A DNA stretch of 64,000 bases from a virus (lineage: Duplodnaviria; Heunggongvirae; Uroviricota; Caudoviricetes). The translations under genes were made by a program, and so were the position numbers. Under the pieces are notes generated by a model that saw nothing but the letters and a program-made list of their open reading frames with translations, did not search any database and had not been told where the DNA came from. The stretch spans positions 76,837 to 140,836 of the IMG/VR virus record IMGVR_UViG_3300037424_001372. One strand, given 5' to 3'. This document shows positions 1-64,000 of the stretch, piece after piece. Within the stretch, counting starts at the first letter, position 1, and the number at the start of each line of letters is the position of its first letter.

Positions 1-771
1 GCAAATACACAACATTATATTATACCCGCAGGAAGAGAAGTTAATGAAGTTTTGTGGGAAACCCCTCCTGAAATTGATGGTGGTTTGGTCGATCCATTTG
101 CATTAAATGCATGGAGTGCTGGAATGATGGGAATGTCGTATCTTGGGCGACCTGCACAATATGTGCAACCAACATATTCAACATTATTGGCTGCACAAGA
201 CCGTAGAATGAAACAAAGAGTATTGCAATCGACATTAACATATCGTATTACAGGTCTTGCTACTGGTGAAAAAATGTTACATCTATATCCAAACCCGGGA
301 GATAGGCATGAAATTGCTGGGTCATGGGGAAAACATTATGAAGGAAGAAAGGTGTGGTATTGGTATTACGATACGATAAATAAGGATAGGAATAAATGTT
401 TAGAAGAAAATAGTGACATCATTAAATTACCATCAGACCCACCAACAAAAACATTAGAATGGGCGAAAATGAACGATGTTGCTCGTCAACAGATTCGTAA
501 TTTCTTAATAGCTAAAATTAAAATGGTAATTGGCGGTGTTCGTGGTTTTTATTCTGGTGAATTAGGTGTCGCTGAAAAGCAATTAACTATGGATTATCGT
601 CATTTACTTGATGAAGGACAAAAATTAAAAGAAGATACTGAAAAAATAATATTAGAACAATTAAATAAATTAAGTCAAGTTAATTTAACAGAAGAACGTG
701 CTAAAATTGCTGAGAACGTGAACCGCGAAAGAGGATTTATGCCTCCTATGTACCCCATCATCGCAATCTAA
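1..771 (+). CDS. Neck/head-tail connector protein (T4 gp13-like), 5'-truncated by the window
   Basis: Frame is open from base 1 (ANTQHYIIPAGREVNEVLWETPP...). 'LHLYPNP' and the C-terminal 'IRNFLIAKIKMVIGGVRGFYSG...LLDEGQKLKE' resemble myovirus neck proteins. A gp14-like gene lies downstream. Confidence 0.6.
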   Translation, partial: ANTQHYIIPAGREVNEVLWETPPEIDGGLVDPFALNAWSAGMMGMSYLGRPAQYVQPTYSTLLAAQDRRMKQRVLQSTLTYRITGLATGEKMLHLYPNPGDRHEIAGSWGKHYEGRKVWYWYYDTINKDRNKCLEENSDIIKLPSDPPTKTLEWAKMNDVARQQIRNFLIAKIKMVIGGVRGFYSGELGVAEKQLTMDYRHLLDEGQKLKEDTEKIILEQLNKLSQVNLTEERAKIAENVNRERGFMPPMYPIIAI

Positions 772-773
772 TT

Positions 774-812
774 AAATTCGAGATGATTAAATTATAATAT
801 CATCTCGAATTT
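774..812. terminator. Bidirectional hairpin between convergent genes
   Basis: Perfect 14-bp inverted repeat AAATTCGAGATGAT (774-787) / ATCATCTCGAATTT (799-812). One arm is the last codons of the 792-2462 gene. Confidence 0.6.
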
Positions 813-2462
813 CATATTCCCACAATCATATACACAATGATAACCCCTTTCCATCATAATTTGATGTTCTGTTTTATTTTTATCAAATCCTTGCTCAACC
901 AAAACATTCTTTCTAAATTTAAATCTATGATAACGAATCAACGTATTTTTTATAAAATACCAATAATTGATATCTGAATTACCAATGAACTTAAATCCTA
1001 ATTTTAAATATAAACCACCATTACTGTAACGTCTATCTGCATATGTTAAAATAGATTTGGGTTGGTATGTTTTAACGAAATAACTAAGTAATTTACTTGC
1101 ACCGCCTATTACTGTTGTGTTAAGTTTATTACAAAACCTCAGCATTTCATATTCACCATCAATACTTATTTTATTGCCCATTGCTAATCTTTTTTTACCA
1201 AATGTCATGATTGATACTAATTCATCATCATAATATAAACCTAATTTAATTTTACCTCCTATAAATCCTTGTATATGATTATTATTTAAAAAATTACGAA
1301 TTGAATTATTATTGTTAATTTCTTTAATTTCACATTTTCTAGCAAATATTTTATTTTCAATAATTCCTAGTTTGGATTTTATTATTGATTTAACAATATC
1401 TCTTTTATTTGCCCATTCATCTTCAAAAATATGTAGCAATTGAATACCTCGTTTTTTGCATAAATTAGTTTTATTTAAATGAAAATCTATATTTTTAAAT
1501 TTTGTTGAATGATAATAAATTCCATTAAATTCAATACCTATTTTATGCTCAGGTAAATAAATATCTATTTCACATTTATCAATTTTTATTTTTGATGCGT
1601 TAAGGTTTAATTCATTTATTATAAAATCAAGCACCTCAAGTTCATTTATTGATGATTGTTGTGATATTGGATAACATTCCGTACATAAATTAGTATTACT
1701 TCTTAATCTCGAAAAATAATTATTTTTTATTATTGTAAATGTTTTATGATATTTACAATAATTGCTTATTATCAATTCATTATCATGAATATTAACATCA
1801 CAGTTATTTAAGTTTAAAGTATTTGAAACATTTTCAATCATTTTAATTTTAGCATTTAATTTTATTTTATTCTTAATTGAATTAATATGATTTTTATCAT
1901 ATGATAAATGTTCAACACCATATTTTATTACATTAGTTTTCTTTATTTTCTCTTTAATGACTTCAGATTTAAATACATTATCAACACCATATTTATTGAA
2001 TGTCGTTTTTTTTTGCTTATCTCTAATTTTCTGTACCTTCATTGGGTTATCAACACCATAATTATTCCTACACGTTATTTCTATTTTTCTTCTAATGTCT
2101 TTTTTTTTCGATATGTGTTCATCTGAATAATATGTGATTTTTTTCTTATTTAACGTTGATTCAGATTTATTACTACATGTAGATGAACAAAATGTCGAAA
2201 ACCCCCTATTAACACTACCCAAAAATGTACAATTTTTACCACAAATAGGACATTTAGGTATTTCGTTTATATTATTAAGATATAGAAGAATTTTCTCTTT
2301 GAATAAACAACTATTTGCAGAATTATTTATTATTTTCTCATATAGTTTCGGAAGATGTTTACTCAACCATTTCTCTGTTGACTTATATCCAGACACGTTA
2401 TCTGTGGTAAACCATATCTTTAATTCTTCCTCAGTGTAATTATTAACATCATTCTCAATCAT
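792..2462 (-). CDS. Free-standing endonuclease, paralog A: Zn finger, 3 x 23-aa repeats, Vsr-like PD-(D/E)xK nuclease, Mom-like GNAT domain
   Basis: CPIC...FCSSTC; YGVDNP repeats; EIDIYLPEHKIGIEFNGIYYHS...HLNKT...QLLHIFEDEW; C-terminal KIFARKC...NHIQG...LVSIMTFG...YEMLRFC...GGASKLL...TYADRRYSNG.LY..LGF. Confidence 0.75.
   Translation of the reverse strand: MIENDVNNYTEEELKIWFTTDNVSGYKSTEKWLSKHLPKLYEKIINNSANSCLFKEKILLYLNNINEIPKCPICGKNCTFLGSVNRGFSTFCSSTCSNKSESTLNKKKITYYSDEHISKKKDIRRKIEITCRNNYGVDNPMKVQKIRDKQKKTTFNKYGVDNVFKSEVIKEKIKKTNVIKYGVEHLSYDKNHINSIKNKIKLNAKIKMIENVSNTLNLNNCDVNIHDNELIISNYCKYHKTFTIIKNNYFSRLRSNTNLCTECYPISQQSSINELEVLDFIINELNLNASKIKIDKCEIDIYLPEHKIGIEFNGIYYHSTKFKNIDFHLNKTNLCKKRGIQLLHIFEDEWANKRDIVKSIIKSKLGIIENKIFARKCEIKEINNNNSIRNFLNNNHIQGFIGGKIKLGLYYDDELVSIMTFGKKRLAMGNKISIDGEYEMLRFCNKLNTTVIGGASKLLSYFVKTYQPKSILTYADRRYSNGGLYLKLGFKFIGNSDINYWYFIKNTLIRYHRFKFRKNVLVEQGFDKNKTEHQIMMERGYHCVYDCGNMKFEMIL
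1866..2072 (-). repeat. Three 69-bp (23-aa) coding tandem repeats
   Basis: CRNNYGVDNPMKVQKIRDKQKKT / TFNKYGVDNVFKSEVIKEKIKKT / NVIKYGVEHLSYDKNHINSIKNK. Confidence 0.85.
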
Positions 2463-2607
2463 TTTTCATATCATTTTCTAACAACACTCTTATTTTTTCA
2501 GATAATGAATACCTCTTATCTTTACAATATTTTTGATATTGATTCTTTAACTCTGGACTTATTCTAATTTTAAGTTCAGTTGTTTTATCTTTTAAATATT
2601 TTTCCAT
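2455..2607 (-). CDS. Small ribbon-helix-helix-like DNA-binding protein (50 aa, not in the ORF track)
   Basis: Hand translation: MEKYLKDKTTELKIRISPELKNQYQKYCKDKRYSLSEKIRVLLENDMKND*. RHH pattern of strand (LKIRIS), helix, then S-L-S-E-x-I-R helix. Overlaps the start of the endonuclease by 8 bp. Confidence 0.7.
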   Translation of the reverse strand: MEKYLKDKTTELKIRISPELKNQYQKYCKDKRYSLSEKIRVLLENDMKND

Positions 2608-2629
2608 TTTAATTTTGAATTAGTTCCCA

Positions 2630-2660
2630 CAAATATAAATACTATAAACTTATAAAACAA
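2630..2660 (-). promoter_or_regulatory. Nested host-type (TTG-N20-TATATTTG) and phage late-type (GTATTTAT) promoter
   Basis: Minus strand: TTG 2660-2658, GTATTTAT 2642-2635, TATATTTG 2637-2630. Confidence 0.65.
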
Positions 2661-2662
2661 CA

Positions 2663-2670
2663 GTATTTAT
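2663..2670 (+). promoter_or_regulatory. Putative late promoter GTATTTAT
   Basis: Recurring motif, 39 nt upstream of the ATG at 2710. Confidence 0.65.
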
Positions 2671-2709
2671 ATTAAATATATTTTATGTGTAATATTTAAT
2701 TGAACTTAA

Positions 2710-3270
2710 ATGAAAAAAAATAAACAAATAATTGATTTAGAAACAAATCGAATGGGTATGTTTATGACAAACAATTCATTTAATTTGGATATAATGTATG
2801 GCAGAAATTTTCTTCAAACAGATAATGCTCAAACAGTAAAAATACATAAAATAAATATTATTGAAACTAAATCACATTCATTATATGGTCAAACAAAATC
2901 TAAAGATAAAAAATTCTTACCTCCTGTTGAATTAAGTGTTATGGTTAATATTGCTGGAGGTAAACAAGAATATTATGGAAGTAATCAAGGTGGCATCGCT
3001 CGTGATGATAGTGGTAATATTAGTTTTGGTGTTTATTTAAAGGAATTAGAAGAAAAACAAATTGAAATTGATAGGGGTGATATTATTGAATATAATATGA
3101 GTGGTGAAAAAAATCGTTATTATGAAGTTGAAAATGCTAATAATGTTACTGATGAAACAAGTAAAACTATTGGGGGATTCAAAAATTACTGGAAAAAGAT
3201 AACTGGTGTCCCCGTAAAATCTGACGTATTTAATTTTAATGATGGTGAAAAGGGCGATTTTTTAGTTTAA
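2710..3270 (+). CDS. Head completion/neck protein (T4 gp14-like)
   Basis: 'LYGQTK...FLPPVEL...GNISFGVYLKELEEKQIEIDRGDII...YYEV' pattern; follows the neck gene; late motif upstream. Confidence 0.55.
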   Translation: MKKNKQIIDLETNRMGMFMTNNSFNLDIMYGRNFLQTDNAQTVKIHKINIIETKSHSLYGQTKSKDKKFLPPVELSVMVNIAGGKQEYYGSNQGGIARDDSGNISFGVYLKELEEKQIEIDRGDIIEYNMSGEKNRYYEVENANNVTDETSKTIGGFKNYWKKITGVPVKSDVFNFNDGEKGDFLV

Positions 3271-3289
3271 ATATTTATAATTTTTAAAT

Positions 3290-3532
3290 TTATTCATCTT
3301 TCAAATATTTTGTTTTTATTTTATTTAATTCTTCTACAATCTTTTTATGTTGTTCTTTCGATTGTATTCCTAAATCATCGGCATATTCAATATAGATATC
3401 AATAACAAAGTTTAAAAACTCTTTCTCTTTATCTCTTAAATATACCGATGATTTAATGATCTTAAACAATGTCAGTGCTAATAGCAGTATAATTACCACC
3501 AATAATAATATTATAATATATAACACTAACAT
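3290..3532 (-). CDS. Small membrane protein (single N-terminal TM helix)
   Basis: Hydrophobic N-terminus of about 25 aa followed by a charged tail. Confidence 0.55.
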   Translation of the reverse strand: MLVLYIIILLLVVIILLLALTLFKIIKSSVYLRDKEKEFLNFVIDIYIEYADDLGIQSKEQHKKIVEELNKIKTKYLKDE

Positions 3533-3549
3533 TCAATATTTATTTTTAA

Positions 3550-4380
3550 TTAGATTGCAATTTCCAATGTTTTGCTTAATTTTTGAATACCTTCAATATT
3601 TTTTATTTCAAAATCATCAATAGTATATTCATAAAAGTTTTTCATTTCTTTTAAAACTAATATTGGTTGTTCTTCTAATGGTTCACGTTTTAATAATTCA
3701 TCGACAGAATCAAAATGTTTATCATATATATGTAAGTTTTGTGTCAAATGACAAAATTTACCAATATTATATCCTAAATGACCAGCAATCATCATTTGCA
3801 ATGCAACATATTGAATTTTATTAATGTAACCAGCCATAATATAATCATTACTTCTCTGTATAAGTGTTAAATCTAAATAAAAAATATTATTAACTTTTCT
3901 AACTGACCAAATAGTTTCATAAGCACATGGGTCTAAACCAATTGTAGAATTAATATCTTCATATTGATACATGTTTATAATGTGTCTACGCGCAAATGGA
4001 TTATATTCTAAAGAATATAAAAGTTTATTAATTAAATCATGTTTCTTAACTGTTGCACCATATCTTTGTCCAATAGTCCCATCACCAACATTCCATTCAT
4101 CCCACCAATTAATACCTAATTTGTGTGCATCTGATAAAATATTAGATTGTTTCTGATAAATCCAAAACATTTCTTTAATTCCAGTTTTTATTGCAGTATT
4201 TCTTAAAGTAGTTATTGGAAATTCCCCTTTAGATAAATCATATTCTTCAAATATTTGAGTAATAAATTTACTATGTGCTGGTTGACCATCTTTCCATTTT
4301 GGTCTTGGGTTTTCATCCCACTGTCCATCATTTAAAATTTTATTTAAATTTTGAATGTAATAATTATCTGCTTTTATCAT
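3550..4380 (-). CDS. thyA: Thymidylate synthase
   Basis: WWDEW, RRHIINMY, LDPCAY (catalytic Cys), QRSND and NLHIYD motifs. Confidence 0.95.
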   Translation of the reverse strand: MIKADNYYIQNLNKILNDGQWDENPRPKWKDGQPAHSKFITQIFEEYDLSKGEFPITTLRNTAIKTGIKEMFWIYQKQSNILSDAHKLGINWWDEWNVGDGTIGQRYGATVKKHDLINKLLYSLEYNPFARRHIINMYQYEDINSTIGLDPCAYETIWSVRKVNNIFYLDLTLIQRSNDYIMAGYINKIQYVALQMMIAGHLGYNIGKFCHLTQNLHIYDKHFDSVDELLKREPLEEQPILVLKEMKNFYEYTIDDFEIKNIEGIQKLSKTLEIAI

Positions 4381-5359
4381 AATAAAATTGATTAAATTTT
4401 TTTATATTATTAGTTAAATCTTCAATTAATATAGATGAATGTCTTGATTTTCTTATATTATCACTCCATAATATTAATTCTAAATTAGATGGATGTGAAA
4501 TTATATCAACCTCAATATTATTAATAAATCCTTCAAACACACTGAATTTATGGTCAAGTTGATATCCATCATTACCATTTGTAACTCTTTTTAAATTTTC
4601 TGGATTAATAAATTCATTATATTTAAGATAGTTTTTTCTGGTTAAATTTCTCACACTCTTACTATATTTTTTAAAATCACTTAAAAATTCATCTGGAATA
4701 ATCAATCCTCTTAAAATTTTAGTATTCCTTTGTTTTTTCACATTTTCTTCATTATTAATTAAAAAGGAATTGGTTACACCATATTTTGTTTCAATAATGG
4801 TTTTTATTTTATGAATTATTTCGGAAGATTTAAATGGATTATCAACGCCATAATTAATTAGCCAAGTTTTCTTTGCTTTATTTTTTATTTCTTCAGAATG
4901 AAATGAATGAAATACACCAAAATTTTGAAACATTTTTTCCTTAACCTTATCATTAAGTGATTTTACTTGAAATGTATATCCCCCGTATTTAATATTAAAT
5001 GTTTCGGTTCTTTTTTTAATTCTAATTTTCTTTTCATCATCACTTAAATTCAAATAACATTCTCTAAATTTATTTTTAGTTTCGTCCGAATTGTTATTAC
5101 ATTTATGGGAACAATATTTATTTTGAATATTTAACATATTTTTACCACATTGTGCACATTTATTAATACTATATTTATTATATAGTATATAATTTATTCT
5201 TACACTCAACGAAGGATTCATTTCATTTAAAAATGATGTTTCTTTTTGAATTTCAAAAATAAAATTCTCGTTCAAATGTGACATTTTTTTTGATGAAATA
5301 AGTGGTTTACTATTTCGTATAAAACAAACTTCATTAATTATTTTTTCTTTTATATTCAT
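4364..5359 (-). CDS. Free-standing HNH-type endonuclease with Zn finger and 4 copies of the 23-aa repeat
   Basis: CAQC...YCSHKC; (Y/F)G(V/G) repeats; C-terminal YQLDHKFSV...ISHPSNLELILWSDNIRKS (HNH-like). Overlaps the thyA start by 17 bp. Confidence 0.75.
   Translation of the reverse strand: MNIKEKIINEVCFIRNSKPLISSKKMSHLNENFIFEIQKETSFLNEMNPSLSVRINYILYNKYSINKCAQCGKNMLNIQNKYCSHKCNNNSDETKNKFRECYLNLSDDEKKIRIKKRTETFNIKYGGYTFQVKSLNDKVKEKMFQNFGVFHSFHSEEIKNKAKKTWLINYGVDNPFKSSEIIHKIKTIIETKYGVTNSFLINNEENVKKQRNTKILRGLIIPDEFLSDFKKYSKSVRNLTRKNYLKYNEFINPENLKRVTNGNDGYQLDHKFSVFEGFINNIEVDIISHPSNLELILWSDNIRKSRHSSILIEDLTNNIKKFNQFYYDKSR
4721..4999 (-). repeat. Four coding tandem repeats of about 23 aa
   Basis: FNIKYGGYTFQ.. 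/ MFQNFGVFHSFHSEEIKNKAKKT / WLINYGVDNPFKSSEIIHKIKTI / IETKYGVTNSF.. Confidence 0.75.
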
Positions 5360-5376
5360 GTTTGATTGCTTTTCTC

Positions 5377-5384
5377 ATAAATAC
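5377..5384 (-). promoter_or_regulatory. Putative late promoter GTATTTAT
   Basis: ATAAATAC on the + strand, 17 nt upstream of the 5359 start. Confidence 0.6.
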
Positions 5385-5470
5385 TAAGAAACCATAAAAA
5401 ATCATAATTTATTTTGAAATATGTTTACTTTCTTTTTCAACACCATTATTTATGATGTTTTGTAATAAGT

Positions 5471-5818
5471 CTAAAGATTGTTTACGTGTTTATTAATTAA
5501 TGTTTCAAATTTTTCATTAATTTCTTTTGTTTTTTCAGATGACAATGGGAATATTGCTGGTTTTATTATTTCAATAATTTTATTTATTTCTTTATTTTTA
5601 TAAGCATTTTCAGTTATAAATATATCTCTAACTGTTATTCCACATAAATGCATTGCTTTTGAAATACAATGATATGTAAATTTATCAGTATTAATAAACT
5701 TCCCATATCTTGATGTTTTTATATTAAAATTATCACCTACTAATGAATCAACATAATTTTGAAAATCTTCAGTTGTTTCAGCGATAACTCCAATAGTTAT
5801 TTTTTCTTTTATATTCAT
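5471..5818 (-). CDS. Hypothetical protein
   Basis: 115-aa ORF with an ATG start, co-oriented with its neighbours. Confidence 0.6.
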   Translation of the reverse strand: MNIKEKITIGVIAETTEDFQNYVDSLVGDNFNIKTSRYGKFINTDKFTYHCISKAMHLCGITVRDIFITENAYKNKEINKIIEIIKPAIFPLSSEKTKEINEKFETLINKHVNNL

Positions 5819-5829
5819 ATTTAATTAGT

Positions 5830-6108
5830 TTCTATTTGGTTATAAATATTTTTGAATCACTATAAATAGTTCTTGGAAGATTGTACACCGAAAATAATAG
5901 TTAAATCATCAAGGTCTTTCAAAATACTATTTTTAGTGTTTTAAATACTTCATAAAGTATCGTCATGTTGTTCACCACGCATTGTAATAAATATAATTTA
6001 ATGACTTTCAGAATGTAATTTAATTATCATTTCTTTAGCCTCTTCAAATCATTCATTTGTATGATATTTTACGATAGTATTATCAATATCGGAAAAATGT
6101 ACTCCCAT
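5830..6108 (-). pseudogene. Decayed HAD-superfamily phosphatase
   Basis: Hand translation from ATG 6108: MGVHFSDIDNTIVKYHTNE*FEEAKEMIIKLHSESH*, then after a frameshift IIFITMRGEQHDDTL*SI*NTKNSILKDLDDL..IIFGVQS. HAD motifs I (DxDxT) and II (hhhT.R) are retained. The 3' limit is approximate. Confidence 0.65.
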
Positions 6109-6114
6109 ATTTAT

Positions 6115-6555
6115 TTAATTATTACCTGTTGAACCAAAACCATTGGTACTTCTAACAGTAATTTTATTAAAACTGCTGACTTCAATTAGACTAATTTTAG
6201 AATATTTAGCAATAACCATTTGTGCAATTCTTTCATCATTATTTATAATAAATGATTCTGCGCCAAGATTGATCAAAATAACCTTAATTTCGCCTAAATA
6301 ATCTGTATCAATTGTACCCGGAGAATTAAGAACAGTAATTCCATGCTTGGCTGCTAATCCACTTCTTGGTCTAATCTGTGCTTCATGACCTTCAGGTAAT
6401 TCAATAAAAATACCTGTTGGGACTATTGCTCTTTCTAACGGTTTTATTTCAATAGGTTTTTCAATAAAAGCCCTTAAATCCATTCCAGAAGAACCTACTG
6501 TTGCATAGTTAGGTAGTTCATTGTTAGATTTATTAATAATTTTTATATTTTTCAT
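6115..6555 (-). CDS. dut: dUTPase (trimeric)
   Basis: [31 protein letters not shown] and R...GFGSTG motifs. Confidence 0.95.
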
Positions 6556-6556
6556 A

Positions 6557-6838
6557 CTAGCGATTTTTCAAATTATTTAAAATATCATTAATTGTTTCTG
6601 GATAATCAGTTGTTTTTTCAATATCATTAATGAATTTTTGATAATCATCTTCAATTTTCTGACTATTTTCACGAAATTCATTAATTTTTTTTAATGCAAA
6701 TCTTGCTTGATAACCTTGTTCATCACAATCAATCCCAGCTAGATTACCCATAGCACAACTATAATTTTTTTCATTAGCATAAAATTTCAATGCTTGTTCG
6801 AGCAAAGTAATTAAATTTTCATAATCATTATTCGTCAT
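6557..6838 (-). CDS. Hypothetical protein
   Basis: 93-aa ORF tightly packed in the minus-strand operon. Confidence 0.6.
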
Positions 6839-7163
6839 CTTTTAATTCATTTTCTTGTATGATATTCTTTAAATCTTGGACTTCTTTAGGATATAAAGAA
6901 AATTCTCTTCGGTATGGATATTCATTTTTTTTGTTTATTTTACTATAAAAGAATTTTCCATGAGATTCAGATTCTTCAAATTGTTTATAAAATTCCGGAT
7001 TAATATTACTATAAGAATATGTGTCACCACGACTAAATGCAATATATAATCTCCGAATATTAGGAAAATACGTTGTTTTTAATATATTATCTGATTTAAA
7101 AACAGATTCAACGTATCCAATACTCTTATCTTCGTTTAATATTTCTTTTCTTTCAACTAACAT
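6828..7163 (-). CDS. KTSC-domain protein
   Basis: SDNI...Y...LYIAFSRGDTYSYSNI...Y..F..SESHGKFF..I pattern. Confidence 0.8.
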   Translation of the reverse strand: MLVERKEILNEDKSIGYVESVFKSDNILKTTYFPNIRRLYIAFSRGDTYSYSNINPEFYKQFEESESHGKFFYSKINKKNEYPYRREFSLYPKEVQDLKNIIQENELKDDE

Positions 7164-7179
7164 AGTTTGGTCATTTTGG

Positions 7180-7210
7180 CAAATGTAAACATTTAATATT
7201 TAATCTCAAA
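7180..7210 (-). promoter_or_regulatory. Bacteroidota sigma70-type promoter TTTG-N19-TACATTTG
   Basis: Matches the -33 TTTG / -7 TAnnTTTG consensus; heads the KTSC-dut operon. Confidence 0.65.
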
Positions 7211-7212
7211 GA

Positions 7213-7220
7213 GTATTTAT
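7213..7220 (+). promoter_or_regulatory. Putative late promoter GTATTTAT
   Basis: 14 nt upstream of the ATG at 7235. Confidence 0.65.
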
Positions 7221-7234
7221 ATTTAAAGTAGTAT

Positions 7235-8002
7235 ATGTCGCTTCCAAAAAAAAATACCAAGTTAACATTAGATATTAATCCGCCTGAAATAGGGACTAAA
7301 TATCTTGAATACGGTTTTGATAGGATTGAAGAACTTATGAGGTTAACAGATGAGAAAACTAAATATCTTCCAAGAACCATATTATTAGAGGATATTGACC
7401 AATCAGTATTTGATTATATTAATATCGATAAAATGAAAATTGCTTTAGATGGTAAAGTAGTTCCGACATTTTATTTAGATAATGACCGTTGGGGGGAATT
7501 TAGTAAAACATGGAAATTTATGGACAACGATAAAAATGTACCTACTCCGTATATTACGATTAGAAGAATTGATAAGCAAGCGGGTACTCGTTTGGGCAGT
7601 AAATATAGAATTCCCGCACCACGTAGTTTTAGATACGTAAACGTTCCTATTTTAGATGAAGGTCAAGTAATTTATTTACAATTTAAAATGCCAGAACCAG
7701 TTAATGTTGACATGACATATGAAGTGGCTTTATTTACTAAATATCGTGTTGACGTGAATCAATATGATGAACTAATTTTAAAAAATTTCGCATCCAGACA
7801 AGATTATATTTGGATTAAAGGTAATCCAATGCCTTTATTATTTGAAGGTTTTGCTGAAAGCAATACTATTGAAAATATTGATGGTGATCGTTTCTTTGTA
7901 TCTAAATATGCGCTAAAAACACTTGGTTTTATTCAAGATGAAAAAGAATTTGAAATAGTTAAAACAATTAGAAAAACAAGATTAGGTTTTTCAATAGAAT
8001 AA
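7235..8002 (+). CDS. Tail terminator/sheath stabiliser (T4 gp15-like)
   Basis: 'VPTPYITIRR...MPEPVNVDMTYEVALFTKY..D.NQ..E.IL..F' resembles gp15-type proteins; late motif upstream. Confidence 0.55.
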   Translation: MSLPKKNTKLTLDINPPEIGTKYLEYGFDRIEELMRLTDEKTKYLPRTILLEDIDQSVFDYINIDKMKIALDGKVVPTFYLDNDRWGEFSKTWKFMDNDKNVPTPYITIRRIDKQAGTRLGSKYRIPAPRSFRYVNVPILDEGQVIYLQFKMPEPVNVDMTYEVALFTKYRVDVNQYDELILKNFASRQDYIWIKGNPMPLLFEGFAESNTIENIDGDRFFVSKYALKTLGFIQDEKEFEIVKTIRKTRLGFSIE

Positions 8003-8893
8003 TCACACATTAATATTTGTCGAACCATTATCATAATTACCGTCATTTGATTGAAAAGTATTTCCTGAAGGGAACACTGGTTTTAAATTAGTAATATTTT
8101 CAACACCATTATTAATTTTCTTATGATAAGCATTATTCGATAATACTTGATATGGTTTAATTGTGATTGGTGTTGTTAAATCATTATAATTAAAAAAATT
8201 ATATTTCCAAGTCATATCACTTATATTAATTTCAATTTTGAAGTACATTTTTTCAGGCGTTGTGAAATTTTCTATGGTTTTATTATAAAATAAATTCACG
8301 ACACCTGTTTTTGAATTATAGAAACTATATTTACAATAAACATTAACAATATTATCTGTTTGACCATCAATAAATTTTTTTGGAATTGTTATATAATAAA
8401 ATGGATTTATTGAATTGAATGATATAAAGTATTTAGGTATTGAAGTATTATTAACTAACACACTATTTAATATATTTGTATTATAATTTGATGATATTTT
8501 ATTTTGAGTATAGCTATCGTAACTATCATATAAATCAACAATATAAAAACTATTTTTTACATTAACAGTTCCATTTTGTATTTCATGTGTAGTAAAATTT
8601 GCCCCACCAGTTGGTCTGCCTAAAAGTACATCCCAAATTGTTTTAGTAAAAGAATTGGAATATGTAGAGTTATCTGAAGTAAAATAAAATTCAATATAAG
8701 TGCTTTCAAAAGGTGGGTTATATTTAAATCTATAAACCTCATTATCTGTAATTGGGTTTATTAAATTTATTTTAGTTTTTTCAACAAGATTATCTATTTC
8801 TTGTTGAAGACCTAATATTTTATTATTTCCACCAAGATTAATTAACATTACTTTATCTTGTGAGTTAAATTTTATAGTTTCTTTAATTAACAT
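8003..8893 (-). CDS. Putative virion structural (baseplate/tail) protein
   Basis: N/T/Y/F-rich beta-type composition; coupled to the 8887-10482 gene. Confidence 0.45.
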   Translation of the reverse strand: MLIKETIKFNSQDKVMLINLGGNNKILGLQQEIDNLVEKTKINLINPITDNEVYRFKYNPPFESTYIEFYFTSDNSTYSNSFTKTIWDVLLGRPTGGANFTTHEIQNGTVNVKNSFYIVDLYDSYDSYTQNKISSNYNTNILNSVLVNNTSIPKYFISFNSINPFYYITIPKKFIDGQTDNIVNVYCKYSFYNSKTGVVNLFYNKTIENFTTPEKMYFKIEINISDMTWKYNFFNYNDLTTPITIKPYQVLSNNAYHKKINNGVENITNLKPVFPSGNTFQSNDGNYDNGSTNINV

Positions 8894-10482
8894 GGTTTTC
8901 CAATATTATTTAAATCGGTCAAAGGTTTATTGTTTAATATTATTGAATTGTTCAGGTAAGATATTTCTGAAAATACTTTAATCGTATTGTCGTGTATTTC
9001 AAATGATTCTATACTTAAATTGGGTTCAATACTAAGTATAATTTGATTATACACGTATCTTCTTCCATTAATAAAGGGATAATCTACTCCAACGCCAGTT
9101 AATGGTTCTACATAACCTTGTGGTAAAATATCTCGCCAAACATAAATACCAGACTCTTTTATCATTGTTGCGTAATTAGGTATTTCACCATAAGCTTGGC
9201 CATTTGGGTTTGGGGTTAATTCGACTCTTATTCGTAATTCATCTCCAATTTTATAATGTTTATTAAATTTAGTTACGCCGATATATTCTGAATCATTATA
9301 TATTCTAGTAGTACCATTAACTAAAACATAATCAGTCCCATTCGTATTTTCTTCGATATATGTTTTTACTAAATAAAAATCGTTTTCATAATTTAACCAC
9401 ATTTGTGATATAAATTCAAAATCATAGTTTGCATTTGTTTTAAATATTATCACACCTGTTGATGTATTCCAATAGTATTCATCGGTAATTTGATTATCCC
9501 AATTTTCGACATTGCTAGGATTATTAACAATACTTTGCCAAATTGATTTATTAAAAACAATATTTAAATTTGAATTATCTGGTGAAGATATTTTAAGTTT
9601 GGTAATATTTTCACGAATAATATCTAATTTAGCAGTATTAACAATATTATTTAAATATCTTAATCTAATTGGAATAAGTGGATTATATGACCATTCTAAC
9701 CAATAATTAATACCTTCTTTAATATATTTTGTTCTAATATAAAATTTTTGATTATCGATAACTTCTTGATAGAAATTATTTTTATCATAAACAACAATAT
9801 CTTGAATATATTCGTTATTATTGGTTTTTACAATACTACCAATAGTTAAATCGGTTGTATTTAAAATATTTTTGATTGGATTAATACTGTCCCATTTTTT
9901 AAATGACATTTCTTCATTAAGACTATTGTTTCTTCTATATTGAATGAATATAAACACTTCGGTAATTGGAAAACCAAAATAATCAAACATTTCACTTATA
10001 TCAATGTCACAAGTAAAATTAAACGAATAGATTTGTTCACCATAAACATTATTACTAAAACCAGCATTATAAATTTCAAAAGATTTGTTTGTGGCAATTA
10101 CTTGAAAATTCCTACCATAAAAATCATTACCTAAATCATTATAACTAGTTCCAGATGCAGGAGTAACTAAATAAAAATCAAATGAATTGAAAATGTTTTT
10201 TATATCGTTACTTGATTTAGGATTAAAGAAGTTATTTAAACCACTATAATTAGCAGATAATCCGTTTAACAATGATAAATATTCAATTCTACCATATATT
10301 CTATAAATAGCGTTTTTTTCTCTTTCTTCATCAAATACTTCCGTTGAGTTTACGGCATCATTAACAGTAAATTCAGTGTTTTCAGACAAACTATTAAATA
10401 ATTCGATTTTAATGATATTATCTTTATTAACACTATTAATGTTTTTTTGACTTCCTAATAATATATCGTATTGATTATCCAT
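8887..10482 (-). CDS. Putative virion structural protein
   Basis: Long ORF with a YVWRDILPQGY...DYPFING.RY motif. Start moved to ATG 10482 because a GTATTTAT motif (10494-10487) covers the upstream candidate starts. Confidence 0.5.
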   Translation of the reverse strand: MDNQYDILLGSQKNINSVNKDNIIKIELFNSLSENTEFTVNDAVNSTEVFDEEREKNAIYRIYGRIEYLSLLNGLSANYSGLNNFFNPKSSNDIKNIFNSFDFYLVTPASGTSYNDLGNDFYGRNFQVIATNKSFEIYNAGFSNNVYGEQIYSFNFTCDIDISEMFDYFGFPITEVFIFIQYRRNNSLNEEMSFKKWDSINPIKNILNTTDLTIGSIVKTNNNEYIQDIVVYDKNNFYQEVIDNQKFYIRTKYIKEGINYWLEWSYNPLIPIRLRYLNNIVNTAKLDIIRENITKLKISSPDNSNLNIVFNKSIWQSIVNNPSNVENWDNQITDEYYWNTSTGVIIFKTNANYDFEFISQMWLNYENDFYLVKTYIEENTNGTDYVLVNGTTRIYNDSEYIGVTKFNKHYKIGDELRIRVELTPNPNGQAYGEIPNYATMIKESGIYVWRDILPQGYVEPLTGVGVDYPFINGRRYVYNQIILSIEPNLSIESFEIHDNTIKVFSEISYLNNSIILNNKPLTDLNNIGKPC

Positions 10483-10571
10483 ATCCATAAATACCAATAT
10501 TTTTTAATAATTTGTAACAATTAGAATATTTTATCGTAATAATTGACATATTCTAACTAAATTTTTATAAT

Positions 10572-11039
10572 ATGAAAACATTAAATTATTTACCAATTAT
10601 CTTATTCTTAACAACAATTTCAATGACAAGCTGTAGTAAAGAAAATGATCAGATTAACGATGGACTTATTAACAAAGATCAGATTAATGATGAACCTATT
10701 GACACAAGTACTCTCGAACAAAAACATCTTGATTGGAAAAATCTGACTTATGTTCGTACTGAAAGAGATGGTGTTGTTCTCGATGTTGTTTATGTACATC
10801 CATATTCGATTAAAATTGTTGGTAATGATATAATTATTAAAGATCAAGAACATGATAAAATTTTTGAAGAAACATGTAATGATATTGAACTTATTTCGAA
10901 TGAAGTTTATTTTTATCAACCGGATTTAACAAATGTATCTTATCCAAGATACATTTGGAATTATGAAAAAAATAGTGGTTATATTTTATTAAGCACCACA
11001 GGTGCTTCCAATTATAAACATTGGATGAAGATAAACTAA
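10572..11039 (+). CDS. Lipoprotein (moron-like), Bacteroidota type
   Basis: Signal peptide II MKTLNYLPIILFLTTISMTS-C followed by SKEND. Opposite in orientation to the flanking genes and has its own terminator. Confidence 0.75.
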   Translation: MKTLNYLPIILFLTTISMTSCSKENDQINDGLINKDQINDEPIDTSTLEQKHLDWKNLTYVRTERDGVVLDVVYVHPYSIKIVGNDIIIKDQEHDKIFEETCNDIELISNEVYFYQPDLTNVSYPRYIWNYEKNSGYILLSTTGASNYKHWMKIN

Positions 11040-11049
11040 AATAATAATG

Positions 11050-11068
11050 GGGACTTAATTTAAGTCCC
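11050..11068. terminator. Hairpin between convergent genes
   Basis: GGGACTTAA-T-TTAAGTCCC with A/T-rich flanks. Confidence 0.65.
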
Positions 11069-11074
11069 TATTTA

Positions 11075-13489
11075 TCATACTATTCTAAATTCCTTAACCA
11101 AAGCAATTATATCATTTTCATACATCCCCTTAAAAATATAAGCACTTGCATGGTCTTCGACAGCATAAATACTTGCATATTCATCCCATCCATATTCAGT
11201 ATATTCTTGTCCATTTGTGGTAGAACCACTACCAATTCCACCATATAATGGTCTTGGTTTAAGATATTTATATAAACTTAAATTTAATGAGGTGTCAATA
11301 CCTGTTTTAGCAAATATATCGCCTCTAGTATCACCAGTATATTTAATACTATCTGCTTCTTTAAACATACGTGTATCGCCTTTTCTATTCCATAAACCTG
11401 CATTAATACCTTTATATGGAATATTTGCCAATTTATTTAATTCATTAGATGGTAATTGTATGAAAGTCGTTTGAAACGCATCGCCCCTTAATAAATTACG
11501 AGTATTGGTGATGTATGCAAAAATTTTTTGATTATTTTGTGTGACAAAGTGTTCAGAACCATTAGTGGTATCCCAATGATAGACATCTGCGAAACTATAG
11601 TTACGATCTTTACCTGAATCATAGGCCCAAACATATTGTGGGAATATTAAACTGAAGTTTAACCATTGTCCGCCGAAATATCTATTAAATCGAAATTTAT
11701 TGGTTGTTGAATATATACTATTTTCTTGACTACTATTTTTAATGAATTTAACATTATATGGAAAATCATATCTATAAAATAAATCATTTACATCATTAGA
11801 ATATGTTGAACCAGATGTGGTTGGAACCAAATAATTTAAATCATCGGTTGAATCTGATTGTGTAATACTATCATATCCAGATGTTTTAAACCATAAACCT
11901 GCGGTGAATTTAGTATCGTAATAACTAATATCATTTGGAAATACACCAGTAGTGCCCATAGGATCATAGAACATATTTTCGGTATTATCTTTACCAATAC
12001 CATTATTATTAGTTGTTGATTTAACTGGCATAAATTGTGCTACTGCATAAACACTTCCACCGGTAAATGCAAAATATTCTCTTCTCCATTTATTATTATA
12101 TTCGTTAAATGTTAATCCGTCAGTATAGCTATCGCTATTAGTTGTACTATCACTAGCTCTCAATCCAGTACTTTGTGGAAGTTTTAACCAACCTCTAGCT
12201 TTATGTGCCAGATTAGGACCATTAAATTTTTTATCCCATGAATTATTAATTGGCAATTCTTCAAGGTTTGGATATTTAATCAACATCATACCATAAAATC
12301 TTGAAAAAATCCCCAATTCATAATCATCGTCAACAACGATCTCTTCACCCTCTTCATTAATATATGATTTTCGTCTATTACATTGTAGATTAATTAAAAA
12401 ACTGCCATCTTTTTGAACTATAAAATATTCTGATTTATCAACTTCATATATATCTTTATCATAATCAAAATCATTTGGGAATATTAATTGATCATTTATG
12501 TCTATTGGAATTCTATTAGAAAACGTAAATATTCTGATTTCAGGATTACTTACCCTATAAGTCCTTATATCAAGATTATTTCCAAAACCACCTGATTGTG
12601 TGTGCAAAGAATAAAAACCCCTGTCTTCATCATTTGCATCAGGATTACCATATATACCATAACTACCCATTGTCATTGTATTGCCAATAATTATGGTATT
12701 GGAAGTCAATACTGTTTTACTTGTTCTAAAATCTTGTCGGGTTATACCAATTTCAAAATTATCAACATCCCCCCAAAATGGTCTAATATCAACACTAATT
12801 TCCTGAGTTTCGATATTTGGTAAATTATTTAAATCATCACTGGGTTTAATTGAGGTATTATTATCAGTAAAAAGATTTTCGGAATAACCTGCAATAATCA
12901 TACTACTGGGATTCATACTATATTCACCAATATCTGTAATATCCACACTCATATGAATTAATTGTGTTCCAATTGGCAATCCAAAAATCATATAATCACC
13001 AAATTTATTTGTTAATGCAGTATATTTATAATATTTCTTATATACATTAATCAATAAATTATTTCCAAGGACCTCTTCTTTTATTGGAAATGAACCAAAC
13101 GGTTGACTTGGTTTATATGAACCGGTTTCATTGTTTATTTTAGCAACTCGTGGTAATAAATTATATCTCTTACCATTAAGATTTTTATCTCTTGGAGTTT
13201 TATATGGGTAAACACTATAAATTTCAGCATCATTTGCATCTTCATCAGTTAAAGGTATAAAAACACTAATTTTTGTATTAGGAATACCAACACCACCATT
13301 AGCTACAACCCTACCAACTAACACACCATAATCTGAATTAAAATTTTGATAAGCATCCTCTGTTGATATATTCATAGTTAAAAACTCAATTGTCTCAATA
13401 TTTTGTTCGAGCTTAACAACAATATATTTATCTTGATTTTCATTACCAGTACTACCACTATTAAAATAAATTCTTTGTGATTTATTCAT
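11075..13489 (-). CDS. Large virion structural protein with an N-terminal Ig/carboxypeptidase-regulatory-like domain
   Basis: YGVLVGRVVANGGVGIPNTKISVF...TNKFGDYMIFGLPIG. Start set at ATG 13489, just downstream of the late motif at 13512-13505. Confidence 0.55.
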   Translation of the reverse strand: MNKSQRIYFNSGSTGNENQDKYIVVKLEQNIETIEFLTMNISTEDAYQNFNSDYGVLVGRVVANGGVGIPNTKISVFIPLTDEDANDAEIYSVYPYKTPRDKNLNGKRYNLLPRVAKINNETGSYKPSQPFGSFPIKEEVLGNNLLINVYKKYYKYTALTNKFGDYMIFGLPIGTQLIHMSVDITDIGEYSMNPSSMIIAGYSENLFTDNNTSIKPSDDLNNLPNIETQEISVDIRPFWGDVDNFEIGITRQDFRTSKTVLTSNTIIIGNTMTMGSYGIYGNPDANDEDRGFYSLHTQSGGFGNNLDIRTYRVSNPEIRIFTFSNRIPIDINDQLIFPNDFDYDKDIYEVDKSEYFIVQKDGSFLINLQCNRRKSYINEEGEEIVVDDDYELGIFSRFYGMMLIKYPNLEELPINNSWDKKFNGPNLAHKARGWLKLPQSTGLRASDSTTNSDSYTDGLTFNEYNNKWRREYFAFTGGSVYAVAQFMPVKSTTNNNGIGKDNTENMFYDPMGTTGVFPNDISYYDTKFTAGLWFKTSGYDSITQSDSTDDLNYLVPTTSGSTYSNDVNDLFYRYDFPYNVKFIKNSSQENSIYSTTNKFRFNRYFGGQWLNFSLIFPQYVWAYDSGKDRNYSFADVYHWDTTNGSEHFVTQNNQKIFAYITNTRNLLRGDAFQTTFIQLPSNELNKLANIPYKGINAGLWNRKGDTRMFKEADSIKYTGDTRGDIFAKTGIDTSLNLSLYKYLKPRPLYGGIGSGSTTNGQEYTEYGWDEYASIYAVEDHASAYIFKGMYENDIIALVKEFRIV

Positions 13490-13504
13490 ATTTAAATATT
13501 TATT

Positions 13505-13512
13505 ATAAATAC
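13505..13512 (-). promoter_or_regulatory. Putative late promoter GTATTTAT
   Basis: 15 nt upstream of ATG 13489. Confidence 0.65.
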
Positions 13513-13539
13513 TAATATCTAAAAACCGTTTTTTTTTCA

Positions 13540-15534
13540 TTAATATAGTTTTAATGAAAATTTTATCGTTCCACAGTTATAGATTTTATAAATATTATGT
13601 TCGATTAATATTTCGTCAATAGTTTTATTATCATCATACCAACCCAATTCAATAATTCTTTTTTTTCTAAAATTAAATCTATGATATCTCTGTTTTTGAT
13701 TGTTAGCAATATAATAATATGATGGTTTGTTAACATGAACTTCGTTAAAACCAATTTGTTTGTATAAATTACCTTGACTAAATCTTAAATCTGCATATGT
13801 TATAATTTCATGTGGGTTGTATGTTTTAATAAAATATTTTAATAATTTACTCGCACCACCAATAACATGTGTATTAATTTTATTACAAAATCTTGATAAA
13901 TTAAAAAATTTATCAGAATTTTTAGCATTACCCAATCCTTTTCTTGCCGTATCAAAACACATAATTGAAACTAAATCATTATTATAATATAAACCAATTG
14001 AAATTTCAGAAGGAACTGCTCCTTGGACATGATTTAACATTAAGAAATCACTTGTAGTCGATTTATCAATTTCTTTTATGACTGTGTTTCTACCATAAAT
14101 ATTATTTTCAATAATATTTAGTTTTGACTTAATTATTGACTTTATTATTTCTTTTTTATAAATCCATTCATCTTCATAAACATGTAATAATTGAATACCT
14201 TTATTATTACATAAATTTGTTTTATTCAGATGATAATTTTTATCTTTAAATAATTCAGAATGCCAATAAAGACCATTAAATTCAATAGCTAATTTATATT
14301 CTGGAAGATAAAAATCTAATTCTTGTTTGTTATCTAAAATAGATTTATCATTATTAACCAATTTAATATTTAATGACATTAAAAATGATTTTAATTCTAA
14401 TTCAATTATTGATTTATTTTCAGAAACGGGATTACATTTAGTACAAATATTTTCATGTTTATTCCAAATTAATCTACTATATAACAATGATTTGGAAATA
14501 TTAAAATTATCATGTTTTTTACAATAATTATTAATAGTTACATAATCCCCAATAATATCAATATCATTTTGATTTACATTTAATAAATTAGAATATTTTT
14601 TTATAAAATTTAAAATATTGGTTTTTTTAATTTTTAATATTATTTCAGGTGATTTTGAAATATTATCGACACCATATTTTTTTATTGTTGTTTCTTTTGA
14701 TTTTATTCTATTATTAAAATTTTCATCACCATATTTTTCTAATTTTATTTTTTTTACACTTTCTTTAATAACATCGCTCTTCATTGGGTTGTCGACACCA
14801 TATTCTTTTATTAATGTTCTATTTTTTTTTAAACTAAATTCATTAGAATTAAAATAATGTTCAACATCATACTTTTCTTTAACAGTCTTTCTGATTTTGT
14901 TTTTAATCTCATCAGATTTATTAGGATTGTCGACGCCATATTTTTTTAAATTAGTATTTTTGACTATTTCTTTAATAACTTCACTCTTCATTGGATTGTC
15001 GACACCATATTTTTTTAAAAGAGTTTCTTTTTTTTTGTTTTTAACTTCATCTAATTGATTATGACTTTCAACATTGTATTTCAATAAATTAGTTTGTCTT
15101 GTTTTTTCTTTAATAGTTGTAAGTTTTTGAGGGTGCTCAATACCATATCGTCTAATATTGGTTAATTTAATTTTTTCTTTTATTTCATTAGATTGTAAAG
15201 CATATTTTACCCCATTTTTTATTATTGAAGTTTGTTCTCTTTTTCCTTGAACAGTTTTATCTAAACCAAGACATTTCATTGAACAATATGACGAATAACC
15301 TTCACTAAATTTTTTAAATCGAACATCATTTTCACAAATAATACATTTGGGTGGATTAATCATGTCATGAGTAATTAAATATAACATTTCTGAAAATGAA
15401 ATGTTGTTATCTAAAAACGTTTTAATTATCTCGTTATATAAATTAGTATAATATTTTTGAAAATATTCTTTTGTCATTCTTTTTCTATTGATTTTACCTT
15501 CAACAAAAATAATACTATAAATCTTTTCTTTCAT
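13540..15534 (-). CDS. Free-standing endonuclease, paralog B: Zn finger, 9 repeats, Vsr-like nuclease, Mom-like GNAT domain
   Basis: Same architecture as 792-2462 (ELDFYLPEYKLAIEFNGLYWHS; GGASKLL; TYADLRFSQG.LY..IGF). Start set at ATG 15534, downstream of the promoter. Confidence 0.75.
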   Translation of the reverse strand: MKEKIYSIIFVEGKINRKRMTKEYFQKYYTNLYNEIIKTFLDNNISFSEMLYLITHDMINPPKCIICENDVRFKKFSEGYSSYCSMKCLGLDKTVQGKREQTSIIKNGVKYALQSNEIKEKIKLTNIRRYGIEHPQKLTTIKEKTRQTNLLKYNVESHNQLDEVKNKKKETLLKKYGVDNPMKSEVIKEIVKNTNLKKYGVDNPNKSDEIKNKIRKTVKEKYDVEHYFNSNEFSLKKNRTLIKEYGVDNPMKSDVIKESVKKIKLEKYGDENFNNRIKSKETTIKKYGVDNISKSPEIILKIKKTNILNFIKKYSNLLNVNQNDIDIIGDYVTINNYCKKHDNFNISKSLLYSRLIWNKHENICTKCNPVSENKSIIELELKSFLMSLNIKLVNNDKSILDNKQELDFYLPEYKLAIEFNGLYWHSELFKDKNYHLNKTNLCNNKGIQLLHVYEDEWIYKKEIIKSIIKSKLNIIENNIYGRNTVIKEIDKSTTSDFLMLNHVQGAVPSEISIGLYYNNDLVSIMCFDTARKGLGNAKNSDKFFNLSRFCNKINTHVIGGASKLLKYFIKTYNPHEIITYADLRFSQGNLYKQIGFNEVHVNKPSYYYIANNQKQRYHRFNFRKKRIIELGWYDDNKTIDEILIEHNIYKIYNCGTIKFSLKLY
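14620..15228 (-). repeat. Nine coding tandem repeats (8 x 23 aa plus 1 x 19 aa)
   Basis: GTCGAC recurs at 14791, 14929 and 14998 (multiples of 69 bp). Example units: LLKKYGVDNPMKSEVIKEIVKNT, NLKKYGVDNPNKSDEIKNKIRKT. Confidence 0.9.
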
Positions 15535-15553
15535 AATACAATTAATTAGGTTA

Positions 15554-15585
15554 CAAAGATAAATACTTAATCTTTTAATTTCAAA
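15554..15585 (-). promoter_or_regulatory. Nested host-type (TTTG-N20-TATCTTTG) and late-type (GTATTTAT) promoter
   Basis: Minus strand reads GTATTTATCTTTG (15566-15554), with TTTG at 15585-15582. Confidence 0.65.
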
Positions 15586-15717
15586 TAATTTTTTAATTAA
15601 ATTAGAATAATAATTTGAAATTCGATTAAAAATGAAATAAAAAAATATAAAAATTGGATGATTATTGTGGCGGAATCTGAATTGTATCAAATAATTAGTC
15701 TTTTGAATATTTTTCTA

Positions 15718-15725
15718 GTATTTAT
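15718..15725 (+). promoter_or_regulatory. Putative late promoter GTATTTAT
   Basis: Upstream of the tail sheath gene. Confidence 0.65.
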
Positions 15726-15782
15726 TTGAAATAGAAATGAATTTTTCAATAAAAAATAAATATATTAAATAAAAAAAATAAG

Positions 15783-18548
15783 ATGGCAGATTTCGTATTT
15801 ACATCTCCGGGTGTTAAATTTAAAGAAAGAGATATTACTTTTGTAACACGTAATGTTGGTATCACGACATTAGGATTAGCTGGTGAAACATTAAAAGGAC
15901 CTGCTTTTGAACCGGTTTATATTCAAGACCAAACCCAATTTTTAAATAGATTTGGTGGACAAAGTATAAAAAGGTTTCAAAACGGTGAAAAAACATTACA
16001 ATATCAATTACCTTATGTTGCAAATGCTTTTTTGGAAGAAGCTCAACAACTTTGGGTAACTAGAGTACTTGGACTTAGTGGATATAAGGCAGGTAAATCA
16101 TGGAATATTTTATTAGATGCAGGTGTTGATTTATCTACATCAGGTGTTACAGGTTCTCCGGTAACAACAACAGATATTCCATTTACCGGAGCAGCTTATT
16201 TAGGCGTTTCACTTAATGGTATTGGGGTTACTGGTTCAACCGCCACAGGATACACAAAAAATAATAGTATTTTCTATCAAACAGTTCATGAATTCACTGC
16301 TACGACATATACTTCAGGTACTGGTACTGTTACTGATATAACAACAACATATTCAGCAAATTCATTAACAGAATATGAAAATATGGTATTGGCCGTTATT
16401 AGAAGTAGGGCGGTTTCAAATATTCCGATAGATTCAATTGCAGTAACAACACCCATTACAACTGATGTTGAAATTACTCAAAATGATACTTTAATTGATG
16501 CAGGTGATTTATTTGCGACAATTAAATTAGATGTTAATAATACTGATAATAGTTCGATATATTTTGGTACTAATGCAACATATTATGTATCATTAAATCC
16601 AAACGATTCCAACTATTTACCAAATGTTATAGGTCGTGAACCTAAAGATAAGAATACCATGATTTGGGTTCAAGCAATCTATCCAGATTTAATTAGAAAA
16701 CTTGATGCCGATAGCATTGCATATGGTATTAAATCAGAAATGATTGAAACTGATGAAAATAATACATATTTTGCGGATTATGAAGTTGGTTATCAAACAC
16801 CTGAAACTCCTTGGGTAGTATCTCAATTAAAAGGTAATAGTGTTGATAAATTATTTAAATTTATAAGTATTTCGGATGGAGATTCTGCTAATCAAGAAAT
16901 CAAAATTAGTATTGCAAATATTGACCCATATTCATTAGAATTTGATGTGGTTATTCGTGATTTTTATGATACCGATGCAAATGTTTCTGTTTTAGAAACC
17001 TATACAAGATGTAATTTAACCAAAGGTAGTTCAAATTATATTGGTCAACGTATTGGTACTAGTGATGGCGAATATAGTTTAATTAGTAAGTATATAATGG
17101 TAGAAGTTTCCGAAGAATTGGCTAATGATGTATACCCTGCCGGATTTGAGGGTTATTTGTTTAACAATTATTCGACTGAAGTGACCGGTAGTGCTACTGA
17201 AGGTATTTGTCCCGAAATATTTTATAAAACTTCTTATGCCGATACTGATAAGTTAGTGAAAACATATTTAGGTATTTCTGAATTAGCATATACTGGTAAT
17301 GGTATTAATCAAAATTTTTTTAATTTTAATAACTATTATAATGGTCAAACCGCTAGTGGATTTACTAAAACAAAAGGTTTTCACTTAGATTCTGGAGTAA
17401 CTATTATTACTGGAAATACCGAATTTGTTGGTGGTGCAGCAGCATTTAATACTACTGTTGATAGTAATACCACTGGTCCATATTATAACATTAAATCAAG
17501 AAAATTTACATTAGTTCCAGCAGGTGGTTTCGATGGTTGGGATGTAAATAGAACTGAACGTTCTTATGGAGATGATTATGTTCAAGGTGGAAGGAGAAGT
17601 GGACACCCCGGTGAACCATTAGTTGTTCCGACAAATGATTTTCAGGCATGGGAAACAGCTATAGATACTTTTGCTAATCCAGAGGATATTACTATTAACC
17701 TTTTCGCAACCCCCGGAATTGAGTGGGCTAATCAAACAACTTTAGTTCAAAATACTATTGATATGATTGAACAACAAAGAACAGATACTCTATATGTTAT
17801 TGATGCGCCTCAATTAAGCGAAGATTTTCTTTCAACAGTTGGTGATAGTGGTAAGGCAGATGTTTTAGCTGCCACAGAAATTGCCAATTTATTAGAAGAT
17901 ACATCGATAGATAGTAGTTATGCATGTACATACTATCCTTGGATTCAAATGCGCGATACTCAAAACAATGTTAATGTTTATATTCCACCAACTGGTGAAG
18001 TGGTTAAAGCAATGGCATATACTGATAACGTATCATTCCCTTGGTTTGCAGTAGCTGGTCTTAATCGTGGTGTTACTAACGCAAGAAAATCACAATTTAA
18101 ACTTTCTTTGGATGCTCGTGATATTCTTTATGCCGGTCGTGTAAATCCTATGGCAGATTTTGCAAATACTGGAACTGCTATTTTTGGCCAGAAAACACTT
18201 CAAGTTAAAGAAACTGCACTTGATAGGATCAATGTTCGTAGATTATTATTGCAAATCAAAGTGTTGATTTCAAATATTGCAGTTAGATTGTTATTCGAAC
18301 AAAATGACCAAGCGACTATCGACCAATTCTTAAATAAAGCAAATCCTATTCTTGATAGTATTAAACGTGAGAGAGGTTTAACTGATTTTAGAATAAAAAT
18401 GGATAGTAGTAATAACACCCCTGAAACTCGCGATAGAAACGAATTGTATGGTGAAATCTTCTTAAAACCAACTCGTTCGGTAGAATTTATTGGAATTACA
18501 TTCACGATAACGCCATCAGGAGCAAATTTTGCTGATGCAGGTGCTTAA
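15783..18548 (+). CDS. Tail sheath protein (T4 gp18-like)
   Basis: N-terminal SPGVKFKERD; C-terminal YYPWIQ..., PWFAVAGLNRG, VNP, FGQKTL, RINVRRLL, LFEQND, KPTRSVEFIGITF. Confidence 0.95.
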   Translation: MADFVFTSPGVKFKERDITFVTRNVGITTLGLAGETLKGPAFEPVYIQDQTQFLNRFGGQSIKRFQNGEKTLQYQLPYVANAFLEEAQQLWVTRVLGLSGYKAGKSWNILLDAGVDLSTSGVTGSPVTTTDIPFTGAAYLGVSLNGIGVTGSTATGYTKNNSIFYQTVHEFTATTYTSGTGTVTDITTTYSANSLTEYENMVLAVIRSRAVSNIPIDSIAVTTPITTDVEITQNDTLIDAGDLFATIKLDVNNTDNSSIYFGTNATYYVSLNPNDSNYLPNVIGREPKDKNTMIWVQAIYPDLIRKLDADSIAYGIKSEMIETDENNTYFADYEVGYQTPETPWVVSQLKGNSVDKLFKFISISDGDSANQEIKISIANIDPYSLEFDVVIRDFYDTDANVSVLETYTRCNLTKGSSNYIGQRIGTSDGEYSLISKYIMVEVSEELANDVYPAGFEGYLFNNYSTEVTGSATEGICPEIFYKTSYADTDKLVKTYLGISELAYTGNGINQNFFNFNNYYNGQTASGFTKTKGFHLDSGVTIITGNTEFVGGAAAFNTTVDSNTTGPYYNIKSRKFTLVPAGGFDGWDVNRTERSYGDDYVQGGRRSGHPGEPLVVPTNDFQAWETAIDTFANPEDITINLFATPGIEWANQTTLVQNTIDMIEQQRTDTLYVIDAPQLSEDFLSTVGDSGKADVLAATEIANLLEDTSIDSSYACTYYPWIQMRDTQNNVNVYIPPTGEVVKAMAYTDNVSFPWFAVAGLNRGVTNARKSQFKLSLDARDILYAGRVNPMADFANTGTAIFGQKTLQVKETALDRINVRRLLLQIKVLISNIAVRLLFEQNDQATIDQFLNKANPILDSIKRERGLTDFRIKMDSSNNTPETRDRNELYGEIFLKPTRSVEFIGITFTITPSGANFADAGA

Positions 18549-18556
18549 CATAAAAC

Positions 18557-18593
18557 AAAAAAAATGCGATATATTTAATATCGCATTTTTTTT
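18557..18593. terminator. Bidirectional rho-independent terminator
   Basis: A8-TGCGATAT-ATTTA-ATATCGCA-T8. Confidence 0.85.
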
Positions 18594-18595
18594 AT

Positions 18596-20137
18596 CTATA
18601 ATATTAATTCATATTTAAAATTACCACAATCATAAATTCTAGGTATTTTTCTATCTAACATTATTTCATGTTCGGATTTATTTAAATCAAAGCCCTCTTG
18701 AATTAAGTTACTTTTTCTAAAATTAAATCGATGTTTACGTTGTTTATTTATTACATAAAAATAATTTGGTGGTGTAATCTTTGTTTGTTTAAAATTTAAT
18801 TTTTCATATAAATTACCGTTTGAATATCTTCTATTCGCATATGTAATAATTTTATTTGGTTTATTTTTTTTTATAAAAAAATCTAATAATTTAGATGCTC
18901 CTCCAATAACAGAAGTATTTAACTTATTACAAAATCTCAATAATTCATAATCATTTAAATTTGATTTTGAGCCTAAAATATTTCTTAAATTACCGAAAGT
19001 CATTATCGAAACTAATTCATTATTATATAATAATCCAATATTATATTTACCATTAACATTTCCTTGAATATGATTTTTTTCTAAAAAATCTTTGGTAGTA
19101 ATATTATCGATATAAGTGATTTCACATTTTCGGGCAAATATTTTAATTTTTGTTAAATTTAATTTATTTAATATTATGGATTCAACAATATTAAATTTTT
19201 CAATAATTTCGTCTTCAAAAAATTGTAATAAATCATAATTAATGTCATTACATTTATTTAGTTTATTTATATGATAATGTTTATCAACATAATATTCTGA
19301 ATGCCAATGTAATCCATTAATTTCAATTCCAATATTTTTTTCAGGAATTAAAATATCGATTTCAAGATTTTTTAACAGTTTTCTATCATTAGCAATATAA
19401 TTCACATTATTAATATTAAGAAAATTACCTATTTTTAATTCTAATGTTGATTTGGGTGCAGAAACCGGTAATAATATTGTCGATAATTCAACATTATGAT
19501 TTAAACGATTAACTAATAACTTTCTATGATTTTCAAAAATATGTCCATCTGGATGTTGAATTTTAATATTATCATTATTAAAGTCAATTATTTTATAATT
19601 GATTTCTGCAAACCTTTGTATTAGATTTAAATTTCTTTTATTAATTATTGTTGCACGTGCTTTTTTTATTGAATCATGATTATTGTGTTTTATTTTATTT
19701 TGAATCGATTTTAATTTAAACAATGAATCAACACCATATTTTAACATCAAAGATTCTTTGCTTTTTTGTATTCTATTATTTTTATTTTCAATATTATTAT
19801 TCCAAATATTCCTACATAAAATTGAACAAAATTTTTTATCGTATTTTATCCTTTCTTTAAATTCATTTCCACATATTAAACAAATTCTATTCTCAGTACT
19901 ATTAACATGTTTAGCCTCTCCAGAACATTTATATGAACAATATTTTTTATTTTCTTTTATTTTAGATTTAAACAATTTACTACAATTTTGACATTCTTTC
20001 ATTTCAAAGAAAATTTCGTCTTTTTTTAATCTAAATTGTTTTTTACATTCATTAGAACAAGTTTTTTTTTCTTTTCCTTTTCTAACTTCAAAAGATTTGC
20101 CACAATTTTCACATATCATATTTACAATAACTGCCAT
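18596..20137 (-). CDS. Free-standing endonuclease, paralog C: 3 CxxC...CSxxC Zn fingers, 1 repeat, Vsr-like nuclease, Mom-like GNAT domain
   Basis: CENC..TCSNEC, CQNC..YCSYKC, CLIC..FCSILC; KYGVDSLFK; EIDILIPEKNIGIEINGLHWHS; GNAT motifs as in the other paralogs. Confidence 0.75.
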   Translation of the reverse strand: MAVIVNMICENCGKSFEVRKGKEKKTCSNECKKQFRLKKDEIFFEMKECQNCSKLFKSKIKENKKYCSYKCSGEAKHVNSTENRICLICGNEFKERIKYDKKFCSILCRNIWNNNIENKNNRIQKSKESLMLKYGVDSLFKLKSIQNKIKHNNHDSIKKARATIINKRNLNLIQRFAEINYKIIDFNNDNIKIQHPDGHIFENHRKLLVNRLNHNVELSTILLPVSAPKSTLELKIGNFLNINNVNYIANDRKLLKNLEIDILIPEKNIGIEINGLHWHSEYYVDKHYHINKLNKCNDINYDLLQFFEDEIIEKFNIVESIILNKLNLTKIKIFARKCEITYIDNITTKDFLEKNHIQGNVNGKYNIGLLYNNELVSIMTFGNLRNILGSKSNLNDYELLRFCNKLNTSVIGGASKLLDFFIKKNKPNKIITYANRRYSNGNLYEKLNFKQTKITPPNYFYVINKQRKHRFNFRKSNLIQEGFDLNKSEHEIMLDRKIPRIYDCGNFKYELIL

Positions 20138-20230
20138 TTTGATGAAATTTAATTTAATGTTATTAGTTACACATAATTACTAATTAAATTTATAATTGTT
20201 TCATTTTTTTATTATTTATTTAATTATTTA

Positions 20231-20238
20231 GTATTTAT
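20231..20238 (+). promoter_or_regulatory. Putative late promoter GTATTTAT
   Basis: 17 nt upstream of ATG 20256. Confidence 0.65.
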
Positions 20239-20255
20239 AATAAAACCATAATAAA

Positions 20256-20462
20256 ATGAGTGAAAAAAATATTTTAAATCAAGTCAGTAAACTAATTGTA
20301 GGTACAAGTAATAATAAAATTATTCCTGCAACTGAAACAAAATCAGAAGAAATAATTTCTTTAATTAAACAAATTGATGAACCTAAAAAAGTTAAAACAT
20401 TATCAGAATTAACAGAAAAAGAACTTAGGCATTATAAAAGAACAGGTTTATTACCACAATAA
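20256..20462 (+). CDS. Small hypothetical late protein
   Basis: 68-aa ORF with a late motif and an A-rich start context. Confidence 0.6.
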   Translation: MSEKNILNQVSKLIVGTSNNKIIPATETKSEEIISLIKQIDEPKKVKTLSELTEKELRHYKRTGLLPQ

Positions 20463-20476
20463 TTTTAAATGTGTAA

Positions 20477-20484
20477 GTATTTAT
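20477..20484 (+). promoter_or_regulatory. Putative late promoter GTATTTAT
   Basis: Upstream of the tail tube gene. Confidence 0.65.
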
Positions 20485-20523
20485 AATAAATAAACTGAAA
20501 ACATATTATCAAAATAAAATAAA

Positions 20524-21021
20524 ATGGCAGCAGAAGAAACTATGATTAGAACGATGCCGTTCGATTATGAACCAAAAAGAACGAATCGATTTTTTGCAGT
20601 ATTCGATGATTCTTTAGGTATTCAAGTTTGGAAAGTTCAAAAATTCAAAAGACCGTCAATGAAAATAAATTCAGTTCCTATTCAATATATGAATGAACAG
20701 AATTATGTGGCTGGTCGATATACTTGGGATACGATGTCAATAACTTTTCTTGACCCGATAGGTCCTTCAACCTCACAACAATTAATGGAATGGGTTCGTT
20801 TACATGCGGAATCACTTACAGGTCGTATGGGTTATGCTGCGGGTTATAAAAAAGACATTGTGTTAAAATCTCTTGACCCAACAGGTGTTGAAGTTGAAAA
20901 ATGGTTTTTAGAACAATGTATGATTACAAGCATTGACTTTGGTGAAAATGATTATGGTAATGATGAGTTAACTAATGTCAGTTTAGAAATCCAGCCGTGG
21001 AGGTGCGTACTTAACGTATAA
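20524..21021 (+). CDS. Tail tube protein (T4 gp19-like)
   Basis: EPKRTNRF, RPS..., YVAGRYTWDTMSITFLDPI, MEW, YKKDI.L..LDPTG..VEKW.L; follows the sheath gene. Confidence 0.9.
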   Translation: MAAEETMIRTMPFDYEPKRTNRFFAVFDDSLGIQVWKVQKFKRPSMKINSVPIQYMNEQNYVAGRYTWDTMSITFLDPIGPSTSQQLMEWVRLHAESLTGRMGYAAGYKKDIVLKSLDPTGVEVEKWFLEQCMITSIDFGENDYGNDELTNVSLEIQPWRCVLNV

Positions 21022-21102
21022 TTATCTGAAAATTATTATGTCAAACAAGCTACAATTAATTTAACAAATAATAGAAAATGTTGAAATTATATTTAATACA
21101 AT

Positions 21103-21134
21103 AAAAGGCTATTCGTTTGAATGGCCTTTTTTAT
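21103..21134. terminator. Bidirectional terminator
   Basis: AAAAGGCTATTC-GTTT-GAATGGCCTTTTTT. Confidence 0.8.
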
Positions 21135-21499
21135 TTTAATAAATCATCACAATCAAATCTCCAAAATTTATTGCCAAAATGAGTAATACCTTTTGTATCA
21201 GTATTTTCATTAATTTTTTTTATTTCAGTCCAATCATCATCTAAATGCCAAATAAAATCTTTATTTAAAAAGAAAGTAAATTTAGATTTTAAATTAAGAA
21301 AAATTACTTGATTTTTGGGTATGTTTAAATATTTAACTACTTGCCACAAATCAAGATTCCTGCTTTTATTAGGAGCATCTTCATCACAAGGTCTTTGTGT
21401 ACAAATCCAAACATCAATACCTTGATTAATTAATTCTTTAGCATAAGTCTTAATAGTTATTATATCAAGAGTATTATCGAAATCAAAACATACTTTCAT
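21131..21499 (-). CDS. HAD-superfamily hydrolase
   Basis: CFDFDNTL (motif I), WICTQR (motif II), HLDDD (motif IV). Confidence 0.75.
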   Translation of the reverse strand: MKVCFDFDNTLDIITIKTYAKELINQGIDVWICTQRPCDEDAPNKSRNLDLWQVVKYLNIPKNQVIFLNLKSKFTFFLNKDFIWHLDDDWTEIKKINENTDTKGITHFGNKFWRFDCDDLLK

Positions 21500-21536
21500 A
21501 TTATGAAATTCAGAACGGTGTCAATATTCATAACGA

Positions 21537-21566
21537 CAAATATACGAAAGATTTAGTTAATAACAA
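21537..21566 (-). promoter_or_regulatory. Bacteroidota-type promoter TTG-N19-TATATTTG
   Basis: CAAATATA at 21537-21544 and CAA at 21564-21566 on the + strand. Confidence 0.55.
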
Positions 21567-22440
21567 TATTCTTTTGCATAATCTGTTCAAATCGGATATT
21601 TTCAAGTTTATTAATTATTGAAGTTTTATCTGCTGGTAATCCCGAATAACCGTGAATATGTGCAATTAACGCTGTTCTAATAATTTCAAGAGCTTCTACC
21701 AATACATCAGCACGAGCAATTGGATGACCTTCTTCAAATATTCGTTCTCTATCTTTAGGTGTTAATCTTGCTGATTTAAAATTAGGTTTACCGTCATGAC
21801 TAATTATAGCAATTTTATCGCTTTGAATGATGGTATTGCTATAATAATCTTTATTATCATATGGTTCATAAACCATATGTATAGATGCAGGATTAGTTGT
21901 ATTTAATTTTAAAATATCATTATTTTCATGTTTACCTGCTCTAATATGAATTTCATTTAATCTTAAAATAATATCGGTATTAACTTTACCAATGATTGCA
22001 ACATCTGTTTTTAATGGAAACACACCATCCGCATCAGGATATGTACTTGGAGCTTTTTCGGGATTAGTTAATCCTAAATTAGTTGTTGATAATGCAGTGA
22101 ATTTACCATCATATCCAATTTTTTGTGGTTGCGAAATAACACTACCTAACCAAAATCGACTTCTATATGGAAATTTATTATCTTCAACCAAAACCCTAAC
22201 AATTTCACCTATCTGAGGCATTACATGGAAAAATTTAGGTAAAAAGGGATAACATAATGGTAAATCAGTATCATTAGTACGATTATCTAATTCGGCAATT
22301 CTAACTTTAATATTACCACCATCAGTATTATCTGTTATATCAATAACTTCCCCATAAAATATTGTTCTATTTCTGACAATACTAGTACTTTCAGGTTTAT
22401 AAGGATTACTCCTTTGTATTATAGGTTTATCAAATGACAT
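21553..22440 (-). CDS. Baseplate hub/spike protein with a gp5/VgrG-like N-terminal OB fold
   Basis: GEVIDITD..DGG.IKVRI...LP.C.P.LP...MPQIGE.V.V....R.WLG; C-terminal HIHGY. Confidence 0.7.
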   Translation of the reverse strand: MSFDKPIIQRSNPYKPESTSIVRNRTIFYGEVIDITDNTDGGNIKVRIAELDNRTNDTDLPLCYPFLPKFFHVMPQIGEIVRVLVEDNKFPYRSRFWLGSVISQPQKIGYDGKFTALSTTNLGLTNPEKAPSTYPDADGVFPLKTDVAIIGKVNTDIILRLNEIHIRAGKHENNDILKLNTTNPASIHMVYEPYDNKDYYSNTIIQSDKIAIISHDGKPNFKSARLTPKDRERIFEEGHPIARADVLVEALEIIRTALIAHIHGYSGLPADKTSIINKLENIRFEQIMQKNIVIN

Positions 22441-22643
22441 TATTCCACTAATTTTTCAACAATTTCAACATAATTTTCTTCAAGTTTTTTTAATTCTTGA
22501 ACTTTATCGTTCAACATATTTTCAAGTACTTCCATATCATGACTTAAATCAATAATTTCTTGTCTAACACCATCATGTTTAGATTTTATATCATTACCCA
22601 TTTTTTGAAGTTCAATCAGCGTATATTTACTTAAATCATTCAT
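22440..22643 (-). CDS. Small coiled-coil protein
   Basis: Heptad-like sequence; TAATG coupling to its neighbours. Confidence 0.6.
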   Translation of the reverse strand: MNDLSKYTLIELQKMGNDIKSKHDGVRQEIIDLSHDMEVLENMLNDKVQELKKLEENYVEIVEKLVE

Positions 22644-23050
22644 TATTGTGCTACTCCATAACCTTTTATAAATGTTATTGTTGAACCAAATACTGTAACA
22701 GGTCCTGATGGAGAAGTTCCTGCTGCAGTAAGTGTGATTCCCGGAGGTACTGCAATACTAATAATCATTTCTTGTTGAATAGCTTTTATGATTTCTTCAA
22801 TACGTATTCTTTCCATAATTTCATCAGGATTTGTTTCACCCGATGGTAATGCTCCAACAGGTAATCCTGCTTCAGATTTTCTACTAATAATTCTTGAAGC
22901 AATTTTTGTTGGTGATAACCCTGAACGCTGTGGTACACCAACTAATATAAGAGGTGTTGGTACAGGTGGGGGACCACCTACAGAAGATAAACTAAGTACT
23001 TTCGTAAATCCACCAATTATTGATTCAATATTATTGAAATTAATTGCCAT
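22643..23050 (-). CDS. Putative baseplate-associated protein
   Basis: Coupled operon upstream of the gp5-like gene; G/P/T-rich C-terminus. Confidence 0.45.
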   Translation of the reverse strand: MAINFNNIESIIGGFTKVLSLSSVGGPPPVPTPLILVGVPQRSGLSPTKIASRIISRKSEAGLPVGALPSGETNPDEIMERIRIEEIIKAIQQEMIISIAVPPGITLTAAGTSPSGPVTVFGSTITFIKGYGVAQ

Positions 23051-23226
23051 TACTTATTTTTTAAATCTTTAATACTAATCCATATCCAACCTAAAAACAA
23101 TTCAATACATATTCTTCTAAACCAATTTGGTTTAGAAGTAGTTGCTAATTGAGTACCTTCCTTATCACCATTATCGATAAGGTAAACTCCAATAAATTGT
23201 TTATTTAATTTTTGATCTACTATCAT
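23050..23226 (-). CDS. Small hypothetical protein (58 aa, not in the ORF track)
   Basis: Hand translation: MIVDQKLNKQFIGVYLIDNGDKEGTQLATTSKPNWFRRICIELFLGWIWISIKDLKNK*. TAATG overlap with the next gene. Confidence 0.7.
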   Translation of the reverse strand: MIVDQKLNKQFIGVYLIDNGDKEGTQLATTSKPNWFRRICIELFLGWIWISIKDLKNK

Positions 23227-23242
23227 AATAATATATTTTAAT

Positions 23243-24574
23243 TTAAATTAATTTATTTGCACCAACTAAACTTTTTAATATTCCTAAATATTGATTTATT
23301 TTTTCTTTAATAACCCTTTTTATTACAGGTGTTAATAATTTCATTAAATATCCAACTGTAATATTAAAAATAAATTCAGAAATGTTGGCCGAAATTTCTT
23401 TAGCAACACAATTAATAAAAACATCAAATTTTTTCATATCCTCATCAGGGCTACTTATTGAAGTAATACCATCGTTTTGAAACGAACTCATTAATGCAAA
23501 TAATGTTCTGACTTGTGGTGTTGATATAGATTGTTCAATCATTTTTATTGTAAATAAATTAATAATTCCCTGAAAGAAGCTATCTTTAATAGTTTCTTTA
23601 TTTTCAATGGTATTATCTATACTGTTAGTATCTCCACTAGTACTTTGATTAATAGTATTACCAATTTGATTTCCAATCAAAAATGGGTCGGTTGTCCCAG
23701 ATATTGTTGTAATTAAATTATTAAAATCATTAAAACTTAATTCGGCAGCCATTAAACCACACCCTAAATCATAATTGATAATTCCTGTTGATAATTCTTG
23801 AGCTTTAGTTAATAAATTATTATATTCGTCAGAAGGTATATTATAAGCATCTTCTTCATCATTAAGTACTCGTTCAATAATAATATCTACTTTAAGTTCG
23901 TTATATATTTGGTCAACAGTTTTTTCTTGATTACTAGACAGCGTACCATAAAAAGCATCCATCACAGTAGTCATAATTTCTTTTTTATTTAAAATTTCAG
24001 TATTGTTTATATATGTTTCAAAATATTCACCAATAGTTGGATTAGTATTATCTATATTTGGTATGATTTGTATTGAATCATTTGATTCTATATATTTAAT
24101 GGACATATTATTATATATCTCATAACCACCATTATTTAATATAGCATCATATGAAGTCTTATCAAAACTTTTTTTTGTAGAATCATATAACATACTACCG
24201 GTATCCGAATCAGGATTAATTTTTAATTTTCCTTTATAGTCAATATCTTTTACAGGTAATGATATTCCAGAATTTTTAAAACTAGTCGGTAAAGCATCAC
24301 TAGCATTTGTTTGAATTAACTGTTTTTTTAAAGCTTCCTTAATTTTAGGTTCTGAATTTTCTATTAAAGTTGTGAACATAGCTCCAATAAGTTCGACTAA
24401 AGCAGTACTTCCTGCAACAGTTTTTAAAATATCCAATAAAAAAGATGTGGTATCATTTTTATTATTAATTGATGAAAATGAATCAATTTTACGTGACGAT
24501 TTTTTTAATTCTTTTAATGAATTATATGAACCAATGGTTGTGAAAACATTTCGTTTATCGTCTGCAATACTCAT
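23243..24574 (-). CDS. Hypothetical (probably virion) protein
   Basis: 443-aa ORF in a late operon with the gp5-like gene. Confidence 0.5.
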   Translation of the reverse strand: MSIADDKRNVFTTIGSYNSLKELKKSSRKIDSFSSINNKNDTTSFLLDILKTVAGSTALVELIGAMFTTLIENSEPKIKEALKKQLIQTNASDALPTSFKNSGISLPVKDIDYKGKLKINPDSDTGSMLYDSTKKSFDKTSYDAILNNGGYEIYNNMSIKYIESNDSIQIIPNIDNTNPTIGEYFETYINNTEILNKKEIMTTVMDAFYGTLSSNQEKTVDQIYNELKVDIIIERVLNDEEDAYNIPSDEYNNLLTKAQELSTGIINYDLGCGLMAAELSFNDFNNLITTISGTTDPFLIGNQIGNTINQSTSGDTNSIDNTIENKETIKDSFFQGIINLFTIKMIEQSISTPQVRTLFALMSSFQNDGITSISSPDEDMKKFDVFINCVAKEISANISEFIFNITVGYLMKLLTPVIKRVIKEKINQYLGILKSLVGANKLI

Positions 24575-24580
24575 TTAATA

Positions 24581-24967
24581 TTAATTTTTAAATTTCTTTT
24601 TTTCTAATTCATTTTGAACCATTGACAATAATTCATTTCTTCTATCAGTACTAACATCACCGGATGATTCACCACTATTATTGGTATTTGAATTATTGGG
24701 GTTATTGTTGGTACCATCAAAAACAACCTCTTTTAAATACTTTAACAACATTATTTTTTGATCTTGGTTTTTAGCTGCTGCTGCAATTAATTTAACAACT
24801 TGATCGCCAATAGCTGCGATCTCACCACCTTCTTTAACTTTATTTTCCCATTTAGTAAATAGTCTTGTAATAATTGCTTTAATGTTATGAGATTCATTGT
24901 AAATTTCTTGTAATAATTCATTTACACTATGTTCATCAAACATTATTTTTTTTCGGGTTGGTCTCAT
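24581..24967 (-). CDS. Helical protein, possibly terminase small subunit-like
   Basis: Two long amphipathic helices and a flexible tail, as in T4 gp16-type proteins; weak similarity by eye only. Confidence 0.3.
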   Translation of the reverse strand: MRPTRKKIMFDEHSVNELLQEIYNESHNIKAIITRLFTKWENKVKEGGEIAAIGDQVVKLIAAAAKNQDQKIMLLKYLKEVVFDGTNNNPNNSNTNNSGESSGDVSTDRRNELLSMVQNELEKKKFKN

Positions 24968-25053
24968 ATGTTAAAATTTATTTCCTTTTGTTTATTATCT
25001 ATAGTAAATTCAGAATACTCTTTTTTAAAATTACAACAAATACAAATTTTCAT
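24964..25053 (-). pseudogene. 29-codon mini-ORF, probable relic of a Zn-ribbon endonuclease N-terminus
   Basis: MKICICCNFKKEYSEFTIDNKQKEINFNI*. ATGA overlap with the 24967 gene; starts 19 nt below a late motif. Confidence 0.4.
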
Positions 25054-25072
25054 TTCAATTGTTTTAGTACAT

Positions 25073-25080
25073 ATAAATAC
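25073..25080 (-). promoter_or_regulatory. Putative late promoter GTATTTAT
   Basis: Heads the 25053-21553 minus-strand operon. Confidence 0.6.
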
Positions 25081-25157
25081 TATTTAATTATTTTTATTAA
25101 AAATGATTAAATGTGTTGCTTAATATTGATTGTTTTAATAATAGTTAAATAAAAATA

Positions 25158-26012
25158 TTAATCATCTAAACATTCTAATTTTTTAAGAAGATAAATATCT
25201 TTAAATGGTTTAATCCCTACTCTAATTTCTTTTGTGGTCAGCCCTGTTTGTTCTTTCAAATAAAATAAAATTTTATTTTTAGCAAATTTATTAGTAACTT
25301 TTTTATCGTATTTTCCTTCGGAAGTATCTTCCATGAATAAAACTTCCCAATTTTTTAAAACATTAACAATCGCATATCCAACGAGAGATTCGTTCTTTTT
25401 TATCAATAAATCATTTTCAATACGTTCTTCAATTTTATTAGCAATATCTACAATTAATTTTTCTAATTTAAATTGATTTTCAAATTCGATTTCATATGTA
25501 AAATCATTAATATCATTAATTTCATCAAGATATTCATCAAAATTTAAATTAATTTTCTTCTCAATATAACTTTTTTTACTATGATCTTTATAGTGATTTC
25601 TTATAATGGTTTGACAATAACTAAATGCACTTGCATAAAATATCCTATAATCATCATTATTGATTATTTTAAGTGAATCCTGAGCATCAATTATATTAAA
25701 AAATCTATAATCATTACCCATCCTAACCCATTTATTATTACCAACATTTTGTTCAATAATATATGGTCTATATTTAACAATATTTTCAATCAAATGAGTT
25801 AATGCATTTGATTCAACCACATTCATATCGTAATTACCGATATGAATGGGGTATTTCCTTAATATTGATTCGATCATTATTCGAAATGGTTTAATCAATA
25901 TTTCGTTATATATCTTATTTTTTTCTTCAAATAAATCAGATTTAATGTAATCTAAAACTGCTTGTTCTTCGCGTTCTGCAAAATATTGTAATGTAATCTC
26001 ACTTTTTATCAT
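25158..26012 (-). CDS. Putative phage sigma factor for late transcription (T4 gp55-like)
   Basis: Sigma region-2-like '...MIESILRKY...VESNALTHLIENIVKYRP...SAFSYCQTIIRNHY', comparable to gp55 '...NPHAYITQACFNAF', with an insertion of about 45 aa. Confidence 0.55.
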   Translation of the reverse strand: MIKSEITLQYFAEREEQAVLDYIKSDLFEEKNKIYNEILIKPFRIMIESILRKYPIHIGNYDMNVVESNALTHLIENIVKYRPYIIEQNVGNNKWVRMGNDYRFFNIIDAQDSLKIINNDDYRIFYASAFSYCQTIIRNHYKDHSKKSYIEKKINLNFDEYLDEINDINDFTYEIEFENQFKLEKLIVDIANKIEERIENDLLIKKNESLVGYAIVNVLKNWEVLFMEDTSEGKYDKKVTNKFAKNKILFYLKEQTGLTTKEIRVGIKPFKDIYLLKKLECLDD

Positions 26013-26039
26013 TATTCATAACATCAAACAATAAAATTA

Positions 26040-26849
26040 TTATTCAACGATTTTAGTAATTTTACTTAAATCAATTAGTCTATCTGTGGTGAAATTAGAT
26101 TCTTTATTTGCTGTTTCAAACCAAAATTTTCTTTCAACAACTGACATATTTCTCAAATATTCTGAAAACATACTTCCATCACGAGAAGCTAAGTGTTTAT
26201 AACCTATTTTAGGTATTGAATATATTTTACATGCATTATTTAACGCTCTCAATAAAAATTCATACATAAAAGTTAATTTAATATTAGTTTTATATTTACC
26301 AATATTTTTAAATTCAGATGTTTTAATAATTGCGCCAGATAATTTAAAATCTGTGTATTGTTTCAATGCATTAAGATTAAGATAGCCCATTTCACCATTT
26401 TCACCAATAAATTGTTGTGCCCAAACAGTTTCATTAGTTAGTTTTATTGCATGATTTTCATCATTAACCTCGATCATCATTGTTAAAAAAATATCTACTT
26501 CTGGATATGATTTAGTATACTTTTCAACATTTTTAAAATAAGTATTAGCATATTCATCATCAAATTCAAGTACTGAAAAATATTCTGTTGAAATTAAATC
26601 AACGGCAAGATTTACTTGTGATTGGTAATCAATATTACCAAAATTAGTGATAAATCGAATTTGAGGATATATAGATTCTGTATTTAGAACAGATGATAAT
26701 AATTCAATCACTTCTTTAGGTCCAACCACAATTATCTCCGGGATTGTATTAACATTTTCTTGTTTAAAAACAGAATTAATTGATTTTTTTACTAATGATA
26801 ACACATTATCATTATATTCATGTATTGGAATAATTACGCTCGTATTCAT
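26040..26849 (-). CDS. Glycosyltransferase family 2 (GT-A)
   Basis: SVIIPIHE, SINSVFKQ, EIIVV, VNLAV, YFSVLEFDD, YEFLLRAL. Confidence 0.85.
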   Translation of the reverse strand: MNTSVIIPIHEYNDNVLSLVKKSINSVFKQENVNTIPEIIVVGPKEVIELLSSVLNTESIYPQIRFITNFGNIDYQSQVNLAVDLISTEYFSVLEFDDEYANTYFKNVEKYTKSYPEVDIFLTMMIEVNDENHAIKLTNETVWAQQFIGENGEMGYLNLNALKQYTDFKLSGAIIKTSEFKNIGKYKTNIKLTFMYEFLLRALNNACKIYSIPKIGYKHLASRDGSMFSEYLRNMSVVERKFWFETANKESNFTTDRLIDLSKITKIVE

Positions 26850-26876
26850 TGTTTATATTTTAGTTAAAAAATTAGA

Positions 26877-28016
26877 TTATTTTAAAGTATTTGAATTAAT
26901 TATTGAATTAAATAAACCGATTCGCTTATTAATTAAACTATTATAAATTTCAATAAGGCGATTTTCACTATCATTTTGATTATATTTAGCAACAACCTTG
27001 TCCATGTTTTCATATACTTCTGCAGGAATATTATCATCTAAAAATTTTATCAATACATCACCAGTTAATAACGGTAAATCATAATAATTTTCGGTCCAAA
27101 CACCAGCATTATTAATAGCTTTAACAGGATTACCGTTTTCATCTCTTTCAATCATATAATCTGGCATAATATCTGGTTTTAAACAAATCGGAATAGTGCC
27201 AACTTTCATACATTCGAGAGGAAATGTACCAAATGATGAAATCCTATCAATCCAAATAGCTGCAAAATTATTTTGAAGTCTTTTAGCAAAATCTACTCGT
27301 CTCATTGGTTGAGGGGGTTTGCTCCTAGTTACCATTGGGTCAAATGTTACCCAATTATAATGGGGATACTTATTAAAAAATAATTTAACAAATTTAGATA
27401 TTTCATTAGCATTTCTACCGATTACAGATATTACAGGCTTTTGTGGTTTATCATTTTTTTCAAAATATTCTGGTATACCAATATTATATGTTTCCACATT
27501 ATATTTTTCACCATAATAAGATAAAAACAAATCTTTAAGAGTTTGTGAAGTAGTAATAACCTCATTAATACCAAAAGAAGACCAATCAGTTCCGGGTATT
27601 AATGAACTTACCATATAATCAATAGATTGTAATAATCCTACTCTTAAACATGGTAAATTTTTTGTTTGTTCCATAACATTTGAAAATACTTCAGGTATGA
27701 TCATAATATCTTCAGAAGAAACAGTAATTTTAGGGTCGGCCATTGGTACATGTTTATGATTGGTCAATTCTTTTTCAATCCATATTGGTGCGACATAGTC
27801 ACCCTTTTCTACCATGATTATAACATCATACCCTAAATTTTTTACAACTGTTGCATGAAAATAAATTTCATATATACTTGCTGCAGGACTTTGAGATTCT
27901 GGTATAACAAATAAAAATTTTGATTTTTTATTTTCTAAATTACTTAGAGAAAGTTTAATTTTCTCAATTTTCTCAATTTCAGCTTGCTCTACTGATTTGT
28001 TTAACATTTCGTTCAT
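26877..28016 (-). CDS. Putative GT-B fold glycosyltransferase
   Basis: DIMIIPE and C-terminal 'FA..L...A.IWID..SSFGTFPLECMKVGTIPI' (E-x7-E-like GT-B motif region). Confidence 0.7.
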   Translation of the reverse strand: MNEMLNKSVEQAEIEKIEKIKLSLSNLENKKSKFLFVIPESQSPAASIYEIYFHATVVKNLGYDVIIMVEKGDYVAPIWIEKELTNHKHVPMADPKITVSSEDIMIIPEVFSNVMEQTKNLPCLRVGLLQSIDYMVSSLIPGTDWSSFGINEVITTSQTLKDLFLSYYGEKYNVETYNIGIPEYFEKNDKPQKPVISVIGRNANEISKFVKLFFNKYPHYNWVTFDPMVTRSKPPQPMRRVDFAKRLQNNFAAIWIDRISSFGTFPLECMKVGTIPICLKPDIMPDYMIERDENGNPVKAINNAGVWTENYYDLPLLTGDVLIKFLDDNIPAEVYENMDKVVAKYNQNDSENRLIEIYNSLINKRIGLFNSIINSNTLK

Positions 28017-28017
28017 T

Positions 28018-28758
28018 TTATTTTAATTTCTTATATTTAATTATTTTTTCAAATTCAACATGATTTATTAAATCAGCTAGTTGTAATTCTTCAATACAAT
28101 TTAATTTAATATCAATATTGTATGGTCGTTTAATTTTAATAATTTTCTTACCCCAAGGAGCACCTATTTTCAAAATTTCGGGATCGGATGTTATCAGAAC
28201 ATCGACTTCTTTCCACATGTCAATATTATTATCAATAAAAACATAATTTTTAAAACGACTACTAATCTTACTTAAAAAGAATAATGTCGGTGGAATACTA
28301 AATTTATTTTCAACAGATAATATTGTAAAATCAACAGTATTACCATATTTAAGTAAAAAATTATTAACATCTAAATCTAATTGAGGATACATTTTCGGTG
28401 CAGAGCCATGTATCTCAAAAAGGAAATCTTCATACATAAAACGATTATAAACTTCTCGTGCCGATAATTTCACTTTTTCGGTTGATTTAAATAATAAAAA
28501 ATCTGCTGCCGCTTCACCATTTTCATCGACCCTATAATCAATAGGGTTAATGTGTTCAGGTGTTTCTTCAGGTTCTCTCATTTCTTTAATTTCTTCAACA
28601 GTATCATTCCATTTATATGATTTAAAAAAATCATACGTATATGGTTGTTCATTAGGAATTCCTTCTTCACCAAATTCTTGGGCATAGAATCGATCAAATT
28701 GTAACCATTTTGCTCTTAAAATTTCATCAACTACAATTCCAACCTTTAATTTACTCAT
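28018..28758 (-). CDS. 5'(3')-deoxyribonucleotidase-like HAD-fold protein
   Basis: KVGIVVDEILR (degenerate motif I), DVLIT..P, KIKRPYN. Confidence 0.5.
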   Translation of the reverse strand: MSKLKVGIVVDEILRAKWLQFDRFYAQEFGEEGIPNEQPYTYDFFKSYKWNDTVEEIKEMREPEETPEHINPIDYRVDENGEAAADFLLFKSTEKVKLSAREVYNRFMYEDFLFEIHGSAPKMYPQLDLDVNNFLLKYGNTVDFTILSVENKFSIPPTLFFLSKISSRFKNYVFIDNNIDMWKEVDVLITSDPEILKIGAPWGKKIIKIKRPYNIDIKLNCIEELQLADLINHVEFEKIIKYKKLK

Positions 28759-29035
28759 AATTATCTTTTTTTATTTGATTTATTTGATGTTGAAGTTCTT
28801 GGTGTAATTCATTCATCAAAGTAGTGTGTTTTTTAATTAAATTTTTATCGGTAATATACACAGGATTAATACATTCAATTCTTATATCATTAGATGATAT
28901 CGGTAAAAAAATAATTTCACCTTGAATTGTAGTTGGTGTTATCTTTTTAGATAATTCTGTTATATACGATTCAATATCTTCTGTCCTAATACCATTCACA
29001 CCAACATATATTGCAATAATTTTATGTTCATTCAT
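28751..29035 (-). CDS. Hypothetical protein
   Basis: 94-aa ORF with a RIECINP motif; first gene of the operon. Confidence 0.6.
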   Translation of the reverse strand: MNEHKIIAIYVGVNGIRTEDIESYITELSKKITPTTIQGEIIFLPISSNDIRIECINPVYITDKNLIKKHTTLMNELHQELQHQINQIKKDNYE

Positions 29036-29133
29036 TCATTAATATAATTAATATATTTTTTATTCATTTAGTGTTATATATAATAATACGTATATAAATG
29101 AAAAATCTTGAGGGGTGTGAAATTTTTTTTACT

Positions 29134-29141
29134 GTATTTAT
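29134..29141 (+). promoter_or_regulatory. Putative late promoter GTATTTAT
   Basis: Upstream of 29178. Confidence 0.65.
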
Positions 29142-29177
29142 AAAAAAATAATAACATTCTATAAAAAATTATATATT

Positions 29178-30161
29178 ATGGAAAATAATATTCCTCAAAA
29201 AGAATCAATCGGTGATGTGTTAAAAAAATATAAACAAATGCAAAATAATGGCACATTACCTAAAACACCGCAACAAGAACATTTATCTGACAGTGATATT
29301 GATGATGTTGTTATACAACAAACTTTTCAAAATAAATCAACCGTGGTTTCAACACATATCCCATCGACATCAAATTCATTTAATCCTCAAGATTATGAAA
29401 GAGCAATGTCAAGAGAAACTGACCCAGATTTAATAACTTCATATGAAGTTATTAAATTACCTTCAAAGGGAATTTTTTATAAAAACGGACTAACCGAAGT
29501 TAATGTTGAATATATGACATCAATAGATGAAGATATCTTAACTACACCATCCTTAATAGAAAACGGTACTGTATTTGAAGTTTTAATGCAAAGAAAAATT
29601 AAAACTAAAGGAGTGAATCCTAATGATTTACTTGTTGGTGATAGAAATGCCATATTATTATTTTTACGTAGTTCAAGTTATGGTTCAGATTATCATGTAC
29701 AAGTTCCTGATCCAAGGACTAATATACCATTTAAAACAACAATAAATTTAACTAAATTAAAATATAGAAACATAACCGAATTACCTGATGAATCAGGATG
29801 TTTTATTGTAGAATTACCTATGCGTAAAAAAATAATAAAATTCAAATTACTTACTTATGGTGAAGAAATGATATTACAAAAAAAATCTGATGCAATTAAA
29901 GAAGCATATGGTCAAGAATTTAGTGAATTTAATACCTTAAAATTAAAATCACATATAATTTCTATTAATGAAAAAACCGATAGGTCTTATATTAATAAAT
30001 TTGTTGATGCAATGCCAGCATTAGATGCCTTAACCATCCGTAGAAAAATTGTCGAAGTTAGTCCAGATGTTGATATGAATTATGAATTCACTACTAAAGA
30101 TGAATTTAAATTCAATGCACAATTATCGATTGGTATAGATTTTTTTTTCCCAAACAACTAA
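29178..30161 (+). CDS. Baseplate hub assembly/tail assembly chaperone (T4 gp26-like)
   Basis: IKLPSKG..Y, YMTSIDEDIL, LLVGDRNAILLFLRSSSYG, ELP..K..IKFKLLT, C-terminal DFFFP; directly upstream of the tape measure gene. Confidence 0.75.
   Translation: MENNIPQKESIGDVLKKYKQMQNNGTLPKTPQQEHLSDSDIDDVVIQQTFQNKSTVVSTHIPSTSNSFNPQDYERAMSRETDPDLITSYEVIKLPSKGIFYKNGLTEVNVEYMTSIDEDILTTPSLIENGTVFEVLMQRKIKTKGVNPNDLLVGDRNAILLFLRSSSYGSDYHVQVPDPRTNIPFKTTINLTKLKYRNITELPDESGCFIVELPMRKKIIKFKLLTYGEEMILQKKSDAIKEAYGQEFSEFNTLKLKSHIISINEKTDRSYINKFVDAMPALDALTIRRKIVEVSPDVDMNYEFTTKDEFKFNAQLSIGIDFFFPNN
30140..30149 (+). other. Putative -1 programmed ribosomal frameshift site (T9C)
   Basis: GAT TTT TTT TTC CCA AAC AAC TAA. 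The -1 frame is open from the T run into the 30179 ORF. Confidence 0.6.
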
Positions 30162-30178
30162 CGGGGGAGTATAAAAAA

Positions 30179-30352
30179 ATGATTGATGAGGAAATATATA
30201 TTTTAACAAAACATGCTAAATTTCAAGCAGATTATGTAACTAAATTACCAATATATCGAAGACGACATTTTTTACGCTTATTAGAAAAAGAAAATGAAGA
30301 AATTCAAAAAATAAGAGATAGGGAAATTAATAAAAGCAGAAAACCGAGGTAA
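30179..30352 (+). CDS. Small tail chaperone partner (T4 gp51-like or 'T' extension), 57 aa, not in the ORF track
   Basis: MIDEEIYILTKHAKFQADYVTKLPIYRRRHFLRLLEKENEEIQKIRDREINKSRKPR*. The 'LP...R..F...L' motif is typical of these extensions. Confidence 0.75.
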   Translation: MIDEEIYILTKHAKFQADYVTKLPIYRRRHFLRLLEKENEEIQKIRDREINKSRKPR

Positions 30353-30371
30353 ATAAAAATCTCGGTTTTTT
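30340..30371 (+). terminator. Rho-independent terminator
   Basis: AAAACCGAG...CTCGGTTTTTT. Confidence 0.65.
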
Positions 30372-30379
30372 GTATTTAT
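30372..30379 (+). promoter_or_regulatory. Putative late promoter GTATTTAT
   Basis: 15 nt upstream of the tape measure ATG. Confidence 0.65.
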
Positions 30380-30394
30380 ATAATATATGTAATT

Positions 30395-32914
30395 ATGGCA
30401 TCAAATAGATTAAATGAATTAGAGAATGAAAGAAAAAGACTGAATGATATTCAAGAAAGTCTTAAAAATATTAATGATATTGATAGTAAAAGATTAATTA
30501 CTAGTCAACAAATTGCTAATTATCAAAAATTGATTAATGAAGCAATTAAAGACGAATCTTTAACTGTTAATGAAATTAACAAAAAAGTTATTGAATACGA
30601 TGCAGAATTAAAACAAATACTTGAAAAGGAAAAGGAACTCAATAAACAATTAGAAAGACAAATTGATAAGAAAAAGTTATTAGTTAATCTTACAAGAGAA
30701 TTGGGTAATCAATTAAAAATAGGTTGGAAATATCTTCAAGATCAAGATAAAATTATTAAATCAACTAATTTAAATCTTGGTTTATCGGGTGTTAAAGCAG
30801 ATGCAATGCGAAAATCGTTTGAAGATTCAGCAGTATTTGTTAGTAGACTGAGTGGTAATTTAGGTGATATTCAAACAATAATGACCACATTTTCCGAAGA
30901 AACTGGTCGTGCACGTGCTTTAACTGCCGAAATGGTTAGAGATGTTACTTTAATTGGTAAAGGAACTGGTTTGGGTATTGAACAAGCATCTAAATTAGGA
31001 GCACAATTTGAAATGATGGGAGTGGATACAAAAAAAACTGTTGAATTTGTTCAAGGAATTGTTGATACTAGTGAACGTATGGGTGTGAATACCACTAAAG
31101 TAATGAGAAGTATTAATGATAACTTTAAAAAATTAAATACATATACATTTCAACAAGGAACTAAAGGAATGTCACAAATGGCAAGTTATGCCGAAAAATT
31201 TAAAATTGATATTGGTCAAGCATTAAATGCTGTTGATGTTGCAAGAACTCTTGAAGGTGCTATTGATTTAACTGCTCAATTACAAGTAATGGGTGGTGAA
31301 TTTGCTAAAACAGACCCTTTTGAAATGTTATTTTTAAGTCGTAATGACCCTGCTAAATTTACTGAAAAAATCGGTGATATGACCAAAGGATTGGTAAGTT
31401 TTAGAAAAATGGCTGATGGTAGTTTTGAAAAATTTATTAGTCCTGCAGACCGTGATAGAATTGCGGCTGTTGCAAAATCAATGGGTATGGAAGCCTCTCA
31501 ATTAACAGACATTGCACAAAAACAAGCTGAAATACAAAAAATCAGACAGCAAACTGCCGGAATGGGATTAAGTAAAGAACAACAAGATGCTATTGAAGGT
31601 GCAGCTATTTTCGATAGTAAAACAGGTAAATTTCAAGTTAAATTAGGTGAAACATTAACTAATATAGGTAATTTAACTAAAGATCAAACAAAACAATTTA
31701 TTGCTGAAAAAAATAGTCTTGAGGAACGTGCAAAAAATGCACAAACATTTAATGAGACCCTGAACAATACTATTGAAATGTTAAAATCGTCATTATTACC
31801 TGTTTTAAGATTAATAAATAAAGTGGCAGAATTTACTGTTAAACCATTAGCCAATTTAGCTGAAAAAGGTTGGGGAGGCTTAGCGACTACTGCTGGAATA
31901 TTATTAGCTGCAGGGGTTGCATGGAAATTTGCAGCATTCACTTTTAATAATGCCATGACTAATTGGGCCAATAAAGATGGTGCTAGAAGAACTATTGGTG
32001 GAATGTTAGGTGGTGGAAGAAGTACCATTCCCGGTCAATCATTAGTTCCTGAAATAGGTAAGGGTAGTAGTGGTTTAGGTCAATTACGTGCTGGTCAAGG
32101 AGCATTAGCTGCTGGAAAAGGTGCTGGTTTAAGTGCATTAGGAAAAGGTGCCGGTGTTGGTGTTGCTGCTGCTGGTATTGGTGCTGGTATTGGTGCCGCT
32201 GCAGTAGGCATTGGTCAATTGGCTAAAGCAATTAAAGATATTGATATCGATAAATTAAAAGTGATGAATTATACTATAGGTACAATAGGACTTACAATGA
32301 CAGCTATTTTAGTACCAGCAATATTTGCTGTTGGTGCTGCAGGTACTGCAGGTTCAATTGGTTTATTAGCTGTTGGTGCTGCAGCATTAGGTGTTGGTGC
32401 AGGTATTGGGATTGCTGCATGGGGTATTGGTGAAATGGCCTCTGGTTTAGGCAATTTAATTGAAAAAGGAAAGGGTTCTGGAACAGAATTACTTAAATTA
32501 GCTGGTGGTATTGGGGCAATAAATTTAGCATTAGCTAGTTCAATGGGAGGTATTTTTGGTTTACCTGCTTTTGCAGCTACTATGGCAACAATCAGTAGTT
32601 TTGCTCCTGATATAAAAGGAGTTGGTGATGCTTTTGGTAATATTGCCGCTGTTTTAAGTGGTACTAAAGAGGATTGGATTGCTGTTGAAAATGCCGTTAA
32701 ATCAATTAGTCAAACTAACGTTAGTAATGGTAGTGTGTTTTCAGAACTAAGTAATTTACTTAAACAACCACTTAAAGTAACTTTTGATAATAGTAATGTT
32801 ACATTGAAGAATAACATCACATTAGAAATTGATAGAACTACATTTATGAATAAGATTTATGATTCTAAAATTGCTGTTCAATTACAAAATGAAACTAAAA
32901 CAAGAGGTATTTAA
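30395..32914 (+). CDS. Tail tape measure protein
   Basis: N-terminal coiled coil, helical A/G-rich body, hydrophobic G/A-rich segments; lies after the chaperone genes. Confidence 0.85.
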   Translation: MASNRLNELENERKRLNDIQESLKNINDIDSKRLITSQQIANYQKLINEAIKDESLTVNEINKKVIEYDAELKQILEKEKELNKQLERQIDKKKLLVNLTRELGNQLKIGWKYLQDQDKIIKSTNLNLGLSGVKADAMRKSFEDSAVFVSRLSGNLGDIQTIMTTFSEETGRARALTAEMVRDVTLIGKGTGLGIEQASKLGAQFEMMGVDTKKTVEFVQGIVDTSERMGVNTTKVMRSINDNFKKLNTYTFQQGTKGMSQMASYAEKFKIDIGQALNAVDVARTLEGAIDLTAQLQVMGGEFAKTDPFEMLFLSRNDPAKFTEKIGDMTKGLVSFRKMADGSFEKFISPADRDRIAAVAKSMGMEASQLTDIAQKQAEIQKIRQQTAGMGLSKEQQDAIEGAAIFDSKTGKFQVKLGETLTNIGNLTKDQTKQFIAEKNSLEERAKNAQTFNETLNNTIEMLKSSLLPVLRLINKVAEFTVKPLANLAEKGWGGLATTAGILLAAGVAWKFAAFTFNNAMTNWANKDGARRTIGGMLGGGRSTIPGQSLVPEIGKGSSGLGQLRAGQGALAAGKGAGLSALGKGAGVGVAAAGIGAGIGAAAVGIGQLAKAIKDIDIDKLKVMNYTIGTIGLTMTAILVPAIFAVGAAGTAGSIGLLAVGAAALGVGAGIGIAAWGIGEMASGLGNLIEKGKGSGTELLKLAGGIGAINLALASSMGGIFGLPAFAATMATISSFAPDIKGVGDAFGNIAAVLSGTKEDWIAVENAVKSISQTNVSNGSVFSELSNLLKQPLKVTFDNSNVTLKNNITLEIDRTTFMNKIYDSKIAVQLQNETKTRGI

Positions 32915-33317
32915 TGTTAAAAATTATTAAATTTTAATGTAATTTACATTAAAATCATAAAAACTGTTGTTTTAATGAAAAATAGTTTGTAACTTCGAAA
33001 CTGTTTTTCAACAGGTTTAAAAAACATTATTCAATTCTTCGAATTAAATATTCAAAATTACTAGTTTGTAATCAACTTCTTTGAATCTGATTAAAACTTG
33101 AATAAAAGGATAACTATATCTATTTCTAACCGAAATAGATATTTTTATTTTATAGTGTTCTATATTAAAATTATACATTGTAATTAGTACTTTAAGTTAG
33201 AAAAAAATTAACTTTTAAATCTTCAAATATAATATTGATTTTAATTTAATGATAGGTTTTTAATATTTTGAACCTAAATAATTAGTTATAATGGTTCCAT
33301 ATAAAACGAACATTTAA
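32915..33317. other. ORF-free region of about 400 bp rich in inverted repeats (candidate structured RNA or origin)
   Basis: 12-bp IR 32931-32955, 13-bp stem 32976-33010, 11-bp stem 33116-33142 and several shorter stems. Confidence 0.4.
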
Positions 33318-33325
33318 GTATTTAT
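33318..33325 (+). promoter_or_regulatory. Putative late promoter GTATTTAT
   Basis: 13 nt upstream of ATG 33339. Confidence 0.65.
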
Positions 33326-33338
33326 AAAAAAAGTTTAA

Positions 33339-36300
33339 ATGGCTGAAGTACCTTCAAGATTATCAGATGGAAATATAATATATTATGGTGATAATATACC
33401 TATCCAAGAGTATCGTGAAAAGATATATGCACGTAGTTTATATAGTTTAGATAATGAATATGGTAATACCAATAAATTTTCTTTAAGAAATAAAGGTAAT
33501 GTCGCTAGTGGAATTCAAAGTGTTTTAAATGTAGTACCTCAATATAATCGCATACAAACAAGCACTAATTTATTAGGAAATGTTTATGATGCATTTCGAG
33601 ATGAAGGTTCCCCATTATCAAAGATTGGTTTAATAATGTTAGGTAAACAATTAGCATATAATTCTGCTGCTAATTTAGCTACTAAATATTTACCAACAAT
33701 CGATTTAAGTCAGGTATTAAAAGGCAATCCTACTGATATTTTTAAAAAAAATATTGATAATACTATTACAATTAAAGATAGTTCAACTTCAACCTTTTTA
33801 GATAAGGTAGGTAAGACTGCTAGTAATATTTTTGGTTTTGATACATACAATGTTTTTGGAAATGCAAATCCATTTACTAAAAATCCTACCAATGTTGATT
33901 ACATTAAAAATACTGGTAATGCTCAATTAACTCGATTCTTTAAGTCAATTAACTTAAATCCATATAAATCAATTAATACTTCAGATAATTCTGATTATAC
34001 CACAGTATTACGTGAATATAGTAATAATGTGGGCGTTAATTTATTAGATGGTTCTGATATCATTAATAATAAAAAGTTTTTTATTTTTGACAATAAGAAA
34101 CAAAAACCTTATTTTAGTAGAAGTTTAACTATCAATCCTATTGAGTCTAATGCTATTGCAAATTCAAATATGGTTTCATCATATTTTAATTCTGGTTTAG
34201 GTGAAATTCAGGAATATGGTCCTAGTTACCAATTCGTTATTGAAAATTTTGGCGAAATTAAAAAATATCAAGGGAAAACTAATATTTTAAATTATGTTAG
34301 TGATGAACCAAATTTATCTTATGATGATAAAAATGATAAATTAGTATGGGGTCGTGATGGTGTTGGAGTACAAGCCGAAACATATATTAAAGATTTACGT
34401 GGTGATTACGATAGTATTGATCTTAATCAAGATAATGGTATATTAGATAGTGGCAATAATGGTGCTAAAACAGGTTTACTTAATTACACCAAAAACTTAT
34501 TAAATGCTAGTGAAGGTAATTTTGTTGATATAACTCGTAAAGCATTTAAGGAAGGTACAAATTATATTGGATTTAATGGTTCTCCATTGTGGAAATCCAA
34601 TAATAGTAAATATGCTCTTGAGACTGGTTATAATGTTGATGAAGTTGGTATTAGACAACATACAGTACTAGACCCATATAATAATTTTATTAAAACAATT
34701 AGATTTAAAGGTAATTATGTTTATGACGGCAGTGAAAATTCTGTGATAAATAAAACTATTTTACCTAAAATCCATCCAATTAGAACCGATGATGGTAAAA
34801 TCGATAATAGAAATTTAATATTTAGTCTTGAAAATCTTGCTGTCGATACAATTAAAAAAGATACTTATGCAATATTGGCCGATGAATATGGTACAGCGAT
34901 TCCATTAAGCGAAGCAGGTCCTTTTGGAGGTAGATTAATGTGGTTTCCTCCATATAACATTACTTTAAATGAAACTGCTTCTGCAAAATATGATTCCACT
35001 GTTATGATTGGTCGTAGTGAACCAATGTATAATTATATGAATTCTGAAAGAACTGCCACACTAACATTTTCATTATTAGTTGATTATCCCGAACAATTAA
35101 GAAATTTAAAATATCAAGGCAATAATAAAAATAAAATAATTGCAGATTTTTTTGCTTACGGTGGTGATAATATCCCAATCGAATCAAAAATAGATGATAT
35201 TGAATTACGAATAACCAATCTGAAAGCTCAAATTGATAATTATGGTACCCCTGTCATTCAAACAGAACCACCGGCACAAATACTTCCAGATGTGACAATA
35301 TTTTACCCTAATGATGAACCACATGATTATAATGTTGATTCTATTATAGATAAAATGTATAATGATTATCATTATGAAATTATTGATGGCTTAAATTCCG
35401 GTGTTAATGGTGGTGATGGTAATGGTTTTGGATTAAATAATAGTATGTATTTTGTTTCAGGACTAACAGGGACTATTGTTGAAGGTAAACAAGTTTGGAC
35501 TTTAGTCGATAATAGTGTTTCACAATATAACAGTATTGATACTTATGGTCAAGATGATAATTTTTGTAAATTAAATGAAAATTTAAAGAATCTTTTTAGT
35601 GACGAAAATACTAGAAAATATTATTCAATATACATAAGGTCAACGTCATCTAAATTATATTTAGGTGATAATGAAGATAAATATAATAAAGAGTTAGGTA
35701 ATAGACGAAATTTAGCTGCAAAAAATCTTATTGTTAATAAATTAGTTAAGATGTTTGGTATGTCAGTGGCTAATGAATTGGAATTAAATAATATTGTGTT
35801 ATATAATAGTATTGGTAGTGTCGATAGTGGTACTGTTGGTGCTAAATCTGAAAATATGCATTTAAGAGAAGTTAAAGAAGAAAGGAAAACTGTTATAAGT
35901 TTTGGTCGAAATAAAGTTCCAATTGATAAGAAAGAAAATAATTTAACTACTAAGGAAAAACAAGAAATTGCTTTAATTAATGCTGATATCGATAAATTAA
36001 CCATCCAGTTAAATAAATTAAAAAAGAATTTAACTGAATTTGTGTTTAATGAAAGAGATAATTATAAAGGTAGTTTAAGTGGATTTGAATCTATTAGCAA
36101 TAATCAATATAGACCTGTTTTTCATAGTCAAACTCCTGAAGATTTTCATAGAAGATTAACATTTTTACATCAATGTACCAGACAAGGACCTGCTAAAAGA
36201 TATAATATTGTTGATACTAATGGTCAATTAAGAGCAAGAAATAGTGTTTTTGGCAAACAACCAATATGTATTTTAAGAGTTGGCGATTTTTGGCACACTA

Positions 36301-36659
36301 AAGTAATTATTGAAAACGTAACATTTGATTATAATGAAACAACGTGGGATTTAAACCCCGAAGGTCATGGATTACAACCAATGTTAGTTAATATAACCTT
36401 ACAAATGAAAATAATTGGTGGTCAATCATTGAAAGGTCCTATCGATGCACTTCAAAATGCTGCAACATTTAATTATTATGCCAATTCGACATTTAATTCT
36501 AAAGAAGATATTTATAAAAGAGCTACTGATGTAGAATCAAAACAAAATAGTTATTATTTTGGTATTGATACTAAATATGATGAAAATGGTAATGTAACAA
36601 CTGGAATAATGGGTGAAAGAAACAAATCATTAATAAAATCAATAGGAGGGACCGAATAA
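33339..36659 (+). CDS. Baseplate/tail-tube initiator protein with an inserted OmpA-like domain
   Basis: Split tube-like fold (WFPPY...IGRSEPMYNYMNSERTATLTFSLLVD ... PICILRVGDFWHTKVIIENVTFDY..TWD...PM..NITL) flanking 'YNKELGNRRNLAAKNLI'. Confidence 0.6.
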   Translation: MAEVPSRLSDGNIIYYGDNIPIQEYREKIYARSLYSLDNEYGNTNKFSLRNKGNVASGIQSVLNVVPQYNRIQTSTNLLGNVYDAFRDEGSPLSKIGLIMLGKQLAYNSAANLATKYLPTIDLSQVLKGNPTDIFKKNIDNTITIKDSSTSTFLDKVGKTASNIFGFDTYNVFGNANPFTKNPTNVDYIKNTGNAQLTRFFKSINLNPYKSINTSDNSDYTTVLREYSNNVGVNLLDGSDIINNKKFFIFDNKKQKPYFSRSLTINPIESNAIANSNMVSSYFNSGLGEIQEYGPSYQFVIENFGEIKKYQGKTNILNYVSDEPNLSYDDKNDKLVWGRDGVGVQAETYIKDLRGDYDSIDLNQDNGILDSGNNGAKTGLLNYTKNLLNASEGNFVDITRKAFKEGTNYIGFNGSPLWKSNNSKYALETGYNVDEVGIRQHTVLDPYNNFIKTIRFKGNYVYDGSENSVINKTILPKIHPIRTDDGKIDNRNLIFSLENLAVDTIKKDTYAILADEYGTAIPLSEAGPFGGRLMWFPPYNITLNETASAKYDSTVMIGRSEPMYNYMNSERTATLTFSLLVDYPEQLRNLKYQGNNKNKIIADFFAYGGDNIPIESKIDDIELRITNLKAQIDNYGTPVIQTEPPAQILPDVTIFYPNDEPHDYNVDSIIDKMYNDYHYEIIDGLNSGVNGGDGNGFGLNNSMYFVSGLTGTIVEGKQVWTLVDNSVSQYNSIDTYGQDDNFCKLNENLKNLFSDENTRKYYSIYIRSTSSKLYLGDNEDKYNKELGNRRNLAAKNLIVNKLVKMFGMSVANELELNNIVLYNSIGSVDSGTVGAKSENMHLREVKEERKTVISFGRNKVPIDKKENNLTTKEKQEIALINADIDKLTIQLNKLKKNLTEFVFNERDNYKGSLSGFESISNNQYRPVFHSQTPEDFHRRLTFLHQCTRQGPAKRYNIVDTNGQLRARNSVFGKQPICILRVGDFWHTKVIIENVTFDYNETTWDLNPEGHGLQPMLVNITLQMKIIGGQSLKGPIDALQNAATFNYYANSTFNSKEDIYKRATDVESKQNSYYFGIDTKYDENGNVTTGIMGERNKSLIKSIGGTE

Positions 36660-36970
36660 TGCCTTATCAAGATTATAATAGATACGAATTATTAAAAAAT
36701 TCAAACGGTACTACTGATGCAATGCCGTTTGTAAAATTACCTGAAAATCCTAGTGATAAATTTGAATATTGGAATACTAATTTTAGTAGATTGGATATTT
36801 TATCTCAAAAATATTATGGTAATCCTTTTTACGATTTTTTAATTCTTTATGGAAATAATGTTTATTTAAGTGAATTTGATATACCTGATGGTACATTGAT
36901 AAAAATACCATTTCCACTTTCTAAAGCAAAGGCAGATTATGAGCAGATTTTAATGTCATTTAAAACTTAA
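36659..36970 (+). CDS. LysM-like baseplate wedge protein (gp53/tail X-like)
   Basis: RLDILSQKYYGNP....IL..N......IPDGTLIKIP. Confidence 0.75.
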   Translation: MPYQDYNRYELLKNSNGTTDAMPFVKLPENPSDKFEYWNTNFSRLDILSQKYYGNPFYDFLILYGNNVYLSEFDIPDGTLIKIPFPLSKAKADYEQILMSFKT

Positions 36971-36976
36971 TAAAAA

Positions 36977-37008
36977 TTTGATTTTTTCATTTTTAATGTA
37001 TTTATTTG
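36977..37008 (+). promoter_or_regulatory. Late motif GTATTTAT overlapping a near-consensus host promoter
   Basis: TTTG 36977-36980, GTATTTAT 36998-37005, TTTATTTG 37001-37008 (one mismatch to TAnnTTTG). Confidence 0.5.
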
Positions 37009-37025
37009 TAGCAAATATTTTATAG

Positions 37026-38909
37026 ATGAAAAAAGAATGTATTGAAATTTTAGAAAAAAAAATATATTTTGAAAAATATATAAAAAAAACTTATCCATTA
37101 TTATATGATGAAATAATAAAATTTAATTCTAAATTAGATATTTCATGGTTAAATAAATTATATAATTACATATTTAATATTAAAATTCATCCTAAATGTG
37201 AATATTGTAATACACAATTAAATTTTAGAAATAAAATTAGTATTGGATATGGTCAATATTGCTCAAAAAAATGTACTTCTTTAGCTACAAGAGATAAGGT
37301 AATAAATACTAATTTAGAAAAATATGGTGTTGAATATCCTTTACAAAATAAGGAAATTTATCAAAAATTAATTAATACTAATTTAGAAAAATATGGTGTT
37401 ATTTCAACACTATTAGATGAAAAGGTTCAAGAAAAAATTAAACAAACTAATTTAGTTAGACATGGCGTTGAAAATCCGTCTCAATCAGATTTAATAAAAT
37501 ATAAACGCAAACAAACTAATTTAAAAAAATATGGTGTTGAGAATGTTTTTTGTGTAAATATTATAAAAAATAAAATTAAAGAATGTAATGAAAATAAATC
37601 CCATTTTGAAAAAGAGTTTATTAAAGAAAAAACTAAAAAAACTAATTTAAAAAAATATGGGGTGTCAACAGTTCTTATTTTAGAAGAAAATAGAAAAAAA
37701 ATGATTAATTATAATATTAATCATTTAGGTGTTAAATATCCTTTACAAAATGAAGAAATTAGAAATAAATCAAAAAAAACTATTTTGAATAAATATGGCA
37801 CCATTAGTATTAGTAGTTCCAATTATTATAAGGAATGTATTAATACTAATTTAATTAAAAAATATTCATTATTACTTAATTTAAATAATAATAATATTAA
37901 ATATAATAATAATATTTTTATTATTAAAAATTATTGTGAATTACATAAAAAATTTCATATAAAATATGATGATTTATATAATAGAATATTTCTTGGTTGT
38001 AATAACATTTGTACCAAATGCAACCCAATATCTAAACAATCTAAAATAAAGGAAAACGAAATCAATGATTATATCAAATCATTGAATGTTAAATACATAA
38101 GAAACGATAGGAAAATTCTATCCCGTAAAGAGCTAGATTTTTATCTCCCAGATAATAAATTGGCAATTGAATTCAACGGTTTATATTGGCATTCGAATAA
38201 ATATAATTCAAATAATTATCATTTGGATAAAACCAATTCTTGTGAAGAGCAAAACATACAATTATTACATGTGTTTGAGGATGAGTGGGTTTATAAAAAA
38301 GAAATTGTTAAAAGCATTATTAAATCTAAGTTGGGAATAATTGAAAATAAAATATTTGCAAGAAAAACAGAAATAAAAGAAATAACTGATAATAATTTAA
38401 CTAAAGAATTTCTTGAAAATAACCACTTACAAGGTTCTATCAATTCTTCAATTAAGTTAGGATTATTCCATAATAATCAATTAGTTAGTCTTATGACTTT
38501 TGGAAAAAAACGGGTTGCTTTAGGCAATAAAACACAAAATATTGGTGAATATGAGATGTTAAGGTTCTGCAATAAACTTAATACTCAGGTAGTTGGAGGT
38601 GCTAGTAAATTATTAAAATATTTCACAAACAATTACCGACCCAAAGAAATATTAACTTTTGCAGATAGGAGATATAGTAATGGTAATCTATATAAAGAAC
38701 TAGGATTTAATTACTTAGGAAATACCAAACCTAATTATTGGTATTTTAAAAAGAACGAATTGGTAAGATATCATAGATTTAATTTCAGAAAAGATATTTT
38801 GGTTAAAGAAGGTTTTGATTCAAATAAAACCGAACATCAAATAATGGAAGAAAAGGGATATTTGAGAATATACGATTCGGGGAATATGAAATTTAAAATA
38901 AAATGTTGA
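37026..38909 (+). CDS. Free-standing endonuclease, paralog D: Zn finger, about 8 repeats, Vsr-like nuclease, Mom-like GNAT domain
   Basis: CEYC..YCSKKC; NLEKYGV repeats; ELDFYLPDNKLAIEFNGLYWHS; GGASKLL, TFADRRYSNGNLYKELGF. Confidence 0.75.
   Translation: MKKECIEILEKKIYFEKYIKKTYPLLYDEIIKFNSKLDISWLNKLYNYIFNIKIHPKCEYCNTQLNFRNKISIGYGQYCSKKCTSLATRDKVINTNLEKYGVEYPLQNKEIYQKLINTNLEKYGVISTLLDEKVQEKIKQTNLVRHGVENPSQSDLIKYKRKQTNLKKYGVENVFCVNIIKNKIKECNENKSHFEKEFIKEKTKKTNLKKYGVSTVLILEENRKKMINYNINHLGVKYPLQNEEIRNKSKKTILNKYGTISISSSNYYKECINTNLIKKYSLLLNLNNNNIKYNNNIFIIKNYCELHKKFHIKYDDLYNRIFLGCNNICTKCNPISKQSKIKENEINDYIKSLNVKYIRNDRKILSRKELDFYLPDNKLAIEFNGLYWHSNKYNSNNYHLDKTNSCEEQNIQLLHVFEDEWVYKKEIVKSIIKSKLGIIENKIFARKTEIKEITDNNLTKEFLENNHLQGSINSSIKLGLFHNNQLVSLMTFGKKRVALGNKTQNIGEYEMLRFCNKLNTQVVGGASKLLKYFTNNYRPKEILTFADRRYSNGNLYKELGFNYLGNTKPNYWYFKKNELVRYHRFNFRKDILVKEGFDSNKTEHQIMEEKGYLRIYDSGNMKFKIKC
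37311..37847 (+). repeat. Seven repeats of about 23 aa plus one degenerate 19-aa unit
   Basis: Identical 27-mer AATACTAATTTAGAAAAATATGGTGTT at 37305 and 37374 (69-bp period). Confidence 0.85.
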
Positions 38910-38936
38910 TAATATCGATTTAAATTATTAAATTTG
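38906..38936 (+). promoter_or_regulatory. Bacteroidota-type promoter TTG-N20-TAAATTTG
   Basis: Heads the glycan operon at 38950. Confidence 0.55.
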
Positions 38937-38949
38937 TTTTTTAAATTTT

Positions 38950-39636
38950 ATGAGAAATCAATATAATAAAATTGTAGTTGTTTTTTCATCACATTTAGGT
39001 GATGAAAAAAATAATGAATTTATAAACCATATTCATGATACTATTGGAGTTAATCATGAAGTTATTTGTTATGAAAATTATAATGAATATTCTCTAACTG
39101 AAATATATAATAAAGCAATTGATGAATATAATTCAGAAAATATTATAATGGTGTTTTGTCATCCTGACATTATATTAAAAACAAAAAATTGGGGCAGAAT
39201 ATTATTAACTAAATTTAATAGTACTAATTTTGATATTATTGGTGTTGCAGGAACTACTTATTTAGCCGAAACGGGACGATGGTGGGAAGATAGAAGTAAA
39301 ATGTTAGGCATTGTTGAACATACTAATGGATTATCTGAATGGGTTAGTGAATATTCTAAACCTATTAATGAAATTAAAGAAGTTGTTATGATTGATGGTT
39401 TATTTATGGCAATTAATTGTAATAATATTACTCATAAGTTTGATGAAGATTTCAAAGGTTTTCATTTTTATGAAATATCAATGATATTCCCTAATTACCT
39501 TGACGGTTGTAATATCGGTGTAACGACATCAATTAGGATATTACATAAATCAATTGGTATGACAAATCAACAATGGGAGGATAATAGACAATTATTTATT
39601 AAAAAATATAATGATGAATTACCTATTTTATTATGA
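38950..39636 (+). CDS. GT2-like glycosyltransferase
   Basis: SL..IYN.A, VFCHPDI, IIGVAG, VVMIDGLFMA, FDE.F.GFHFY. Confidence 0.8.
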   Translation: MRNQYNKIVVVFSSHLGDEKNNEFINHIHDTIGVNHEVICYENYNEYSLTEIYNKAIDEYNSENIIMVFCHPDIILKTKNWGRILLTKFNSTNFDIIGVAGTTYLAETGRWWEDRSKMLGIVEHTNGLSEWVSEYSKPINEIKEVVMIDGLFMAINCNNITHKFDEDFKGFHFYEISMIFPNYLDGCNIGVTTSIRILHKSIGMTNQQWEDNRQLFIKKYNDELPILL

Positions 39637-40394
39637 AAAATATATTAGATATTGAAACATTTATTTTTATTCATAACCAAGAAATTTTATTGGAGTTTGA
39701 AAAAAATAATAAGTTTAAAAATTTTTGTAATTATAAATATGTCTTTTTAGGTTATGGTGAAACTAATAAATTAAATTATTTAAATAATATTATTTATGCA
39801 AGAGATTTACCTAATAATTTGGAAAAATATGATAAAATGTGTGCATATTCTGGATGGTATGTATTATATATGAATGAATTAATTAGTTCAGAATATGTTA
39901 ATTTATTTGAATATGATATATCAATAACAGATGATTTTATTGATAAATTAGGTGAGATAATTAATGAAAATTCAAATATCTATTCATATGTTCCATTTGA
40001 TATTAGAGTAGAATTTTTAAATCCTAAATGGATTGGTGATTTAAGTAAATTTTATAAAGTAAAAAAGAAAATTGATTTAGTTCCAGAATTAATGAAAAAA
40101 ATTAATGAAAAAAATATTAGTCATTGGGCTTCAACTAGTAATATTACATTCAATAGTGATTTCTTTTTTGATTATATGAATGATGTTGCAGAAATTTTCG
40201 AATGGATGAAAATTTGGGGTAGTGTTGGACATGCGTTAGAAAGATTATTATCATTTTATTTGATATTAAATAATATTAATAATATTACTTATGTAAATGG
40301 ATTATTACATCATTATCAATTAGATAGCCATAAAACTCAATTACATTTTACTGATTTAAATAATAATTTGAAAAAAATTGCAAATAATGAATAA
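39633..40394 (+). CDS. Putative glycosyltransferase (GT-A-like)
   Basis: YVNLFEYD and GHALERLLSFY motifs; operon context. Confidence 0.5.
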   Translation: MKNILDIETFIFIHNQEILLEFEKNNKFKNFCNYKYVFLGYGETNKLNYLNNIIYARDLPNNLEKYDKMCAYSGWYVLYMNELISSEYVNLFEYDISITDDFIDKLGEIINENSNIYSYVPFDIRVEFLNPKWIGDLSKFYKVKKKIDLVPELMKKINEKNISHWASTSNITFNSDFFFDYMNDVAEIFEWMKIWGSVGHALERLLSFYLILNNINNITYVNGLLHHYQLDSHKTQLHFTDLNNNLKKIANNE

Positions 40395-41058
40395 AGCAGT
40401 TAGTTTTGGTTTATGGGGACACAACCCAATGTATGATGTAGGGGCAATTAAAAACATTGAATTACATAAAAAATACTATGTTGATTGGGATTTTGTTATT
40501 CATTATGACAATACAGTACCTGTTCAATATATTAATCAATTAAAAAACATGGATTGTATATTGATTAATAATACTGGAAGTTTGATTAGTCAAATGTTTT
40601 GGAGATTTTTATCATATTCAGATTATGATGTAACAATTTTTAGAGATTGTGATTCAAGAATATCTCTTAGGGAAGAATTGGCAGTAAATGAATGGTTAGA
40701 ATCAGGAAAAAGAATTCATGTTATGAGAGACCATCCCGCTCAAATAATTCCATATCCATGTAATAAACCCGGGATTTTAGGTGGGATGTGGGGTATTATT
40801 AATAAACCAGATTTTGATTTAATTGGAAAAATTAATGATTTTCATAATGGAAAATTAATATTAAATCCTTATGGCCAAGACCAATTATTTTTAATGTCTG
40901 AAATATATGATGTATTTAAAGACGAATGTTATATTCATGATGAATTTCATTCAGGTAATAAATTTCCAATTGAAAGAGAAAATTATCATTTTATCGGAGA
41001 AAGATTTAATGAGTTTAATCAAAGACATAATGATTATTTAAGTTTAGTGAAAAAATGA
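40387..41058 (+). CDS. Putative glycosyltransferase (GT-A-like)
   Basis: MFWRFL, IFRDCDSR (DxD), HVMRDHP, ILGGMWG, YGQDQ.FL. Confidence 0.55.
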   Translation: MNKAVSFGLWGHNPMYDVGAIKNIELHKKYYVDWDFVIHYDNTVPVQYINQLKNMDCILINNTGSLISQMFWRFLSYSDYDVTIFRDCDSRISLREELAVNEWLESGKRIHVMRDHPAQIIPYPCNKPGILGGMWGIINKPDFDLIGKINDFHNGKLILNPYGQDQLFLMSEIYDVFKDECYIHDEFHSGNKFPIERENYHFIGERFNEFNQRHNDYLSLVKK

Positions 41059-41777
41059 ATATTGATTATGTTATTGTTAGTTCTGATAATAATCCCACGT
41101 ATTTAGATTTTTGGGATATTACTAAAAAGATGTGGTGTGATTTAGTTGGAATAAAACCAGTATTATTAAAAATATCCGATAAAGATAATTACACTGATAA
41201 TGGAGATAATATTGTTATTGAAGTTAAAGCTATTGAAAATATTAATACAGGATTACAATCACAAATAATTAGATTATTTTGTTCCAAATATTTTGAAAAT
41301 AAAAACATATTAATATCTGATATTGATATGATACCATTAAATAAATCATATTTTATCAATAGTGTTTCAAAATATGATGATGATTCAACAATAATATATT
41401 CGTCAGATGCTTATGGCGGTCATAGATACCCAATGTGTTATGTATTATCTAATTCAGAAACATTTAATAAAATCTTTGAATTAGATAACCATCCAAATTT
41501 TGAATCATTTGCTAATTATTTGATTGAAAATGAAAATAATGGTTGGAATACCGATGAATTATATTTGACTAAAAAAATTAATGAATATAATAAAAATATT
41601 ATTAAATTAAATCGTGGTTGGAATAATGGTAGAGCTAATAATAGGATTGATAGAGTTTTTTGGAATTATAATATAAATGAGTTGAAAAATAAGATATATA
41701 TTGATTCACATTTATTAAGACCTTATTCACGATATAAGAATGAAATTAATGATTTAATTAAACTTATTAATTATTGA
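41055..41777 (+). CDS. Putative glycosyltransferase (GT-A-like)
   Basis: ILISDIDMIPL (DxD), YPMCY, W.TDE, IDSH..RP. Confidence 0.55.
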   Translation: MNIDYVIVSSDNNPTYLDFWDITKKMWCDLVGIKPVLLKISDKDNYTDNGDNIVIEVKAIENINTGLQSQIIRLFCSKYFENKNILISDIDMIPLNKSYFINSVSKYDDDSTIIYSSDAYGGHRYPMCYVLSNSETFNKIFELDNHPNFESFANYLIENENNGWNTDELYLTKKINEYNKNIIKLNRGWNNGRANNRIDRVFWNYNINELKNKIYIDSHLLRPYSRYKNEINDLIKLINY

Positions 41778-41783
41778 AATTAT

Positions 41784-42461
41784 ATGAAAAAATATAAAGT
41801 TATTACAATTGCTGTAAGTTCAATACTAGAACCTTGGATTACAATAGAGAATGAGGGTATTAGAAAAACGTGGTTATTAAATAAAAATGATAATGATTTA
41901 GTATTATTTTATTATGGTGGTGTTAATGATTTAACAGTTAATGATGATAGAATATATTTACCACATCCAGAGGGATTTATGAATATCGGACATAAAACAA
42001 TTATGCTGATGGAATATATATTAAAAAATTATGATTTTGATTATGTTTTTAAAACAAATACTTCTTCATATATCGATTTAAAAAAATTAAATGAATATGT
42101 CGATAATATGCCATTAAATAATTTATATTCGGGTGTTATTGGCGATTATAATAATGGTAATAATACAATTAGATTTGTTTCTGGCTGTGGTGTTTTGTTG
42201 AGCAAAGATATGGTAGAACTTTATATAAATAATAAAAACGATGTAAATCATAATATTATTGAAGATGTTGCTATGGGTGATTTTTTTAATAAAAAAAATA
42301 TAAAATATTCCATTGGGCCTCGAATTGATATTAATTTTAGTAATGAAAATAATATTCCATTGGGGCATTTTCATTACAGGTGTAAAGACTATGAACGTAA
42401 TAATAGAAATAATGATATTAAAAGAATGCATTTAATAAATAAAAGATTAGGATATGAATAA
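41784..42461 (+). CDS. GT31-like (galactosyltransferase-type) glycosyltransferase
   Basis: KT...EY.L.NYDFDYVFKTN.SSYID, FVSGCGVLLSKD, EDVAMG. Confidence 0.65.
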   Translation: MKKYKVITIAVSSILEPWITIENEGIRKTWLLNKNDNDLVLFYYGGVNDLTVNDDRIYLPHPEGFMNIGHKTIMLMEYILKNYDFDYVFKTNTSSYIDLKKLNEYVDNMPLNNLYSGVIGDYNNGNNTIRFVSGCGVLLSKDMVELYINNKNDVNHNIIEDVAMGDFFNKKNIKYSIGPRIDINFSNENNIPLGHFHYRCKDYERNNRNNDIKRMHLINKRLGYE

Positions 42462-43191
42462 TATTTTTTATCATATTTATTTATTTGATAAAATCGATTC
42501 AATGGTTATTAACCAATTAAATCGATTAAAAAATAGTGGTTTGTTAAATATATCAGAATTGCATGTTATCATATTGAATAATCCTGAATATAATAAATCA
42601 CTTAATGATAACACATTGAAATTAATAAATGAATTATCAAAAAATATTTATCATGAAACAAATAATTATTATGAAATTATTACACATAAAAAAATATTTG
42701 ATCATGCACAATTAAACGATAGTAATTATTTGTATATGCATACAAAAGGTTGTACAAGAGTTAATCATCAAAATAGTGGTAGTTATTCATATCACAATAT
42801 TGAAAATTGGAGGCATATGCAAGAATATTTTACAATTGATATGCATAAATATTGTTTAGATGGATTAAAAACACATGATATTGTTGGTAGTAATTATGTG
42901 CCACAACATATCATGTCAGTACCTGCACATTATTCTGGCGGTTTTTGGTGGTCTAAATCAGAATTTATTAGGAAATTACAAAATCCTCAGTTGTTTTTGA
43001 ATGAAAAAAATATTAATAGGTTTCATGCAGAATTTTGGCTTGGATATACACCTCATAAAGCATTATGTTTATATCCAATACCTGAAAAAAATAACAATAA
43101 TCAATATTCACAGCACAGAGGTTTTAGTTATTGTGATGAAACTATTTATAAAAATAATATTATAAAAAATACATACATAAATACAATATGA
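42454..43191 (+). CDS. Putative glycan-modifying enzyme or glycosyltransferase
   Basis: YE..T, YLYMHTKG, WR, HYSGGFWWSKSEFIRKL, R..AEFW.G; operon context. Confidence 0.5.
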   Translation: MNNIFYHIYLFDKIDSMVINQLNRLKNSGLLNISELHVIILNNPEYNKSLNDNTLKLINELSKNIYHETNNYYEIITHKKIFDHAQLNDSNYLYMHTKGCTRVNHQNSGSYSYHNIENWRHMQEYFTIDMHKYCLDGLKTHDIVGSNYVPQHIMSVPAHYSGGFWWSKSEFIRKLQNPQLFLNEKNINRFHAEFWLGYTPHKALCLYPIPEKNNNNQYSQHRGFSYCDETIYKNNIIKNTYINTI

Positions 43192-45110
43192 AAATAGTTG
43201 TTATTGGCGGTACAGGATTATTAGGTACTGCTTTAAAAAAAATTGATAATGATTTAATTTGTTTAAATAGTGACTATGATATAGTCGAATTTACTAAATT
43301 AAATAAAAAATTAAATGAAATTTCTCCGGATATTATTATAAATGCTTGTGCAATAAAAACTAATCAAGTTTTAGAAGATAAAAGCAAATCAATAAATGTT
43401 AATATTATCGGAGCATCTAATGTTGCTAAATATTGTATTGAAAATAATATAAAATTAGTTTATATTAGTAGTGATTATATTTATAAAGGTGATGTTGGAA
43501 ATTATTCCGAAACAGATTCAATTTTTCCAGAAAATCTATATGCATGGACTAAATTAGGCGGTGAATGTTCTGCAAAATTGGTTAATAATCATATTATAAT
43601 TAGAACAAGTTTTGGTAGTGATATTTTTCCATATTCCGGAGCATATGATAATTTATATACAAGTAAGGATTATGTAGATGTTATTGCCAAAATGATTATT
43701 GATGTTATTCCAACTAAATATATTGGTGTTTTAAATATTGGGACATATAGAAAAAGTATATATGATTATGCAAATAAAAAAAATATTATTAATAGAATTT
43801 CATTAATACATCAAAAGGATTTTAGTTTAAATTGTAATCTATATAATAAATTGATTGATGATATTAGAAATAATGTAAATTTTAAATATAATAATATTTG
43901 CCCAATAACGAAACGAGATAATAAAATTAAATATTTTGATTTAGGTAATTTACCTCTTGTAAATAATCTATCTAATAGTTTCGAAGAATCTATTAATTGT
44001 GAAAGGTTTCCATTATCAATATCATTATTTGTTGAATCTGGTTTAAGTGGTTTAGATGTTACAATTGATTCAGATAAAATGTTTTTAAATTATGTTTATC
44101 GATCAAATACAAATAAACCGTATTTGATTCATTGTAAGAATATGTATTCATATTTAATGAAATATATTAAATTAGATGGTAATGATTTATGTGTTGATAT
44201 TGGTGGTAATGATGGTACTTTATTGACGGCATTTAATGAATTTTGTTTGGAAAATAATATAAATTCATGTGAAAAAATTAATATTGAACCATCAAAAAAT
44301 ATTTCAAAAATATCTTCAGATAATGGTATTAATACAATTAATGAGTATTTTACATCAAAAATTTATAAAATAATTGGTAAGAAGGCTAAATTAATTACAA
44401 CAACAAATGTCTTTCAACATTTATTAGATATACAAGAATTTGTTAATGGTATTAATGCATTAATTGATGATAACGGTATTTGGTGTTTAGAATTTCCATA
44501 TTGGGGTAATAGTATGGAAACTAATCAATTTGACCAAGTATATCATGAACATATGTATTATTATTTAGTAACACCATTAAATACATTATTTAATAATAAT
44601 GGTTTAAGAATTGTTAACATTTCTGATCAATATATACATGGTGGTTCGTTGAGGTTAATAATTACAAAAAATTTATCAAATATTATATCTGATAATAGCG
44701 TAGATTATTATCTATCTAAAGAAAAGAAATTCAATGTTGATTATTATTCAAATTGGTCAAAAATGGTCAAATCACATTTATCTGAATGTTATGATTTATT
44801 ATATATGTTAAAAGATTCTAATGTTGTCGGTTTTGGGGCGGCAGCAAAGGGGTGTATTTTTTTAAACACGTTAAAAATTGATCATAATTTTATGAAATAT
44901 GTTATTGACGATACGATTGAAAAACAAAATAAATATATTCCGGGGACTGGAATTAAAATTGTTGATCGATCAATATTAAATGATAATAAAATCGATTATA
45001 TTTTAATATTAGCACATAATTTTTCAGAATATATTATTAAATCATTAAGAGAATCAAATTATATGGGTAAATTTATTGTTTTATTACCTGAAATTAAAAT
45101 AATCGAATAA
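43188..45110 (+). CDS. Fusion of an RmlD-like NDP-4-keto-sugar reductase and an NDP-hexose C-methyltransferase
   Basis: N-terminal GGTGLLG, YISSDYIY.G, YAWTK; C-terminal DLG.LPL.N, DIGGNDGTLL, NVFQH, FDQVYHEH..Y, HGGSLR, GFGAAAKG, IPGTGI.I, LAHNF. Confidence 0.85.
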   Translation: MKIVVIGGTGLLGTALKKIDNDLICLNSDYDIVEFTKLNKKLNEISPDIIINACAIKTNQVLEDKSKSINVNIIGASNVAKYCIENNIKLVYISSDYIYKGDVGNYSETDSIFPENLYAWTKLGGECSAKLVNNHIIIRTSFGSDIFPYSGAYDNLYTSKDYVDVIAKMIIDVIPTKYIGVLNIGTYRKSIYDYANKKNIINRISLIHQKDFSLNCNLYNKLIDDIRNNVNFKYNNICPITKRDNKIKYFDLGNLPLVNNLSNSFEESINCERFPLSISLFVESGLSGLDVTIDSDKMFLNYVYRSNTNKPYLIHCKNMYSYLMKYIKLDGNDLCVDIGGNDGTLLTAFNEFCLENNINSCEKINIEPSKNISKISSDNGINTINEYFTSKIYKIIGKKAKLITTTNVFQHLLDIQEFVNGINALIDDNGIWCLEFPYWGNSMETNQFDQVYHEHMYYYLVTPLNTLFNNNGLRIVNISDQYIHGGSLRLIITKNLSNIISDNSVDYYLSKEKKFNVDYYSNWSKMVKSHLSECYDLLYMLKDSNVVGFGAAAKGCIFLNTLKIDHNFMKYVIDDTIEKQNKYIPGTGIKIVDRSILNDNKIDYILILAHNFSEYIIKSLRESNYMGKFIVLLPEIKIIE

Positions 45111-45112
45111 TT

Positions 45113-45736
45113 ATGATAAAAAAAATTATTAATTTAAACAAAGAAGAATTATATCAGTGGTTGAAATTTGATGCCGGTGTAAATAATGGAAAACATTTTG
45201 GTGCATATGAAGGTGGTTTAGAACTACAACAAGTTCCTGAAGAATATGTAGAATATTTATGGTTTTTAAAAACCATAAATTTAAAATCATATTTAAATGT
45301 TGGTATTGGAAATGGTGGTTCTTTCATGGTTGAATCATATATTCAATCAAATTGTAAACGCTGTGTTGCAGTAGATAATACATCATATGGTAAATTTACT
45401 AATATTAATAATATTAATGCTCGTTTAACTTGGTTAAAAGAAAATACTGATAAATCAATTGAATTTTTTAATATGAATAGTAGTGATTTTTTTAAATCAA
45501 ACACTGAAAAATTTGATATTATTTTTATTGATGGAGACCATACATATAATGGCGTTAAACAAGATTATGAAAATGCATTAAATTTCATAAATAATGGTGG
45601 ATATATCATATTTCATGATATTGGTAGTGCACAATGTGAAGGTGTTGTTCGAATCTGGAATGAAATTAAAAATGAAAATTCTAAAGAATTTATTTTCAGC
45701 ACTGTTTGTGGAATCGGAATAATTCAAATAATATGA
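45113..45736 (+). CDS. Class I SAM-dependent methyltransferase (Methyltransf_24-like)
   Basis: YLNVGIGNGGS, FDIIFIDGDHTY.GV..D, GGYIIFHD. Confidence 0.85.
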   Translation: MIKKIINLNKEELYQWLKFDAGVNNGKHFGAYEGGLELQQVPEEYVEYLWFLKTINLKSYLNVGIGNGGSFMVESYIQSNCKRCVAVDNTSYGKFTNINNINARLTWLKENTDKSIEFFNMNSSDFFKSNTEKFDIIFIDGDHTYNGVKQDYENALNFINNGGYIIFHDIGSAQCEGVVRIWNEIKNENSKEFIFSTVCGIGIIQII

Positions 45737-46368
45737 AAATTGCTAATATTATATATGGTGATGAACTTATTAATCATACTAAAGTCCCATATATAAATTA
45801 TATAAAAGAATCTAAAACATATAATGATTTAGATTCTTCATTACCAACATTATATGTTGGATGGTCATTTATGAAAGAATGTAATCTTAATAATAATGTT
45901 ATGGAAAATGCTAATATCTTAAAGAAACATGTGATTTTAAATAAATTATATTGGGAATTTAGTTTTATTGAAAATAAAGCATCTCATGTCAAAGGAATTA
46001 ATATGTTTGCTGATTTAGCTCCACAATATTATTTTACACCTAATTATGAATATATTAATTTAGACCCTGTTTTTAATCAAATTAAAACTATTGAAGATTT
46101 TATTTCTTTATTACCCAATAAATTTGAATTAGGTTATAATTATAGAAATGAAGCCGTTTATTTATTGTCTGACAATAAAATCTATGGAATAAATTTAAAA
46201 ATGTTTGAATATTTTAAGTTCAGGAATATTGATATTTTAATTAAAATTCAATCAAAAACAAAGTCAATGATTTCTGATTATGATGGTAGTTATTATCAAT
46301 CATATTATAAAAAATTCCCTAATTTTCCTCAATTAAAAAGATATATTGTAACCATGTTGTCAAAATAG
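45733..46368 (+). CDS. Hypothetical protein
   Basis: ATG 45733 overlaps the stop of the previous gene; LPTLYVGW motif. Confidence 0.6.
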   Translation: MKIANIIYGDELINHTKVPYINYIKESKTYNDLDSSLPTLYVGWSFMKECNLNNNVMENANILKKHVILNKLYWEFSFIENKASHVKGINMFADLAPQYYFTPNYEYINLDPVFNQIKTIEDFISLLPNKFELGYNYRNEAVYLLSDNKIYGINLKMFEYFKFRNIDILIKIQSKTKSMISDYDGSYYQSYYKKFPNFPQLKRYIVTMLSK

Positions 46369-46506
46369 TTTTTTACTATCGTTTATAATAAAAAAAATCA
46401 TTTAATGTTTATGTTAAATGATTTTTTTATTTGAGATATAAATGGAATGTTGAAACTGCTTTTAATATAGAAAATATTTAAAATAACATTATTTGTAATT
46501 TTTATA

Positions 46507-46514
46507 GTATTTAT
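46507..46514 (+). promoter_or_regulatory. Putative late promoter GTATTTAT
   Basis: 16 nt upstream of ATG 46531. Confidence 0.65.
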
Positions 46515-46530
46515 AATAAATTGTTTAATT

Positions 46531-46716
46531 ATGAAAAATGAAAATAATATTGGTAAAGCATTAGTTTCTTTTTTAGAAAATGAAAAAGAAATCAATAACG
46601 TTGATAATAATGTCGATTTAAATAAAAAAATTAAATCAGATAATTCAATCATTGAAAGAGTTGATAAAATAATTATTGTTGGTGACAATAAAAATAGAAT
46701 TTTATTAAAAGATTAA
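46531..46716 (+). CDS. Small late protein (possibly head-associated)
   Basis: First gene after the late motif. Confidence 0.55.
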   Translation: MKNENNIGKALVSFLENEKEINNVDNNVDLNKKIKSDNSIIERVDKIIIVGDNKNRILLKD

Positions 46717-46727
46717 TTTATTTAACT

Positions 46728-47483
46728 ATGACAAATAAAATTAAATCGAATTTGTCTGAAGAATATTTAAGACAGTTCAGACATCGGGTGAATTATGTTG
46801 TAAATGAAAGTCCTAAATATCGTCCTTTGGTCGGTACTAGTGAGGAATTTGATGAAATGCCAACATTTACTAATGAAGCTGGGGAGCAAGATAATATACC
46901 TAAACCACCTAAACCAGAAGATGATAACACATCACCAGAATCAGCCAATAATCAATCACAGGAAATAAACTCTCCAGTCCCAGCGTTTGATGCTGGCGAA
47001 ACATCACCTGATGAAGTAGATAGTCCTATTGGAGACCCAATGACATCGAATTCATCAGACATGCCCTCCACTGAAATGCAACATCCTGAAAATCAAGTTA
47101 ATGATATACAAAATGAAATTATTAAACACAATATTGAGGCAATGAAAAGTATTCACTCTCAATTAGAAAGTTTAAATAATACTGTTTTGGGTTTGAATAA
47201 TAAATTAAATATATTAACAACAGATGTTGAAGAAGTTAGAGAACCAAGTAATTCAGAAAAATTAATGAATAAAACTAATGTAAGCTATCCTTATTACTTT
47301 AATCTTAATGATTTATGGCACGATAACTGGTTTGATAAAAAACATGGTGATATAAAAAATGAAAAAGGTGAAGTTGAGGTTGAAAGAGGTATTAGAGAAT
47401 TACCTGATGGTAGTTTTATTGCCGATTTTGATGAATTGCCTAAAAATTTAAATATTGAAGATAGTTTTAATGATATTAAATAA
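46728..47483 (+). CDS. Acidic, partly disordered protein (putative scaffold or internal head protein)
   Basis: P/D/E-rich linker, a coiled coil, and LSE/VNE motifs near the N-terminus. Confidence 0.5.
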   Translation: MTNKIKSNLSEEYLRQFRHRVNYVVNESPKYRPLVGTSEEFDEMPTFTNEAGEQDNIPKPPKPEDDNTSPESANNQSQEINSPVPAFDAGETSPDEVDSPIGDPMTSNSSDMPSTEMQHPENQVNDIQNEIIKHNIEAMKSIHSQLESLNNTVLGLNNKLNILTTDVEEVREPSNSEKLMNKTNVSYPYYFNLNDLWHDNWFDKKHGDIKNEKGEVEVERGIRELPDGSFIADFDELPKNLNIEDSFNDIK

Positions 47484-47923
47484 TGAAAGTTAATCATCCA
47501 TATGGTTCAAAAGAAAGATTATTTGAAATGTTTAATAAAATTAATTGTATTAATGAAGATATTCTTCCTAAAGAGAATAAAATTGAGATAATTAATAAAT
47601 TTATTAAAGAAGTTTCAGAATATCTTGGTGTTGATGATAATAAAATTGAAATATCATATAAACCCACTGAAGCTGCTGAAATGCAATCATTTGGTAAACA
47701 CACTCCTAGTACAGGTATTATTAGAGTAGTCGCTATTAATAGAAATTTAGCAGATATTTTAAGAACACTTGCACATGAAATGGTACATCGTAAACAAGAA
47801 AAAGAAGGTAGGTTATATGCAGGTGCTGGTGAAGATGGTACTGATATCGAAAATGAGGCTAATGCTGAAGCTGCAATAATAATGAGAAGGTTTGGTAAAG
47901 CCAATCCAATAATTTTTGAATAA
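47483..47923 (+). CDS. Zincin-like metallopeptidase-domain protein (putative internal head protein)
   Basis: LRTLAHEMVHRKQ (HExxH) and ENEANAEA; N-terminus shared with the next gene. Confidence 0.65.
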   Translation: MKVNHPYGSKERLFEMFNKINCINEDILPKENKIEIINKFIKEVSEYLGVDDNKIEISYKPTEAAEMQSFGKHTPSTGIIRVVAINRNLADILRTLAHEMVHRKQEKEGRLYAGAGEDGTDIENEANAEAAIIMRRFGKANPIIFE

Positions 47924-47936
47924 AAAGACAGAAATA

Positions 47937-49364
47937 ATGAAAGTATATAATTCAATCGGAAGTAAAGAAAGATTTCTTGAAATGTTTAAAGGAATTAATA
48001 AAATTCAATTAAATGAAGATGTTATTAATTCTAATCAAATCGGTTATCGCTTACTTGAAAATGAGTTTAATAAATTAAAAAGCGGAAATGCTCGTATTAA
48101 ACAAAAAAATACTCAAGTTGATGGTAAGAATAATTATGTTGAGGTTATTATTGGTGATGATAATAGTGATGTTATATTTAGATTCAAAATAAATTCAACT
48201 GAAGGCGAACAAGACGATACATATGATGTTAATAACGCTAATTTGGTTGAATTTGATTTTAATTCTTCATCACAAAATATTGAATTGGATGAAACTAGTA
48301 AAGAAATTCAAAATTTTAATTCATCGCATAAACACGAAATAATGGACATTGTTACAGAATATGGTGATTTTGAAAGCGATGATATTGGTGTTGATGATGA
48401 ATTATATGAAGAAGCAATTAAATTGATTGATAAAGTTCCATATAAAAATGGTACCGAAACTATGCAAACAAATAAAGCATATGTAGACCAAAAACCCACT
48501 AATTCAAAATTAAGAGTTAATGCTGATGAGTTAAATAAATTTGCTGTTAGTGAATCTGAAGACGAGTATATTAGAGATGATTATACTGAACCTAATAATG
48601 ATGAAGATATGTTTGCTCTTCCTCCTGATTATAATCCTGCTGATTTACCTAAAGCAACTACCGATGATAATAGTAAGGGTATTGACCCATATAATCAATT
48701 ACATAGTGGTGAAGAGGAAGATGCTGATGCTGAAGAACAAACATTATTTAGTCAAGCATATGATAATTTACTTTCTCGTGGAATGAGTATGCCTACAAGA
48801 TTCTATATTGAAAAGGAAATGGAAAAAATTAAAAATGGTGATAAACCTGTTGAAAAGACAAGAGCATTTAGCAAGGAAAGACCTGAATGGGCGTTAGAAG
48901 AAGATGTTCACACACAAATAATGGCCGGAAATACTTATGACACATTATCTCCCGAATTAAAAAGAAAATTAATAATAAATGCCGATAAAATTTTATTTAA
49001 TGAATTGGGTCAAAGATATCTCGAAATGCCAAATAATGAACATAATAGATTAATTAAAGATAAAGCAATTGAATTATATAGTGATTATGTTGGCAATACT
49101 TATAATTTAGGTAGATTTTCAACCGGTTTAAATGAAGATAATGAAAAAAGTTATCCTAAAGGAATTGGGGGCGAATTTAAACCTGAACCACAAATACACG
49201 ATAAAAAGAAAAAATCAAAATCAGTTGTTAAATTAAAGGAGGATGATGAAATGGACTTTGATGTTGATAATGTAATTGTTGATAAAGAAAAAAGGGGCAA
49301 TATTATTTCAGGTGGTAAGGCAGATGATAATATACTTAATTTTAATATGGATTATTTTTTATAA
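47937..49364 (+). CDS. Acidic putative internal head protein
   Basis: MKVYNSIGSKERFLEMF...LNED; several LxE motifs; ends shortly after 'ISGGKADD'. Confidence 0.55.
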   Translation: MKVYNSIGSKERFLEMFKGINKIQLNEDVINSNQIGYRLLENEFNKLKSGNARIKQKNTQVDGKNNYVEVIIGDDNSDVIFRFKINSTEGEQDDTYDVNNANLVEFDFNSSSQNIELDETSKEIQNFNSSHKHEIMDIVTEYGDFESDDIGVDDELYEEAIKLIDKVPYKNGTETMQTNKAYVDQKPTNSKLRVNADELNKFAVSESEDEYIRDDYTEPNNDEDMFALPPDYNPADLPKATTDDNSKGIDPYNQLHSGEEEDADAEEQTLFSQAYDNLLSRGMSMPTRFYIEKEMEKIKNGDKPVEKTRAFSKERPEWALEEDVHTQIMAGNTYDTLSPELKRKLIINADKILFNELGQRYLEMPNNEHNRLIKDKAIELYSDYVGNTYNLGRFSTGLNEDNEKSYPKGIGGEFKPEPQIHDKKKKSKSVVKLKEDDEMDFDVDNVIVDKEKRGNIISGGKADDNILNFNMDYFL

Positions 49365-49500
49365 TAGAAAACAACATTATGATTATAATGGAGAATTAAA
49401 GAAAAAAGATATTATTAGACAACAAGAAATTATAAGTGAGTTAAAATGTAAATTTTATAGATATAACGAAAATAAAAATGTATTATATGAAATATTCTGA
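49365..49500 (+). pseudogene. C-terminal fragment of a Vsr-like endonuclease
   Basis: ...KQHYDYNGELKKKDIIRQQEIISELKCKFYRYNE matches the H..D..R......L...F.R tail of Vsr/DUF559-like nucleases; no N-terminal part is present. Confidence 0.55.
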
Positions 49501-50275
49501 TTATATTAAAGATTTCCAATACATTGGAAATGGAAAAGGCATTAACACATCACCCAATGATGTTGATTTAAGTGAATTATTAGTTGGAATTGCTGTTGAA
49601 TTTGAACATACTGATGATATTAATATGTCTACATCAATAGCACTTGACCATTTAAGTGAAAATGATAAATATTATACAATATTAATTAATTCAGGTCTTG
49701 TAGATGAAAATAAATCAATACAATTGGCATTGAAATTTTTACAGGATGTTAATATAATGTATAATAATGGCGAAGAAAAATCTCAAATTGAAAAAGATGA
49801 TTCTAAACTTTATCCTGATAGTCGGAAAGAAATGAATGATATGAATGATATGATTTTAAGTCCAAATAGTCCACAATATTTAAATAATGATGATGATACT
49901 ACCGATGAATTATTGGGTTATAAACCACATAATGTTGGCGATTATACTAATGAAGTTGATATTGTGAGCAGTAATGAATTAGATAATGGTGACCGTTATC
50001 AAAACACTAATGATAATAAAACATATACTGTTCAAGGAACTGAAAATAATAATAAAGAAGTAAAACTCCAAGGTAATGATGGTACTGAAAAAGTTGTTTC
50101 TATTGATAATATGGATTTGTTAAAAAAATTGAGCGAAACAGAAATAAAAAATAATGATTTAATCACGGAAGAACAAATTAAATTAGCAAGACAAGCCCTT
50201 AATAACAGAGGTATTATTAATAATATGACAAAACAAGAAGCTGTTAGATTATTGATTAAACATAATATTAAATAA
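49478..50275 (+). CDS. DUF5661-like domain protein (putative head-associated)
   Basis: ELLVGIAVEFEHT...IALDHLSENDKYY..L; acidic C-terminus with LSE/ITE motifs. Confidence 0.55.
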   Translation: MYYMKYSDYIKDFQYIGNGKGINTSPNDVDLSELLVGIAVEFEHTDDINMSTSIALDHLSENDKYYTILINSGLVDENKSIQLALKFLQDVNIMYNNGEEKSQIEKDDSKLYPDSRKEMNDMNDMILSPNSPQYLNNDDDTTDELLGYKPHNVGDYTNEVDIVSSNELDNGDRYQNTNDNKTYTVQGTENNNKEVKLQGNDGTEKVVSIDNMDLLKKLSETEIKNNDLITEEQIKLARQALNNRGIINNMTKQEAVRLLIKHNIK

Positions 50276-50294
50276 TTATTTAAAATTTTAACAA

Positions 50295-50325
50295 CAAAAA
50301 AGACTACTATGAGTAGTCTTTTTTG
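50295..50325 (+). terminator. Rho-independent terminator
   Basis: CAAAAAAGACTACT-ATG-AGTAGTCTTTTTTG. Confidence 0.8.
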
Positions 50326-50332
50326 TTTGAGA

Positions 50333-50340
50333 GTATTTAT
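50333..50340 (+). promoter_or_regulatory. Putative late promoter GTATTTAT
   Basis: 15 nt upstream of ATG 50356. Confidence 0.65.
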
Positions 50341-50355
50341 ATTAAAATATTATAT

Positions 50356-51759
50356 ATGAGTATTTTTCGTTCATACTATTCAAAAAATAATACTTTAATT
50401 AATTCGAACACAACAAATAATGGGCAAAATCCAGTGACTGAAATTGCTTATGGTTCACCTGAAGCAATTATTAGTAGATTTATTTTTGATGTTGATTTAT
50501 CTAATCTTCTTAATAAAATAGATAATGGGTTTATTATACCTAATAATTTAACTCATATCTTACATATGACAAACACAATTGCATATGCCCCACAATATGT
50601 TGGAAAAAAATCATATTCAACAAGTATTGATAGGGCTAATAGTTTTGAGTTAGAATTGTTTAATATTAATGAAGATTGGGATGAAGGTAGTGGTTATGAT
50701 TTTTTCCTAGGCAATTATGTTCCATTAAATTTAACAGAACAAGCATCAAATTGGAAATATCGTAAAACAGATATATTATGGTCTACTGAAGGTATTTATG
50801 AAAGTGGAGTCACTCAAATATTTGGTTCTCAAACATTTGATAAGGGTAGTGAAATGTTAAGTATTGATGTTACTGATTATATTAATCAAAGATTATTTAA
50901 TAGCGGAACCACATATTCGGGAGATTCATATGGATTGGGTCTTAAATTCATTGATAATCTTGAAGAAATTAATACATTAAACACTCAAGCAGTGGCTTTT
51001 CATGCTAAAAATACTAATACTTGGTATGAACCATATATTGAAACTATTATAGATGATAGCATTATTGATGATAGAAATTATTTTTATCAAAATAAAGATA
51101 ATTATCTTTATTTATATGTTAATATTGGTGGAGCGAATCAAAACATTATTGTTAATAATGTTATAATATATGACAACGATGATAATGTCGTTACAACGAT
51201 TTCAGGTGATTCTGTTATTAATGTAAAAAAAGGTGTTTATAAAATCTTATTAAATATTGATTCTGAAATATATCCAGATTCAGTTTTATTTAAAGATGAA
51301 TGGAATATGAATATTAATGGTAGGAATACTCAACATATTGGAGAATTTTATTTAATATCGGATGTGAATTATTATTCATTCAATCAATCTAATAATATTA
51401 ATTTTGATAATTATTATTTTTATTTTTGGGGTATTTCTGAAAAAGAAAAGATTAGTGCAGGAAATGTTAGAAAAGTTAATCTAACAATAAAAGAATTATA
51501 CCCGAATCAAAATAATTTTATACCTTTGGATATTGAATATCGTATATTCACAACTATTGCCGATAAATATGAAATTGATGTCGTACCATTTACTAGTGTT
51601 GACAGAACTTGTTATGGTTATGAATTTAATATCGATACATCATGGTTAATACCACAAGACTATAAATTACAAATTAGAATGAAAAATGGTAATTATTTTG
51701 AAAATAAACAAACCTTATCGTTTACAATTATTTCAAATAAAATTTCAGGAATTTTTTAA
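50356..51759 (+). CDS. Virion structural protein (DNRLRE-like N-terminal domain plus Ig-like C-terminus)
   Basis: KNNTL...N.G.NP..EI...SRFIFD.DL, WDEGSG, SNW, IDVTDYI, P.IE. Start set at the ATG after the late motif. Confidence 0.55.
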   Translation: MSIFRSYYSKNNTLINSNTTNNGQNPVTEIAYGSPEAIISRFIFDVDLSNLLNKIDNGFIIPNNLTHILHMTNTIAYAPQYVGKKSYSTSIDRANSFELELFNINEDWDEGSGYDFFLGNYVPLNLTEQASNWKYRKTDILWSTEGIYESGVTQIFGSQTFDKGSEMLSIDVTDYINQRLFNSGTTYSGDSYGLGLKFIDNLEEINTLNTQAVAFHAKNTNTWYEPYIETIIDDSIIDDRNYFYQNKDNYLYLYVNIGGANQNIIVNNVIIYDNDDNVVTTISGDSVINVKKGVYKILLNIDSEIYPDSVLFKDEWNMNINGRNTQHIGEFYLISDVNYYSFNQSNNINFDNYYFYFWGISEKEKISAGNVRKVNLTIKELYPNQNNFIPLDIEYRIFTTIADKYEIDVVPFTSVDRTCYGYEFNIDTSWLIPQDYKLQIRMKNGNYFENKQTLSFTIISNKISGIF

Positions 51760-51773
51760 ATTTTTTAAAATTC

Positions 51774-51804
51774 TTGCATTTATTTTAGATGAGGGCTATA
51801 TTTG
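51774..51804 (+). promoter_or_regulatory. Bacteroidota-type promoter TTG-N20-TATATTTG
   Basis: Heads the replication operon. Confidence 0.7.
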
Positions 51805-51855
51805 TAGTACAATTTTATAATTGAAAAATAACTTTACTGTAAAAAATTTATTGAA

Positions 51856-53121
51856 ATGAGTAATGAAAATCAGACAAGTCAAGACTTGTCGCATTTAAAA
51901 TCGATGTTTGCCGATTATCAAAAAAAGCAAACACAAGGAACTGGAAAAAAAAGTCGTGAAGACTTATTGGCAAAGTACTTCGTACCAAGAAAGACCAAGG
52001 AAACATTTCGTATTCTACCTCCCAAAAAAGGGAAAAAACCTATCGAAGAAGCTTATTTTCATGTTGTAACATTAAATGGTGCTGGTGGTAAGAAAAAACA
52101 TAGTCAAATTATCTATTGCCCTGCCCATAATGACCCTAAAGTACCAAAATTAGGTGTTGATGGAAAACCTGTGTTAGATGCAAGTGGTGCCCCTATTTTA
52201 GTCCCTGCTCCATGTCCTTTATGTGCAAAAAGCAAACAAGAATTGTCCAAACAAGACCCTTCTATTAAAGGAATCAAGAAGGAAAATATGAATGAATTCC
52301 AATTGATAATCAAAGCTAAGAATGATGAAATTTATAAGGTAGCTAATACTTGGGCTGCTAAACAATTCCATATAATTCGTGGTATTGATAAAGGCATGGA
52401 AAAAGATGGTGTTAAATTCTGGAGATTTAAACACAATTTTAAAAATCAAGGTACTCTTGATAAATTATTACCAGTTCTTCAAAATTACATTGATGTTGCC
52501 CAAGCTGACTTTACTAGTTCTGTTGATGGTACAGATTTAATTATCAGTATGACTGATAGTGAATTTAATGGCCATGTTTACAAAGCAATCACAGCTATTA
52601 CAGCAAAAGGAAAATCACAATTACATGCGGATGCTGATGTGGTTAGAAGTTGGCTTGATGATGATATCACTTGGAGAGATGTTTTCTTGCCCAAAAAGGC
52701 ACCAAATATCACTTCATATGAATTTCTTCAAATGGTTGCACAAGGAACCAATCCTTATTGGGATGATAGCGATCAAAATAATAAACATTGGGTATTCCCG
52801 GGTCGTCCTGATTTACAAGAAAAGGCAAATACTCGTACCATGAATCTTGATAACGATAGTAATAATAATTTCGAACAAGCAAGTGACTTGGAAGAAACGA
52901 CTTATCAACCTCAAGTAACGATTAGTAACATTAAACCTAGTGACGTTGGTACTTATCAAGATGATGCAAGTGATTTGGGTAAAGAAGTAATGGCTAGTGC
53001 TACTCAAGCAACAAATGCAGCTACTCAACAATCATATCAAACAACCCCTCAATCATCAAACAATAGTGAATCATTTGATGAATCAGACGGTGGTGATGAA
53101 TATGATGACCTTCCTTTTTGA
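51856..53121 (+). CDS. ssb: Single-stranded DNA-binding protein (T4 gp32-like)
   Basis: FRILPP, FH, C...CPLC zinc ligands, GVKFWRF, GTDLII; acidic tail ending DDLPF; upstream of the recombinase. Confidence 0.8.
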   Translation: MSNENQTSQDLSHLKSMFADYQKKQTQGTGKKSREDLLAKYFVPRKTKETFRILPPKKGKKPIEEAYFHVVTLNGAGGKKKHSQIIYCPAHNDPKVPKLGVDGKPVLDASGAPILVPAPCPLCAKSKQELSKQDPSIKGIKKENMNEFQLIIKAKNDEIYKVANTWAAKQFHIIRGIDKGMEKDGVKFWRFKHNFKNQGTLDKLLPVLQNYIDVAQADFTSSVDGTDLIISMTDSEFNGHVYKAITAITAKGKSQLHADADVVRSWLDDDITWRDVFLPKKAPNITSYEFLQMVAQGTNPYWDDSDQNNKHWVFPGRPDLQEKANTRTMNLDNDSNNNFEQASDLEETTYQPQVTISNIKPSDVGTYQDDASDLGKEVMASATQATNAATQQSYQTTPQSSNNSESFDESDGGDEYDDLPF

Positions 53122-53149
53122 AAAGGTGATTATAAATTAAATGATTTTT

Positions 53150-53178
53150 ATGCCCATCCACAAACAAAGGATGGGCAT
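53150..53178 (+). terminator. Hairpin/terminator
   Basis: ATGCCCATCC-N9-GGATGGGCAT. Confidence 0.7.
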
Positions 53179-53234
53179 TTACAATATTTTGAAAAATTAA
53201 AAAATATTCACAATTAAAAAAATATTTTATAGTT

Positions 53235-54380
53235 ATGGCAAAAAAAGATAATATAGAAGTGCCTGAAACACCTGTAAGAAAACCTACTGCAAAAAAGTCT
53301 TTTTCTCTTGATGATTTTAAAAAAAAGGTTGGTGCTGTAGACATACCATCCAAACCATTGGAATGGATACCTATTGATGATGGTTTAAAAGAAGCTACTG
53401 GAATGCCGGGTTTACCTAAAGGTTTTGTTACATTATTTAGAGGATATTCAAATACAGGTAAATCAACATCTTTAATGCGTTCAATCGTAAATGCTCAAAA
53501 AGCTGGTGATTTAGTTATTATTATCGATACTGAAAATAATATTGATCTTGATAATAAACGATTAACTTCAATGGGATTTAATTGGGATGGTGATTACATT
53601 TTAATAAATAATAAGTATTTACTAGAACATTTTGGTAAAATTCAAGATAAGAATCGAAATGAGGCTAGTATTGAGGACATGGCAAAATGCATGTATTATT
53701 TTATTGATCAACAAAAATCTGGTAATTTACCATATAATCTATTCTTTGCTATTGATTCAATTGGCACTTTAAATTGCATTAAAACAATTAATGCTCTTGA
53801 AAAAAATGAATCTGATAACAATCAATGGAATGCAGGTGCTTATGAAAAAGCGTTTATGTCAATGTTAAATAACACTGTTCCAGATAGTAGAAGAATCGAT
53901 AGTGAATATTTCATTACAGTAGCTGCTGTTCAGAAAATTTGGTATGATGCAATGAATAAGGTGGTGAAACACAAAGGTGGTGAAACATGGTTCTTTGGTT
54001 CAAGATTAATTTATCATTTTGGAGGTATTATTACGCATGGTACTCGTAGAGTTACTGCAACATCAAAAGGTCGTGATTTGAATTATGGTTTTGAAAGTAA
54101 AGTAAATATTGCTAAAAATCATGTTGATGGTGAATGGGGTGGTATTTCGCTTGAAGGTAAAGTCATTTCAACTCCACAAGGATTTATTTATGGTGATAAA
54201 GCAAATGAAGAAGCATTTAAGAAAAAGAACATACTTTATTTCCGTAATAAATTTGAAGATGATACTTTAACTGCTGATGATATTGAGTTTAAATCAAAAC
54301 CAATGGATAGTGATGGTAATGTATCATTTGAAGATGATATTGTTGAAAAAATAAGAAATTTTGAAGAAGGACAGAGTTAA
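53235..54380 (+). CDS. uvsX: RecA/UvsX-like recombinase
   Basis: G.PKG.VT..RGYSNTGKST (Walker A), IIDTEN, FAIDSIG (Walker B), KGG, KNHV. Confidence 0.85.
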   Translation: MAKKDNIEVPETPVRKPTAKKSFSLDDFKKKVGAVDIPSKPLEWIPIDDGLKEATGMPGLPKGFVTLFRGYSNTGKSTSLMRSIVNAQKAGDLVIIIDTENNIDLDNKRLTSMGFNWDGDYILINNKYLLEHFGKIQDKNRNEASIEDMAKCMYYFIDQQKSGNLPYNLFFAIDSIGTLNCIKTINALEKNESDNNQWNAGAYEKAFMSMLNNTVPDSRRIDSEYFITVAAVQKIWYDAMNKVVKHKGGETWFFGSRLIYHFGGIITHGTRRVTATSKGRDLNYGFESKVNIAKNHVDGEWGGISLEGKVISTPQGFIYGDKANEEAFKKKNILYFRNKFEDDTLTADDIEFKSKPMDSDGNVSFEDDIVEKIRNFEEGQS

Positions 54381-54401
54381 TAATATCAAAAAATCATAAG
54401 G

Positions 54402-54434
54402 TTTCCGTTAAGTCAATTTTTGGCTTAACGGAAA
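54402..54434 (+). terminator. Hairpin/terminator
   Basis: TTTCCGTTAAGTCAA...TTGGCTTAACGGAAA. Confidence 0.6.
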
Positions 54435-54481
54435 TTAGTTGATGTTAATGATTTTATTAAAAAATATTTAATAGTCAAATT

Positions 54482-55540
54482 ATGAAAAATAGAACATTAT
54501 TAGTTGACTCAAATTATTTATTAAAACGTTCATTTCATGGTGCAAAAGACATATATACTAACTCATTCGGACATTTAGGAGGATTATACCAATTTTATAC
54601 AACTTTAAGAAAATTAATTAAAGATTATAAAATAAATAAAGTTATATTATTTTTTGATGGTGAGGGCGGTGGGATTGCAAGATATAGAATTGACCCGGCA
54701 TATAAAGCCAATCGAAAATCTAAAGAATGGCATAAGAAAATAGAAATGACTGCTGCAGAACTACGTAGAGAAAAAGCAAAAGAAGAATCAATTTTAAAAC
54801 AACGTAAACGTATTCAAGCATATGCCGAAGAATTATTTTTAAGACAAATTGAAGTTGATGATATTGAAGCCGATGATTTAATTGCATCATATTGCCTAGA
54901 ACATAATAATAAAGAAGAAATTTTTTTATATTCAAATGATAGAGATTTCGCACAATTTTTTGATCTAAACATCACCATAATATTTCCTAATATTAATGAA
55001 CCAATTACTAAAGTTAATTATATGATGCATTTTAATCATCATTATAGTAATGCTTTAACAATTAAAATTATTCAAGGTGATACTGCAGATAATATTGCAG
55101 GAATTGCTGAAATGGGGGAAAAAACATTATTAAAACATTTTCCTGAATTAAATTTTAAACATATGTCAGTTAGAGATATATGTAAACGTGCTGATGAAAT
55201 TAATAAGGAAAGGGTTGAAAATAAAAAGAAACCAATTAAAGCATTAGAAAATTTAATATCTCCCGAAGGAATTGAAAGATTGAAAATTAATTTCCAATTA
55301 GTAAATTTAAGGGAACCTATGCTTAATGAACAAGCAAAAGAAGAATTGCTTCAATTAGAAATTCCGTTATCTCCAGATGGTCGAGGAAGTAAGCTGTTAT
55401 ATAAAATGATGCTTGAAGATGAGTTTTTAACTGTATATGGTAGTACATTTACACAATATGTTGAACCTTTTTATACTGTTATTATGAATGAAAAACAATT
55501 ACTTACCGAATATTATAAAAATAATAAGGATTTGCGATAA
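54482..55540 (+). CDS. 5'-3' exonuclease/flap endonuclease (T4 RNase H or PolA N-domain-like)
   Basis: LLVDSNYL..R.FH, FFDG, YKANR, EADDLIA, SNDRDFAQ, GDTADNIAGI..MGEKT. Confidence 0.9.
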   Translation: MKNRTLLVDSNYLLKRSFHGAKDIYTNSFGHLGGLYQFYTTLRKLIKDYKINKVILFFDGEGGGIARYRIDPAYKANRKSKEWHKKIEMTAAELRREKAKEESILKQRKRIQAYAEELFLRQIEVDDIEADDLIASYCLEHNNKEEIFLYSNDRDFAQFFDLNITIIFPNINEPITKVNYMMHFNHHYSNALTIKIIQGDTADNIAGIAEMGEKTLLKHFPELNFKHMSVRDICKRADEINKERVENKKKPIKALENLISPEGIERLKINFQLVNLREPMLNEQAKEELLQLEIPLSPDGRGSKLLYKMMLEDEFLTVYGSTFTQYVEPFYTVIMNEKQLLTEYYKNNKDLR

Positions 55541-55569
55541 AATACCTTTCAATTTCAATGATTAATATT

Positions 55570-55577
55570 TATATTTG
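55570..55577 (+). promoter_or_regulatory. Host-type -7 element TATATTTG overlapping TATTTATA
   Basis: Upstream of 55617. Confidence 0.45.
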
Positions 55578-55616
55578 TAATTGTAATTAATCATAAACAA
55601 TTTAATTTTTATTTAT

Positions 55617-56243
55617 ATGTATGAAAAAGAATATAATAATGTGTTTAAATTTTCATTAACACAGGGTAATGTATTGTTGTGTGAAAAGATTTTTGATGCA
55701 GATAATTACAATCCCTTTACAAGGTATTCAATCGACATTAGAGATATTTTACCTAAAGCAATTACTAGACTTCAAAAAACATTGTCAAAAAGAAATTATG
55801 ATGTCCTTGTTGAAGTTGGTCAAGATGAATCTGGTTCTGAAATGATAATTGATTTAAATGATCATTATGAAAAAATGATTAATTGGTTTCCAGAATTGTG
55901 GAGAAATGATTTAAGATATAATCCACAATTAATTATACAGCAAATTGAACAAAAAACTATTCGTGGCGTACCATGTAAAATGGGGTTATATATTAATGAA
56001 AACCCAATTGTTGAAAGAGAATTTTTTGTAGATGGTTTTAATCCGATTGCTAAAAATTCTATTGATTTGATCGAAGTTGTTGTTGACATTACCGATAATA
56101 TCTCAAATAAAATCAAAAAAAACGACATAAAAAATATGTGGGATGATTATGATTTGATCAATTATTTGGGTTTAACAATTAATCAAATCAGAGAACTTAC
56201 ATCTTATAAAAGAGACGAGCTATTACGTAGAATTAGAAAATAA
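55617..56243 (+). CDS. Hypothetical protein in the replication operon
   Basis: 208 aa with an internal duplicated motif (EKIFDADNYNP / EREFFVDGFNP); upstream of the helicase. Confidence 0.6.
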   Translation: MYEKEYNNVFKFSLTQGNVLLCEKIFDADNYNPFTRYSIDIRDILPKAITRLQKTLSKRNYDVLVEVGQDESGSEMIIDLNDHYEKMINWFPELWRNDLRYNPQLIIQQIEQKTIRGVPCKMGLYINENPIVEREFFVDGFNPIAKNSIDLIEVVVDITDNISNKIKKNDIKNMWDDYDLINYLGLTINQIRELTSYKRDELLRRIRK

Positions 56244-56265
56244 TACTATTATTTCTTTAACTTTT

Positions 56266-56298
56266 AATTTATGGTAATTTAAACAATTACCATAAATT
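56266..56298 (+). terminator. 14-bp hairpin upstream of the helicase
   Basis: AATTTATGGTAATT-TAAAC-AATTACCATAAATT followed by Ts. Confidence 0.5.
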
Positions 56299-56326
56299 TT
56301 TATATACAAATCACATTATATCTTTT

Positions 56327-59300
56327 ATGAGCGAATTAAGTGATAATACATTAACAGCATATTTAGGACCTGAATTTCAACAACGTTTAATATGGCAATT
56401 ATTAGTTGAACCCGAATTTGCTGAAAAAGCCATTAGAAATATCGCTATCGAGTATTTTGATGATCCTAATCTTAAAAGATTATTCATTATAATGTTGGAA
56501 TATTATAAGGAGTTTGATAAAGTCCCTAATCTCCAAAATCAAAGTATTCATCAAGCAATTAATAAATATAAAACACCAAATAATATTGTTGAAGAAGAAT
56601 CCTTGTTTTCTATTATCAAGCGTATTGAAATGTGGAATGAAAGGATTATTAATAAACAAATGCTTTATGATGGTGATGTTGTGCAGAAATCAACGAACTC
56701 ATTTGTTAAGCAACAAGAATATAGGAAATTAGCTGAAAATGTACTTGAAAAAGTTAGAAATGGTGAAATAAAAAATAAGAATATTATTGCCGGCATTGAA
56801 GAAAAATTTCAGAAAATATCACATATTGGCGAAGAAAGTGATGATTCTGAATCTGTCACCGAAGGAATTTCAAAAGCATTGAGGAAAGAATTTCGTGAAA
56901 CAATACCAACCGGTGTTGAAACTATTGATGTTTTAACTGGTGGTGGATTGGGTAAGGGTGAAATGGGTATCGTATTAACCCCTTCGGGAGTGGGAAAAGC
57001 ATTACCAGTATCTGCAAAACTTTTAACTCCAAATGGATGGATATTAAATGGAAATGTTAAAATAGATGATTTAGTAATTGGTAGTGATGGTAAGCCTCAA
57101 AAAGTTTTAGGTGTTTATCCACAAGGTAAGCGACAGATATATAAAATTCTATTTAATGATAATACTATTGCTTATTGTGATTATGAACATATTTGGTCAG
57201 TTAATTCTCTAAATCAGAGAACAGCAAACACTACTAAACATATTAATGGTAATATTATTCATGAAAAAAGACCTGATAATTCATATAAGAATAAAACTAC
57301 TGGTGAATTATTAAAAGATTATATTATTAATAATAAATCTGGAAAAAAATTAAATTACAGAATACCTATTGTTAAACCAATACATTTTAACAATATTGAA
57401 ACATCAATACATCCTTATATAATGGGTGTTATGTTAGGTGATGGATATATGAGAGCAGGTGAATTTACTACTTCTGATGTTGAAATTATTGATAATGTAA
57501 AAAAATTTTATAATAATATTACTGTTAATAAAGATAAAAGAACTAATAATGTATTCAGGGTAAGATTATGTAATTCTATAAATGATTTGAAAAAATATGA
57601 TTTATTTGATAGAAAATCAAATAATAAATTCATACCTGATGTTTATAAATATAATTCGATTGAGAATAGAATATTATTATTAAATGGTTTATTAGACACT
57701 GACGGTTTTGCTTCAAAAAATGGTCGTGTTCAATATACTACAACTTCTGAGCAATTAGCATCAGATGTTAGAGAATTAGTATTGTCATTAGGTGGATTTT
57801 GTAAAATTAAAACAAAAATACCAAAATATAAATATTTAAATAATATTAAATCAGGTAAGCAAATATTTACATTAACAATATCGTTCACTGATGAAAATAT
57901 TGAAATTTTTAAATTAAATAGAAAACAATGCCTTGTTAAATATTGTAGTAAATATAAAAATAATAAATATATTTCATCAATAGAATATTCCCATGATGAA
58001 GATGCATTGTGTATATATGTTGAAAATGATGACCATTTATATGTGACTGATGATTATATATTAACCCACAATACTACATTATTAACTGTTATAGCTAATA
58101 CTGCTTATGAACATGAAAAGAATGTTGCTCAAATTATTTTCGAAGACACTAAAGACCAAATTAAACGTAAACATTATACTATTTGGGCTAAATCTGCTTT
58201 AAGTAGACTTAATGAAGATGGTGAAAATGAAAGGGTTATTAAGGTTGTTAATGAAAAAATAAAACAATTAGAAGGTAAGGGGAGGTTAATAATTAAAAGA
58301 TTTAGTCAAGAAGATACTACAATGCGAGATATTCGGAATTGGATGATATCTTATGAGAAAAAATGGGGATTTAAATTTGATTTATTGGTATTGGATTATC
58401 TTGATTGTGTTGAATCACATAAAAATACGCAAGATAGAAATGAATCAGAACTTACTGTTGTTAAAGCTTTTGAAGCATTGGCATCTGATTTTAATATACC
58501 TGCATGGACTGCTATTCAAACAAACAGAACTGGATTTGGTTCTGAATTTATTGAAGCGCATCAAAGCGGTGGTAATATTAAAAGGATTCAAAAAGCACAT
58601 TTCTTCATGTCAGTTGCTAAAACAAAAGAACAACAAGAAGCGCATTTAGCAAATATTAGAATCATTAAGGCTCGATTTGCAAAGGATGGACAAGGTTTTG
58701 AGGATTGTGTTTATAATAATGATACTATTGAAATCAGAATTGATGATCCTAAATATAAATATTCTAAAACATATAAAGGCTTGAAACATCATAATGAATC
58801 TGATATAGATAATTTAGATAGTTCATTAAATAAAATTCATCTTGCAGTAAGTGATTATTCAGAAAAATCAATTATTGATAAAGTAAATAATTATGATTTA
58901 ATAAATGAATTGCTTCATCAAAATAGTTTACCTGAAAAAGTCAAAGATTTAACAATTAAAAACGATATTAACACTAAATTTGTTAATATTGATGAGACTT
59001 TTGATGTTATAAATGATGAATTTAATAATAACGATAACGAAACTTCATCTAATTTATTGGATATCGAAAATAATATTCAATCCGACATTAAGATAATTGA
59101 TGAAGATGTTGTTGAATTTGAATTACCAATAAATAATATTGTTGAAGAATCTAATTTTATTTTACCTAAAACAATTGTTGTCGAATCATCAATAAATAAC
59201 GCAATAAGCGATAATATTGACGATATTATGAATTTAATAAATTTAACTGATCCAGATGAACATCAGGATGAATATAAAACAATATTTAATGAATTAGAAA

Positions 59301-59335
59301 AAAAACGTAGTCATCAGAAAATTATAAAAGATTAA
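56327..59335 (+). CDS. dnaB: Replicative DNA helicase (DnaB/T4 gp41-like), intein-containing
   Basis: IPTG...D...GGGL..GE, Walker A PSGVGK|T split by the intein, LLVLDYLD, WTAIQTNR, IIKARF. Confidence 0.92.
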   Translation: MSELSDNTLTAYLGPEFQQRLIWQLLVEPEFAEKAIRNIAIEYFDDPNLKRLFIIMLEYYKEFDKVPNLQNQSIHQAINKYKTPNNIVEEESLFSIIKRIEMWNERIINKQMLYDGDVVQKSTNSFVKQQEYRKLAENVLEKVRNGEIKNKNIIAGIEEKFQKISHIGEESDDSESVTEGISKALRKEFRETIPTGVETIDVLTGGGLGKGEMGIVLTPSGVGKALPVSAKLLTPNGWILNGNVKIDDLVIGSDGKPQKVLGVYPQGKRQIYKILFNDNTIAYCDYEHIWSVNSLNQRTANTTKHINGNIIHEKRPDNSYKNKTTGELLKDYIINNKSGKKLNYRIPIVKPIHFNNIETSIHPYIMGVMLGDGYMRAGEFTTSDVEIIDNVKKFYNNITVNKDKRTNNVFRVRLCNSINDLKKYDLFDRKSNNKFIPDVYKYNSIENRILLLNGLLDTDGFASKNGRVQYTTTSEQLASDVRELVLSLGGFCKIKTKIPKYKYLNNIKSGKQIFTLTISFTDENIEIFKLNRKQCLVKYCSKYKNNKYISSIEYSHDEDALCIYVENDDHLYVTDDYILTHNTTLLTVIANTAYEHEKNVAQIIFEDTKDQIKRKHYTIWAKSALSRLNEDGENERVIKVVNEKIKQLEGKGRLIIKRFSQEDTTMRDIRNWMISYEKKWGFKFDLLVLDYLDCVESHKNTQDRNESELTVVKAFEALASDFNIPAWTAIQTNRTGFGSEFIEAHQSGGNIKRIQKAHFFMSVAKTKEQQEAHLANIRIIKARFAKDGQGFEDCVYNNDTIEIRIDDPKYKYSKTYKGLKHHNESDIDNLDSSLNKIHLAVSDYSEKSIIDKVNNYDLINELLHQNSLPEKVKDLTIKNDINTKFVNIDETFDVINDEFNNNDNETSSNLLDIENNIQSDIKIIDEDVVEFELPINNIVEESNFILPKTIVVESSINNAISDNIDDIMNLINLTDPDEHQDEYKTIFNELEKKRSHQKIIKD
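56999..58072 (+). mobile_element. Class 3 intein (358 aa) with a LAGLIDADG homing endonuclease
   Basis: Starts ALPVSAKLLTPNGW (Ala1); block B HIW; LAGLIDADG motifs MGVMLGDG and LNGLLDTDG; block F ALCIYV; ends ILTHN|T. Confidence 0.9.
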
Positions 59336-59359
59336 TAAAAACATCGTTAATTGGTATTT

Positions 59360-59397
59360 AAAAAACCCTGTAAGTTAAAACTTACAGGGTTTTTTTA
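59360..59397 (+). terminator. Rho-independent terminator
   Basis: AAAAAACCCTGTAAGTT-AA-AACTTACAGGGTTTTTTT. Confidence 0.9.
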
Positions 59398-59432
59398 TTT
59401 TTATATACGCCAGTTTTTAATTTATTTTTTTT

Positions 59433-59440
59433 GTATTTAT
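59433..59440 (+). promoter_or_regulatory. Putative late promoter GTATTTAT
   Basis: Heads the fibre/structural operon. Confidence 0.6.
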
Positions 59441-59532
59441 TATTAACATATATGAACCGAAAAGTTCTGATGTACTAACTCACTGGACAGTTGGTTAGTT
59501 ACATAATAAATTAATGATAAATATAAATAAAC

Positions 59533-60648
59533 ATGTGTGCATTTTTTAGTCGCCCTAATTTAGATGATGTTCAATTTAAACAAATCGATGGAAGTATTTT
59601 AAGTTTATCTGGACAAACTCGAATATTATCACCAACAGGTTTAACATTAATTGGTGATGGTAATATTAACATTCCTATAATTGCTACTGGTGCATCTAAT
59701 AATTATGTGTTAACTTATGACGATATTAGCGATCCATCGCAACCTGTGATTAGATTAAAAGAATCTAGTGGTAGTGGTGGGACTGGTAGTTATGGTTATA
59801 CTGATTTAACCACATGTTCTGTTGGTGGATTAGGTGTTGATCAATGTTTATATGGTAATTCGTTGGAAAGTATTATTCATTGTATGGTTTCACCAGCATT
59901 AAATCCCACTTTATCAGCACCTACGGCATCATTTTCAATAAATCCTTCTACAACTGTTTATGAGGTTGGTCATGTTGTTAATATTACTGGTACCACTACA
60001 TTTAATCAAGGTTGTATTAATCCACAATATACTTCAATATGTGATAAAAGAAGTAATGGGACATTATCTTATGTTTATTCAGCATTTTCATTTCCATATT
60101 CATGTTCTTACAATAATAATTCTAACACAATGCCATTCTCACCAATACAATTGAATGGAATAAACTCATATACTATTTGTTCAACAGTTAATTATTGTGC
60201 TGGTGTCCAACCTAAAAATAGTACCGGTGGTAATTATGATAATCCATTGACTGCCGGGAATATTATTAATACTAGAACAATTTGTACAATACTACCTTGG
60301 TATTGGGGTAAAAGCGTTAATAAAACAATAACATGTTCTTGTGTTATAAATGGTTGTAGTTGTAAATGTTTAGGTAATGCTAGCGGTAGTATTCCTATTT
60401 GTTTTAATAGTACTGCTAATGATTATTTATGGTTCGCAATACCGTCTGGAACGGATAATAAAACATGTTGGTTTGTAAATGGTACTAATAACGGTGCTAT
60501 TTCAGGGTTAGCCGGTCAAACATGGGCATTATCATGTCCAATTACAGTTTCATCATTACAAGGTTGTTGGTCAAATTGTACATATAATGTTTATGTTACT
60601 TGTTTACAAACTGGAACTGACCCTAACGTTCCAATGTATTTTTATTAA
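59533..60648 (+). CDS. Cys-rich virion structural (fibre/decoration) protein
   Basis: S/T/G-rich beta composition; 21 Cys counted in 371 aa. Confidence 0.55.
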   Translation: MCAFFSRPNLDDVQFKQIDGSILSLSGQTRILSPTGLTLIGDGNINIPIIATGASNNYVLTYDDISDPSQPVIRLKESSGSGGTGSYGYTDLTTCSVGGLGVDQCLYGNSLESIIHCMVSPALNPTLSAPTASFSINPSTTVYEVGHVVNITGTTTFNQGCINPQYTSICDKRSNGTLSYVYSAFSFPYSCSYNNNSNTMPFSPIQLNGINSYTICSTVNYCAGVQPKNSTGGNYDNPLTAGNIINTRTICTILPWYWGKSVNKTITCSCVINGCSCKCLGNASGSIPICFNSTANDYLWFAIPSGTDNKTCWFVNGTNNGAISGLAGQTWALSCPITVSSLQGCWSNCTYNVYVTCLQTGTDPNVPMYFY

Positions 60649-60674
60649 TAATGTTATCTAAAATTAAATAAAAC

Positions 60675-62909
60675 ATGTCAATAATTATTAATGATAACTT
60701 CGCAGTTAACGTAGGTAAACCAGTCGATAGTAAATATTTAAATGTTACAACACCTTGGACTTCTGTCAGTGCTGTACAAAATGGCATACCTGCATCATAT
60801 CGATATATTGGATTAACTGTAAATATAAATGGTGTTGAATATTGGTGGAAATCTAGTACTTCTAACGATAATTTAATTGAAAAGGTTTATACAGGCGGTA
60901 CTTCTGGAAATGTTAATTATATTAGTGGTGCAACTAATTTAGGTTTTTTTAGTGGTAAGACAGGTGCGCAATCATTAGTTTTAAGTGGCTTTGCTAGCTC
61001 ACCAATTGATTTTAACGATACTTATTATTCAGCATATAATAATTATTATGTAGATAATAATGGAATAATTACTATTGGAAGGCCTACTGCAGATGGACCT
61101 TATAGACGTGCATATGTTAATGCATCAAAAACTGCATCATGGATATATAGTAACACATATGGTACTTCAGGTGGTTGGGTTATTAGTTATAATGATGTAA
61201 CCACTAATGTTGGTTCAAGCGTCAATCTTGTTTCATATGATGGAACTGCTTATGATGAATATTATTGGGACAATGATATTGATAATGATTTCTATACTAA
61301 TGGATATACAAGTGTATTAGTATATGGCTCGTTAAATACCGGCGATACTTTAGTAATCGGTAACCCAATTTATAATAATACTACATACCAACGTTTAAAT
61401 TTAAGAACAATAAAATCAATAACGCCTGAATTTTTAAATGTTGATTATGATGATAATTTTATTAATTTTTCAGGTATATCATCAATAACTAATGCACAAA
61501 ATTTTGGTACAGGTATCGGTGTTTATAGTGGTCAAAGTGGTAGTATTTTAGGATTTAGAACTTTAGTTGGTAGCGGTGATACATTAATTACAACTGATTC
61601 TACTGGAGATATTGTTATTTTTAGTAGTTCTAATGGTAGTACTGATACAATAACTGGTGCAACTAATAATGGTGGTGGTGTCGAAATATATAACGAAAAC
61701 ACTGATAGAAATTTACAATTCAATACTTTGATAGGTAGTGGAGATACTACTGTCACTAAAGTTGGTAATCAAGTAATCATTAATTCCCAAGGTGGTGGTG
61801 TGTTTGCTTCTGACATTCTAGTGAGTATCGCTGCCGGTAAAACATTTGGTAAATATATAAATGGTGACGTAATTCCTGCCAGTGGTAAAACTGCTGATCA
61901 AGTAATTCAAATGGCATTATCCGAAGCATTGACCCCAACAGTTAATTTAGGTTCATCTACAACAAATGTTGTGTTTGGATTAGATAGTAAGACTGTAAAT
62001 GTTACATTTTCATATAGCATTAATACTGTTGGAGCATCGGTTGCAACAACATTACTTGAATGGAGAAGAGGTAATACTGGGTCATGGAGCGGATTAACAA
62101 CAAATACTGGTGCAACATCATATTTTCTTACAGTTGATGATACGGTAAATAGATTTAATACTGCAGTTATTAATTTACGTTATACTGTTACAGACACTGC
62201 TGGTGCAACCAAGACAGTTACATATGATGTAATACCACAAGCATATGTAGCACCGACAATAACACCGACATATGTCGCATCAGGTTTGCAAAGCTATGAA
62301 ACACAAACAATTAGAGAGGTTGGTAATGTTAATACAACAATTGCTGGTGGTATTAGTTCAAATCGTACTTATGTTAACATACTTTCATATGAAATACAAC
62401 GAAATGATGGTAGTGGATATGTGACAATTGCAAGTGAAAATAATATTAATTCATTATCAACATTAATTATATCTTATTTAGATGATGAATCATCCCTTAC
62501 CTCAACAACAATTTCATATAGGATCGTTGTTACTGACGAATATCAAACTACAACTAGTTCAGTATATGTAATTAATTTAAGATTTGCTTCATATTATGGA
62601 TATAACTCAAATACTGTATTAACAAGTGCACAAATTGTTGGATTACATAATGAAGTATTATTGATATCAAAAATAAGAACATTAAGTTCAGTGACTGCAA
62701 CAGCTAGTCAATATACTTATATTTCATATCCATCTTCTTTTGGTGATTTAAGTAATATTATTTTAGATGGTTCTGCACCTGTATTAGGTGCATTTACTAA
62801 GTTAAGTGATGTCATCGTGACTAATTATTATGGTCAGACTGTGACAAATAGTGTTTATAAAAGTAATGCATTAGGAGCATTTACAAATAATACATTGGCA
62901 TTATCATAA
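60675..62909 (+). CDS. Tail fibre/virion structural protein
   Basis: RYIGLTV...EYWWK; repeated 'TN.G.G...Y.......L.F.TL.GSGDT' fibre units; Ig-like C-terminal domains. Confidence 0.65.
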   Translation: MSIIINDNFAVNVGKPVDSKYLNVTTPWTSVSAVQNGIPASYRYIGLTVNINGVEYWWKSSTSNDNLIEKVYTGGTSGNVNYISGATNLGFFSGKTGAQSLVLSGFASSPIDFNDTYYSAYNNYYVDNNGIITIGRPTADGPYRRAYVNASKTASWIYSNTYGTSGGWVISYNDVTTNVGSSVNLVSYDGTAYDEYYWDNDIDNDFYTNGYTSVLVYGSLNTGDTLVIGNPIYNNTTYQRLNLRTIKSITPEFLNVDYDDNFINFSGISSITNAQNFGTGIGVYSGQSGSILGFRTLVGSGDTLITTDSTGDIVIFSSSNGSTDTITGATNNGGGVEIYNENTDRNLQFNTLIGSGDTTVTKVGNQVIINSQGGGVFASDILVSIAAGKTFGKYINGDVIPASGKTADQVIQMALSEALTPTVNLGSSTTNVVFGLDSKTVNVTFSYSINTVGASVATTLLEWRRGNTGSWSGLTTNTGATSYFLTVDDTVNRFNTAVINLRYTVTDTAGATKTVTYDVIPQAYVAPTITPTYVASGLQSYETQTIREVGNVNTTIAGGISSNRTYVNILSYEIQRNDGSGYVTIASENNINSLSTLIISYLDDESSLTSTTISYRIVVTDEYQTTTSSVYVINLRFASYYGYNSNTVLTSAQIVGLHNEVLLISKIRTLSSVTATASQYTYISYPSSFGDLSNIILDGSAPVLGAFTKLSDVIVTNYYGQTVTNSVYKSNALGAFTNNTLALS

Positions 62910-62933
62910 TATTAAAAATAAATTTATAAAAAC

Positions 62934-64000
62934 ATGGCAATTAAAAGACCTGATATATATGAACATAATAACCCAGTAAATGCTTTTGCAGATAGTAATT
63001 TTATTAGAGGTGGATTTAGAAGTGGTGTTACTGATTTATCTGAATTATATGCGTTATCTGGATATACTGACCAATTAAAAGAACATTCAACAGTTGTTTA
63101 TGTTAGTGGTGATACTAAATATTATATTTTAATTGATAATAATAATATTGGCAATAGCAATGGTTGGAATGAATTCAAATCTAGTGATAGTGGCACTGTT
63201 TCAGGAGCTACCAATGGTTTGACATTGAACAACGGTATTGTTTCACTTGGAGGTACATTGACTAGTAACACTACAATCAATGGTGATGGGCAAACATTTA
63301 CTATTTCAAATATTAATGAATTTCAAGTTAATACTAGTGGTAATAGTACAATATTAGGTATTGATAAAGAAGGTTTAATATTTTCTTTTTCAGGTGGTTC
63401 AATTACAATGGACGATAACGGTGGATTAAAATATGGTGGTGATTATAGTAATTATTATACATCTTCATCAATACCAAGTGTTGGATATTTAACAGGATAT
63501 ACTTCAGGAAATTATTTAAAATTAGATCAAACAACATCTCAAGATATTTGTAACGGTCAACCAATTTTCCATGAAGGAATTATTTTAGACCCAAATCCTT
63601 TAACATCATCAATAACCGGTCATACTAAAGGTAGAATGTATTATGATGATAATTATGAGACTATAAGTGTTGATATTGGTGATGACAGTACTCTTCAATT
63701 AGGTCAAGAAAGTGTTAGATATGTTTACAATGCCACTGGAAACGTAATACCTAACGGTTCATTAGTATATAATAATGGTGTTCATAGTGGTAGTGGTGTT
63801 GATACAGTTACAATTGGATTATCAATTGCTACCGGCATTACAGAAGCATCTGTAATTGGAATTACTACCCAAGATATACAAATAAATGATTTTGGTTTTA
63901 TAACAACACAAGGTAATGTTAATAAACTTGATACTATTAATGGACAATTTACTAATGTTAATGTTGGTGATGAACTTTATTTGTCCTCAACTGTTGCTGG
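62934..64000 (+). CDS. Tail fibre/virion structural protein, 3'-truncated by the window (not in the ORF track)
   Basis: Open frame from ATG 62934 (MAIKRPDIYEHNNP...SGATNGLTL..G.VSLGGTLT..T.I...LQLGQE) to the window end. Confidence 0.7.
   Translation, partial: MAIKRPDIYEHNNPVNAFADSNFIRGGFRSGVTDLSELYALSGYTDQLKEHSTVVYVSGDTKYYILIDNNNIGNSNGWNEFKSSDSGTVSGATNGLTLNNGIVSLGGTLTSNTTINGDGQTFTISNINEFQVNTSGNSTILGIDKEGLIFSFSGGSITMDDNGGLKYGGDYSNYYTSSSIPSVGYLTGYTSGNYLKLDQTTSQDICNGQPIFHEGIILDPNPLTSSITGHTKGRMYYDDNYETISVDIGDDSTLQLGQESVRYVYNATGNVIPNGSLVYNNGVHSGSGVDTVTIGLSIATGITEASVIGITTQDIQINDFGFITTQGNVNKLDTINGQFTNVNVGDELYLSSTVA

Follow-up and report, generated by a model that had tools for sequence, protein, structure and literature searches.

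Five genes of one phage genome encode the same 23-residue repeat, which is real and most likely serves to keep the enzymes that carry it on DNA. Judged by its sequence, the repeat is Pfam PF24308 (DUF7487), a family of unknown function that already has a name and is not new. The genes themselves, which belong to a jumbo myophage, are best read as encoding free-standing homing endonucleases of the Hef type that would hold DNA through an N-terminal arm, a joint reading to which a probability of about 0.6 is given. Nothing in the analysis shows a TALE-like readable code. All five genes lie within the window, i.e., the whole 64,000-nucleotide stretch that was analysed, and carry 3, 4, 9, 1, and 7-8 copies. 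An HMM built from 24 units, which scores single units at E about 1e-5 to 4e-11, recovered no sixth ORF with the unit in the whole 324,744-bp phage genome. The genes, their arrays and one of the zinc ribbons are as follows.

792-2462, minus strand: P0001 gene, translated into 556 aa; in order, an N-terminal helical region, a zinc ribbon, three KYGV units, a Vsr-like nuclease and a Mom-like GNAT domain
1866-2075, minus strand: P0001 array of three units, aa 130-199 (unit HMM E 3e-8, 1e-9, 2e-5)
4364-5359, minus strand: P0002 gene, 331 aa; a zinc ribbon, four units and a short HNH-like tail
4715-5002, minus strand: P0002 array of four units, the first weak, aa 120-215
13540-15534, minus strand: P0003/P0006 gene (hereafter P0003), 664 aa from the ATG at 15534 (database gene call); in order, a zinc ribbon, nine units, a Vsr-like nuclease and a Mom-like GNAT domain
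14611-15231, minus strand: P0003 array of nine units, the eighth a conserved short unit of 19 residues
15271-15345, minus strand: P0003 zinc ribbon, CxxC ... C-x3-C, aa 116-140, read from the sequence
18596-20137, minus strand: P0004 gene, 513 aa, directly downstream of the tail sheath gene; in order, three tandem zinc knuckles, one unit, a Vsr-like nuclease and a GNAT-like C-terminus
19685-19753, minus strand: P0004 single unit, aa 129-151 (unit HMM E 1.1e-7)
37026-38909, plus strand: P0005 gene, translated into 627 aa; in order, a zinc ribbon, seven clear units and one degenerate unit, a Vsr-like nuclease and a Mom-like GNAT domain
37308-37847, plus strand: P0005 array of seven to eight units, aa 95-274

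Translation of the five ORFs bears out the copy numbers and positions given in a first-pass annotation of this DNA, the coordinates agreeing within a few bases. The four P0002 units score at E 0.0016, 6e-8, 4e-10, and 9e-5 with the unit HMM, and seven P0005 units at E 1e-8 to 1e-5, the fifth slot giving no score. P0002 lies just upstream of a thymidylate synthase gene (3550-4380; E 5e-61), which it overlaps by 17 nt, while P0003, whose reading frame is open further, to a TTG at 15690 (13540-15690), is transcribed divergently from the tail sheath gene (15783-18548). A zinc finger had also been reported ahead of each array, and a CxxC...C...C ribbon is indeed found N-terminal to the array in 5/5 proteins, three times over in P0004. 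The P0003 ribbon is modelled with short strands and bears a weak Foldseek likeness to MYND, YacG, and FCS zinc fingers; the P0004 knuckle resembles a DUF2116-like treble clef at E 6e-5, which is under the cut-off. P0004 thus has three knuckles and one unit where the other proteins have one ribbon and several units, a makeup that supports the view of ribbons and units as interchangeable modules.

The first description had left open whether the repeat family already has a name; in Pfam it is DUF7487, and annotations class the enzymes among the Hef-like homing endonucleases. Against a curated cut-off of 27 bits, DUF7487 scores 47.2 bits in P0001 (E 3e-12), 40.0 in P0002 (E 5.5e-10), 120.4 in P0003, and 101.9 in P0005 (E 6e-29), all of them above it. 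P0004 has no Pfam match and is recovered only by the unit HMM, because the DUF7487 model is 220 positions long, i.e., about 9-10 units. Close homologues all carry DUF7487. A literature search found no paper naming the family, nor any DNA-binding or cleavage results for its arrays. The array is very common, being matched by 16,842 clusters (50% identity), with up to 17 units in homologues and with occurrences in giant viruses as well. Its partners in relatives are MTES_1575, DUF559, Vsr, and TnsA-like nucleases, HNH, and Mom, to which N6_N4 DNA methylases are added by automatic Atlas cluster labels only; short representatives (216-242 aa) occur among the Atlas clusters, and DUF7487 is present in two of these. 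The proposal of a swappable module set on different DNA-acting domains is thereby upheld, both by the Vsr-like nucleases and the HNH-like tail of the window and by the further partners in relatives.

Assignment to the homing endonucleases is supported by matches to phrog_3339, annotated 'homing endonuclease', at E values down to 1e-145 (P0001, 3e-132; P0004, 1e-100; P0005, 6e-142), and by tblastn, in which F-LimVIII of LIMEstone1 and other annotated homing endonucleases are matched over 84-93% of the protein. PMC3296691 counts F-LimVIII among the Hef-like enzymes, and Hef-type enzymes have been assigned to the Vsr-like EDxHD family (PMC3239194). Consistent with this, a profile of 42 homologues matches the nuclease domain of I-Bth0305I (3r3p) at E 3.1e-5 over 87 residues, with Asp, Asn, His, and acidic positions lining up and the Asp of a D-x-Y-L-P stretch falling on the D196A position of 3r3p. 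P0001, P0003, P0004, and P0005 all contain E-F-N-G, W-H-S, and E-D-E stretches, and E418, H435, and K438 are invariant among the 42 homologue sequences. The Pfam Vsr match itself stays below threshold (22-24 bits against a cut-off of 27). On these alignments, the nuclease domain of the four proteins is homologous to that of Vsr and I-Bth0305I, and the earlier count of four Vsr-like enzymes holds, the catalytic positions being found in each. The HNH fold ascribed to P0002 fared less well: a D-H ... N-L ... N-x-x-K motif can be read by eye at residues 268-314, but there is no Pfam HNH match and no PDB sequence match at E <= 10. Atlas feature scores to HNH clusters (0.84-0.86) offer a lead only.

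The C-terminal domain of the four Vsr-like proteins is a Mom-like GNAT domain. In a Foldseek search of the PDB, the full P0003 model matches Mom best (8bv8; E 4e-6, TM by target 0.56), and numerous GNAT acetyltransferases come next; the profile matches the GNAT 2bsw at E 0.0067, and Pfam 'Mom' (PF25680) is precomputed on homologues. Jumbo-phage fusions of Mom with a restriction endonuclease have been proposed to be weapons combining restriction and modification in one chain (Iyer et al., 2021; PMC7824862). The window genes would then not be homing endonucleases at all, and the array would be the target-recognition part shared by a nuclease and a Mom-type modification domain. Given a C-terminal GNAT domain in 4/5 proteins, with phage Mu Mom as its best match among solved structures, and given the Pfam annotation of homologues, such a role is conceivable but unlikely. 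It sits poorly with P0002, which has the array without a GNAT domain, and with a passage of PMC2988022 in which U5 Hef is cited as cleaving nrdB in a homing context. [quoted passage not shown] The proposal also concerns the role of the whole protein and would leave the array a DNA-recognition part.

As to the array itself, two AlphaFold2 models (mean pLDDT 88.9 for P0003/P0006, and 87.4) give each unit one 15-residue helix and a short connector or turn. The array is modelled as elongated, with a pTM of only 0.41, and models of homologues superpose at an rmsd of 10-25 A, so that its long-range shape is uncertain or flexible. No clear match to a solved structure was obtained for the array, with none at E <= 0.001 in the Foldseek PDB search and a best Z of 3.7 with VIA-align. 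The units are spaced by exactly 23 residues in 89.5% of 2,233 neighbouring pairs, and K or R occupies positions 5, 18, 20, and 22 in 76-90% of 1,228 units. Net charge runs from +1.75 to +4 per unit; the array is strongly basic, and the earlier description of the unit as basic is upheld.

Could the array be a stiff helical linker, a spacer or ruler that sets the nuclease apart from the zinc ribbon as the real DNA anchor and does not itself bind DNA? The linker of I-TevI, which sets distance, is a precedent. An elongated model with low pTM, a copy number free to vary among paralogues, and the conserved 19-residue short unit at a fixed slot of P0003 would all suit such a function. A spacer has no need, however, for four conserved K/R per unit and a net charge of +2 to +4, nor for connectors that are conserved unit by unit (see below), and there would be nothing to space in the short Atlas clusters should they be devoid of a nuclease. 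A pure spacer is therefore quite unlikely, and the DNA-binding arm is favoured because the units are basic and strictly spaced at 23 residues, their fusion partners are mostly DNA-acting, and their connectors are unit-specific.

This last property emerges from syntenic orthologues. Positions 10-12 differ from unit to unit and yet are conserved for each unit across orthologues in two independent groups. The entropy between units exceeds that within orthologous units by +0.80, +1.05, and +1.36 bits at positions 10-12 in the first group, which is syntenic beside the tail sheath gene, and by +0.96, +0.97, and +1.34 bits in the second; the excess is largest at these three positions of the unit. Unit-specific packing, rather than contact with DNA, could be the cause. 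In P0003, a copy of unit 4 has replaced unit 7 (83% DNA identity between the two; a 69-bp period at 14892-15044 is picked up by Tandem Repeats Finder), while orthologues keep a different unit 7, which argues that at least slot 7 tolerates change.

The first-pass annotation had gone further and proposed a candidate TALE-like recognition system. In the strong form of that reading, the residues after Y-G-V would let each unit read a short, fixed step of DNA, and the order of units would spell a reprogrammable target. Several features fit: the copy number, which ranges from 1 to 17 at a strict 23-residue period, the predicted placement of the variable residues in the inter-helix connector, like the RVD loop of TALEs, the unit-specific positions 10-12 kept among orthologues, and the small residue set at position 10, where N, Y, H, and S together make up 87%. 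Yet the scaffold is not constant, since median pairwise unit identity is 30%, and there is no small alphabet of cores, with 477 different triplets at positions 10-12 among 2,493 units, of which the ten commonest account for 28%. Nor is variation confined to the five residues after Y-G-V, so that this part of the earlier description is only partly right: positions 10-12 do have high entropy, but positions 15, 21, and 23 are equally variable, and 85% of units have Q or K at the fairly conserved position 13. There is strong covariation between positions 9 and 13 (E+Q in 1166 units and D+K in 323, against 76 and 108 mixed pairs), which looks structural and suggests that part of the connector is so too. 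The cores noted as recurring across genes do recur, D-N-P-M-K three times and Y-P-L-Q twice, but D-N-P-M-K is among the commonest of the family (33/2,493 units), and its recurrence in the window therefore reflects the consensus. In I-Bth0305I, moreover, specificity comes mainly from the nuclease dimer and the contacts of the N-terminal arm are largely non-specific (PMC3239194). No TALE or other repeat protein is among the Foldseek PDB or VIA-align matches listed for the array, though absence from such a list is no exclusion of a family. Altogether, a strong code is very unlikely and no sign of one unit reading one step was seen, while the swappable basic module and the unit-specific connectors of the earlier interpretation stand.

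The preferred reading, that of a DNA-holding arm, can be put as follows. The N-terminal part would be a mosaic of one to three zinc ribbons followed by one to nine DUF7487 units, each with a basic 15-residue helix (positions 15-23 and 1-6) predicted to end in the conserved K-Y-G-V and to be followed by a seven-residue connector (7-13). Given the strict 23-residue spacing, neighbouring units would pack in one fixed geometry and form an elongated helical array, which may lie along the DNA beside the cleavage site. Phosphates may be bound by the conserved lysines at positions 5, 18, 20, and 22, connector residues 10-12 may add unit-specific, sequence-tolerant contacts, and footprint length would depend on how many units there are. 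Cutting would fall to the Vsr-like or HNH-like domain, which probably also provides much of the specificity, as in I-Bth0305I.

Among known systems, the arrays differ in nothing from Pfam PF24308 (DUF7487) and are the same family. Of the Hef-like enzymes, F-LimVIII aligns with P0003 over 84% of its length, a span that takes in the array (E 7e-42), at about 31% identity and with a different number of units; both are free-standing beside tail genes, that of the tail tube in LIMEstone1 and that of the tail sheath here. The Hef and Hef-like set comprises Hef of phage U5, F-LimIII, VII, VIII, and X of Dickeya phage LIMEstone1, and Campylobacter phage CP220. U5 Hef is the only member of this set known to have published cleavage data. 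I-Bth0305I shares a homologous nuclease domain and the same order of an N-terminal DNA-binding arm and then the nuclease, but is intron-encoded, whereas the window genes are free-standing. It is the only biochemically characterised relative, and its arm has two NUMOD2-like helix-turn-helix motifs without KYGV units, and no GNAT domain (PMC3239194).

The NUMOD3 motifs (PF07460) of GIY-YIG and HNH phage endonucleases are likewise short, basic, helical, and repeated in a DNA-binding arm. An S/T-x-E-x-K-x-K-I/M stretch is common to them and the unit by eye, including in the genome's own NUMOD3 protein, and the structural neighbours of P0002 in Atlas include one cluster that bears NUMOD3 (TM 0.41/0.54). 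The NUMOD3 HMM, however, does not match four arrays even at E <= 10, the unit HMM does not match the genome's NUMOD3 protein, and NUMOD3 has neither the K-Y-G-V element nor the strict 23-residue period, so that kinship is a lead only. Repeats of TAL effectors gave no sequence match to the arrays and do not figure among the structural matches listed. Like the window arrays, they are helical, stand in tandem in variable number and are fused to nucleases, in nature or by design, with variable residues in the inter-helix connector in both. TALE units, however, have 33-35 residues, two helices, near identity, and a two-residue code with a small alphabet, whereas the units described here have 23 residues, one helix, about 30% identity, and hundreds of core variants.

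Translation of five open reading frames of the window gave a strict 23-residue period in five Hef-type endonucleases, referred to here as P0001 to P0005, which carry 3, 4, 9, 1 and 7 clear KYGV units, respectively, with one additional degenerate slot in P0005. One of the nine P0003 units is a 19-residue short form. Single units score at E-values of 1e-5 to 4e-11 with an HMM built from 24 units, and this HMM found no match beyond the five proteins among the genome's 915 open frames of at least 60 aa. Translation and the unit HMM confirmed the observation of the first-pass annotation that five genes carry this unit in variable copy number, and the array coordinates that it proposed agree within a few bases. 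A zinc finger had also been described N-terminal of every array and, as judged from its sequence motif, a CxxC...C-x3-C zinc ribbon indeed precedes each of them; in P0004, three such ribbons stand before a single unit.

These genes lie in a single virus record of 324,744 bp, rated complete by CheckV, with a G+C content of about 25% in the window. With a tail sheath gene in a complete genome of this size, the virus is a jumbo myophage. Two genes of the window border the endonuclease genes:
3550-4380, thymidylate synthase gene
15783-18548, tail sheath gene

Homing endonuclease genes stand on both sides of the tail sheath gene (13540-20137), with P0003 upstream and divergent and P0004 directly downstream. 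In the contigs of two relatives, the gene upstream of the sheath is kept and the types found downstream differ: one relative has a GIY-YIG gene with NUMOD3 and another DUF7487 gene, and the other a LAGLIDADG gene. The surroundings of the tail sheath gene are a hot spot for homing endonuclease elements. The P0003 frame is open for 52 further codons upstream of its ATG, up to a TTG (15535-15690); this extension is probably untranslated, because the database gene call (664 aa) and all orthologues of P0003 begin at the ATG. Elsewhere, the last 17 nt of P0002 are shared with the beginning of the thymidylate synthase gene (4364-4380), a type of gene that phage homing endonucleases classically target.

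The whole proteins match the "homing endonuclease" family phrog_3339 (E-values down to 1e-145), and a tblastn search with P0003 matched 425 phage records, including F-LimVIII of Dickeya phage LIMEstone1, RaK2-like Klebsiella jumbo phages and Campylobacter phages. F-LimVIII was classed as "Hef-like" by the LIMEstone1 authors (PMC3296691), and Taylor et al. (PMC3239194) assign Hef-type enzymes to the Vsr-like "EDxHD" family, for which I-Bth0305I is the prototype. A profile of 42 homologues matched the I-Bth0305I nuclease domain (3r3p) at E 3.1e-5, with alignment of the Mg-binding Asp and of Asn, His and acidic positions. The catalytic positions are present in P0001, P0003, P0004 and P0005, which bears out the earlier assignment of a Vsr-like nuclease to four of the five proteins. 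The HNH nuclease proposed for the fifth, P0002, fared less well: this protein is without the Vsr-like domain and its short tail does show a D-H ... N-L ... N-x-x-K motif, but the tail has no HNH match in Pfam or the PDB, and a homologue search with it returned one homologue only. Genuine HNH domains do accompany DUF7487 in other clusters. As genes, the five are unremarkable, being selfish elements of an established family.

The repeat is likewise catalogued, though uncharacterised: the arrays of P0001, P0002, P0003 and P0005 match Pfam PF24308 (DUF7487), a family annotated as of unknown function, at 40-120 bits against a cut-off of 27. A literature search gave nothing relevant on DUF7487, KYGV units or TALE-like repeats in phage endonucleases. 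Membership of the arrays in NUMOD3 was rejected for want of an HMM match, the likeness being one seen by eye only. Outside the window, another protein of this phage, of 232 aa, has a NUMOD3 motif above the Pfam cut-off (genome C1:35025-35099); by eye, its stretch H-T-D-E-S-K-N-K-M-S is similar to S-x-E-I-K-x-K-I in the KYGV unit.

A GNAT domain forms the C-terminal end of four of the five endonucleases, at these positions:
792-1352, P0001 C-terminus
13549-14103, P0003 C-terminus
18596-19150 (approximate), P0004 C-terminus
38330-38909 (approximate), P0005 C-terminus

The GNAT fold comprises the C-terminal 185 residues and its best solved match is Mom of phage Mu, an enzyme that modifies DNA (8bv8; Foldseek, E 4e-6). 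A nuclease-Mom fusion has been described in jumbo phages (Iyer et al., 2021; PMC7824862), and a 2026 paper reports that Mom uses charged tRNA (PMC13219725).

The repeat is far from confined to this phage. The P0003 array retrieved 16,842 cluster representatives (50% identity) at E <= 0.001, 8,737 of them at E <= 1e-10, and in 260 retrieved relatives the number of units per array ranges from 1 to 17, most commonly 8-10. Partner domains include the MTES_1575, DUF559, Vsr, TnsA-like and HNH nucleases and the Mom family, as well as N6_N4 DNA methylases according to automatic Atlas cluster labels; some short cluster representatives in the Atlas are of 216-242 aa. Relatives with predicted structures come from Klosneuvirus, Marseillevirus, an iridovirus and phages. 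Present in over 16,000 protein clusters of phages and giant viruses, the DUF7487 repeat is a large "known unknown".

AlphaFold2 models were obtained for the full protein with 42 sequences (mean pLDDT 88.9) and for the ribbon and array with 13 orthologues (pLDDT 87.4, pTM 0.41). In both, the unit, numbered 1-23, consists of a 15-residue helix (positions 15-23 and 1-6), a four-residue loop G-V-x-x (7-10) and a three-residue turn (11-13), an arrangement that places the variable residues 10-12 within the connector between helices. Exact 23-residue spacing in 89.5% of 2,233 neighbouring unit pairs argues for one fixed unit-unit packing, as opposed to beads on a flexible string. A 46-residue two-helix super-repeat, hinted at by a consensus alternately with and without proline, was rejected, as the position-11 proline does not alternate at lags 1-4. 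Positions 9 and 13 covary strongly over 2,493 units of 260 proteins (E-Q 1166 and D-K 323, versus E-K 76 and D-Q 108; odds ratio of about 46); they probably form a side-chain pair bracing the turn, so that part of the connector would be a structural clamp. The array model gave nothing at E <= 0.001 against the PDB with Foldseek, and VIA-align against 48,161 chains gave a best Z of 3.7, with matches to long coiled coils at huge rmsd. A PDB sequence search matched the nuclease and GNAT domains and not the array, and in the ESM Atlas the array model resembles other DUF7487 models only. The modelled array therefore appears to be without a clear solved relative, which does not in itself prove a new fold.

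Several features point to a role for the array in holding DNA. Each unit has a net charge of +1.75 to +4, with K or R conserved at positions 5, 18, 20 and 22, the fusion partners seen are mostly DNA-acting enzymes, and zinc ribbons take the place of units in the arm of P0004, compared with the other four proteins. The strict spacing of the units counts in the same direction, as do the slot-specific connector residues described below. The array very probably serves Hef-type homing endonucleases as a modular arm for holding DNA, and DNA binding by the array itself is likely; the fuller account, which gives roles to the lysines, the connector and the footprint, is favoured with a probability of about 0.6.

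Whether such an arm also reads sequence is a separate question. The first-pass annotation saw in the arrays a TALE-like modular recognition system. In the boldest reading, they would form a new class of sequence-reading repeat, a one-helix, 23-residue solenoid that follows a groove of the DNA, with residues 10-12 in every connector picking out a short target step; arrays could then be decoded and redesigned as TALE or PUF repeats are. Eleven P0003 orthologues, about 55% identical to P0003 and adjoining the tail sheath gene as in the window in both contigs fetched, keep their own core after Y-G-V at each slot of the array, e.g., K-Y-T/A-L-Q at slot 1, E-H/Y-P-Q-Q at slot 2, D-N-P-M-K at slot 4, the short E-N-Y-N-N-R at slot 8 and D-N-P-S-K at slot 9. 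It is at positions 10-12 that entropy between units most exceeds that within slots (+0.80, +1.05 and +1.36 bits), and a second, independent orthologue group gave +0.96, +0.97 and +1.34. These residues are thus slot-specific, the outcome that unit-specific ligand contacts would give, and the array may carry some such contacts. This unit-specificity, conserved among syntenic orthologues, is new here and offers a concrete place to mutate. A simple code nonetheless looks improbable: median identity between units is 30%, the 2,493 units hold 477 different 10-12 triplets, of which the ten commonest cover only 28%, positions 15, 21 and 23 vary no less than 10-12, and the covariation of positions 9 and 13 makes part of the connector structural. 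The recurrence of D-N-P-M-K was discarded as a sign of shared specificity, this core being among the family's commonest.

Of note, within the stretch of units 4-7 of P0003 (14740-15020), units 4 and 7 share 83% identity at the DNA level and 78% at the protein level, while slot 7 of the orthologues holds a different unit type, S-Y-S-x-T. Unit 7 looks like a recent copy of unit 4 or a product of gene conversion inside the array. Slot 7 would then at least have tolerated replacement, which also speaks against a strict code.

The modular arm of the original proposal thus stands as very probable, and the slot-specific residues keep a weak form of its recognition idea alive, whereas a programmable array of the TALE or PUF kind is a long shot. 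The prototype enzyme weighs against a code as well: in I-Bth0305I, it is the nuclease dimer that reads the 14 bp at the cleavage site, and the N-terminal arm adds largely non-specific contacts inside a footprint of about 60 bp (PMC3239194). Should the DUF7487 array prove to be a solenoid that binds DNA, the grip of Hef-type enzymes on long targets would be accounted for, and protein engineering would gain a compact repeat scaffold.

Follow-up and report, generated by a model that had tools for sequence, protein, structure and literature searches.

The four paralogous genes

The window, a stretch of 64 kb, belongs to a T4-like jumbo phage with a genome of 324,744 bp, and comparison of this region with 50,697 phage records by megablast gave no match. 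The genome holds six paralogs of one gene family, four of which lie in the window and two just upstream of it. An earlier note on this DNA had reported the four open reading frames and a set of motifs quoted from them, and all of these are present where it had placed them. The four proteins share one layout, in which a Zn-ribbon and a variable, presumed DNA-binding array are followed by a Vsr-like nuclease and a C-terminal domain of about 190 residues. The features are as follows:

792–2462, minus strand: copy 1 (P0001), 556 aa, free-standing Hef-like/EDxHD endonuclease gene
1815–2462, minus strand: copy 1, N-terminal Zn-ribbon and three KYGV (DUF7487) repeats
1359–1814, minus strand: copy 1, Zn-knuckle and Vsr-like nuclease
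795–1358, minus strand: copy 1, Mom-related GNAT domain
13540–15534, minus strand: copy 2 (P0002), 664 aa from the ATG at 15534
14581–15534, minus strand: copy 2, about nine KYGV repeats (DUF7487 match, 1e-34)
14107–14580, minus strand: copy 2, nuclease (Vsr match, 1.4e-4)
13543–14106, minus strand: copy 2, Mom-related GNAT domain
15783–18548, plus strand: tail sheath gene (phrog_23 tail sheath, 3e-63), flanked by copies 2 and 3
18596–20137, minus strand: copy 3 (P0003), 513 aa, lying antisense in the gap that separates tail sheath from tail tube
19616–20137, minus strand: copy 3, three CxxC...CxxxC Zn-ribbons and one KYGV repeat
19154–19615, minus strand: copy 3, nuclease
18599–19153, minus strand: copy 3, Mom-related GNAT domain, with N replacing the equivalent of Mom D149
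20524–21021, plus strand: tail tube gene (phrog_4542 tail tube, 1.6e-27), downstream of copy 3
37026–38909, plus strand: copy 4 (P0004), 627 aa, whole gene
37026–37877, plus strand: copy 4, N-terminal Zn-ribbon and about seven KYGV (DUF7487) repeats of 23 aa (Pfam DUF7487, 6e-29)
37878–38336, plus strand: copy 4, Zn-knuckle and Vsr-like (EDxHD-type) nuclease (model, Foldseek, family profile)
38337–38906, plus strand: copy 4, Mom-related GNAT domain (Pfam Mom, model, Foldseek, VIA-align, hhalign)

For copy 2, a longer frame with a TTG start extends to 15690. The four paralogs can be aligned end to end with 40–51% identity, and identity climbs from the N-terminus to the C-terminus, from 28% in the array over 46% in the nuclease to 54% in the C-terminal domain, which had been described before as well conserved and is better conserved than the rest of the protein. 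The number of KYGV repeats, read from the translations, differs between the paralogs (1, 3, about 7 and about 9). The N-terminal array of copy 4 is presumed to be a DNA-recognition array; DUF7487 was mentioned in no paper found by literature search.

Copy 1 matches the PHROG family phrog_3339, labelled 'homing endonuclease', over its full length (3e-132). Sequenced phages contribute 418 records with the nuclease and GNAT core, most of which bear the annotation 'Hef-like homing endonuclease', the label that the earlier note had named, and the family also occurs in thousands of metagenomic clusters. Genomes with several copies are common, with 11 places per Campylobacter phage as an example. Mom domains fused to REase-fold nucleases have been described in jumbo phages, and a logic of modification plus restriction was predicted for them (Iyer et al. 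2021, PMC7824862), so that the family, the fusion and the idea of self-marking have all been described already.

The nuclease and the Mom-related domain

The nuclease domain of copy 4 was modelled with a pLDDT of 88.6. In a Foldseek search of this model, ranks 1 and 2 were taken by the homing endonuclease I-Bth0305I (3r3p; E 1.8e-4, TMt 0.73–0.78, 24–25% identity) and ranks 3 and 4 by Vsr (1vsr and 1cw0), confirming by structure the Vsr-like character proposed earlier. The family profile also matched 3r3p (E 2.2e-6), and in the profile alignment the first E, D196, N208 and H213 of 3r3p correspond to an invariant E, D, N and H in the family. D222 of I-Bth0305I aligns with an invariant His, showing that four of the five EDxHD positions are kept. 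A scan of the proteins against NCBIfam gave Vsr matches below threshold only. I-Bth0305I is the prototype of the EDxHD homing endonucleases, and the Hef type was placed in the same family (Taylor et al. 2011). Like I-Bth0305I and Hef (T4-like phage U5), the proteins described here have a Vsr-like catalytic domain with DNA-binding modules N-terminal to it, and they share with the Hef-like/EDxHD family that they are phage-borne and free-standing beside conserved genes. In contrast, I-Bth0305I is intron-encoded and ends after the nuclease without a GNAT domain, and the arrays here consist of DUF7487 KYGV repeats or Zn-ribbons and not of NUMODs.

The C-terminal domain of copy 4 was modelled as a GNAT fold with a pLDDT of 93.7, and its top Foldseek match was the crystal structure of Mom from phage Mu (8bv8, 6e-8); among 97 matches at E ≤ 1e-3, those listed are GNAT acetyltransferases. 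Structural comparison with VIA-align gave Z scores of about 13–15 to many GNATs (Mom, 13.4; RimI, Ard1 and Naa50, about 14), and sequence identity was highest with Mom in both Foldseek and VIA-align. Comparison with a profile of 46 Mom homologues using hhalign resulted in a probability of 94.3% (E 9.7e-8). Together, the fold search and the profile comparison bear out the earlier proposal of a GNAT fold closest to Mu Mom. Scanned as a domain alone against Pfam Mom (PF25680), P0004 reached 37.3 bits and P0003 20.2 bits, and P0001 and P0002 gave no match, so that one of the four copies lies above the cut-off of 27.1; Mom was not reported when the full-length proteins were scanned against Pfam. 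Searches of PDB sequences returned spurious NanE epimerase matches only (phmmer, C-terminal domain) or a weak match to glyphosate acetyltransferase and no Mom (family profile), and the link to Mom was recovered only by the fold search and the profile-profile comparison.

At the level of single residues, hhalign pairs R101/R111, S114/S124, D139/D149, R141/R151, Y149/Y159 and H48/H58 of Mom with equivalents in the clade. Mutation of R111, S124, D149 or Y159 abolishes Mom catalysis (PMC13219725, PMC7261163), and R101 sets Mom apart from GNATs at large (PMC7261163). P0001, P0002 and P0004 have equivalents of R111, S124, D149, R151 and Y159; P0003 has N in place of D149, a replacement that is also found in 21 of 272 relatives. 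Among 272 family members these Mom positions are conserved to 100% (R), 100% (Y), 99.6% (H), 89% (D), 86% (S) and 73% (second R), and in the sixth copy of the genome, which is a GIY-YIG fusion, both the S and the second R are gone. The equivalent of Mom Y59 is I, L or V in the clade, and the dimer residue W48 is not conserved. The clade and Mom also differ in the loop between strand 4 and helix 3, which reads V-I-G-G-A-S in the clade and P-R-N-x-E-S in the Mom homologues; the G-G-A-S loop at the cofactor-binding position is conserved to 91–99%. Three short helices (residues 147–172) lie between the last strands of the model, and Mu Mom has an extra helical insertion between its last strands (PMC13219725). 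The C-terminal third cannot be aligned by sequence, the last 50 or so residues, which correspond to the essential HTH-like insertion in Mom, giving no alignment to Mom.

Mu Mom is a stand-alone protein of 231–241 aa that carries out N6 carbamoylmethylation of adenine, and its donor is the glycine of Gly-tRNA(Gly), not acyl-CoA (PMC13219725). One yardstick of the earlier note, an acyl-CoA pocket, is outdated because of this donor. The clade may use a different donor, perhaps acyl-CoA, since its sequences keep the canonical GNAT G-x-A loop whereas true Mom has R-N-x-E-S.

Insertion sites and mobility

All four genes had been placed beside virion genes in the earlier note. Tail sheath and tail tube were verified as neighbours; the labels 'neck' and 'LysM baseplate' for other neighbours were not reproduced, these genes having no Pfam or PHROG match, and the gene after copy 4 encodes a glycosyltransferase. 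The corresponding sites were compared in related phages, and the evidence for mobility consists of this presence/absence polymorphism. The site of copy 1 is occupied in 4 of 75 relatives, and that of copy 2, between the gene for an 821-aa protein and the sheath gene, in 2 of 40. The gap between the sheath and tube genes, which harbours copy 3, is empty in 58 of 62 relatives, occupied in three and contains a remnant in one. At the site of copy 4 the family is absent in all 29 relatives, and the flanking genes are 68–113 bp apart in 15 of them. In the tree, copy 2 and the L010 copy, which occupy the same site, are sisters (support 100/99), and at two sites (A and B) same-site copies from different phages are sisters. 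Because most related phages lack a copy at these sites, the four genes behave as free-standing mobile endonuclease genes, and for the same reason the evidence favours homing elements with a specific site over a general restriction-modification (R-M) system. We are highly confident that they are free-standing homing-endonuclease genes of the Hef-like/EDxHD (Vsr-like) type which have entered a T4-like jumbo phage between its conserved structural genes.

An origin from introns or inteins was rejected: the genes are four separate ORFs in intergenic gaps, and three are antisense to at least one neighbour. The seg and mob genes of T4 likewise sit between conserved phage genes, are sporadic among relatives and are likely to spread in co-infection; unlike the genes described here, they encode GIY-YIG or HNH nucleases, have no modification domain and depend on differences in target sequence for self-immunity. 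Free-standing phage homing endonucleases usually derive their self-immunity from target polymorphism and do not need modification, which counts against a protecting transferase. Sandegren and co-workers are said to have found in 2005 that Hef cut the DNA of its own phage in vitro, an observation that fits with or without chemical self-marking. A prediction for Mom reportedly goes back to Iyer and co-workers in 2009.

A possible role for the Mom-related domain

The explanation we favour, at somewhat less than an even chance, is a homing endonuclease with an active GNAT transferase that protects the genome carrying it. The Zn-ribbon and the variable array of 23-aa KYGV repeats would recognise a long target close to where the gene itself is inserted, and the Vsr-like domain, as its family suggests, would cut genomes without the gene, whereupon repair would copy the gene in. 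The Mom-related domain would be an active transferase that acylates or aminoacylates a base, probably at N6 of adenine, in or near the target on the resident genome, and the carrier genome would thereby become immune to its own nuclease. Self-marking of this kind is plausible, and this last step taken by itself likewise falls slightly below even; the loss of Y59 and W48, the unaligned end of the domain, the single Pfam score above the cut-off and the N at the D149 position in copy 3 all speak against it. Type IIC/IIG R-M enzymes, of which the earlier note had invoked type IIC, work alike in that nuclease, modification and DNA recognition are combined in one polypeptide. The comparison is restricted to this mode of working: they use a SAM methyltransferase with no homology to the GNAT domain and a nuclease of the PD-(D/E)XK or a similar type, and they recognise short sites and are not site-specifically mobile.

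[quoted passage not shown] Such a role agrees with the conserved catalytic residues in both domains, with the frequency of multi-copy genomes and with the published prediction for Mom-REase fusions of jumbo phages, of which PA5oct has five copies (PMC7824862). These fusions resemble the present genes in architecture, in their occurrence in group 2 (T4-like) jumbo phages with several copies per genome and in the predicted logic of modifying self and cutting others; they were framed as R-M-like counter-defence, a framing that does not address mobility (PMC7824862), whereas the empty-site comparisons made here show homing behaviour. We regard a weapon as unlikely: the arrays are long and differ from copy to copy (from one to about nine repeats, or Zn-ribbons), which suits rare long targets, most close relatives lack the genes at these sites, which together with one degraded remnant forms a selfish homing pattern, and the closest characterised relative of the nuclease is a site-specific homing enzyme.

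The GNAT domain might instead be a structural module that does not modify DNA. It could dimerise the protein, so that two Vsr-type nicks combine into a double-strand break, or increase target specificity as a clamp that holds DNA and flips a base. Vsr-type domains nick one strand, and the activity of I-Bth0305I is tied to dimerisation (Taylor et al. 2011); Mu Mom is a tight dimer and was modelled to bind dsDNA and flip adenine (PMC13219725). The missing Y59 and W48 and the residues lost in the sixth copy would fit as well. Yet the equivalents of R111, S124, D149 and Y159 that the family keeps at 86–100% are exactly those required for Mom catalysis, and a purely structural part would give little reason for the conserved G-G-A-S loop at the cofactor position, which makes this second alternative improbable, too. 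The domain could finally act on something other than DNA, such as aminoacyl-tRNA (compare toxins of the TacT/AtaT type), a protein of the host or the phage, or its own endonuclease, and would then tune the infection or the enzyme's activity. The substrates of GNATs are not predictable from the fold alone (PMC13219725), and the Z scores to RimI, Ard1 and Naa50, which are protein N-terminal acetyltransferases, are on a par with that to Mom. We consider a non-DNA substrate very unlikely, as the clade and Mom have the Mom-specific Arg and the D-x-R motif in common, the highest sequence identity is to Mom, and in thousands of proteins the domain always comes fused to modules that bind and cut DNA.

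If the homing endonuclease with a protecting transferase is pursued further, the very large Hef-like family may carry its own site-directed acyl- or aminoacyl-transferase for DNA bases, and the carrier would be immunised chemically and not by drift of the target sequence. The mark might differ from that of Mu, because the clade keeps the CoA-type G-x-A loop that true Mom lacks, and the combination of a modular KYGV reader with a DNA-acylating enzyme would be a programmable pairing that occurs in nature. This wider proposal is tentative, and we hold it to be rather doubtful.

With the window, a family that is annotated and has been discussed before gains four ordinary members; what it offers beyond that is clean comparative evidence for the mobility of Mom-fused genes and a comparison, residue by residue, with the recently solved Mom enzyme. 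If the Mom-related domain does mark the target of its own endonuclease, the 'homing endonucleases' of phages would include thousands of hybrids that both cut and protect, and an unstudied and possibly new site-specific modification of DNA bases would come to light.

Four nuclease-GNAT genes in a T4-like phage

The window comprises bases 76837-140836 of a 324,744-bp IMG/VR record with a G+C content of approximately 25%. The phage is T4-like, and the gene for a gp23-type major capsid protein is located close upstream of the window. All four open reading frames claimed in the earlier note are present, and every motif quoted there was found in them. The start assigned to copy 2, the ATG at 15534, is the most likely one; the upstream extension to a TTG does not align to the other copies.

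Genes discussed here (L001, stretch of the same genome upstream of the window; G000, whole genome record)
792-2462, minus strand: copy 1
13540-15534, minus strand: copy 2
15783-18548: tail sheath
18596-20137, minus strand: copy 3
20524-21021: tail tube
37026-38909, plus strand: copy 4
38950-40394 region: glycosyltransferase (Glyco_tranf_2_5, 5e-26), opening the gene cluster directly after copy 4
L001:8383-10011: fifth paralog, directly downstream of the gp23 capsid gene
L001:10068-11570 (G000:C1:70067-71569): sixth paralog, about 5.3 kb upstream of the window

The labels "LysM baseplate" and "neck", previously given to neighbouring genes, obtained no family match.

The four proteins share 40-51% identity in a full-length alignment and differ in their N-terminal parts. 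In copies 1, 2 and 4 a CxxC...CxxxC ribbon precedes an array of a 23-aa KYGV repeat (Pfam DUF7487, E-values as low as 1e-34), with 3 units in copy 1, about 9 in copy 2 and about 7 in copy 4. Copy 3 carries three Zn-ribbon units and one KYGV repeat instead of a long array. Recognition modules can apparently be exchanged between copies. The CxxC...CxxxC units of copy 3 match PHROG "HNH endonuclease" families in that part only. After the array follow a Cys/His knuckle, the nuclease and a C-terminal domain of about 190 aa. The mean pairwise identity climbs from 28% in the array to 46% in the nuclease and 54% in the C-terminal domain, so the constraint that had been proposed for the last domain holds.

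The nuclease domain gave only sub-threshold Vsr and REase matches in Pfam and NCBIfam. Its AlphaFold model (55 homologues, pLDDT 88.6) has the I-Bth0305I catalytic domain as its best PDB match (3r3p, E 1.8e-4, 24-25% identity, TM 0.73-0.78 on target) and E. coli Vsr as the next, which bears out the description as Vsr-like. The family profile also matches 3r3p by sequence (E 2.2e-6). This match pairs the first Glu, D196, N208 and H213 of I-Bth0305I with E, D, N and H residues that are invariant in the family; the D222 position is occupied by an invariant His. The EDxHD family was defined on I-Bth0305I by Taylor et al. 2011, and the phage "Hef type" homing endonucleases were placed in it (PMC3239194).

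The C-terminal domain and its relationship to Mom

Scanned alone, the C-terminal domain of copy 4 matches Pfam Mom PF25680 with 37.3 bits (cut-off 27.1), that of copy 3 reaches 20.2 bits against the same cut-off, and PF25680 was not detected in those of copies 1 and 2. For many of the relatives in the database, PF25680 is among the precomputed labels. The model of the domain, built from 39 homologues, has a pLDDT of 93.7 and a predicted strand and helix order of a GNAT. Foldseek ranked phage Mu Mom first (8bv8, E 6e-8, TM 0.60/0.53, 18% identity), with ordinary acetyltransferases lower. With VIA-align many GNATs score Z of about 14 and Mom 13.4; the Mom alignment (137 residues) has 20% identity, the highest among the rows listed. 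Using hhalign against a profile of stand-alone Mom proteins (46 homologues), a probability of 94.3% was obtained (E 9.7e-8, 127 columns). The earlier assignment of a Mom-like GNAT domain is correct. The aligned positions include residues that are essential or important in Mom (PMC13219725; PMC7261163).

Mom residues (231-aa/241-aa numbering) and aligned family motifs
H48/H58: NH.QG
R101/R111: L.RFC
S114/S124: GGAS
D139/D149 and R141/R151: AD.R
Y149/Y159: LY

Among 272 family members, the equivalents of R101 and Y are conserved in 100%, H in 99.6%, D in 89%, S in 86% and the second R in 73%. R101 is kept among Mom homologues and is not general to GNATs (PMC7261163). Copies 1, 2 and 4 have the full set; in copy 3 the D149 equivalent is Asn.

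Several features set the family apart from Mom. The stretch that joins strand 4 to helix 3 (model residues 83-100) contains V-I-G-G-A-S (G 99%, G 92%, A 91%), which fits the GNAT cofactor loop Q/R-x-x-G-x-G/A, whereas Mom homologues have P-R-N-x-E-S with invariant N and S. Mom Y59 is replaced by I/L/V in the profile alignment, and W48, a residue of the Mom dimer, is not conserved. No sequence alignment to Mom was obtained for approximately the last 50 residues; the model predicts three short helices between the final strands, topologically where Mom has its essential HTH-like insertion. Because of these differences we call the domain Mom-related and not a proven Mom orthologue.

Paralogs, insertion sites and relatives

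A whole-genome search detected six copies of the nuclease and C-terminal core, all within about 47 kb, two of them close upstream of the window. In the fifth paralog a ROS/MucR-type zinc finger replaces the KYGV array and is followed by REase-like and GNAT domains, with a weak Pfam Acetyltransf_1 match. In the sixth the Mom-related domain is N-terminal (aa 69-249) and precedes a nuclease of the GIY-YIG type (aa 260-345) and not a Vsr-like one, showing that the GNAT domain pairs with two unrelated nuclease folds; it has E at the S124 equivalent and N at the R151 equivalent. Inteins that include a LAGLIDADG endonuclease are present in both the prohead protease gene and the UvrD-like helicase gene (L001:3003-4847, L001:13382-15931). 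Selfish elements are densely packed in this part of the genome.

Contigs of related phages were fetched via three flanking proteins, and each insertion site was scored as occupied or not.

Occupancy of the insertion sites in related phages
Site X (copy 1), between the 372-aa and 186-aa genes: family present in 4 of 75
Site A (copy 2), between the 821-aa gene and the sheath gene: family present in 2 of 40
Site B (copy 3), between the sheath and tube genes: family present in 3 of 62, and one 310-nt remnant
Site Y (copy 4), between the 103-aa gene and the glycosyltransferase gene: family present in 0 of 29

Many unoccupied relatives have a 4-bp gap at site X, and at site Y the flanking genes are 68-113 bp apart in 15 of the 29. 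The remnant at site B (L050:8827-9764) covers 310 nt of the Mom-related domain and has the appearance of a decayed gene. Unoccupied sheath-tube gaps measure either about 70-140 bp or about 400-800 bp, and some relatives carry 840-1800-bp inserts of non-family sequence after the 372-aa gene at site X; sites B and X may be used by other small or mobile genes. A tree of the conserved core joins copy 2 to the same-site copy of relative L010 (support 100/99), and copy 3 to those of L034 and L059 (99/97), which have the opposite orientation; the remaining same-site copies do not group together in this tree. Sporadic, site-associated insertion next to conserved genes, now and then followed by decay, is what one would expect of free-standing homing endonuclease genes.

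More than 6,454 of 8,000 scored candidates from a 90%-clustered database are relatives of the core. Searched by itself, the GNAT domain has matches in 17,205 clusters at 50% identity, and it nearly always forms the C-terminal end of a protein of 480-700 aa. The core was found in 418 sequenced phage records at 1,040 places (11 in each of the Campylobacter phages, five in Pseudomonas phage Ettore, three in Bacillus phage PBS1), and such records usually annotate it as "homing endonuclease" or "putative Hef-like homing endonuclease". Five such enzymes were noted in PA5oct by Iyer et al. (PMC7824862). Both the fusion and the restriction-modification-like logic of the earlier note are already in print as predictions, and a literature search found no paper that tests the Mom-like domain of such fusions by experiment. 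The four copies are new members of a known, very abundant family.

Possible roles of the Mom-related domain

Mu Mom transfers glycine from Gly-tRNA(Gly) to the N6 of adenine in double-stranded DNA at SAS sites, followed by a rearrangement on the base (PMC13219725). A missing acyl-CoA pocket, which had been considered as evidence against a modifying activity, would thus not decide the question. As the loop of the family is unlike that of Mom, we do not assume that both use the same acyl donor. ARAGORN detected 33 tRNA genes in the genome, including a single tRNA-Gly (UCC, 16084-16170), which is of possible interest because of the donor used by Mu Mom.

The copies very probably belong to the Hef-like homing endonucleases. 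The best reading of the GNAT domain, which we favour tentatively, is that it would chemically protect the genome carrying the gene at the very site that the enzyme targets. That the proteins act as a general weapon similar to restriction-modification is unlikely, since homing accounts better for the empty sites in relatives and for recognition arrays that are long and differ from copy to copy. About equally unlikely is a non-catalytic GNAT domain serving in dimerisation or as a DNA clamp; the high conservation of the Mom catalytic residues and of the cofactor loop favours an active enzyme. A substrate other than DNA appears the least probable.

Follow-up and report, generated by a model that had tools for sequence, protein, structure and literature searches.

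A clade-restricted hydrophobic-[ST]-G-x-T motif in phage tail proteins as a candidate O-glycosylation sequon

In one clade of giant uncultured phages, among them the one with a 325-kb genome analysed here, we see that a short peptide word, [ST]-G-x-T, occurs 5- to 13-fold more often than chance would allow in the outward-facing tail proteins, the excess being confined to these; in its full form the word is hydrophobic-[ST]-G-x-T. Because of this restriction, and of the phage-encoded genes for sugar transfer that adjoin the carriers, the motif may be a site of sugar attachment. Our preferred reading, to which we assign a probability of roughly 0.4, is that it represents a candidate O-glycosylation sequon on outward-facing tail proteins, read by a conserved GT-A glycosyltransferase (GT) and furnished with a strain-specific glycan by a hypervariable, horizontally shuffled sugar island; a purely structural role for the motif is nearly as likely. 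Coordinates refer to the window, the whole 64,000-nucleotide stretch of DNA analysed, unless given for the genome (G000).

The enriched word and its statistics

The first-pass annotation had proposed [S/T]-G-x-[S/T] as the sequon on the basis of hand counts, all of which are reproduced by computation. The enriched word is, however, narrower: at position +3 Thr is 5-fold enriched but Ser stands at expectation, such that the fibre set holds 101 [ST]GxT against ~20 expected (including under residue shuffling inside 10-aa blocks), but just 27 [ST]GxS against 22, which is no enrichment. With a hydrophobic residue at -1 the count for [ST]GxT in the same set is 66 against 6.8 (z = 22.7), and forms with one mismatch are rarer than expected ([^ST]GxT at 0.82x, [ST]Gx[^ST] at 0.73x). 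The entire excess of the genome lies in 13 tail-type proteins—the fibre cluster, the outer domains of the sheath, a CBM-like protein and a few proteins of the baseplate region—with the remaining 390 proteins holding 22 motifs against 24 expected; the fibre paralogue cluster contributes 101 of the 144 [ST]GxT sites.

The carriers are rich in Ser, Thr and Gly (S+T 21–25%, G 9–13%) and the motif was picked by eye, both of which would favour an artefact: chance, low complexity, a repeated DNA word or post hoc choice. We nevertheless regard this as very improbable. In the composition-matched shuffles proposed in the first-pass annotation, run globally and then within blocks of 40, 20 and 10 aa, the excess persists in every case and is still ~5-fold with the smallest blocks, which rejects composition, global or local, as its cause. 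Codon use at the motif sites is diverse; selection therefore acts at the level of the protein, and a repeated DNA word is likewise rejected. When every word of the form ab.c is ranked without prior choice, only YadA-repeat words (see below) come ahead of TG.T and SG.T, which removes post hoc choice, and the excess is replicated in four other genomes as well as in protein families of 120 and 52 members. Collagen-like G-x-T periodicity was also rejected (G.TG.T, 1 against 0.9 expected). As for known sequons, canonical N-x-[ST] shows no excess in the same proteins (171 against 163), and the Bacteroidota O-glycosylation sequon D-[ST]-[AILVMT] reaches 37 against 27 in the carriers (z = 2.0), which we count as not enriched.

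Carrier proteins and the setting of the motif

Carriers and motif-free controls in the window are as follows:

60675–62909, plus strand: fibre-like protein, 744 aa; the richest carrier complete in the window
62934–64000 (G000 139770–143096), plus strand: fibre-like protein, 1108 aa, of whose gene the window holds the 5' third; opens the fibre paralogue cluster
59533–60648, plus strand: S/T/G-rich protein, 371 aa, at the head of the fibre cluster
15783–18548, plus strand: tail sheath (PHROG tail sheath, 3e-63; structure model matches T4 gp18)
11075–13540, minus strand: protein of 821 aa adjoining the sheath gene; no assigned family
50323–51759, plus strand: conserved protein, 478 aa; no assigned family
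23243–24574, minus strand: protein of 443 aa, ending a conserved block with the GT2-like gene; orthologues in G001–G003 and G006
20524–21021, plus strand: tail tube (PHROG tail tube, 1.6e-27), internal control with 0 motifs
30395–32914, plus strand: Gly-rich tape-measure-like protein, motif-free control with 9 [ST]G dipeptides

The 744-aa protein carries 12 [ST]Gx[ST] against 4.2 expected from composition shuffles, 10 of them [ST]GxT (2.2 expected); its first 90 aa are common to three giant paralogues downstream and a full-length relative is found on L005 (44% identity), with no family match in Pfam or PHROG. The part of the next gene held by the window encodes 9 motifs against 2.1, formed by 9 of its 14 [ST]G dipeptides, the complete 1108-aa protein having 20 [ST]GxT against 3.8; from here the fibre cluster extends to G000 157478. 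The S/T/G-rich protein, whose orthologues adjoin fibres in G001–G003, has 5 [ST]Gx[ST] against 1.7 (4 [ST]GxT against 0.7). Similar numbers are found for the 821-aa protein (5 against 1.3; 4 [ST]GxT against 0.7), which is conserved in G001–G003 and G006, although most of its motif sites do not keep their positions. The 478-aa protein holds 4 motifs against 0.57, in 4 of 6 [ST]G dipeptides, with three sites kept in all four complete genomes, and the 443-aa protein holds 3 against 0.76. In the CBM-like family (120 members) there are 11.2 motifs per protein against 0.87 expected, most sites being invariant.

All 6 [ST]Gx[ST] of the sheath (2.2 expected) fall at residues 120–546, within inserted outer domains only. 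Across 52 sheaths of the clade, the insertion region holds 5.96 sites against 1.49 (~4-fold) and the core 0 against 0.37; the sites spread over 50 alignment columns, none of them universal, indicating from the alignment that sheath sites turn over whilst their density is maintained.

The motif-free proteins named in the first-pass annotation behave as described there: the tail tube has none, the Gly-rich protein forms a motif at 0 of 9 [ST]G dipeptides (1.5 expected) and DnaB at 0 of 8, and the single match in RecA is its Walker A (TGKS). The proposal that the motif marks exposed virion proteins stands in part, since carriers are exclusively tail proteins, all of them external or plausibly so, with no site in the tube, the tape-measure-like protein or the sheath core; it does not extend to the capsid, candidates for which have 0–2 motifs and no enrichment.

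Two fibres encoded downstream of the window, of 1982 and 978 aa, contain 14-residue repeats (SHAEG....ASG.S), and the longer matches Pfam YadA_head (1e-16; 61 bits against a cut-off of 25). Like trimeric adhesins, these fibres thus possess YadA-head (Hep_Hag) beta-roll repeats, but the repeats account for SGxS instances only; the [ST]GxT form is absent from them. Searches of PDB sequences returned no match for the fibre, the CBM-like protein, a profile of the fibre module or either conserved GT; likewise, the fibres, their module and both GTs are without relatives in a cultured-phage collection.

A logo of 531 sites comprises S/T at 0 (S 49%, T 51%), G at +1 and T at +3, with x at background. 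Position 0 remains S/T in 94–95% of cases (D/N ~1%, V/I at most 3%) and +1 is G in 87–92% or A in 6–9%; x is hydrophobic in 40%, equal to background, and the flanks are close to background, with position -1 hydrophobic in 61% of sites against 41%. A turn capped by a side chain would be expected to let S/T interchange with D/N, and to favour polar N/D/S/T at its second residue; neither is seen.

The folds concerned range over CBM-like jelly rolls, sheath insertion domains and fibre modules, and the motif is independent of fold. Two AlphaFold models (mean pLDDT 60–63) place [ST]-G-x in a loop, with the following strand starting at T(+3) or one residue before it, at ~8 of 13 confidently modelled sites, the others lying inside strands or at strand ends. 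Among 927 fibre-module copies elsewhere, 84% keep T(0) and 93% keep T(+3), also where G is gone; Q, E, K or A takes the place of G in 49%, T-x-x-T being kept. From these replacements, and from module-bearing fibres that show no excess, it follows that G is not needed for the module to fold.

Glycosyltransferases, the sugar island and the clade

The genes for sugar transfer and sugar building are as follows:

26040–26849, minus strand: GT-A (GT2-like) enzyme, candidate reader of the motif; inside the tail/baseplate block, clade-conserved
38950–39636, plus strand: Glyco_tranf_2_5 glycosyltransferase (Pfam PF13712, 5e-26), second candidate reader
39633–45736, plus strand: genome-specific sugar island of seven genes, namely five small ORFs and the two genes below
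43188–45110, plus strand: RmlD-type reductase/C-methyltransferase fusion
45113–45736, plus strand: methyltransferase (Methyltransf_24)

About eight GT-like proteins had been proposed for the window. Pfam upholds those at 38950–39636 and 41784–42461, and orthologues and the Atlas that at 26040–26849; a structural neighbour in the Atlas makes 39633–40394 a lead, and three ORFs are left without support. The enzyme at 26040–26849 is itself sub-threshold for Pfam GT2, its orthologues exceeding the cut-off; the Atlas places it in a GT2 family made up of viral members only, and it has an invariant FDDE (DxD). These orthologues occur in G001–G003 and in G006, whose sheath is 44% identical; none was found in T4, Mel-JY01, immuto or LR756508. 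The second candidate, with orthologues at ~1e-100 in G001–G003, forms a fixed edge of the sugar island and adjoins baseplate genes.

Among the five small ORFs of the island, one is a Galactosyl_T and one is DUF4422-like by structure; aligning the four unannotated island ORFs with a thin GT2-like profile (hhalign) gave no match. The reductase and methyltransferase genes of the first-pass annotation are confirmed. The enzymes for building and transferring sugars, encoded inside the structural module, are soluble: hydrophobic spans and transmembrane segments are lacking in all 51 island proteins. All seven genes are without homologues in G001–G003, where the syntenic slots are filled by other sugar genes (GT2, DegT, UDP-GlcNAc 2-epimerase, FkbM, PfkB and, in G001 only, a GT9-like gene), and the island is mosaic even between genomes with 60–65% identical sheaths. 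These three complete relatives have neither the reductase/C-methyltransferase, the methyltransferase nor the five small ORFs, yet their motif density is equal; if a sequon reader exists, it is therefore to be sought between the two clade-conserved GTs and not in the island. For the same reason the methylated glycan is not supported in the form proposed earlier, the genes behind it being private to this genome.

The clade is an abundant one of uncultured environmental jumbo phages of ~325–365 kb; the conserved GT is present on at least 477 IMG/VR contigs and the CBM-like family numbers 703 proteins. Four further clade genomes show the excess genome-wide: G001 with 96 motifs against 45 expected, G002 with 189 against 62, G003 with 216 against 60 and G006 with 64 against 14. 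T4 stands at 1.36x expectation (its gp34 at 0 against 2.0), Mel-JY01 at 1.0x and LR756508 at 1.4x. The excess is missing from T4, Mel-JY01 and a 484-kb outgroup phage, as from some fibres bearing the same module as the clade, and the motif is therefore not a general property of fibres. Most of the insertion that bears the motifs is missing from the Mel-JY01 sheath, which is for this reason no positional comparator.

Where the 26040-family GT is present the genome-wide excess is 2.1–4.5x (5/5 genomes, all of one clade), and in four genomes without it 1.0–1.7x; this association represents a single evolutionary event, the five GT-bearing genomes all being relatives. GT2 genes are also found in Mel-JY01 and immuto, neither of which has a strong motif excess. 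Searching with a profile of the conserved GT gave clade members only, and a search for related loci from the motif-poor, module-bearing fibres P0140 and P0166 yielded no usable independent lineage.

GT clusters of DNA-hypermodifying phages, which build 5hmC-linked glycans, need a cytosine methyltransferase and a TET-like oxygenase, or a hydroxymethylase (bioRxiv 10.1101/2023.12.21.572611); they resemble the present genes in their soluble GTs, variable content and sometimes adjoining structural genes. In contrast, this genome encodes a canonical ThyA (its sole Thymidylat_synt member clears the ThyA equivalog cut-off) and a dUTPase, with no C5-methyltransferase match in a search to which control genomes did respond, and hence nothing points to a hydroxymethyl-pyrimidine route to glycosylated DNA; a Pfam Tet_JBP search drew no response from the controls themselves.

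Weighing the readings against known systems

As a sequon, the motif would constitute a short, self-contained acceptor-type tag, written into the outer sheath domains, the fibre paralogues, the CBM-like protein and a few baseplate-region proteins. Ser/Thr(0), presented on a tight turn directly ahead of a beta-strand that starts at Thr(+3), would be O-glycosylated in the cytoplasm by one or other of the soluble GT-A enzymes of the tail-gene module (26040–26849 or 38950–39636), and the adjacent variable island would supply and extend the glycan, which in this genome may include a reduced, C- or O-methylated deoxy-sugar. Modification of any residue, the reading enzyme, the acceptor residue and the identity of the glycan are all inferred here.

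The strongest competitor, to which we give tentative credence, makes the motif a structural idiom: a tight turn plus a Thr opening the next strand, inherited and multiplied with the beta-rich tail modules of the clade, the GTs acting elsewhere. Placement at the loop-to-strand junction, the hydrophobic -1 and Thr over Ser at +3 are what a strand cap would produce, and all count against the sequon. So do the mostly invariant CBM-like sites, as expected of core structural residues, and the retention of T(0) and T(+3) in fibre modules without G. Also in favour of the idiom are a +1 that tolerates only G and, weakly, A, resembling a backbone requirement, and the position of ~80% of the genome's excess in paralogous fibre modules such as V.LGG.LTGNT.I. 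Against this, an idiom favoured intrinsically should recur in other beta-rich proteins and phages, but the genome's 390 non-carrier proteins and the fibres and sheaths of T4, Mel-JY01 and LR756508 are at expectation (genome-wide 1.0–1.4x). The motif also appears clade-wide in at least three unrelated folds (CBM-like, sheath, fibre) with x and the flanks unconstrained, a sequon-like logo whose position 0 admits hydroxyls only; Asp/Asn, the usual alternatives in capped turns, and Val/Ile, the better strand formers, almost never stand at 0 and +3. Turnover of sheath sites at a kept density and folding of homologous modules without Gly likewise argue for the sequon, as do the two conserved GT-A genes that the tail module contains next to a mosaic island devoid of membrane proteins. 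The capsid, the largest virion surface, is not enriched, and the link to a GT comes from one clade with GT2 genes also in low-excess phages; both weigh against a sequon.

Distinctly less probable is another trans-acting reader—phosphorylation, acylation, nucleotidylation, an assembly chaperone, or paired hydroxyls forming a weak glycan-binding patch—with the GT island serving host-surface or small-molecule chemistry. It draws on the same evidence as the sequon (hydroxyl-only position 0, compact logo, clade specificity, 13 tail proteins), leaving the chemistry unspecified, and one motif-rich protein does have CBM-like domains. A non-systematic look at the conserved tail block, however, revealed neither a candidate kinase nor any other enzyme that would modify Ser/Thr, the two GT-A proteins being the only conserved enzymes seen there.

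The sequon reading has partial counterparts. Mycobacteriophages of the Che8 type reportedly use phage GTs to place glycans on the C-terminal tails of capsid and tail-tube subunits (Freeman et al. 2023, as cited in papers such as PMC12619734). Shared with this system are GT genes beside structural genes (both conserved within the clade here) and virion proteins made in the cytoplasm; unlike it, our tube has 0 motifs, capsid candidates have 0–2 and the candidate sites are internal turns of outer sheath domains and fibres, a difference that speaks against the sequon. The chlorovirus PBCV-1 modifies its major capsid protein Vp54 at an atypical sequon, N-T-x-T, with virus-encoded soluble cytoplasmic machinery (PMC9614988). 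Both sites are virus-specific and four residues long, with the acceptor at 0 and Thr at +3, and are conserved among relatives, but the acceptor in Vp54 is Asn in the capsid of a eukaryotic virus, as opposed to a putative Ser/Thr acceptor in phage tail proteins with Gly needed at +1. In Mimivirus and the Megavirinae, clade-specific glycogene clusters build fibril glycans from rare bacterial-like sugars, including aminated and methylated ones (PMC9614988); a cluster of nucleotide-sugar and GT genes of clade-variable content at a kept genomic place is common to both, although those are giant eukaryotic viruses without a defined peptide motif and our island is mosaic even among genomes whose sheaths are 60–65% identical.

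Beta-helix adhesins of the AIDA-I/TibA type undergo cytoplasmic O-heptosylation at a strand-loop-strand acceptor, by enzymes of the BAHT family acting on 19-residue repeats with no four-residue sequon. They parallel the proposed system in that a soluble GT acts on Ser/Thr of short inter-strand loops, and does so before the fibrous surface protein is exported or assembled; they differ in enzyme family and in those repeats, and a GT9-like gene is confined here to the island of G001.

To our knowledge, proof that virions are glycosylated exists just for a few mycobacteriophages and for giant eukaryotic viruses, and we know of no phage with a peptide sequon; in keeping with the first-pass annotation, we found no paper describing one. 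If the motif is an acceptor, glycosylated virion surfaces would be predictable for hundreds of metagenomic phages with nothing but their sequences, the place of the variable sugar island in the tail module would be explained, and the motif and its enzyme would make a minimal, portable pair of tag and catalyst for cytoplasmic O-glycosylation. A true sequon would give phages a counterpart of O-antigen and flagellin-glycan diversity and of the sequon glycosylation of chloroviruses. If instead the motif is structural, it would be an unusually sharp, clade-restricted turn signature, flagging outward-facing tail proteins in phages where most structural genes lack annotation.

The motif and the proteins that carry it

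Translating the 57 non-overlapping ORFs of the window and comparing the [ST]Gx[ST] count of each protein with 2000 shuffles that preserve its composition, we recover all of the hand counts from which the first-pass annotation had proposed a virion-glycosylation sequon—12, 9, 6, 5, 5, 4 and 3 sites, with shuffle expectations of 4.2, 2.1, 2.2, 1.7, 1.3, 0.57 and 0.76, respectively. Its motif-free controls are likewise reproduced (0 of 9 [ST]G in the tape-measure-like protein, 0 of 8 in DnaB and none in the tail tube), and the single match in RecA is indeed its Walker A. Across the whole phage record (G000; 324,744 bp, ~26–28% G+C, rated complete in IMG/VR) there are 211 sites versus 98 expected; the entire excess is borne by 13 proteins, the other 390 (81,015 aa) holding 22 sites versus 24 expected. 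Counts in proteins of 450 aa or longer are bimodal, either 4–26 or essentially zero, and capsid-region proteins have 0–2 sites each. The carriers are:

Window 59533 to G000 157478: putative fibre cluster, seven carriers
Window 15783–18548: sheath
Window ORFs 11075, 23243 and 50323: three more carriers
G000 40477–42357 (-), outside the window: 626-aa protein
G000 184057–188841: 1594-aa protein

The cluster probably encodes fibres, judging by an N-terminal domain common to its paralogues, the YadA-head repeats and head-decoration-like domain of the 1982-aa member, and a ~50-residue module. When every [ST]G in these proteins is profiled by position, with S/T as 0, Thr occupies +3 in 45% (4.2-fold) and Ser is at background. 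[ST]GxT occurs 101 times versus 18.6–21 expected under global or 40-, 20- or 10-residue block shuffles, and [ST]GxS 27 times versus 20.3–22.4; the excess over composition therefore persists down to 10-residue blocks, and of the motif as originally proposed it is the Thr-ended form that stands. Both ends are needed, since [^ST]GxT is found at 0.82x and [ST]Gx[^ST] at 0.73x. At +1 only Gly works (5.4x), with Ala weakly so (1.9x), and the motif preceded by a hydrophobic -1 residue is seen 66 times versus 6.8 expected. An unbiased scan of all ab.c words places TG.T and SG.T directly behind the YadA-repeat words in the fibres, and outright first in six other carriers. Codon choice at the sites is varied, so the signal lies at the protein level. 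Over 531 sites pooled from five clade genomes, position 0 is S in 49% and T in 51%, x is unconstrained (40% hydrophobic, equal to background), and -1 alone stands out among the flanks.

Repeats contribute some of the excess, through contexts shared by several paralogous modules (V.LGG.L[ST]G[ND]T; [ST]G[AV]TNGL; LQQVTDSGNTTTNS...SGSTATGTTSF), and most occurrences of SGxS belong to YadA-type SHAEG....ASG.S repeats; repetition cannot account for the sheath, the family of the 626-aa protein or the other single-copy carriers. The giant fibres (G000 147229–157478; L013:7229–13177 and L013:14542–17478 on a stretch of the record) contain 14-residue YadA-head-type SHAEG....ASG.S repeats, further repeated blocks (LQQVTDSGNTTTNSV..GNSGSTATGTTSFANG and EIGVGTGTTARCNAFE) and many conserved Cys after an LTGNT turn (T.ICG).

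The fibre module, NGL...V.LGG.LTGNT.I, is present in 1080 representative proteins, and no Pfam family or solved structure was found for it. The module (more fully ..NGL.K.G..V.LGG.LTGNT.I.G..; e.g. L013:4385–4564) reaches up to 30 copies in one protein, and the proteins reach 5546 aa. Among 927 copies, position 0 is T in 77% and S in 7% and +3 is T in 93%; Gly occupies +1 in only 51%, the remainder being Q, E, A or K, and in some of the fibres that bear the module, the sequence outside it is not enriched (e.g. 4 vs 5.0; 12 vs 17.8), so that the Gly can be lost without loss of the fold. The Gly fraction of the module correlates with the excess outside it (rho = 0.29, p = 4e-4); the full motif behaves as an overlay at the level of the lineage.

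The 626-aa protein belongs to an uncharacterised family of 703 members, and its model is similar to jelly rolls of the CBM4/16/22 type and to accessory domains of phage tailspikes. [ST]GxT averages 11.2 sites versus 0.87 expected among the 120 members listed, many sites being invariant. The protein itself (L014:2477–4357 on a second stretch of the record) has the highest motif density of the genome (10 vs 0.7), a LamG-like C-terminus, and an N-terminal 200 residues that are strongly conserved yet modelled at pLDDT <50.

Relatives, sheath turnover and modelled structure

No close cultured phage was found, the best cultured sheath match being Microcystis phage Mel-JY01 at 35% identity; a sheath search of IMG/VR gave 65 loci at 44–91%. 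Three complete relatives (G001–G003, 328–365 kb; sheath identity 61–63% over the best tblastn segment, 65–66% over full-length protein alignment) were compared whole, together with a 91-kb fragment of a 44% sheath relative (G006).

[ST]GxT in clade relatives and outgroup phages (observed; expected)
G001: 96; 45
G002: 189; 62
G003: 216; 60
G006: 64; 14
T4: 36; 26.5 (gp34 0 vs 2.0; sheath 0 vs 0.8)
Mel-JY01: 40; 40.2
LR756508.1 (484 kb): 78; 54.2 (no enriched fibre)
Flavobacterium phage immuto: 89; 51.7

[ST]GxS is not enriched in any of the four relatives. The motif does not characterise fibres or sheaths in general.

In 52 sheaths, every site falls inside an inserted region (~residues 100–550), which holds 5.96 sites per protein versus 1.49 expected under 15-aa block shuffles; the core has 0 versus 0.37. 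These sites are spread over 50 alignment columns, the commonest filled in 34 of the 52 and many being singletons. At columns used repeatedly, and conditional on the other two motif positions, we see S/T in 94–95% at position 0 (V/I ≤3%, D/N ~1%), G in 87–92% and A in 6–9% at +1, and T in 75–94% and S in 2–10% at +3.

AlphaFold2 models built from family alignments have a mean pLDDT of 63 for the CBM-like 626-aa protein and 60 for the sheath (insertion domains 78–93). Of the 13 sites modelled with confidence, ~8 have [ST]-G-x in a loop and the Thr at or beside the start of the next strand; the remainder lie inside strands or at strand ends. The sheath model matches T4 gp18, in which the inserted domains make up the outside of the tail.

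Sugar genes and their neighbours

Within the structural module, between conserved flanks, lies a hypervariable sugar island (window 38950–46368; G001 23291–34337; G002 133519–144297; G003 118327–130203). The window's sugar enzymes are:

26040–26849: GT2-like, virus-only family with an invariant FDDE; orthologues above the Pfam cut-off
38950–39636: Glyco_tranf_2_5 (Pfam)
39633–40394: DUF4422/GT-like by structural neighbours, only a lead
41784–42461: Galactosyl_T (Pfam)
43188–45110: RmlD-type reductase fused to an NDP-hexose C-methyltransferase (Pfam)
45113–45736: Methyltransf_24 enzyme (Pfam)

Three further small ORFs of the island could be given no assignment. G001–G003 keep only 38950, 26040 and the flanking genes, and 26040 is also present in G006. 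The slot from 38950 to the 45706 homologue is filled in each genome by different, unrelated sugar genes—in the relatives several GT2, DegT, UDP-GlcNAc 2-epimerase, FkbM, PfkB and one GT9-like gene—so as to form a mosaic in which G000 has 0 of 7 genes in common with any other genome, and G001 and G003 have 8 of 13 in common. The methylated glycan of the first-pass annotation cannot therefore be a general feature: its genes are private to G000, while the motif density is shared by the relatives. None of 51 island proteins has a hydrophobic (membrane) span, so that flippase, polymerase and membrane-bound initiating transferase are all absent. G000 encodes ThyA (above the equivalog cut-off) and dUTPase, and no C5-cytosine methyltransferase was found in it, leaving no visible route to the hydroxymethyl-pyrimidines needed by known DNA-glycosylating clusters (bioRxiv 10.1101/2023.12.21.572611).

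The conserved Glyco_tranf_2_5 gene of G001 (34341–35846; L089:14341–15846) encodes 501 aa, twice the G000 length, and an Atlas structural neighbour of 39633–40394 is a 476-aa viral protein of the same family; a two-GT fusion form may exist. The sheath gene and the sugar island are bordered by large genes for HNH/homing endonucleases (PHROG 3339/559; DUF7487), three in all:

13540–15690 (-)
18596–20137 (-)
37026–38909 (+)

The outgroup phage LR756508.1 has six homologues of these. The DnaB-like helicase (56327–59335 (+), 1002 aa) matches PHROGs labelled terminase, primase or helicase loader over its middle part (residues ~215–590). Its length, and the way its helicase matches fall into separate parts, suggest an insertion, for instance an intein.

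Sequon or structural motif

We favour the reading of the motif as a glycosylation sequon, tentatively and at a probability of about 0.40. A purely structural role is only slightly less probable: the sites lie at loop-to-strand junctions, +3 strongly favours Thr over Ser, -1 is hydrophobic, one family has invariant sites, and T-x-x-T is kept even without the Gly. Against this, the motif occurs in unrelated folds, its x and flanks are free, and other proteins and phages have no intrinsic preference for it; Asp/Asn and Val/Ile are excluded at 0 and +3, the sheath sites turn over while their density is maintained, and the Gly is dispensable in homologous modules. Some other trans-acting reader or modification is improbable, as are readings beyond those named here, and an artefact is highly improbable.

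For the sequon, a link to the conserved glycosyltransferases is attractive. The excess is found in 5 of 5 genomes with the 26040-family enzyme and is small or absent in 4 of 4 without it, but all carriers belong to one clade, and Mel-JY01 and immuto, too, possess GT2 genes of some kind. In full-text literature searches no paper turned up that connects a tail protein of a phage with an O-glycosylation sequon, and in the portions of the literature they reached, phage virion glycosylation was cited for mycobacteriophages only. The closest precedent for the sequon is N-T-x-T of the chloroviruses, and for the island the clade-specific glycogene clusters of Mimivirus (PMC9614988).
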